In this document: piece after piece, positions 1-28,177 of the stretch
Layout: each line of letters begins with the position of its first letter
Position numbering within the stretch: the stretch's first letter is position 1
Assembly: GCA_054661495.1 (NCBI GenBank)
Contig: BAAFSQ010000126.1
Location: forward strand, 1 to 28,177
Source: Zygophlyctis sp. KS116
Taxonomy: Eukaryota; Fungi; Chytridiomycota
DNA: 28,177 nucleotides
Direction of reading: 5' to 3'
The notes under the pieces: model-generated
Databases searched by the model: none
Seen by the model: the letters and a program-made list of their open reading frames with translations, nothing else
What the model was told of the DNA's origin: nothing
Position numbers and translations under genes: made by a program

Positions 1-84
1 TGAGTAATCATCAACCAGCACATCATTTCCACAACCTTGAGAGAGGGCTGATTGAAGTAAGGAGGCAGCTATCACAAAATTCAT
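1..84 (-). CDS. 5' end (partial, runs off window) of a secreted protein, paralog of the gene at 23286-24189
   Basis: ATG at 84 reads MNFVIAASLLQSALSQGCGNDVLVDDYS, closely matching MIAVLIVNALVMHSALSQGCGKNVLVDDFS at 23286; 23-nt identical DNA stretch TCAGCCCTCTCTCAAGGTTGTGG. Confidence 0.8.
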   Translation of the reverse strand, partial: MNFVIAASLLQSALSQGCGNDVLVDDYS

Positions 85-255
85 CTATTGTTTTTTGATT
101 GCGTAGGCGCCTGTCCCGCACGAATAAAGTGAAGTCATCATTACGAAAATTAGGCGAACGATCAATGGTCAAAAGAAATTTGAATATACTATAAAAAAAT
201 GTCTGGTTTATTGAGAAATGTTATCATTTTAACTGTAATTATGGAATTTTCCTGG

Positions 256-1753
256 TCACAGTAGTGTTTCTTGAATTTCGTTAATAATGCCTACTGGTTT
301 TTTAGAGAAATGAGTAAACCATAGTCCCTATTATTATCCCTAAAGAACTTACAGCAGATGGCGCTCCTATTAAAATTGCGGATACCATGCACATAAATAC
401 CAATTTAGCGTAATCTTCCTCTTCATTTCCACCCAGATTTTTCGAATGAACAATTTCCAGCGCTGCCCCACATAATGCCGCCTAAGATTTAAAAATAAAC
501 TGTTACCTGGACTGATGCTTTGCCTGTCCATATACCCGATACAAATGTACATTCTTCAACATCCAGATCACTAATGTAACATACCATAAATGTAAATAAA
601 AACTTGATAACTACCGAGCTCAAGACTAATCCAAGACATTCAAGAATCATATGGAGCGGAAGAATATTGAATGATACTGATGCTCCAATAACAGGAAACA
701 AGAACAATTTGAAAAAATCCCAAAGACTTTTGAGTCTTTTATCTGCTACTGAAATATCTACCTTTGTCCATGTATTAGCTGCTGTTGCCCAAGATATAAT
801 GATTGAGCAACATGCGATTCCAGTAGCAGAATAAGATTTACCCTTTGTCATCAATGATAACTAATCATACCCAACCCATAATCAGTGCAGATATTAGAAA
901 CATTGAAGAAAATGAAATGTTCTGATAAGATTTCACATATTTTAATAAAAATGCAATAAATCCAAAAACTGCTCCTAAAAGAATCCCAAAAAATATTTCC
1001 TCTAGAGCAACAATAGCCATTGAAGAATATGAAATCTGATCTAAAATTTCAAAATCTTTAAACGCATAATTTAGAGATATCCCAAATCCAATAGTAGCCA
1101 CCAAAACATCAATACTTGCAGAAGCAATCATCAATGGAGGTAATCTTGATCCATTCCATTCAGGATTTTCCTTTAGATTAAGGATCAAAGGAACAACAAC
1201 TCCAGGAGATATAGATGCAACTCCAAAAGACAGTAAATACGCCCATGGCTTAGGAATTTGAAACAGAGAGCGAGATAAGATTGCAAGCCAAGTAGTTTCG
1301 GAAAGAATGGGAATAGTCCCTAAAATCATTATTACATGTGCATTCTTTTTCAAAATATCTAAATCCAGGGATAATCCAGCCCTTGATATTACTGCTGCAA
1401 GTGACAGAGTCCACAACTTTGACGTCCATGAATGTGGAATATCCACTATAAGAAAAGGAAATGCATTCCGTAAAACTATCCCAGATACCAACATTCCCAG
1501 CATTGGCGGATAATTAATTCTAGATGCAAATTGTCCCCCAATCACTCCCATACCAATAGTTATCAATAACGATAGTAAAACAGATTGGTCCAAAGGGTTT
1601 ATCAAACGATTAAGTTGTCCGGTAATCACCAGGGTTATTAAAATCAATACCAATGTTATCGTAGAAATCCCAACAGCCTATTATTAAATTTATAATAATA
1701 TTTACTGAAAGAATTTTAAATCTTGGAGAGCATTTTGTCCTCTTTAATTCCAT
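256..1753 (-). CDS. Na+/H+ exchanger, NHA/SLC9B-like cation/proton antiporter, 5 exons
   Basis: Multi-TM protein with PPMLGMLVSG, RAGLSLD, SPGVVVP, ASIDVL and, once spliced, KASVQAALCG motifs. Introns 1678-1705 (28 nt), 843-870 (28), 482-506 (25), 328-352 (25), all GT-AG; stop TGA at 256-258. Confidence 0.85.
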
Positions 1754-1763
1754 AGTAATCATC

Positions 1764-1796
1764 TCGCGTTGTAATCACTTTTCGCGAATGACGTCA
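1764..1796. promoter_or_regulatory. CG-containing motif cluster upstream of the exchanger: TCGCG, palindrome TTCGCGAA (1781-1788), CRE-like TGACGTCA (1789-1796)
   Basis: Adjacent palindromes in otherwise CG-poor DNA, within 45 bp of the ATG; function inferred only. Confidence 0.35.
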
Positions 1797-1910
1797 GTTG
1801 CACTCTTGAATTTTATCTCGTCTAAAATCAGATATAAACTAGATCACAACTTTACAAACATTAATAAAACACATCATAAATCTTTAAAAACAAGGAAAAA
1901 AAAGTCTTAT

Positions 1911-2437
1911 TTAACGATCTTCACACCATTCATTTTCTTTTCTTATTTGTTCCTCTTCCTCTGGAGTAAAATCATTTTGAATGTTAAAAGTCTAAATTTA
2001 ACCAATATAGTAAAACACCTTTCTTATTTCTTCGACAGATTTTCCCTTGATCATATTTGCGACAGTTTTACAACCCAAATCTAATAATCCCTTCATATCC
2101 AAATAATTTGCAGCTAAAATCATTTCAAATAAAGTTCCTTGATCAACATTTGTAAATTCACGATCCCAATCATCAATATCATCAGACGATTTAACTTTCA
2201 AGTCTTCTTCAGTAGGAAGCGGAGGGTCATCCTTATGATGAGTAGCATATTCAATGACTAGCGTTACTTTTATATTTTACCTTTTGCTAAAATTTGCCCA
2301 GAAACATTTGGAAGTGGAATTGGAGCTTCGCCCTCCTCTCCAAAATCCTCGAGCATATTCTTTAAAAGTACAGACATGTTGGCCACTTCTTTTGGAACAG
2401 TGAATTCTTGTCCATCTGCAGAAGTTAATTTTACCAT
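1911..2437 (-). CDS. SKP1: SCF ubiquitin ligase subunit Skp1, 3 exons
   Basis: Spliced product [12 protein letters not shown]...[13 protein letters not shown]|VIEYATHH...[38 protein letters not shown]|[26 protein letters not shown]; introns 2258-2280 (23 nt) and 1992-2018 (27 nt). Confidence 0.97.
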
Positions 2438-2639
2438 TTGAACGGTAACCCTTCAGTAAACCCTATAAAATTTAACCTAATTTATTGTCCCATTATCATC
2501 CTTGTGCCTTGTTGCACACTCTTTTTGTAATAAATACGTTTTTAAAATTTTCATCTTTTATCTTTTTTTAAAACCTTGTGTCTGATGAGCGACTTTTTAG
2601 AAAATTCTCAATTGAAAATTTTCAAAAATTGTGGCACCT

Positions 2640-3782
2640 ATGCAAAGACTAATCTTATTAATATCCATTCATCTACTATATATACATGCACAGTCTTCTA
2701 GTTCTTCAAATTGCATTACTCTAACAAATACGATCTGTGGGGTCGATGCAAAAATTAAAGCAGTTAAAACAACATTTCCAAATTCTAGTGTTTTTGATTC
2801 TACAATATTTAGACTTGTGAATGGATCGGACTCGAGAAAATTATTATCTAATTACACTGGTTGTACTAGTACAAATGCAAGATATTCTAAATCTTTTTGG
2901 TGTGGGTTTTTATCTTTTGATCAGTCACAAAAATGTGATTCAAAAGATAATTTTAGATTATGTACTTCTACTTGTCTCTCAATGATAAAATCAATGAATG
3001 CATCATTTAATAATGAAGAAAAATGTTTGCAATCAATGATTTATACTAAAAAGAGAACACTAGTCATGAATATCTGGAAGGATTATTGCTATTCTTCAAC
3101 TTTTAAGAAAAATTGTTTAGAATCAATACCAATTGAAGTTGATAATTGTGGTTTTGAATCAGTAACTGATGCAAAGAAATTTTGTAAAGATTCAAACGAT
3201 AATTGTTGTTCAAAATTATCATCAAGGGAAGAAGAACTTGCTCAAGAAATAACTCAAGTTTGTGAATTCAATGATATAAATTGTTGGGATGGATTAAAGA
3301 CTGGAATTGTAGTAGGATTATCTTTAGTTGTCTTGGTTCTTTTATCAATTATAATTGGAAAATCTAAAAGAAAACCAAAGACTTGTTCAACAAGCAAATT
3401 AATTATATCTGATCCAGTAAGATCTGATGATCATGACTATACTACATATATCAAAGAATATACTGAACCTTTGAATCATGCTTGGTATGATTCAGATTCT
3501 TCAAATCAAGAATTATCTACAGACTCTTCAATATCTACAGACTCTTCATTTTCACTAATTGAAAGAGACAAAAAATCCATTTCTGATCTTTTTGATAGGG
3601 GATACAAGATTTATTCTGCAAGAGAAGATTATTTCCCAGAAAGTCAAAGTAAATTGACGCTGCATAAAGGTGATCAAGTCGTAATAAAGGAAACACTATC
3701 AAATGAACTTGGAGTTGGCGTAAATTTAAATTCAACAGAAGAAGGAATAGTATCAATCTCAATGTTGGAAGGTTTAGATTAG
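2640..3782 (+). CDS. Type I membrane protein: signal peptide, Cys-rich ectodomain, TM helix, C-terminal degenerate SH3 domain
   Basis: ATG at 2640 (MQRLILLISIHLLYIHA); many Cys; TM GIVVGLSLVVLVLLSIII followed by a basic patch; YSAREDYFPESQSKLTLHKGDQVVI is SH3-like. Confidence 0.75.
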   Translation: MQRLILLISIHLLYIHAQSSSSSNCITLTNTICGVDAKIKAVKTTFPNSSVFDSTIFRLVNGSDSRKLLSNYTGCTSTNARYSKSFWCGFLSFDQSQKCDSKDNFRLCTSTCLSMIKSMNASFNNEEKCLQSMIYTKKRTLVMNIWKDYCYSSTFKKNCLESIPIEVDNCGFESVTDAKKFCKDSNDNCCSKLSSREEELAQEITQVCEFNDINCWDGLKTGIVVGLSLVVLVLLSIIIGKSKRKPKTCSTSKLIISDPVRSDDHDYTTYIKEYTEPLNHAWYDSDSSNQELSTDSSISTDSSFSLIERDKKSISDLFDRGYKIYSAREDYFPESQSKLTLHKGDQVVIKETLSNELGVGVNLNSTEEGIVSISMLEGLD

Positions 3783-3884
3783 TTGGTTGTGATTACGTTT
3801 CTTTTTGTTTCATAGATCTGTTTCACAGAGTTTCAGAAAGAATTGCGGCATCTATTTTCAGTTTAGCAAAAATAAAAAAATCTA

Positions 3885-4583
3885 ATGAAGGTTCAAGTTG
3901 AATTCGCAGTTAAATCGACCGATCCAAATCAAACTGAATCCCTTATTAAAAAGGCTCTAAATCCATGGCCAGTCTCATTCAATTTCGGCAATGATCGTTT
4001 GACTGTTCAAACTCAAGATCAAAGTCCATCATTTTTACTCAATGCTTTAAGAGCAACTGGACTAATAGCATTGATCAGAGGACTATCTTCCGCTGCAACT
4101 AGATCTTCAACTGCTTACACTGCTCCAGCATCAGCAGTTTGCATTTTTGAAGCGTATAGTGGTGCAGCTGGCTGGGCTCAGAACGCAAACAAGGGAGTCG
4201 CTAGATTAGCACAATTAGATCATGATCAAGTTTTTATAGATGTCAATGCTTCAGATTTACTCGTATCAAAAGAATATTCAATAGAAATTAGAGAATGTGG
4301 AGATATCTCTGATGGTGCAGCAAGTACAGGGGACGTTTATCAAAAGATTTCAAATGTATTCTCTGATGATCAAGGAAAAATAGAATATGTAACAGAAATT
4401 CAAGGAGCTAAAATTTCTGATTTGATTGGAAGATCTCTGGTTCTATATCCCTCTCAAAATTTCAATGATAAAAATCATCATATTGCTGGTATTATAGCTA
4501 GATCTGCTGGAGTATTTGAAAATCAAAAGACTATTTGTGCTTGTTCTGGTAAAACATTGTGGGAGGAAGCTTGTAAACTTTAA
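3885..4583 (+). CDS. CCS1: Copper chaperone for superoxide dismutase
   Basis: HMA-like N-terminus (EFAV...), SOD-like middle domain (ECGDISDGAASTG, LIGRSLV) and C-terminal GIIARSAGVFENQKTICACSGKTLWEE with the CxC motif. Confidence 0.92.
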   Translation: MKVQVEFAVKSTDPNQTESLIKKALNPWPVSFNFGNDRLTVQTQDQSPSFLLNALRATGLIALIRGLSSAATRSSTAYTAPASAVCIFEAYSGAAGWAQNANKGVARLAQLDHDQVFIDVNASDLLVSKEYSIEIRECGDISDGAASTGDVYQKISNVFSDDQGKIEYVTEIQGAKISDLIGRSLVLYPSQNFNDKNHHIAGIIARSAGVFENQKTICACSGKTLWEEACKL

Positions 4584-6188
4584 CCATTCTGAATAACATG
4601 TGCTAGCATTTTAGAGTTCTTCTTAATAGATTCAGTTTGAAGCTTATTCAAATATCCCATGGGTGAAAATGCTCTTGACCCTCCTATACATCTTCCCAGG
4701 ATTACTAGAGAATCCATATTTTCTACAAATTCCTTTAATTCTTCAAACGTAATTTTGGCTGGTAAATTGGTCACAGCTTCCAGATTAGGACAATATTCCC
4801 TTACACTATGAATGACTCCAGTTGATATATTATGATTGTTAAAAGGAAGTGAAATTCTTGTCAATGTTTTGCCATGATTCTGAATTATTTTTAAAATGCT
4901 AAAATCCGTAATATTTGATGCAGTTCCTAGTGCGATTCTTTTTAAATTGCCTTGATTACTTATACTTGAAAGCCCTGAATCCGTAATGTTTCTTCCATCT
5001 ACAACATCCAACTCTTCCAACTCTAAACAAACACTTGACAAGACTAGAAGAGGATCATCTGTAGTAATAGGAATTATTAAAGACTTTAAACGTGTCATAC
5101 TTGAAAGTAATTGACAAATTTCATCATCCGTAGCACTAGAAAGAACAGAAGCCACATTTTTCGAAGGAACAATTAATAATCTTTCTAAATTTGGAAAATA
5201 GTCCTTTTTAGGCAATAGATTTGATAAAAATCCCAATCCATCCAATTTTAATTCTTTCAGTTGAATATTTCTTCCGTCTTTTAGCAAAGCCTGATACAAT
5301 TCTTGAGAATCTGTAGAACTAAAAGACATTTCACATATTTCTAGTGCTGAAATTTTCTTATTCCCTTTTAAAAGTGAAAATAATGCAGACGGTTTCTTTG
5401 AACAACCTAATTTTAATTGGTTTAAATTATGTAGATTTTCTGAAGCCGTTTGAATTACATTTTCCATATCATAAAGCACCCAATCCAATTCTAGAACTCT
5501 TAAATCCTTGAATTTTGTTAATAATAGACTTATAGTATGAAAAACATTTGTTAATTCTTGGAATTTTTCAGTCTCATTGACCAATTGAAATCCAAAACCT
5601 AAAACATTAAAAAAAACACAAACCTTGTAAATTCTTTTCTAAAAGACAACCTAAGCCTCTACTACTGACTAGAACTTCTTGACGACGCCTACAAGAATGA
5701 TCAACCTTTATAAAGAAACTTTTGAGACTAGAGTTTTAGTGTATATTAATCTACTTTTTTTCACTTAATACTTGTAACCCTTGATCAGTAATTTTACCGT
5801 ATTCCTTCCAAGTACTGTATAGTCTAACATGCTGTAAATGATTACAATATTTTGAAATGATCCATAAATCATCATCATTAATGACTGGAGTAGCACAGTT
5901 AAATCGCGTTAAATTTTTACAATTTGAGATAAATTTACAAAATCCATTCAGAGGTTCATTTTCAAGTTTTAGACAAGTTTTTATAGACAATTCTTGAATA
6001 TTTTTCAAAAAAGTTTTTTTTAAAGAATTGATTTTCACCCAATTTTCTGAATAAAATCCACATTTTTTCCATAGAATTTTACTACATACTCTATAAAATT
6101 TCTTTGAGACTAGACTATAGTCTTTTAATTGTTTTACCAGACAATAAACAAGAATTTCCTGTAAAAGTTCAACAGGCAAATTTTCCAT
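4580..6188 (-). CDS. F-box / LRR (RNI-like) protein, 3 exons
   Basis: N-terminal F-box LPVELLQEILVY...SLVSKKFY; LRR motifs ITDQGL, ITDSGL, CPNLEAV; introns 5728-5754 (27 nt) and 5599-5623 (25 nt) join ORFs 5751-6188 and 4580-5584 in frame. Confidence 0.88.
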
Positions 6189-6240
6189 TTTTAATCACCG
6201 CCAAAAACTTAAAATCTATAATCTTTATTAGAATATTCCT

Positions 6241-6822
6241 CTATAATTCAATACTAGCCTTGATTTTAATTTTCTTGTTTGATCTATCAGATGGTTTAAA
6301 TCTTGTATTAGTTCCATGAATTGTAAAGAGTGAATCCTTCCAACAAAAAGTGAAATTTGTGTTTAATTTTGAAACCTTGCGTAATTTATCAGTACGAGAT
6401 ATGATATAAAACATATTACACGATTCACGAATTAAAATTCCTGAAATTCCAACTAGGTTTGGGTTTTTAGACTCTACGACAGTGAGCAAAGATCCAACTA
6501 GTTCTGCCTTTAAGATTTTATTTAAAGGATTTTTTTCATCTTTTAGAAAATCATTCATGTATTCCTTCCATAATTCATGCATTTCTAGATAAATATTAAA
6601 TTTTTGCATTTCTTTAGGAATTGAAAAGAGTCCGAGATTCTTTAATTTTTTAGAATTTAATTTAATAAATCTGTTTTTTACAAGAGATTTTGAGGTTTTT
6701 GTTGCATCTAGAGAAATAAATTTATCATTGACTTTTTCATCAAAACAAGATGAAAAAGATGATATAAAGGTTTTGGGGAAATTGAGATCAGGAGGTTGGT
6801 TTGTAAGAGATTTATACTCCAT
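6241..6822 (-). CDS. POP4: RNase P/MRP subunit p29 (Pop4/Rpp29)
   Basis: MHELWKEYM, ILKAELVGSLLTVVESKNPNLVGISGILIRES, FKPSDRSNKKIK motifs; first in-frame ATG at 6822 (start uncertain). Confidence 0.9.
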   Translation of the reverse strand: MEYKSLTNQPPDLNFPKTFISSFSSCFDEKVNDKFISLDATKTSKSLVKNRFIKLNSKKLKNLGLFSIPKEMQKFNIYLEMHELWKEYMNDFLKDEKNPLNKILKAELVGSLLTVVESKNPNLVGISGILIRESCNMFYIISRTDKLRKVSKLNTNFTFCWKDSLFTIHGTNTRFKPSDRSNKKIKIKASIEL

Positions 6823-7005
6823 TCTTTCTTTTTGACCTTGCACTCATCAGACCCCTCACCATCAAGACTGTCAAGACTACTCGAGATACCCTAATTATAA
6901 AAGTTTAGTCATTTCGTTCAAGTGTCCGACTCGGAAATCGGGAAATCGGAAATTATTAATATTTCCCTTCAACGCCTGGGACAGCAACAAGTAAAAATTC
7001 ATCAA

Positions 7006-8986
7006 ATGATTTATAATATTTTTATAATTGCTTTGATGGGATCAGTAAAGTCACAGATTCCATCATGTATTAATAGTACATCTACTGGGCCTTGTGAACA
7101 AGATAATTTTAGGACAATCATTGCAACTAGATCAGATTCTGATAATCATATTTGTCGAACTGTTTATTCTAGCGTAACATGCGGTCACTGCTCTACTACT
7201 GCTACGTTTATGGGATCATGCTCTAATTCTCTAATTACAACGATTTATCAGACTAAATCGGCATTTAATGGGGGATCGCCTTGTTCTTCTCCAACTTTTG
7301 TAGTAGGAAAATGTGCGGATTGTGCTTATTCACCAGTGGCAGGGTCTTGTGATGGAAAATCTAGGATTGTAAACTATAAAACAACAAATCCTGTTAATGG
7401 TGGGGCGTATTGTACTCCATATTCGACTACAGAAACTTGTCATAACTGCGAAACAGTAACTTCAACTGGGACTTGTGATGGGACAAAAAGGCAAGTGTCT
7501 TTTAAAACTACTGGGTCTACTTTAAATGGTGGGACATGTTTAGAACCAACTCCGACAAGTCAATCTTGTGCAGATGGTACAGTAACATCAACCGTTGGTG
7601 CTTGTATTGATAATATACACTTGACTGCCTACTTTTATGCACCTCCTGTAAATGGTGGAAAAAATTGTACTCTGCCGATTCCTTACGATGTGACTCAGTC
7701 TTGTCGAAATTGTAGAACGGTTTCAACTAAATTCGATAGTTGCTCTGATAATTTAGCAAAGGTTACATATATTACTACTCCAGCAGTTGGTGGTCAAGAT
7801 TGTACTGCAACAGGCCCTGCTTCTTTGCCTTGTCATAATTGTCACACAACAGCGACAGTTGTAGGGGCATGTGTATCGTCATACCGTCAAGTTCAATATT
7901 TTACCGATAATGCAGTAAATGGAGCTCCTTGCTCCGGGCCAACTATGACTAGTCAACCATGCGCTGATTGTCAAATTACAGCAATAAGTGGGGCTTGCGA
8001 TGCTAATAAGCATCGTACTGTGACATTCGAAACAATTCCTCCAATCAATGGTGGTAAGGCGTGTTCAAACCCAACTCCATCAGCCATAGTTGAGGATTGT
8101 AAAGTGTGTCCTAGCAATGCTCATGATTGCTGTTTCGTGGTAGAAATGTGGAAAAACTTTGGTAAAAATACAGGAGTAAGTGAGGAAGATCCTAGCGATT
8201 GTTGTTATGGTGATATACCGGGTATAAAGTGTTTCAAGGAAAAAGTTATTACACTGTATGCAATTCTATATTATTTAAAAATTAGAAATTGGGAGTCAAG
8301 AAATCTAACCGGACCAATCCCCGATCAGATGTCTAAATTGACATCGTTGCGCACATTGTATTTTTATAAGCTTTTTAATATTTAGAAAATTGGGTCATAA
8401 TTTTTTAAATGGAACAGTTCCTTCAACGCTCAGTAACCTTGTAAATTTAGAAAACTTGTATTTTTTATTCATCTTAAATTAGGCAACTTAGTAATAATAA
8501 TTTTTCGGGATCTATAGATAGTAAAATTCTATCCCTACCTCTGCTATCATCACTGTAAGATATTAAGAGGCATTTAATTTAAGGAAACTCAATAAAAATC
8601 ATTACTTGACTGGAGAAATTATGGCTGGAGATAATGTCGATGCGTAAGCAATAGTTAATTAATGAATGTATAGAGATATTAGTGACACGAGCGCTAAATT
8701 CATGCCCAGTAATGATGATAATCACCCAATACAGTATCTCTGCCAAGCCGTTAAAAACAACGGATCTAATATCCTTAAAACAAATCAAAACAAAAAAAAG
8801 TTACTGTATGAAAACGGCATAAGATATCATCAGGATAAAAAGCCCAATGAAGGCGTCCATAGAGATGTTTTGTATTCAGATGAGCGCAAAGAAATAAAAG
8901 CGGCACAACATCAAGTGCCACAAAATCGAGTGAAAGAAAATGATGATATTTTAATTGAATTAGATAGACAACGTCGTTATATGTGA
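7006..8986 (+). CDS. Secreted protein with about 7-8 Cys-rich TSP1-like repeats followed by plant-type LRRs, 6 exons
   Basis: Signal peptide from ATG 7006; ~43-aa repeats with PxNGGxxC; LRRs LTGPIP, LNGTVP, FSGSID. Phase-2 introns 8256-8285 (30), 8358-8385 (28), 8458-8482 (25), 8555-8583 (29), 8644-8673 (30); the last exon is the frame of ORF 8666-8986. Confidence 0.8.
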
Positions 8987-9069
8987 TTTTAAGAATCATG
9001 AGATGACACATTAGCATCTTTTGGGGCTATCTATTAAATAAAACAATTTTAAACAAGCTTTATTATCTT

Positions 9070-10259
9070 CTAAGACTTTAAATACGTTAATATTCGAAGG
9101 AAAAAAGACGAAAGCATATCTCCATCGAATTCAATTTCTTCCATTAGATATGGCGGTAGAGATTCCAGAACTGCAGAGGATGTTTTCATCCCAGAAAATT
9201 CTTGATCAAGTAAAGGAATATATTCTACTGAAGCATATTGATCAATGTTTAGAGGTGCACGAATTTGAAAAACAAGATCTCGATTTAGTGATAAAATATA
9301 TACCTCCTTTGCATCCCGTCTGATGACATGTATAGCTAATGATTGAATCAACGCCAGGGACCTTGTCGACAGAGAGTATAGTTAGTCCGGACAACTCTTT
9401 GTAAAAATTCATTAGATCTCCATTTTTTGAATTCTCTTGAGAAATTATTCCTGTCATGTTTTCATCAATTTGAGTCTTTAAACATTCAACTTCTTTAACC
9501 AGCATTTCATTATTATCTCTTCTTTCATTTACTAGCTCCATTAGAGATGCCTTTTCAACATTCCAATCACTTTGAGCGATATGCATCTGTTGGATATAAG
9601 CCGCTTTTGTCTGTTCTTTGACTGCAGAAATTTCTAGCTCTAATTCTTCTTTTGATATTGCAGATCCTACTGATTTCTCCAAATAAGAAATTTTATCTTG
9701 CAATTGCTGCACCAGTGTTTTATAGTCTATAATTACATCCAATATAAAAACCTTGAATCTGAACATCACAAGCATCCTTAAATTCATCAAAGCGTTTTTC
9801 TGCCTCCAAAATACCAACAAGCTTCAAGTCATTGTATTGTTTTTCTAATTCTTGGAATGCATGTTTCAATTCTGGAAAATTAAGCTCATCCATATTGCTC
9901 TCATTAGACAAATTCATTTGGTCATCTTTAGAAATATCGGCCTGATAAAGTCTCTGTCCGATTTCATCTTGACCGTGTGCCTCGACGTGATTTGTTGGAT
10001 ATTTGTCTATAATTTCTTCATGCTTTAATTCTTTTACAATCTTCTTCTTTTTAGATACAACTGCAGTCTTTTTAGACTCTTCTTGAGAATTTTGTCCCTT
10101 CTTTTGTACTTTTTTGTCCGATTTCTTTACTTTTTTAATAGTCTTTAAATCTGTAGTCCCTCCAATCAGGTCATCTACATCACCATCAAATGATTCATGT
10201 ACTGCTTGAAGCATTTAAATACTTTTCGGAGTTTTGAAAAGTCCTCCCGCTCGCATCAT
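9070..10259 (-). CDS. CSM1: Monopolin subunit Csm1/Pcs1-like (coiled coil plus C-terminal Csm1 domain)
   Basis: FYKELSGLTI...YTCHQTGCKG|DLVFQI...EYIPLLD...LPPYLMEEIEF...FFLRI; introns 9727-9751 (25), 9279-9303 (25) and tentative 10202-10222 (21; otherwise start at 10214). Confidence 0.82.
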
Positions 10260-10298
10260 TTAAACTTGTTAATCAAAATTACAAATGTTTTTATTTCT

Positions 10299-11068
10299 CT
10301 ATAGAGTACTATGAGTACTTTCAGCTATTATCCATTGAAACATTCCAAAAATAAAAACCATAGAAATTGATCCAGCACCAAAAACAATCGGATAAATCCA
10401 ATACTTTGAAATTCCAGCATCATTCGCTTGCTTTAGTCTAATTGCCAAATCTGAACTAGAAAATGTCCCATCCGGTCCTGGCTTTACAAAATCAAGAAGA
10501 ATCTTTTCTAATTTCAACAATGTAACAATTGCTTCTGGATGATCTATATATTTTTTAGAATTTTAAAACTACCATTTTTCCATTCATAAAGTTGCACAAT
10601 AATATTTTCCAAGACTACTAAATTGTCAACAACGTCTCTAAAATATAAATCATATAATCATACTTTTTATCCAATCTATTTGCAGAGCCATCCCCATCCC
10701 GTTCCTCCAACGCACTTGCAATCAAATTTTTCTGTAAATCTGCCATTGCCAGTAATGAAGCCCTTTTTGCAGCCTGAATACTTTTACTTGGCTTTTGCTG
10801 ATCGTTAAACATTTTAAATTACTAAAAAAGTTTGTAAATGACTCTTTAAAATTAATGAAATTCTAGAGTTGAATTTCCCATAAACTCTAGAAATATAACG
10901 AGACTGGAGCGGAGACGCTTTAAATTTTCTTCCTTTTCCTAAAAATAAAGATGCAGTCATATTTCCTCCAACATCATGAGAAATCTTTAAAGAAAATGGT
11001 GCTACAAACTCATCAAGCGATATTGGCCTTGAGAAAACAACTGCTATTATCAATAAGAACAGAAACAT
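10299..11068 (-). CDS. Uncharacterised signal-peptide protein with C-terminal TM (paralog A), 4 exons
   Basis: Introns 10798-10822 (25), 10638-10663 (26), 10544-10572 (29) join three ORFs; spliced WKNDHPE...LDFVKPGPDG aligns with paralog B WKSQHPQ...LDFIKPGPNG. Confidence 0.75.
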
Positions 11069-11139
11069 TTTTAAAACTACTCCTCAACCTGATTACAATC
11101 TAAAACAATTTTGTAGTTTGTATTTTGTAGAGTCAAATC

Positions 11140-11821
11140 TTATTCACTTTTAACTAATAGATAGCTTCGAACAGAATCAAACACTCCTAAAACATGTCCC
11201 ATACTAATCGCACCAGCTGCAAATAGAATAGGATAAATTAATACTTTTTCCAATCCACTAGACTTTAGAATTTTGTAATCTTGAACTAATTCAGAGGATT
11301 CTAATGTCCCATTAGGTCCTGGTTTAATAAAATCTAGAATTCGTTTTCCTAATACTCCTAATTGTTTGAATTCTTGTGGATGTTGTGATTTCCATCTTGA
11401 AATTTCCACGATTGCATCTTTAATAACATTTACAATTTCTGTTGGATCTCTAAACTGATAAGAACCAAATAAAATTTTACCGTTTGAAAATTTTCCTTTT
11501 TCTTGAATTTATAACAGTGGAAAACCAAGCAGATCGTAATTTTAGAATTGTATATTTTGTAAACCATTGTTTATTCAATAGAGTATGAGTAGGAATTATT
11601 TTGACTATTTCCAAGACTTTTAAAGGAAATTCATGATTGATCTTTTCTAAATCTAATAAAGAATGAGTATTTAAACCAAGGATTTTGGTTGACACACTTA
11701 GATTTCCCAAGACTTCACGAGATATAACCTGAGTTTTTGAAATTAATACATCTCTAAGAGATTTTTGGCAGGATATGACTGAAAACAAGGTTATAAAAAG
11801 GAAATGTAAAAACAATTTCAT
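11140..11821 (-). CDS. Uncharacterised signal-peptide protein with C-terminal TM (paralog B), 2 exons
   Basis: Signal peptide MKLFLHFLFITLFSVISC; phase-2 intron 11450-11480 (31 nt) at a position equivalent to intron 2 of paralog A; shared KPGP[ND]GT and IYPI[LV]F[AG]AG motifs. Confidence 0.72.
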
Positions 11822-12019
11822 ATTCTCAATCTGGAGGCTTTAAACAGGAAAAGCCTTTTGCAATTGTGCTGAAGATGGAAATGGACATGGAAATACGGAA
11901 GCTCATTCAAGAAATTCTCTGTCAAGAGGTAAGAATTTAATAGATCTAGTAGATTACAAATACAACGGTAAGATTGATTCAATTTTGAAACTTGTGTGCT
12001 CCTACACCTCTAGTAAAAA

Positions 12020-13036
12020 ATGAACCAACTCAAAGATTTCTTAGAGTCTATTGATTCTAGAACCGATTGCATGGATGCTATTAATAATTTCTTGGAAAAT
12101 CTTGATTTAGATTTCTCGGATCGGAGTAATTATGATGTACAAACTCTGTTGCATTTGGCAGTCTCAAAAGGAAATTTAGATGCAACTCAGACTTTATTAG
12201 CAGCTGGGCATCCTTGGAATGCATTAGATAAAGATGGACTATCAGTAGGAGATGTTGCATTAAAATATGGGTTTAAAGAGTTGTACAAGTTTTTAGTCTT
12301 GGAAGGGGCTAGAACAGAATTCTTATTGACGGCTTTAGGTATTCCTGGAACTGATTCAGCAGTTGACAAGGAAGTTTCTAATGTAGAGTATCTGAATTCT
12401 AAATTGGAATTTGTAGAAAATCAATTGGTTGACGCTGATCATAATGGAGTCATGATGGGTTGGGAAGAGCCATTGATGAAATTACATGCAAATATCATTT
12501 GTCCAAAAGAAGGATTAAGAATTCTTAATGTTGGATTTGGATTGGGTATCATTGATTTAGAAATTCAAAAGAGGAAACCTGTTTCTCATACTATAGTTGA
12601 AGCTCATCCAGACGTTTATAAGAAAATGATTGAGGATGGTTGGGATCAAATTCAAGGAGTTCAAGTTATTTTTGGGAGATGGCAAGATGTTTTAGATAAA
12701 TTACAAGTGTATGATGGAATTTTTTTCGACACATTTGGAGAGTATTATGATGATTTAAAGGAATTTCATGAACACTTGCCAAATATTTTAGACGAAAATG
12801 GAACTTATTCTTATTTTAATGGGCTTGCTGGAACAAATGTATTCTTTCATGATGTCGCTTGCCAAATTGCAGAGTGCGATTTAGAGGAAATTGGTTTCAC
12901 TCTAGAGTACAAAACTCTAACAGTAGATGATCTAGGAAGCGATGTTTGGAAGGGTATAAAAAGAGCATATTGGACTTTACCTCAATATAAAGCTCCAGTT
13001 TGTAAGTTGATTGATATGACTTGCATTGGTCGTTAA
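12020..13036 (+). CDS. RMT2: Protein arginine N-methyltransferase 2 (ankyrin + RMT2/GAMT-type methyltransferase)
   Basis: TLLHLAV, GHPWNALD, VMMGWEEPLM, ILNVGFGLGIID, HTIVEAHPDV, YDGIFFDTFGE motifs. Confidence 0.95.
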   Translation: MNQLKDFLESIDSRTDCMDAINNFLENLDLDFSDRSNYDVQTLLHLAVSKGNLDATQTLLAAGHPWNALDKDGLSVGDVALKYGFKELYKFLVLEGARTEFLLTALGIPGTDSAVDKEVSNVEYLNSKLEFVENQLVDADHNGVMMGWEEPLMKLHANIICPKEGLRILNVGFGLGIIDLEIQKRKPVSHTIVEAHPDVYKKMIEDGWDQIQGVQVIFGRWQDVLDKLQVYDGIFFDTFGEYYDDLKEFHEHLPNILDENGTYSYFNGLAGTNVFFHDVACQIAECDLEEIGFTLEYKTLTVDDLGSDVWKGIKRAYWTLPQYKAPVCKLIDMTCIGR

Positions 13037-13078
13037 ATCATGATCACACAATGCGCATGACGTATAATAATAAACATT

Positions 13079-14903
13079 ATGCATTACTTCCATCCAAAAA
13101 ATGAAATAGATAAGAGGTTTGCAATGGATGAGCTCGCTAAAAATTATCAAGATTTTCATAAAAACATTCATTCTACGATTTCTAGAGCAACAGGAAAAAA
13201 GGAAATTCATATACATGATCAAGTACAGTCTCCAAATGAAGCGATTTATGAAAGATTGGTAGCTGCTCCAGGAAAATATGAGGTATTTTAAGAAACATTA
13301 AAACTCAGATCATTGGTACAGATCAATGTCCGATTTCTTTCTCGGATGGACACATTGAGTCGCACTTAAAAGTACTAAAAGTCAATCCCAATTTCATGGA
13401 TGAATATGAAAAAATTAGGATCGAAGAGGAATATAAGAAGCAATTTGCTCCTAGAATAGGCTGGCAAAAGTCTTTTATGGTTGCATTAAATTCTGGAAAT
13501 CTAAAATCTATGTCTGTTGATTTTCCAATTATATCAGGGTGTAAGAAAAGGAGAAGAAATGCTCTTGTTGGAATTTCAACGATGGATTTTAATGCTCGAG
13601 CTGTATGGCATAAGGCAATCTATAAAGTCATTTACGGAATCAGAGCTGCTAAAGCATCCACAATAATTGATACCGTATCAGATAAGAGTTTAGTTTCTCA
13701 ACTTCATGAATTTCAAAGTAAAGCTGATTCAATGACACTAGCAAAGATTTCAGCAGCATTAGATATGCCTCCTTCATTAAGATCGGACGAAGACTTACGG
13801 TTTCTGAATAGAGTCCTTATGTCAAGAGTGAAAAGTTTTGCTAAATTCTCTCCAGAACAGCGGATAGAACTTTGCAGAGTAATGAGGTTAGAGAAGCATA
13901 TGGCTGGTGCAACTATACTGAAACAAGGTCATCCTCCACTCAATTTCTATTTTATGTTTTCTGGGCAATGTGATATCGTAAAAAATAGATCAGATGGAAT
14001 GGCGGGACGTGTTAGAGTTCATGTGATTAATAGTGGGTAAATCAGAATTTGAATTTATAATAGTGAATCATTTGGAGCCGTGGCATTAGAAGGACTTGTA
14101 CAAGAAACACGAACTGCCACAGTAATTTGTGCAACTGAATCGGTTTTCCTAGTTATTGATAAAGGCAAGATTTGGGAAATTTCAATTTTTAGATCAATAT
14201 CGCAGAATAGCATCGGGACAGGATTCTCCTGATCAATTGTCCCTGAGAATCTCACTCCTAAAAAACATAACAGTATTTTTGGATTGTGATCCATCCACTT
14301 TAGAGCAAGTTGCGTTGAAAACAAGAATAACTTATTATGAACAAGATTCTGTAATTTTAGTAATCAGATTTTATCGGCTCTAAAAAATAGAAAGAAGGGC
14401 AAATTTCGACTAGAATCTTTTTTATAACCAAAGGTTCAGTCAAAATATCCAAAAAAATCTCAGTTGTTAAATTCAACGATCGACCAAAATATATTCCTCA
14501 TGATTCCTCTTCACCATTACAAAAAAACCAAGTAGTAATCAGCCCTCAAATCATATATTGTTCATGTCAAAGCGGAGGGCATTTTCCTGAACCAGATGAT
14601 CCATTTCTCTATGATGTTGAAAACGATCTTAATTTTAAACAGAAATTAATTAATCGACTCACATTCTTAGAGCCTAGATGCTTGAATATCGCTAATGAAA
14701 CTATTGAATGTAAAACTCCTGTTGTTTGCGTTCACATGAATGCATTAGATTTTGCAAAACTCGTCACGCCTCATATTATCCAAAAAACACTTGTTGAATC
14801 TATAAAATTCAGAGTTTCTCCTGAAGATTTGGTAAAGCAATTCATTATCAAGCATGAATGGGATATCTATAAGAAGAAAATGATTGCTCAGTATAAAAAA
14901 TAA
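13079..14903 (+). CDS. Cyclic nucleotide-binding domain protein (two CNB folds, CNBD2-like), 5 exons
   Basis: ILKQGHPPLNFYFMFSGQC, G|ESFGAVAL...RTATV, VIL|KEGQISTRIFFITKGSV; introns 13283-13308 (26), 14037-14063 (27), 14165-14192 (28, GC-AG), 14360-14390 (31) give one continuous frame. Confidence 0.85.
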
Positions 14904-15242
14904 AATCGTTAATGTCCGAAAGCGCTGTTGGATAAAGTTAACCATCGATACTATCAATACAGCGATAAGTCGTAAGTAGTATATACAGAGCACCATAGGA
15001 TACCTTTTTATTTGTTTGCAGCTGCTATCAGTGCTTGATCATACTAGCAGAATCTGAGAAAGTGACAACTATGTTACCAAATCGTTATCAAAAATCGGAG
15101 TTGCGATAAAATAGTATGCCCAGGGATTCAAGTTGAATTGAATGAATCATTTGAATTCTGCTTAAAACTCATTATTAAACTTTATCCTAGTGATCTCCAA
15201 AAAGAACGCTTTAAGCTTTATTTTTATCTGTTCAGGCATTCA

Positions 15243-16073
15243 TTAATCGGTTGTTGCCGAGTTTTTGTCTGTTACCAAATCATTCAAGTTGCCCAAAAGC
15301 CGGTCCCAAACAGCAAAACCTCCCACTTCTTCAAAAAGACTATTTTTGGAATCCCATTTCATCCCACTGCCTACGAGAGACTCAAGACGTTCTAACTCAG
15401 CCACAGTAGCCAAAATATCATCGGTGGGATTATCATATTGACCGCCAATCCCGCTGCTACCGTAAATAATTTCCGCAGTGGCACGTAAAGAGCGTCCTCC
15501 CATCATCACAGCGAAAACGTTTTCACGCCCATATTTATCCCCCGCATCGCTCTTCTCGAATGCATAATTCAGAAGGTGTCCAAATGTATCCAAGCAGCTG
15601 ACCCAATCCCAATTGTCGACAGGAACTGCTCCAACAAACAGAGCCATATGGCAAAATACTAGAAAATCAGCAGCAATCGTTTGTTTCGTATGACCAGGAT
15701 CATACAATGAGCCAGACCGCAATTCGCCTCTCCAAGCGTAATCATCGTCAACACGCATTCTATAGCAATCGATAAACCATTCAGCGGCAGCCAGATGATG
15801 CAATCCCTTTGCCCAAGAAGAATTGGAAGATGGACGAATAAATGATTCCTTGACTTTCTTGGAATCCATAACAAAACCATTAAACACACCCAAGCTGCTA
15901 CGGGGAATGACTTGGATATTTTCACGTTTAACAAGGATACGTTTCTGTGAATCCAACAGAATAATATATCTTCCATTATCGTTGACGCCGTAGCATACAC
16001 CTTCTTGAGAATTGTAAGCCTGATTTGAAAGACCAACTAGACAAACATAAGCACCGGTTGCAATCGCACTCAT
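15243..16073 (-). CDS. Uncharacterised intronless protein: N-terminal small beta-barrel-like motif plus conserved helical domain (DCYRMRVDDDY...YAFEKSD...RSLRATAEIIYG)
   Basis: 276-codon open frame from ATG 16073; GC content visibly higher than flanking genes. Confidence 0.8.
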   Translation of the reverse strand: MSAIATGAYVCLVGLSNQAYNSQEGVCYGVNDNGRYIILLDSQKRILVKRENIQVIPRSSLGVFNGFVMDSKKVKESFIRPSSNSSWAKGLHHLAAAEWFIDCYRMRVDDDYAWRGELRSGSLYDPGHTKQTIAADFLVFCHMALFVGAVPVDNWDWVSCLDTFGHLLNYAFEKSDAGDKYGRENVFAVMMGGRSLRATAEIIYGSSGIGGQYDNPTDDILATVAELERLESLVGSGMKWDSKNSLFEEVGGFAVWDRLLGNLNDLVTDKNSATTD

Positions 16074-16207
16074 CGAAAGCAAAAAAAGATAAGTATAGCC
16101 TACTACTCATAAATCCTTCTCACAAAAAACTGTCATTTAAACAAGCGGTAAAAATCAAGAATTATATTCCAATAATTTGTGTGTAAGCCAAATAGATACT
16201 TTTCGCA

Positions 16208-18148
16208 TTAATTACTAAAATCCATCATTCCAGAATCTAATTCGATTCCTGCTCCTATAAATGCAGGAGTTGGAGAAGAGACAGGAGTGGAAAAATCAAG
16301 CAAACCGTCTTGATGGTTGGCCTTTTTCTCTTTCAAGGGTGTATTCTGCACTGATGATTTCAAATGCCAAATGATTTTCTATAATTTAGAATTAAAAACT
16401 TACTGCATCTTTCCCTCTCTTTTCCTTGATAAACATATCCTTTATCTTTTGTTCGACTGCTGATTTTTTTAAACTTTCATGTCTAAAAATTAAAAATATT
16501 AATGATTACTTTGATTTGAAATCATCTACAATCTTTGCTAAAGAATTACCAGTCCCTAGAACTTCCTTTTTTTTAAAATTTTATAATTACAGAAGTTAAT
16601 TCTTCGACCAGCTCTAAAGGAAATACTGCTTTTCTAGATATGGAACGACCCAGAGACTTTTTTTCATCAGATTCAAGGACATATTCTTTGAAAGGATCAA
16701 TAAACTGCTCACCACCTATTATGTTATATCCGTGAACTTTACCAAGAATACGAATCGGACAGGATGCCAGCATTTGTCCATTTAATACCATTGGGTGGTC
16801 ATCATACTGAATCCCAACAATTATTGGGACTTTTTGTTCAAGAATCGTACGCTTTGGCAAATCCGTGGTATCTTCTAAATCCTTATAAATCCTGACTTAC
16901 TTTTACATGGTTTATTTGCATGATCCTCATCAATCCCCTCATCATCTGATAAATATCCATGAGGAACTACCCATCCCTATATATTTAAAACACAAGAGTC
17001 ATAATACATCATTATCATCCTCATCATCAACTTCCATTAGCTCGTCCTCATCGTCCAAATCATCATCACTCTTTAGCTCTTCTCCAGGTTCATCCTCTTC
17101 CCATTCAGCCTCACTATCATACTCATAATCCAACAAATCAGCATCTTGAGCAAAAGGCTTTCTACCACTTATTACCGTTGATATTTTTGACCATGTCCCT
17201 TGATTTTTAAACAAACTTTAAATTACCAAAATAAGGCGGTCTGACATTTTCAGAAAACTTTAAAATTTTAAATTGGAGCAATTTATCCAGAGTTTTTTGA
17301 CTTTTCTTCTTGTATTCCTTTAAAATATCAAAATCTTGCTTAAAATCATTTAAATCAAAATTCTTTAATTGACATGATTTTAGCCCAATTTCCACATATT
17401 CAGGCTGATGAAACGGTAAAAAAGTTTTTTCATACTCTGTTTTTTCCTTTTCAAGTATCTTTACGACTTGTTCCTTTGGAATTGCCGTAAAAAACCCTTG
17501 AATAGACATTTGACTCTTGTCTTTTTTCTTTGACTCTTCCAACCTCTTTTTCTCTTCCTCTTTTTTCAATTTTTCCTGTTTTTTCAAATCTCTTTCAGTC
17601 TCTTTTTCCAATTTTTTAGCCAATTTTTCTGCATCCTTTAATTCCTTTAAAACTTGTTTTTCCCTTGTTTTATCATCCTTTACTTTTTTATCTCCTTTTA
17701 CCCCTAAAATATTTTTCAAGTCTTGTAGAGACATGCCTCGTGTTAATTCTACCAATTCCTCTTGCAACTTGATACGTGACTGTATCCCATTTTCCAGTGA
17801 TTCTAGTGACTCTATAGGAAAATACAATTCTTTTTCCTTTACATCCCATCTATAAATTGGATAAATTTCCAGTCCATAATTGACTCTAATAGCCAAATCA
17901 GCAACAATAGCCTGAATATCCAAATTTAGAGTATTTAGAGTATTTTTAAGTGTTTTTACCAGTTCCTTTAAATTTTGACTCGAGTCTTGAATGAGTTTAG
18001 CAACAAGACTTTTGAATTCTGCAGGAAATTCCTTAAACGGAGCAGACTTTTGCAAAGTTAGAAATTCTGCCAATTGAGTTAAAGTCCAAGGTTCATTATT
18101 AGTTTTTAGATTAATATCTTTAATATCCTTTACTTTTTGTTTAATCAT
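16208..18148 (-). CDS. RLF2: Chromatin assembly factor 1 subunit A (p150/Cac1/Rlf2), 7 exons
   Basis: KER coiled coil, PIP-like QMSIQGFF, ENVRPPYF|GTW, LDYEYDSEAEWEEDEPGEEL, GWVVPHGYLSDDEG; introns 17199-17226 (28), 16977-17007 (31), 16875-16900 (26), 16566-16590 (25), 16483-16509 (27), 16379-16403 (25). Confidence 0.93.
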
Positions 18149-18175
18149 TTTTTCTAGAGTATTTTATTTAATAAT

Positions 18176-18274
18176 TTCACGTCGTATTTTAAGAGTATTT
18201 TACTATTGAACTTTAATTCACGCCGTCAGTAGTTCACGTTGTTAATAGTTCACGCTAATATTTCACGCCGTCAG
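18176..18274. promoter_or_regulatory. Five TTCACG repeats in the divergent CAF-1/PIS1 promoter
   Basis: TTCACG at 18176, 18217, 18233, 18249, 18262; TTCACGCCGTCAG occurs twice (18217, 18262). Confidence 0.5.
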
Positions 18275-18351
18275 ATAAATTTAGTTTTATTAGATTTTTA
18301 TTACCTGATAAGAAACACTAGGAAATTAAAAGAAAGTGCCACTCTTTACAA

Positions 18352-18985
18352 ATGACCAACATCTACTTGTTTATCCCAAATATCATTGGTTATTTTAGAA
18401 TCATTTTAGCAATCATTTCTTGCCATTATTTCTCTTCACATCCTATTCTAGCAATGATACTCTATTTTCTATCTTGTCTCTTGGATGCATTTGATGGATT
18501 TACTGCTAGATTATATAACCAATGTAATTTATAATTTATAATTTTTAGCGTCTAAATTTGGTGCTGTATTAGATATGGTGACAGATCGTTGTACTACTGC
18601 TAGTCTACTAGTATATTTAGCTCATGTATTTCCTTCTTGTATGGGATTAATTCAATTTTTAATTGCTTTAGACTTTAGTTCTCATTATTGTCAAATGGTA
18701 TCTTGTCTAACTCTTGGATCTTCTTCTCATAAAAAATTATCTTCTTCTTCCAATCTCTTATTGCGACTATATTATGAAAATTCTGTAATGCTATTTTTAG
18801 TTTGTGCTGGAAATGAAGTATTTTTTATGGCTTGTTATCTATCAATATTTTATTGGAATTCATGGACTATTGGACTTGGAATAATTTCATTTCCAATTTG
18901 TCTTTTTAAACAGGTTTTAAATGTTATTCAATTACAAGGAGCAACTCAAGAATTAGTAAATTTTGAAAAGAATAAGTACAGATAA
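18352..18985 (+). CDS. PIS1: Phosphatidylinositol synthase (CDP-DAG-inositol 3-phosphatidyltransferase), 2 exons
   Basis: FIPNIIGYFR, LLDAFDGFTARLYNQ|SSKFGAVLDMVTDRC CDP-alcohol phosphotransferase motif restored by intron 18524-18548 (25 nt). Confidence 0.96.
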
Positions 18986-19012
18986 ACTCGTTTAAAAACA
19001 ATTATCCAACAG

Positions 19013-19324
19013 TTAATCTTCTTCTTCTTCATCTTCTTCTTCTTCAGCAGTAGAACTCTTTGCCTTGTAATTCTTCATGGCTTCAGTATACTTTTCCTTT
19101 TCTTTTTCAGCTTTTGCCAAGAATGGAGCTTTTTCATCTTCTGAACAAGACTTCCAAGCATCTCCTAGTAATTTTCCAATTTGTCCAAAAGTAGCATCTG
19201 GATTATCCTGTTTAATTTGACTTCTCTTTTCTTGAGAAAATAGCATAAATGCTGATAAGGCTCTCTTTGGAGCATTTGGGTCCTTTTTCTTTGGGGATTT
19301 CTTTGTGGATTTTGCTCTTGGCAT
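19013..19324 (-). CDS. NHP6: HMG-box non-histone chromosomal protein
   Basis: KKKDPNAPKRALSAFMLFSQEKR...FGQIGKLLGDAWK with acidic tail; ATG at 19324. Confidence 0.93.
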   Translation of the reverse strand: MPRAKSTKKSPKKKDPNAPKRALSAFMLFSQEKRSQIKQDNPDATFGQIGKLLGDAWKSCSEDEKAPFLAKAEKEKEKYTEAMKNYKAKSSTAEEEEDEEEED

Positions 19325-19393
19325 TTTTTTTTTCAAGTTGAAACGCGAAAATTCTAAACGCCACTATATAATAAAACGCCACAATTTATTAAT

Positions 19394-19621
19394 TCAAGGC
19401 AAAGTCCCCGCATCTACGACAATTGCATCTAATTTATCATTAGATTCCTTTTTTTTGTTTTTATTGTAAAGTTTAACTCCAAATATAATCATTGAAATTA
19501 TGAAAAAAATTGAGGTTATTATTGCTGAAAGTTGAGTTACAGGAGTAGAAGATTTTCTATATCTGTTGCTTGTGATTGCATTTACACTCAAAAAGATTAG
19601 AGGTCCAAGAATGTTATTCAT
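19394..19621 (-). CDS. Small 75-aa membrane protein of unknown function
   Basis: ATG after an A-rich leader; hydrophobic N-terminus, TM segment AIITSIFFIISMIIFGV, basic patch; fills the gap between two genes. Confidence 0.55.
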   Translation of the reverse strand: MNNILGPLIFLSVNAITSNRYRKSSTPVTQLSAIITSIFFIISMIIFGVKLYNKNKKKESNDKLDAIVVDAGTLP

Positions 19622-19663
19622 TTTTTTTTATTAAACTAAACAAACAATTTAAACAATGCAAGT

Positions 19664-20410
19664 CTAAAAATAACTACCAAAGCTAGTCTGAAATGATTTA
19701 TAATACAGAGAAAATTTTGGAGATTCTAGAGGTGATTCTAAAAGTGATTCAAATTCACTTTCAGAGTCTGAAGGAGTTGGAGATTTCTCTCTTGATAAAT
19801 ATACCTGTAAATTTAAAAACATTTTTTAAAAAAGGATTACCTGGTAATTTTGTCCTTTATTATTATCCCAATAATCAGTTCCATTCACAGTATATCTTAG
19901 ACAAAAACTTAATTTTTCTCTAAATTTGACTAAAGGATCCAAGTCTAGCGTAAATACAAATTCATCAATTCCAGTAAATGATCCAAAAGTATTAGAAATA
20001 CTCTTTGAAAAAGTACAATCAAGATCTTGGAATGATTTCCAGTCGTCCCAAGAGTATCGGACAGTAACTGTTTTTTCAAAAGATAGATTTTTGACTAGAA
20101 CAATTCCAAATATTCCACAAGTGAGTGAAAGAGATCCAAGACAAATATGATTTCCAAAAAATCCAAGTCTATAGTCGAAATTTGAATCATAAATAGTCCA
20201 TTTCTTAAAGTCGGAAATACTGTATCGCCGACTAGATGCAATTCGAGAAGGAGAATCTGTTTTCTTGAAAATACAAATGTTTTCAATGTTTTTAGAAAAT
20301 CTGATTTTGCCCCTGTAGGATTGACTTCTGGACATGGATAGAGGAGTGTCTTGGTTAAATAAACTCAGATCATTATGGGAAAATGAGCGTTTGAAAGGGG
20401 CAGAATTCAT
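19664..20410 (-). CDS. CBM21 protein, PP1 glycogen-targeting regulatory subunit (Gac1/PPP1R3-like), 2 exons
   Basis: RVxF-like KIRF; GIVLVKNLSFEKTVTVRYSWDDW and YWDNNKGQNYQ CBM21 motifs; predicted intron 19805-19840 (36 nt) adds a 46-aa Ser/Pro-rich tail. Confidence 0.88.
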
Positions 20411-20494
20411 GGTCAGAAATTGCCCTAAAACCTGACTCAATGATAACTCTCTTGTAATTCAAATCACTTTTTATTCAAATCGCATTGGTGCACT

Positions 20495-21196
20495 CTACTT
20501 TTCTTTAGAGTATATAGAGTCTTTGGACTTTATGACATCAATGTTTCTCTTGACAGAAGGTCCTCGCGCCAAGTTACCAGATGATCCAGTTGTAGAAAGT
20601 CCACTTTGAATTGCAGCAGCGATTGGGACTCCCGCCACAGTCGCTGCTTGACGATTTGTGATTTGAGATAAATCTGCAGTCAAGTTTGGTTGATCTCTTC
20701 CAGCTATTCCTCTTCCTTTTCCATCTTCATCAAATCGATGTTTATGAGTACCAGTGTATTTGCTGGTATCAGTTAGTCTAGACACAATTTCAGCGTTTTT
20801 TAAAGGAACTGTTCCGGTGCTTTTTGGGCCTGGCTTGGAACAAACAAACTTTACAAGTGAAGAATAGGCTTCAGTTGTTTGCAATTTTGGAGATCTCTTT
20901 AAAGCAATCAATTTCAAAGCTTCTTGAAAGGCTCCAAAATCTAATTTTCTACCATCTCGCTTTTTAACCTTGTTGAAAAAGATGTCAATATCAGTAGAAG
21001 TAATAGTCTTGTCTAGGATTTTAGTATCTCTGGCAAACTTTGCAAATTTAGATCCTAGAATTTAGAATTTAGAAATACCATCCATAAGTGGACCGTTCAA
21101 TGACTCATTGGAGCTAGCTGAAATTGCTAGATTCTTGGATGATCCAAATTGGCAAAAGGAGTTGTAAACACTGTAGAGATCTTCAATATGAGCCAT
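20495..21196 (-). CDS. TPPP: Tubulin polymerization-promoting protein (p25alpha domain), 2 exons
   Basis: MD|GSKFAKFARDTKI...DIDIFFNKVK and RLTDTSKYTGTHKHRFDEDGKGRGIAGR; intron 21055-21078 (24 nt). Confidence 0.92.
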
Positions 21197-21252
21197 TCTC
21201 TTTCAAAATGTAATTGTTTGTTTATTCGGAGATAAGTAAACATCCGGTCACG

Positions 21253-22032
21253 TTACATGGAACTAGATAGAATCCCTGCTTGAAAGAGTAATTGAATCTT
21301 TTTCTTAATCTGTGGACTACCATTATACAATGCCCTTGAAAGTGCTAAAGGATCTTTTGTAGAATCAGCCAAAATCTTTTGAATTTGTTCATCTTTTAAT
21401 GCATCTTGAACCTCTGAATTACTAAAAACATTTTCAAGTATTTTCTGTTCATGCTTTTCAAGATCTTTTGGGATTTGTGACATTGTAGATTTAGCAAACT
21501 GATTTCCCATTATAGACGCAAACTCTTTTAGAGCTTGAATTAGATCTGGACGCTCTTTTTGATACTTTTTTAATGCATTTGATGGATTCCTAGACATTTC
21601 TGCGAGAGCAACAGTAAATTCGGGATCTTGAAATGCTTTAGAAAGAGTAGGAGACTGTTCAATCTTTTCCAGTAAATCTGGAGTCATCCATTCTGAATTA
21701 TTTTGTTGTATTACATTTTGAACCTGATCAAACACTAGAGGATTTTTAGCATCTTTTTTTGGTTTTATCAATGGAATATCATGGTCTTTTTTCTTTGGAA
21801 CTATTGCACTTTTTGAAGTTTTTGGACTTTGAGAATCAAAGAAACCTTTTTTAAGACCGCTAAAAGTAGCTTCAGTTTTTCTAATATCTTGAGTTGGTGA
21901 TACCGTGTCTTTTAGATCTGTTTTAACTAGAATAGACTGTTTAACTAGAGTCGACTGTTTAACTAGAGCCGGCGGTTTAACTAAAAATGCAGACATATCT
22001 TCCAATGGTGGAACATCATCATCATTAATCAT
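21253..22032 (-). CDS. STI1/HOP-DP domain protein
   Basis: VPPLEDM, GLKKGFF, AFQDPEF...MSRNP, ALKDEQIQKIL...KDP, KKIQLLFQAGIL (HOP DP2-like ending). Confidence 0.78.
   Translation of the reverse strand: MINDDDVPPLEDMSAFLVKPPALVKQSTLVKQSILVKTDLKDTVSPTQDIRKTEATFSGLKKGFFDSQSPKTSKSAIVPKKKDHDIPLIKPKKDAKNPLVFDQVQNVIQQNNSEWMTPDLLEKIEQSPTLSKAFQDPEFTVALAEMSRNPSNALKKYQKERPDLIQALKEFASIMGNQFAKSTMSQIPKDLEKHEQKILENVFSNSEVQDALKDEQIQKILADSTKDPLALSRALYNGSPQIKKKIQLLFQAGILSSSM
21922..21983. repeat. 18-bp coding minisatellite (about 3.5 copies, TTTAACTAGA core) encoding LVKxxx
   Basis: Units start at 21922, 21940, 21958, 21976; protein LVKPPALVKQSTLVKQSILVK. Confidence 0.85.
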
Positions 22033-22066
22033 TTTTCAAGTTTGCGGAAGACACGAATTAAAAAAC

Positions 22067-22543
22067 ATGTTGCGATCATTAATTCCTAAATTCCAATTGC
22101 CTCTTGGACGATCTTGGTATACTAGTATTTTTTATATTATTAAGTCTATAGCCCGTAGATATACATCGGATCATGAATGGGTAAGTCTACATAACGGAGT
22201 TGCTACAATTGGAATTTCTGACTATGCTCAGAAAGCACTCGGAGATGTAGTCTACATTGAGTTTCCTCAGGTTGGAGCTTCTTTTAATCAAAAGGGTATT
22301 TTATTAACTCTTATATTAGATCCTTTGGGAGCAGTAGAATCAGTCAAGGCAGCGTCTGATATCTACGCTCCAATTTCTGGTTCTGTTTTAAAAGTAAATC
22401 AAGATCTTGAAGGTAAACCAGGACTTATTAATTCTTCTCCTTTTGATCAAGGATGGATAGTACAATTAAAATGCAATGATGCAAAACAATTGGAAAATCT
22501 ATTAGATGAAGAGAGTTACAAAAAGTATATTGATAGCCTTTAA
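22067..22543 (+). CDS. GCV3: Glycine cleavage system H protein, mitochondrial, 3 exons
   Basis: YTSDHEWV, IGISDYAQKALGDVVYIE, lipoyl motif VESVKAASDIYAP; two in-frame stop-free introns 22125-22151 (27) and 22296-22319 (24). Confidence 0.95.
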   Translation: MLRSLIPKFQLPLGRSWYTSIFYIIKSIARRYTSDHEWVSLHNGVATIGISDYAQKALGDVVYIEFPQVGASFNQKGILLTLILDPLGAVESVKAASDIYAPISGSVLKVNQDLEGKPGLINSSPFDQGWIVQLKCNDAKQLENLLDEESYKKYIDSL

Positions 22544-23052
22544 ACATCTTTAAGTTTTTTAAAAGGTTGAATTTCTGATTCATCTAGACTCTTTCTCTTG
22601 GAGTCTTTTTTGATTCCCAGTCTTAGAATTATTTTCTTTTCGCCACCTGTAGCTCCCAAAGTATTTGAAGTATTTGATGATTCAGTTTTAGGAATTTTAC
22701 AAGTCGTTACAGTAGAGTTTAATGTAGAATTAGGATCTACAAGACCCATTGGAACGTTTACAGTCTGTTTAATAGGATCTGGAATAGGGATTTGATTTGG
22801 ATCTACCTGATCGACAGTAAAAATTCTAATAATATCATCAATATTAAGATCTGGTTTAGTTTTAGAAAAGGTCGAAGAGAGAGAATGGCCTTGAAAATCA
22901 ATTTCTCCGGGTAAATCTGATAAATAGCTTGACAGACCAGTTGATGATGAGTTGATTAAATAGTCTTTGACTTGTTGTTTTAATGAAAATCGTTCAAATA
23001 CATCATGGTCTTTTGGGTTGATTTCACTGAGAGGAATTCTTGATCCAAACAT
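22540..23052 (-). CDS. Probable Mediator subunit Med19-like protein
   Basis: LSSYLSDLPGEID resembles the Med19 core LSNFLPDLPGMID as I recall it; basic C-terminus. Single-motif support only. Confidence 0.5.
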   Translation of the reverse strand: MFGSRIPLSEINPKDHDVFERFSLKQQVKDYLINSSSTGLSSYLSDLPGEIDFQGHSLSSTFSKTKPDLNIDDIIRIFTVDQVDPNQIPIPDPIKQTVNVPMGLVDPNSTLNSTVTTCKIPKTESSNTSNTLGATGGEKKIILRLGIKKDSKRKSLDESEIQPFKKLKDV

Positions 23053-23285
23053 TCTACGCCAAAGCCTAGTTTTAGGTTTCCTTGCTTTTATGATAGTATT
23101 GCTTTAGTGATTTAGATATCTGTTCTAGACTAAAGAATTTAGACTTGAATTTTATTGTGAAGCTCTGAATTATTAGAGTTTTTGAAGACGCGGACAAGAT
23201 CTTTTGCTAATTCTTTTAATAGATTTAGGACTGAAAGAAAACTTGCCGCACCTAAGCATCTGACCATATTTTTAAAATAAAACAA

Positions 23286-24189
23286 ATGATTGCAGTCTTG
23301 ATTGTTAATGCTTTAGTGATGCATTCAGCCCTCTCTCAAGGTTGTGGGAAGAATGTGCTGGTTGATGATTTCTCAACGACTCAAAACAAGTTTATTGAAG
23401 GCGCTGATCGAATCATCAATAAAATTGGAGGGGATTATGGGACAGACGGCAAAACTACTTTTAGCATTAGTACTACAGATAAAACTATAACTGTCATTCC
23501 TCAAGCTAATGATCAAGTTTTCTTTTTTGCTAAATTTGTAATATTTTTGGTATAATCTAATTATAGGATGAAGGTTCATGCTTTGATCTCACAAATTTCT
23601 ATGGCTTTCAATTTGATCTTTTAGCTCCAGAGGGTGCAACCGGCACTTTTACTCTCACCCAAAAGACTGCTGACTGTTCTGCAAGAGTTGACAGTATGTT
23701 TAGACTCTAAATTAATTTTTAGATGGCGATTCCGTCTATCTTCCTCTTTCTAAATACTATACGACTCCAGGGACGAAACAGACGGTTGTGATGCCGTTTG
23801 CTGATTTTACTCAATTGGCATCTGGTAAAGGTGTTTATGATTTCTTGCATTTGAAGGATTGGACATTTGTAGATCCCAAACCATTGGGTCAGCCTTTTGT
23901 CTTTTCAAACATGATTTTACTAGGGGGTGCTCCTGGATGTAATGGAACAGTGGTAGGTAATGGTACCCTTCCCGGTAATGGTACAGTTGTTGGTAATGGG
24001 ACACTAACGGGAAACGGTACACTTGCCGGGAATGGTACACTTGCCGGGAATGGTACAATCGGTGGAAATACTGGAAATACTTCCTCTACAGATGGCTCTA
24101 CTGTTCCAACCACAGCTGCTAGTAATGATGCGTATGTTAGTTTTAGTTTAGGCATACTTATTATCTCTATGCTTTCTATTTTTGATTAG
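23286..24189 (+). CDS. Secreted, probably GPI-anchored surface protein (beta-rich N-terminal domain, GNGT stalk), 3 exons
   Basis: Signal peptide; introns 23538-23566 (29) and 23694-23722 (29); C-terminus AASNDAYVSFSLGILIISMLSIFD resembles a GPI signal. Confidence 0.82.
23941..24066 (+). repeat. 18-bp x7 coding repeat, (NGTxxG)7
   Basis: NGTVVG NGTLPG NGTVVG NGTLTG NGTLAG NGTLAG NGTIGG. Confidence 0.9.
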
Positions 24190-24284
24190 TTAGAAACTCT
24201 ATAAAAATGCTTGTTTGAGTTTTTTGAAATTGATAGTGAGTTAAAACTACTTCTAGCCACCTTTCTGAATAATATCAGATTTTT

Positions 24285-25517
24285 TTAGAATAAAGTGAAG
24301 AATGGTTTTCCAAAGACATGTGCTCCATGTACTGTTTCTTGATCACGTAAATCTGTAGATCTCTTTCTCTGAATATCTTGTAAAACATGTAGAACTCTGC
24401 CATATTTTGCTTGATTCTTTGAGCTGGCCATTTCAATAGCTTTTTCTAGGGGATCAGATCCTTTAGTATCACGAAACTTTAAACGAGGATTTAATAATTC
24501 CATTCCAATTCGTTCAATCACATTATCACTGGCAGTTAACATGGCAGTAAGAAAGCTTCTGACTGTTCTAGGCTTCCAAACTTGTTGAGAAAAGAAGTAA
24601 TCTAAATTTTTTACTTTTGGGTTCCATTTTTTCTTGGAATACATCTTTAAAAAGTTTTCACTCCACCGACTTAAATCATGATCTTTAAAGCCTTCTAAAG
24701 CCTTTTTCAAAACCAAGTTAACAAAATCACCCCTAGAATGAAGGAAAGAGTATGCCAATGCTTCATTGAAAACATCCATTCGAATTTTAGGAGTTTCTGT
24801 TGCAGCTATTTCAAGGATAATCCCAAGAGTTTTTTTTTCATCTTGTCCCAAAGATTCCAAGATAAAATACGTATAATAAAATTGCATAGAACTTCTTTTT
24901 AAAATCCACTTTACCATTTCTGTGTGACCATTTCGAGCAGCTAGCGCAAATGGCAGAAATTTGAGATCTGAAAATTGATGGAAATTCTCTTTTTTTACCA
25001 AATATTTCAAAAGATCTAAATTTCCATATTCAAATATACGTTTGATATTATTGTAGCCAACTTTCAGTTTCCCTGCATCTTTGGCATTGTCCAAGAATAA
25101 TTCAAGATTGAAGATCCTATGAAGATCCGATATTTCATTCTTCCCCAAATCTCTAGTGATATAATTGATAATATCTTGATATGTTTGATCCCGTACCTTG
25201 GGATCATTATAGTCCTTTGATGCAAAATATTTTATGATTTCCTGTTCATCCATTACTTTTGCATTGATCGCTTCTCTAAAAGTCAAGAACGGCATGATCT
25301 TATGACTGACTACTAGATTAGGAATACTGTTAGAAGACCATACTTCTTTAAAGCTTTTATAAGTGGGATTTTTAGAATTAGCTAGATTAGATGATAATTG
25401 CTGATTTCCGGACATTCTTCCCAATTTTAGTAATGAATGAGCAGCTGATCTTACTGCCTCTGGGTCAATATCAACTGCGCTGATGCATGCAATGAATGCA
25501 ATGTGAATTATTAGCAT
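24285..25517 (-). CDS. Secreted ankyrin-like protein, tandem paralog 1
   Basis: ATG 25517 MLIIHIAFIACISA signal peptide; ankyrin-like GNLDLLKYLV and ALAARNGHTEMVKWIL; no intron needed. Confidence 0.85.
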   Translation of the reverse strand: MLIIHIAFIACISAVDIDPEAVRSAAHSLLKLGRMSGNQQLSSNLANSKNPTYKSFKEVWSSNSIPNLVVSHKIMPFLTFREAINAKVMDEQEIIKYFASKDYNDPKVRDQTYQDIINYITRDLGKNEISDLHRIFNLELFLDNAKDAGKLKVGYNNIKRIFEYGNLDLLKYLVKKENFHQFSDLKFLPFALAARNGHTEMVKWILKRSSMQFYYTYFILESLGQDEKKTLGIILEIAATETPKIRMDVFNEALAYSFLHSRGDFVNLVLKKALEGFKDHDLSRWSENFLKMYSKKKWNPKVKNLDYFFSQQVWKPRTVRSFLTAMLTASDNVIERIGMELLNPRLKFRDTKGSDPLEKAIEMASSKNQAKYGRVLHVLQDIQRKRSTDLRDQETVHGAHVFGKPFFTLF

Positions 25518-25684
25518 TTTTTGTAACCAATTTTTAGATTCAAATTTTCCCAAATCAGGATCAATTCTCAGAGCAGATGCATTGGTCACTGGTGGCAGAA
25601 ACGAGATTTAACAATGGTCAGTGTTTTTATTGCCACATGAAATGAAAAGCGGCCATTTAAACCATCCGCCAGAAGCTCCAAACA

Positions 25685-26575
25685 TTAGTCCACAGGATGA
25701 AAAGCCGCTCCAAATCCTTCAAGATACACTGGGTCATCGAATCTGGGTGGTTTTTTGAAATCTAGTGGTTGATCAATATCATCTCTCCATTTCTTTCGTT
25801 GAATATTTTGCAAAACATTCAGAACTCTTCCATAAGTAGCTGAATTCTTTGTACTAGCTAATTGTAGAGCCTTTTCAAGTGGTTCCAATCCCCAAGAATC
25901 ATTAAAAATTAGACGTGGATTCAATAATTCCATTCCTATACGTTCAACAACGTTATCAGGTGCTTTTGTCATTGCAACCAATATACTGCTGACTGTTGTA
26001 GGATTCCACACTTTTTGAGAAAAGAAATAATCTAAATTTTCCACTGCCGGATTCCATATTTTCCTTGCATACATCTTTATAAACTTTTCACCAAACCATC
26101 TTGGGCTATATGTATCAGGAAAGTTTTTGGAAACCTTAAATAAGACATAGTCCACGTAATCTAGTCGATTATAAAAGAAAGAAAATGATATAGCTAAAGC
26201 TAAAATGTCTATATGATTGTTGACCGATAGATTTTCCGCTATTTTGAGTATAGTGGCAAAATTTCGTTTTTGATCGTTTTCAAGAGATTCCATAATTGAA
26301 TATTTGTAATCATTAAAAGTGGGATTCGGTTCAAAAATCAATTTAATCATTTCTTTTTGACCTTTCTGGACAGAGTTGTATATCTTCTTCTGATCATTTT
26401 CGTTCAATTTGGCAGAATATTTGATTTTTTTAGAATTAGCTAATAAAGGGGTAATCTGCTGATTTCCGGACATTCTTCCAGATTGTTGTAATGACTGAGC
26501 AGATGTTCTCAATTCATTTGGATCAATATAAACTGCATTGATGCATGCTATGAATGCAAAGAGAAACTTGAGCAT
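25685..26575 (-). CDS. Secreted protein, tandem paralog 2 (internally deleted)
   Basis: Signal peptide MLKFLFAFIACINA; shares LDYFFS and ERIGMELLNPRL blocks; more than 100 aa shorter than its neighbours. Confidence 0.85.
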   Translation of the reverse strand: MLKFLFAFIACINAVYIDPNELRTSAQSLQQSGRMSGNQQITPLLANSKKIKYSAKLNENDQKKIYNSVQKGQKEMIKLIFEPNPTFNDYKYSIMESLENDQKRNFATILKIAENLSVNNHIDILALAISFSFFYNRLDYVDYVLFKVSKNFPDTYSPRWFGEKFIKMYARKIWNPAVENLDYFFSQKVWNPTTVSSILVAMTKAPDNVVERIGMELLNPRLIFNDSWGLEPLEKALQLASTKNSATYGRVLNVLQNIQRKKWRDDIDQPLDFKKPPRFDDPVYLEGFGAAFHPVD

Positions 26576-26708
26576 CTCTTGAATACTTAAATTTTGTTTC
26601 TTTAACGAGAAGGGCTCGACCGACCGGACTCATCTAGAGTTCAAACGTTTGATTGTCTATATTAATTTATTGTAAAACGTCAAATCATCAAATATGATAT
26701 TCCATTGA

Positions 26709-27935
26709 TCACTTCAGCGGATGGAATGATCCAAAACCATCAAGATGTACCGGATTTTCAAGTCTAGGTTTTTTGGCTGCTGTTCCTACATCTCCAGATA
26801 CCTTTTTCTGAATATTTTCTAAAACTTGTTTCACTCTTCCATATGTTGCTTGATTTTTTGAGGTGGTCATTGTTATAGCTTGTTGCAGAGGGTCAGATCC
26901 TTGAGAATCATCAAATCTTAAACGTGGATTTAGTAATTCCATTCCTATACGTTCAACAACGTCATCAGGCGCCTTTTCCATGGCAGATAAGATAATCCTT
27001 ACATTTCTAGGATTCCAAGCTTTGTGAGAAAAGAAATAATCCAAAGCGCTGACTGTTGGGTTTGTTTTTTGATGAGAATACATCCTTAGGAAGTTTTCAC
27101 TCCATTGACTTGAACTTTTTGAGTCTTTGAAGCTGTCTGACGCCTTTTTCAAAACATAATCCACGTAATCTCTACGCTTGTGACATAAAGAATATCCCAA
27201 AGCTTCGGAATAGATATTCATAAGCATTTTAGGCTTTTTTTTGGTAAGCATATCAAGTATAGCTGTAAATGTTGGCTTTTGATTTTGGTGAATAGAAGTT
27301 CCAATCATCCTTTTGTAACTTTCCAATGATGGATTCTTCTCTAGTATCCACTTTACCATTTGAATGTGACCATTTTGAGCAGCTAGCGTATATGGTATAT
27401 ATCTGAAATCTTTGAATTGATGGAAATTCTCTTTTCCTACCAAATATTTTAAAAGGTCCAATTTCCCAAATCTAAATATTTTGTTCAAGTCATATAAGTC
27501 AAGGTTAACTGTCCTTGTTTCTTTTGCATTGTTCAAGAATAATTCAAGATTGAGGATCCTATGAAAATCTGATATTTCATTTTTCTCCAAATCTCTAGTG
27601 ATGTAATTGATAATATCTTGATAAGTTTCTTTCTGTAACTTTGGATCATTGTAGTATTTTGACGCAAAATATTTAATGATTTTGCTTTCCTTTATTGAAT
27701 GTCCATTGATCGCTTTTCTAAAAGTCAAGACAGGTTGGTTACTATGATTGAATAGTAGATTTGTAGGAGGACGTATACCCCTTACTTCCGGAATACTGGC
27801 TATAACCGGTGCATTTGGGTGATTTGCTGATACTCTAACTGATTGCTGGAATGTTTCAGCAGCCGAGCCGATCATTTTCCCCAGAGGATCTACTGCATTG
27901 ATGCATGAGAGTAATGCAAGTACTATTATAAGCAT
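26709..27935 (-). CDS. Secreted ankyrin-like protein, tandem paralog 3
   Basis: ATG 27935 MLIIVLALLSCINA; LAAQNGHIQMVKWIL; C-terminal AAKKPRL. Confidence 0.85.
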   Translation of the reverse strand: MLIIVLALLSCINAVDPLGKMIGSAAETFQQSVRVSANHPNAPVIASIPEVRGIRPPTNLLFNHSNQPVLTFRKAINGHSIKESKIIKYFASKYYNDPKLQKETYQDIINYITRDLEKNEISDFHRILNLELFLNNAKETRTVNLDLYDLNKIFRFGKLDLLKYLVGKENFHQFKDFRYIPYTLAAQNGHIQMVKWILEKNPSLESYKRMIGTSIHQNQKPTFTAILDMLTKKKPKMLMNIYSEALGYSLCHKRRDYVDYVLKKASDSFKDSKSSSQWSENFLRMYSHQKTNPTVSALDYFFSHKAWNPRNVRIILSAMEKAPDDVVERIGMELLNPRLRFDDSQGSDPLQQAITMTTSKNQATYGRVKQVLENIQKKVSGDVGTAAKKPRLENPVHLDGFGSFHPLK

Positions 27936-28177
27936 TCTTGAATTTGAAGTGATTTTCACTGATTTATGACAATCTGCTGCTGCGGTCTTTACTGAGCCGC
28001 AACCGACCCGCAAAACTCAGCAGCAGCTAATGGCCTGTGTTATGTGAAACAAGATAAAACAATGATTGAAAGGATTTATTGGTGATTGGAATAAGTAGCA
28101 TCCTATGAATGATCCTCAACTTTATCTTCTGATTTTCTGTAAATACTGCAAACGCAAAGATGTGTTGAAAATATTCT

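Follow-up and report, generated by a model that had tools for sequence, protein, structure and literature searches.

Tiny introns in a Zygophlyctis-sample genome and in relatives from the Rhizophydiales

Introns shorter than 30 nt are still treated as exceptions confined to ciliates, microsporidia and nucleomorphs plus a few reduced parasites, and the animal case dates from 2026. Chlorarachniophyte nucleomorph introns are 18-21 nt long. They match the size class of the chytrids Gorgonomyces and Boothiomyces and both systems are intron-rich, but the nucleomorph is the relic nucleus of an endosymbiont, whereas chytrids are independent cells, several of them cultured. Introns of Paramecium tetraurelia are about 25 nt long and number more than 90,000 (10.1101/2021.08.05.455221). 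The chytrid introns described here are alike in size, narrow spread and AT-rich, apparently U2-type GT..AG character, and both genomes are intron-rich and belong to the nucleus of a free-living organism. Paramecium is however a ciliate that has two nuclei and uses a variant code, whereas our organism is a fungus, reads the standard code and has near relatives with introns of 19 and of 55-290 nt.

Introns of 15-16 nt were described for Stentor coeruleus (PMC9505925) and of 16-17 nt for Mikrocytos (PMC10245619). As in these two, the putative branch A was near-fixed and close to the 3' end, and the five major snRNAs were found in the assembly while the minor ones were not. The loop of 10-11 nt in Stentor and Mikrocytos contrasts with a predicted 17-22 nt here and 13 nt in Gorgonomyces, and both are intron-poor, whereas the chytrid has about 3 introns per gene. 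Myxobolid myxozoans have a median intron of 27 bp, and dicyemid introns are also tiny (PMC13644364). The near-equal median, the retention of standard U2 machinery and an independent shrinkage within the opisthokonts are common to these animals and the chytrid, but myxobolids and dicyemids are reduced animal parasites. As earlier cases the 2026 paper names only ciliates, microsporidia and dicyemids, with chytrids unmentioned (PMC13644364). The list of known cases in a preceding sequence-only reading of this DNA omitted mikrocytids, myxozoans and dicyemids.

On the fungal side, microsporidia are the sole other tiny-intron case named in the literature that we compared. Their introns are few, conserved in sequence and served by a reduced spliceosome (PMC10245619), and the short ones are often poorly spliced (PMC13644364); the chytrid introns, in contrast, were many and degenerate, and no sign of reduction was seen among the spliceosome parts tested. 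Cryptococcus neoformans, the short-intron example of a fungal survey of 644 genomes with two Chytridiomycota, has a mean intron of 63 bp (PMC8476143); it is likewise intron-rich with degenerate signals, but its introns are more than twice as long. In the openly searchable literature, that is outside subscription journals and the JGI portal, no report of tiny introns in chytrids, or in fungi beyond microsporidia, was found.

Intron sizes in the genome sample and in the window

The genome sample comprised six contigs with 228 kb, or 1.8% of the 12.7 Mb assembly. Introns were called with a self-trained gene finder under a flat length prior of 12-400 nt, followed by a second pass with the learned prior. 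Under the flat prior 325 introns were called in the 228 kb, with a mode of 26 and a median of 27 nt, and 305 of them measured 20-40 nt. The earlier expectation that the tiny size holds genome-wide, with a mode not above 45 nt, agrees with the histogram of this sample, and so does that of an intron-rich genome (about 2.3 introns per kb of coding sequence, 3.1 per gene). In the negative control, intron-less coding sequences that had been re-embedded gave 0 tiny calls; in the positive control, planted introns of 60-120 nt were recovered at their true size in 294 of 334 cases. Independent of any gene model, GTAWDT..YTAG pairs spaced 24-30 nt were observed 140 times, where the 45-120 nt background predicts 66. 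The proportion of tiny calls under a flat prior, the annotation-free excess of pairs and the controls together show that the tiny introns are not due to chance. We concluded that the Zygophlyctis-sample genome has a tiny-intron system with a modal length below 30 nt in the 228-kb sample. An in-frame stop was present in 85% of the introns with a length divisible by three and in 63% of the others; the finder under-calls stop-less introns of the former class, and under the flat prior both GCV3 introns, which belong to it, were missed.

The window, i.e. the whole stretch of 28,177 nt analysed here, had been proposed to contain 37 such segments. We recovered 36 of them independently in 14 genes and one doubtful mini-ORF (21-36 nt), while one 25-mer could not be placed. 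The length tally was thus reproduced with nine instead of ten segments of 25 nt, the others being one each of 21, 23 and 36 nt, two each of 24 and 30 nt, three each of 26 and 31 nt, four of 29 nt and five each of 27 and 28 nt. That no long intron is needed held for the window, but three longer candidates (44, 52 and 82 nt) were retained in the 228-kb sample. Removal of the GT/GC..AG segments restored the reading frames, as seen by gene finder, homology and domain alignments. Homology, meaning either that a syntenic relative has an intron at this position or that an orthologue without one aligns straight across, backed 26 of the 36, and the gene finder alone the other 10. Orthologous introns were compared mainly with L001, a relative with a nucleotide identity of about 70%.

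On the reverse strand, the gene of an NHA-type Na/H exchanger contains introns at 1678..1705 (28 nt; flat and learned prior), 843..870 (28 nt), 482..506 (25 nt; also called under the flat prior) and 328..352 (25 nt; learned prior only), and the alignment with Gorgonomyces NHA spans the second and third site. SKP1, on the same strand, has a 23-nt phase 1 intron at 2258..2280, identical in position and phase to a 19-nt intron of Gorgonomyces, and a 27-nt phase 0 intron at 1992..2018, also 19 nt in Gorgonomyces. Its exon 1 corresponds to Skp1_POZ 2-52, exon 2 closes with positions 1-25 of Pfam Skp1 and exon 3 opens with 26-48; for Skp1 as for GCV3 domain continuity was exact once the introns were removed. 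In the F-box/LRR-like gene (reverse strand) the intron at 5728..5754 (27 nt) has a 25-nt orthologue in L001, and across the one at 5599..5623 (25 nt) the L001 orthologue, which lacks it, aligns. The gene for a secreted Cys-rich/LRR protein (forward strand) carries five phase 2 introns at 8256..8285 (30 nt; 30 in L001), 8358..8385 (28; 29), 8458..8482 (25; 24), 8555..8583 (29; 27) and 8644..8673 (30 nt), the last spanned by the L001 protein alignment. On the reverse strand follow a coiled-coil protein gene with 25-nt introns at 9727..9751 (25 nt in L001) and at 9279..9303 (GAG end; 24 nt in L001, flanks identical), a small protein gene with introns at 10638..10663 (26 nt) and 10544..10572 (29 nt), both absent from the L001 orthologue, which aligns across them, and a paralogous small protein gene with one at 11450..11480 (31 nt; 27 in L001).

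The 21-nt GT..AG segment at 11929..11949 (forward strand) is doubtful: it was called by the gene finder in an 18-codon ORF only, has no homology and lies upstream of the intron-less RMT2 (12020..13036, forward strand), our phylogenetic marker for searches and trees. The gene of a cNMP-binding protein (forward strand) has introns at 13283..13308 (26 nt; 26 in L001 and L118), where L002 and run X4 lack 1 nt at 13304, at 14037..14063 (27 nt; 26 in L001 and L118), at 14165..14192 (28 nt, GC-AG; a 29-nt GT-AG intron at the matching site of L001) and at 14360..14390 (31 nt, phase 0; 27 in L001, 19 in Gorgonomyces, 91 in Polyrhizophydium), with a 1-nt insertion in L002. The six introns of CAF-1 subunit A (reverse strand) were all called under the flat prior: 17199..17226 (28 nt), which links the CAF1A_acidic with the CAF1A_dimeriz exon, 16977..17007 (31 nt; run X7 lacks 3 nt at 17001), 16875..16900 (26 nt), 16566..16590 (25 nt), 16483..16509 (27 nt) and 16379..16403 (25 nt). 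The 25-nt phase 1 intron of PIS1 at 18524..18548 (forward strand) has counterparts at the same site of 26 nt in L001, 29 in L118, 19 in Gorgonomyces, 32 in Globomyces and about 289 nt in Polyrhizophydium; this intron and the first one of SKP1 had been singled out by the earlier reading, and both are GT..AG segments.

The CBM21 gene intron at 19805..19840 (reverse strand, 36 nt) matches a 27-nt intron of L001. The TPPP/p25alpha intron at 21055..21078 (reverse strand, 24 nt, phase 1) measures 26 nt in L001 and L118 and 19 nt in Gorgonomyces, and the intron-less orthologue of L116/L117 aligns across it. We rejected L116/L117 as transcripts because they carry two neighbouring genes, and thus regard them as DNA of a relative lacking this intron. 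GCV3 (forward strand) has two in-frame, stop-less introns, at 22125..22151 (27 nt; learned prior only) and at 22296..22319 (24 nt), the latter corresponding to an exact 8-residue insertion relative to solved H-proteins. Across the introns of a secreted protein gene at 23538..23566 and 23694..23722 (both 29 nt, forward strand) a Gorgonomyces orthologue could be aligned. Gene-finder calls at 4684-4705 and 22622-22646 were rejected, as they lie inside intact long ORFs and have poor donors, and the flat-prior calls at 4549-4565, 14143-14164 and 14351-14390 were rejected on L001 homology.

Placement of the organism and introns of its relatives

The organism had been suspected to be a chytrid, and this was upheld: the best named Rmt2 matches were chytrids, a p25alpha gene is present, and in the marker phylogeny, an RMT2+eRF1 tree, it fell into the chytrid clade with 99/100. 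A position as sister to all named Rhizophydiales received an SH-aLRT of 95 in one tree and 63/60 in the RMT2+eRF1 tree, both without Zygophlyctidales and Clade I, the sisters of Rhizophydiales, which offer no named sequences for comparison. Eight genes are syntenic with Gorgonomyces. Judged by these comparisons, the organism appears to be a chytrid in or beside the Rhizophydiales.

The low-order gene finder was crude on named chytrids and useless for the GC-rich Polyrhizophydium, and only homology-anchored sizes were used for relatives. In Gorgonomyces haynaldii 13 of 13 orthologous introns measured 19-20 nt, with position -9 always T and position -7 always A. Boothiomyces had orthologous introns of 19-22 nt, and those of Globomyces started at 25 nt, introns of 25-32 nt standing beside others of 100-200 nt. 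In Batrachochytrium, Polyrhizophydium and Gaertneriomyces the range was about 55-290 nt. Tiny introns, many of them 19-30 nt, have a third to half of the sizes in other chytrids, and in position and phase they match introns of 19-289 nt in named species. The trait proposed for this organism is present but not private to it, since named cultured Rhizophydiales, several of them with public genomes, have it too, some with even shorter introns (19 nt). It appears from the orthologous introns to belong to part of the Rhizophydiales lineage, the Batrachochytrium group having normal sizes. A JGI metagenome scan returned mostly algae and short contigs.

Splice signals, machinery and alternative explanations

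Donors were GT, rarely GC, with a weak GTA(A/T)(T/G)T consensus; the intron middle was U-rich and the ends were TAG, AAG or CAG. A degenerate branch-like motif, (C/T)TAA(T/A), placed its last A 7-9 nt before the intron end, and T[AG]A with the A at -7 to -9 occurred in 71% of 421 introns versus 19-25% in adjacent windows. A pyrimidine tract cannot fit between this A and the AG. Searches of the genome detected U1, U2, U4, U5, U6, Prp8, Isy1, SF1, RBM22, a Cir/Cwc25-type protein and UPF1, so that every part looked for in the proposed snRNA and protein inventory was found, by presence only. The branch-pairing sequence of U2 was canonical (GUAGUA). The idea of a spliceosome adapted to tiny introns, put forward in the earlier reading, is at this stage a hypothesis. 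U12 snRNA was not found in the possibly incomplete assembly by a search run without a positive control, and the donor table, GTA(A/T).., differed from the U12-type 5' consensus. We consider it very probable that the segments are ordinary spliceosomal introns of the U2 type which shrank to a narrow size class, many of them at ancestral positions.

Such introns would be recognized by intron definition, across their own length. U1 and then U6 would occupy the 5' site, and SF1 and U2 the branch A; the motif positions predict a lariat whose loop spans about 17-22 nt and whose tail has 6-8 nt. The AG would be selected through its fixed distance from the branch and not through a tract. Retained copies may be cleared through NMD, UPF1 being present, because most of them would shift the frame or meet a stop. 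In Gorgonomyces the same geometry would be tighter (19 nt; loop of 13 nt, branch A at -7).

A search of sequencing runs found this sequence in DNA runs only, the assembly itself is most likely metagenome-derived, and one may ask whether the segments are never spliced, being assembly errors, decay of pseudogenes or stretches bypassed by frameshifting or stop read-through. This is highly improbable: the segments recurred in independent lake samples and L002, intron-less joints were absent from the DNA of four lake metagenomes, and essential genes (SKP1, PIS1, eRF1, CAF-1) contain them. In 15 orthologous pairs with L001 the cores had diverged in sequence and length, to the 50% identity of AT-rich background, while flanks and GT/AG were conserved. 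In-gene indels of the lake populations (1 nt, plus the 3 nt at 17001) lay solely inside introns, with 0 in 2,689 coding nt, and recoding would not allow tolerated 1-nt changes. Removal by tRNA-endonuclease or IRE1-type cleavage and ligation, routes which process very short introns in other systems, is just as remote given the uniform GT-AG, the branch-like A at a fixed distance, the AT-rich unstructured cores and the positions homologous to long spliceosomal introns; moreover, the full major snRNA set is kept although almost no longer introns need it.

Real introns could also be recent insertions of an introner-like burst instead of shrunken old ones, which the absence of those at 5599, 10544 and 10638 from L001 and of the TPPP intron from L116 would favour. 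We regard this as improbable, since the PIS1, SKP1, TPPP and cNMP positions are common to Gorgonomyces, Globomyces or Polyrhizophydium, and the near-identical inner sequences of introners were not seen among the introns (flat position-wise base table, diverse donors); gain and loss may supplement shrinkage, not substitute for it. A spliceosome in which some parts (Cwc25 plug, Isy1 N-terminus, RBM22, SF3b contacts) were lost or rebuilt and which splices long introns hardly or not at all is a less remote idea, if still a doubtful one. For Stentor, changes of this kind have been proposed (PMC9505925), and the upper length limit is very sharp in both our genome and Gorgonomyces. Against it, Isy1 (from profile position 1), the RBM22 N-domain, SF1 and a Cir_N/Cwc25-type domain all scored over the profile cut-offs, the RMT2 gene of a tiny-intron relative (L118, L037) contains a 171-nt intron whose branch motif is normal, and in Globomyces both size classes coexist.

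Annotation and meaning for the chytrids

The warning that such genes would be mis-annotated proved justified. Many 19-nt introns already sit in public annotations. The length of the public Gorgonomyces PIS1 model is explicable only by a false 31-nt intron, which destroys the catalytic motif, and prokaryote-style gene calls split tiny-intron chytrid genes into their exons. Mis-annotation currently affects both the genomes of chytrids and metagenome bins from lakes, with at least one public Gorgonomyces model corrupted.

Tentatively, introns below 30 nt may be ancestral to Rhizophydiales and their sister lineage, having become nearly invariant in cultured saprotrophs, at 19 nt, and having grown again in the Batrachochytrium group, with matching spliceosome changes traceable among relatives with introns of 19, 26 and 60-120 nt; we hold this history to be possible rather than likely. 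If true, the tiny-intron state would be reversible. How 19-26 nt can accommodate U1, U2/SF3b and U6 is a structural puzzle, and earlier systems were hard to handle or had no close relatives whose introns are normal. One fungal order appears to span a graded series at homologous positions (19, about 26, 25-200 mixed and 55-290 nt), and as this includes cultured saprotrophs, the question of minimum length becomes testable by comparison and biochemistry. Chytrids that can be grown would thereby offer a route to asking how the large spliceosome fits on such short introns.

Census and anatomy of the short introns

The window is gene-dense with a GC content of 33%, and its ORFs are fragmented into short stretches. 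Genes were called on both strands with a purpose-written gene finder, trained on long ORFs and bare GT/AG only, in which the prior for intron length was flat from 12 to 400 nt, so that the answer was not built in. In the window plus 200 kb from five other contigs of the assembly (C1-C5), 325 introns were called, 305 of them between 20 and 40 nt (mode 26, median 27). A learned prior gave 442 introns in 143 genes of the same sample (2.3 per kb of CDS), and the only plausible longer introns were candidates of 44, 52 and 82 nt. When intron-less CDS were re-embedded in real spacers, a partly circular control as these CDS were model-derived, five calls were made and none was under 41 nt. Planted introns of 60–120 nt were called at the planted size in 294 of 334 cases, with just two calls below 41 nt. 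Without any gene model, GTAWDT..YTAG pairs at a spacing of 24–30 nt were observed 140 times against 66 expected. The sequence-only reading had claimed 37 introns of 21–36 nt in the window; our independent list of 36 segments matched its length tally except for one 25-mer, which had no counterpart, and the introns it had named in SKP1 and PIS1 were found with GT..AG exactly where it had placed them.

The intron ends and a branch-like motif are evident at the sequence level. Intron GC was 21%, position +3 was A in 94%, and at +5 T was commoner than G. The 3' ends were TAG (74%), AAG (18%), CAG (7%) and GAG (1%). A T[AG]A motif whose final A falls between -7 and -9 was present in 71% of 421 introns versus 19–25% in adjoining windows, frequently as TTAAT, TTAAA, CTAAA or CTAAT. 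This putative branch A lies mostly 17–22 nt from the 5' end; a pyrimidine tract cannot fit 3' of it, and the U-rich portion is upstream. An in-frame stop was detected in 85% of 3n introns versus 63% of the others, an excess resembling that in Paramecium, although our calling method is biased in that direction.

Comparative evidence for splicing

A search of sequencing runs for this DNA matched none of RNA, and the case for splicing is comparative. A syntenic contig of a relative from another sample (L001), with approx. 70% nucleotide identity to the window, carries candidate introns of 24–30 nt at 15 matching positions, GT/AG being retained. Identity in these pairs was 68% in the flanks and 50% in the cores, the level expected for unrelated AT-rich DNA. 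Where relatives lack an intron their proteins align without a break, as in L001 for the F-box gene (5599) and at 10544 and 10638, in the relative L116/L117 for TPPP, and in Gorgonomyces haynaldii for NHA. TPPP of L116/L117 is 81% identical and has precisely lost an otherwise conserved phase-1 intron. In an exon-by-exon search the Pfam Skp1 match stopped at position 25 before the 27-nt segment of SKP1 and restarted at 26, and the 24-nt segment of GCV3, if read through, is an exact 8-residue insert relative to solved H-proteins. Conspecific lake populations differed within genes by three indels only, at 13304 (-1), 14364 (+1) and 17001 (-3); each lies in a predicted intron, and no indel was found in 2,689 bases of coding sequence. 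The 1-base changes at 13304 and 14364 would do harm unless the segment is excised.

Chytrid relatives and the age of the introns

The assembly comprises 12.7 Mb in 1,175 contigs, and its DNA was found in freshwater metagenomes from many studies. The top matches of Rmt2, encoded by an intron-less gene, were unnamed lake sequences and chytrids. In a quick Rmt2 tree the window, L001 and three environmental proteins were sister to the named Rhizophydiales (SH-aLRT 95); RMT2+eRF1 gave the same topology with weak support (63/60), within a well-supported chytrid clade. Zygophlyctidales and Clade I, which adjoin Rhizophydiales according to Thome et al. (10.1101/2023.06.28.546836), are not represented by named sequences in these trees.

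The RMT2 scaffold of Gorgonomyces (GCA_025526955.1) keeps synteny with the window, sharing the order NHA, SKP1, RMT2, cNMP, PIS1, HMG, CBM21, TPPP and a secreted-protein gene at 23286 (256-23722), part of which also occurs in Polyrhizophydium and Globomyces. Between the cNMP gene and PIS1 lie an intron-less gene of richer GC (15243-16073, 41%) and the CAF-1 gene (16208-18148), both missing there in L001 and another relative, L118. Within 8256-8673 the LRR gene has exons of exactly 72 nt (8286-8357, 8386-8457, 8483-8554) between phase-2 introns, a layout found also in L001. Two or three small paralogues (10299-11821) have a common C-terminal motif ahead of a hydrophobic tail, and their intron presence differs from that in L001; three intron-less tandem paralogues (24285-27935) encode 296–410 aa with signal-peptide-like starts.

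The named chytrids were sampled at approx. 20 kb per species. Public gene spans of Gorgonomyces exceed the CDS by 19, 20, 38 or 57 nt, from which introns of 19–20 nt were solved; every one of the 13 studied carries A at -7, preceded by a purine (-8) and a T (-9). Boothiomyces sp. JEL0866 has introns of 19–22 nt, in which the branch-like A seems to lie one base closer to the 3' end than in Gorgonomyces. Crude gene finding called 19-nt introns also in an environmental representative of the Gorgonomyces side. Globomyces pollinis-pini mixes introns of 25–32 nt with ones of 60–210 nt, even within one gene, and those of Batrachochytrium (approx. 57–120 nt), Gaertneriomyces (55–73 nt) and Polyrhizophydium (85–290 nt) are normal-sized.

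Several introns share position and phase: in PIS1 (window 25, L001 26, Gorgonomyces 19, Globomyces 32, Polyrhizophydium approx. 289 nt), SKP1 (window/Gorgonomyces 23/19 and 27/19 nt), TPPP (window 24, L001 26, Gorgonomyces 19 nt) and the cNMP gene (window 31, L001 27, Gorgonomyces 19, Polyrhizophydium 91 nt). Judged by these positions, they are old introns that shrank. In our trees tiny introns fall on three branches with the Batrachochytrium group nested among them; one origin with re-expansion and several origins both fit, as branch support is too weak for a choice.

The sequence-only reading had predicted that tiny-intron genes would be mis-annotated, and the public PIS1 model of Gorgonomyces is such a case. 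Its 210 aa were reproduced only by a 31-nt intron deleting the conserved CDP-alcohol transferase motif, which a 19-nt GC-AG intron restores (214 aa). The 31-nt intron appears to be false, chosen because the true one, of 19 nt, is GC-AG.

Splicing machinery, mechanism and known systems

The machinery is encoded in the genome: U1, U2, U4, U5 and U6 snRNAs, Prp8, Isy1, SF1, RBM22/Ecm2, a Cir/Cwc25-type domain, and UPF1. The U2 snRNA carries the canonical branch-pairing sequence. A genome search for U12 snRNA, run without a positive control, gave no match. U1 has two tandem copies, U2 two copies with identical scores and U5 five matches in two clusters; the U6 match covers 113 nt, whereas its model has 105 positions.

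Very probably, the introns are recognised across their own length (intron definition) by the standard major spliceosome, which would use an AG lying a short, constant distance from the branch A and form a lariat loop of 17–22 nt (13 nt in Gorgonomyces). We infer lariat formation, splicing efficiency and NMD clean-up of retained copies. That the spliceosomal proteins were remodelled for tiny introns is less likely than not: the factors flagged in Stentor are present in this genome, and in a relative whose other introns measure 26–29 nt the RMT2 gene (L118:5949-6848 and L037) keeps one intron of 171 nt, its branch motif normal, so that long introns would still be spliceable in that lineage.

As a kind, tiny introns are already known, from Paramecium (approx. 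25 nt, 10.1101/2021.08.05.455221), Stentor (15–16 nt, PMC9505925), Mikrocytos (16–17 nt, PMC10245619) and myxobolids (27 bp, PMC13644364). The latter paper, from 2026, counts ciliates, microsporidia and dicyemids as the earlier exceptions, without chytrids among them. A survey of 644 fungal genomes gives 63 bp as its short-intron example (PMC8476143), and intron size is not discussed in the chytrid genome papers PMC9457484, PMC5364385, 10.1101/2021.11.03.467166 and PMC13618815. In the literature outside subscription journals and portal pages we found no report of tiny introns in fungi other than microsporidia; since 19-nt chytrid introns are implicit in public annotations, others may already have noticed them. 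What the chytrids add is cultured species together with close relatives that have long introns.
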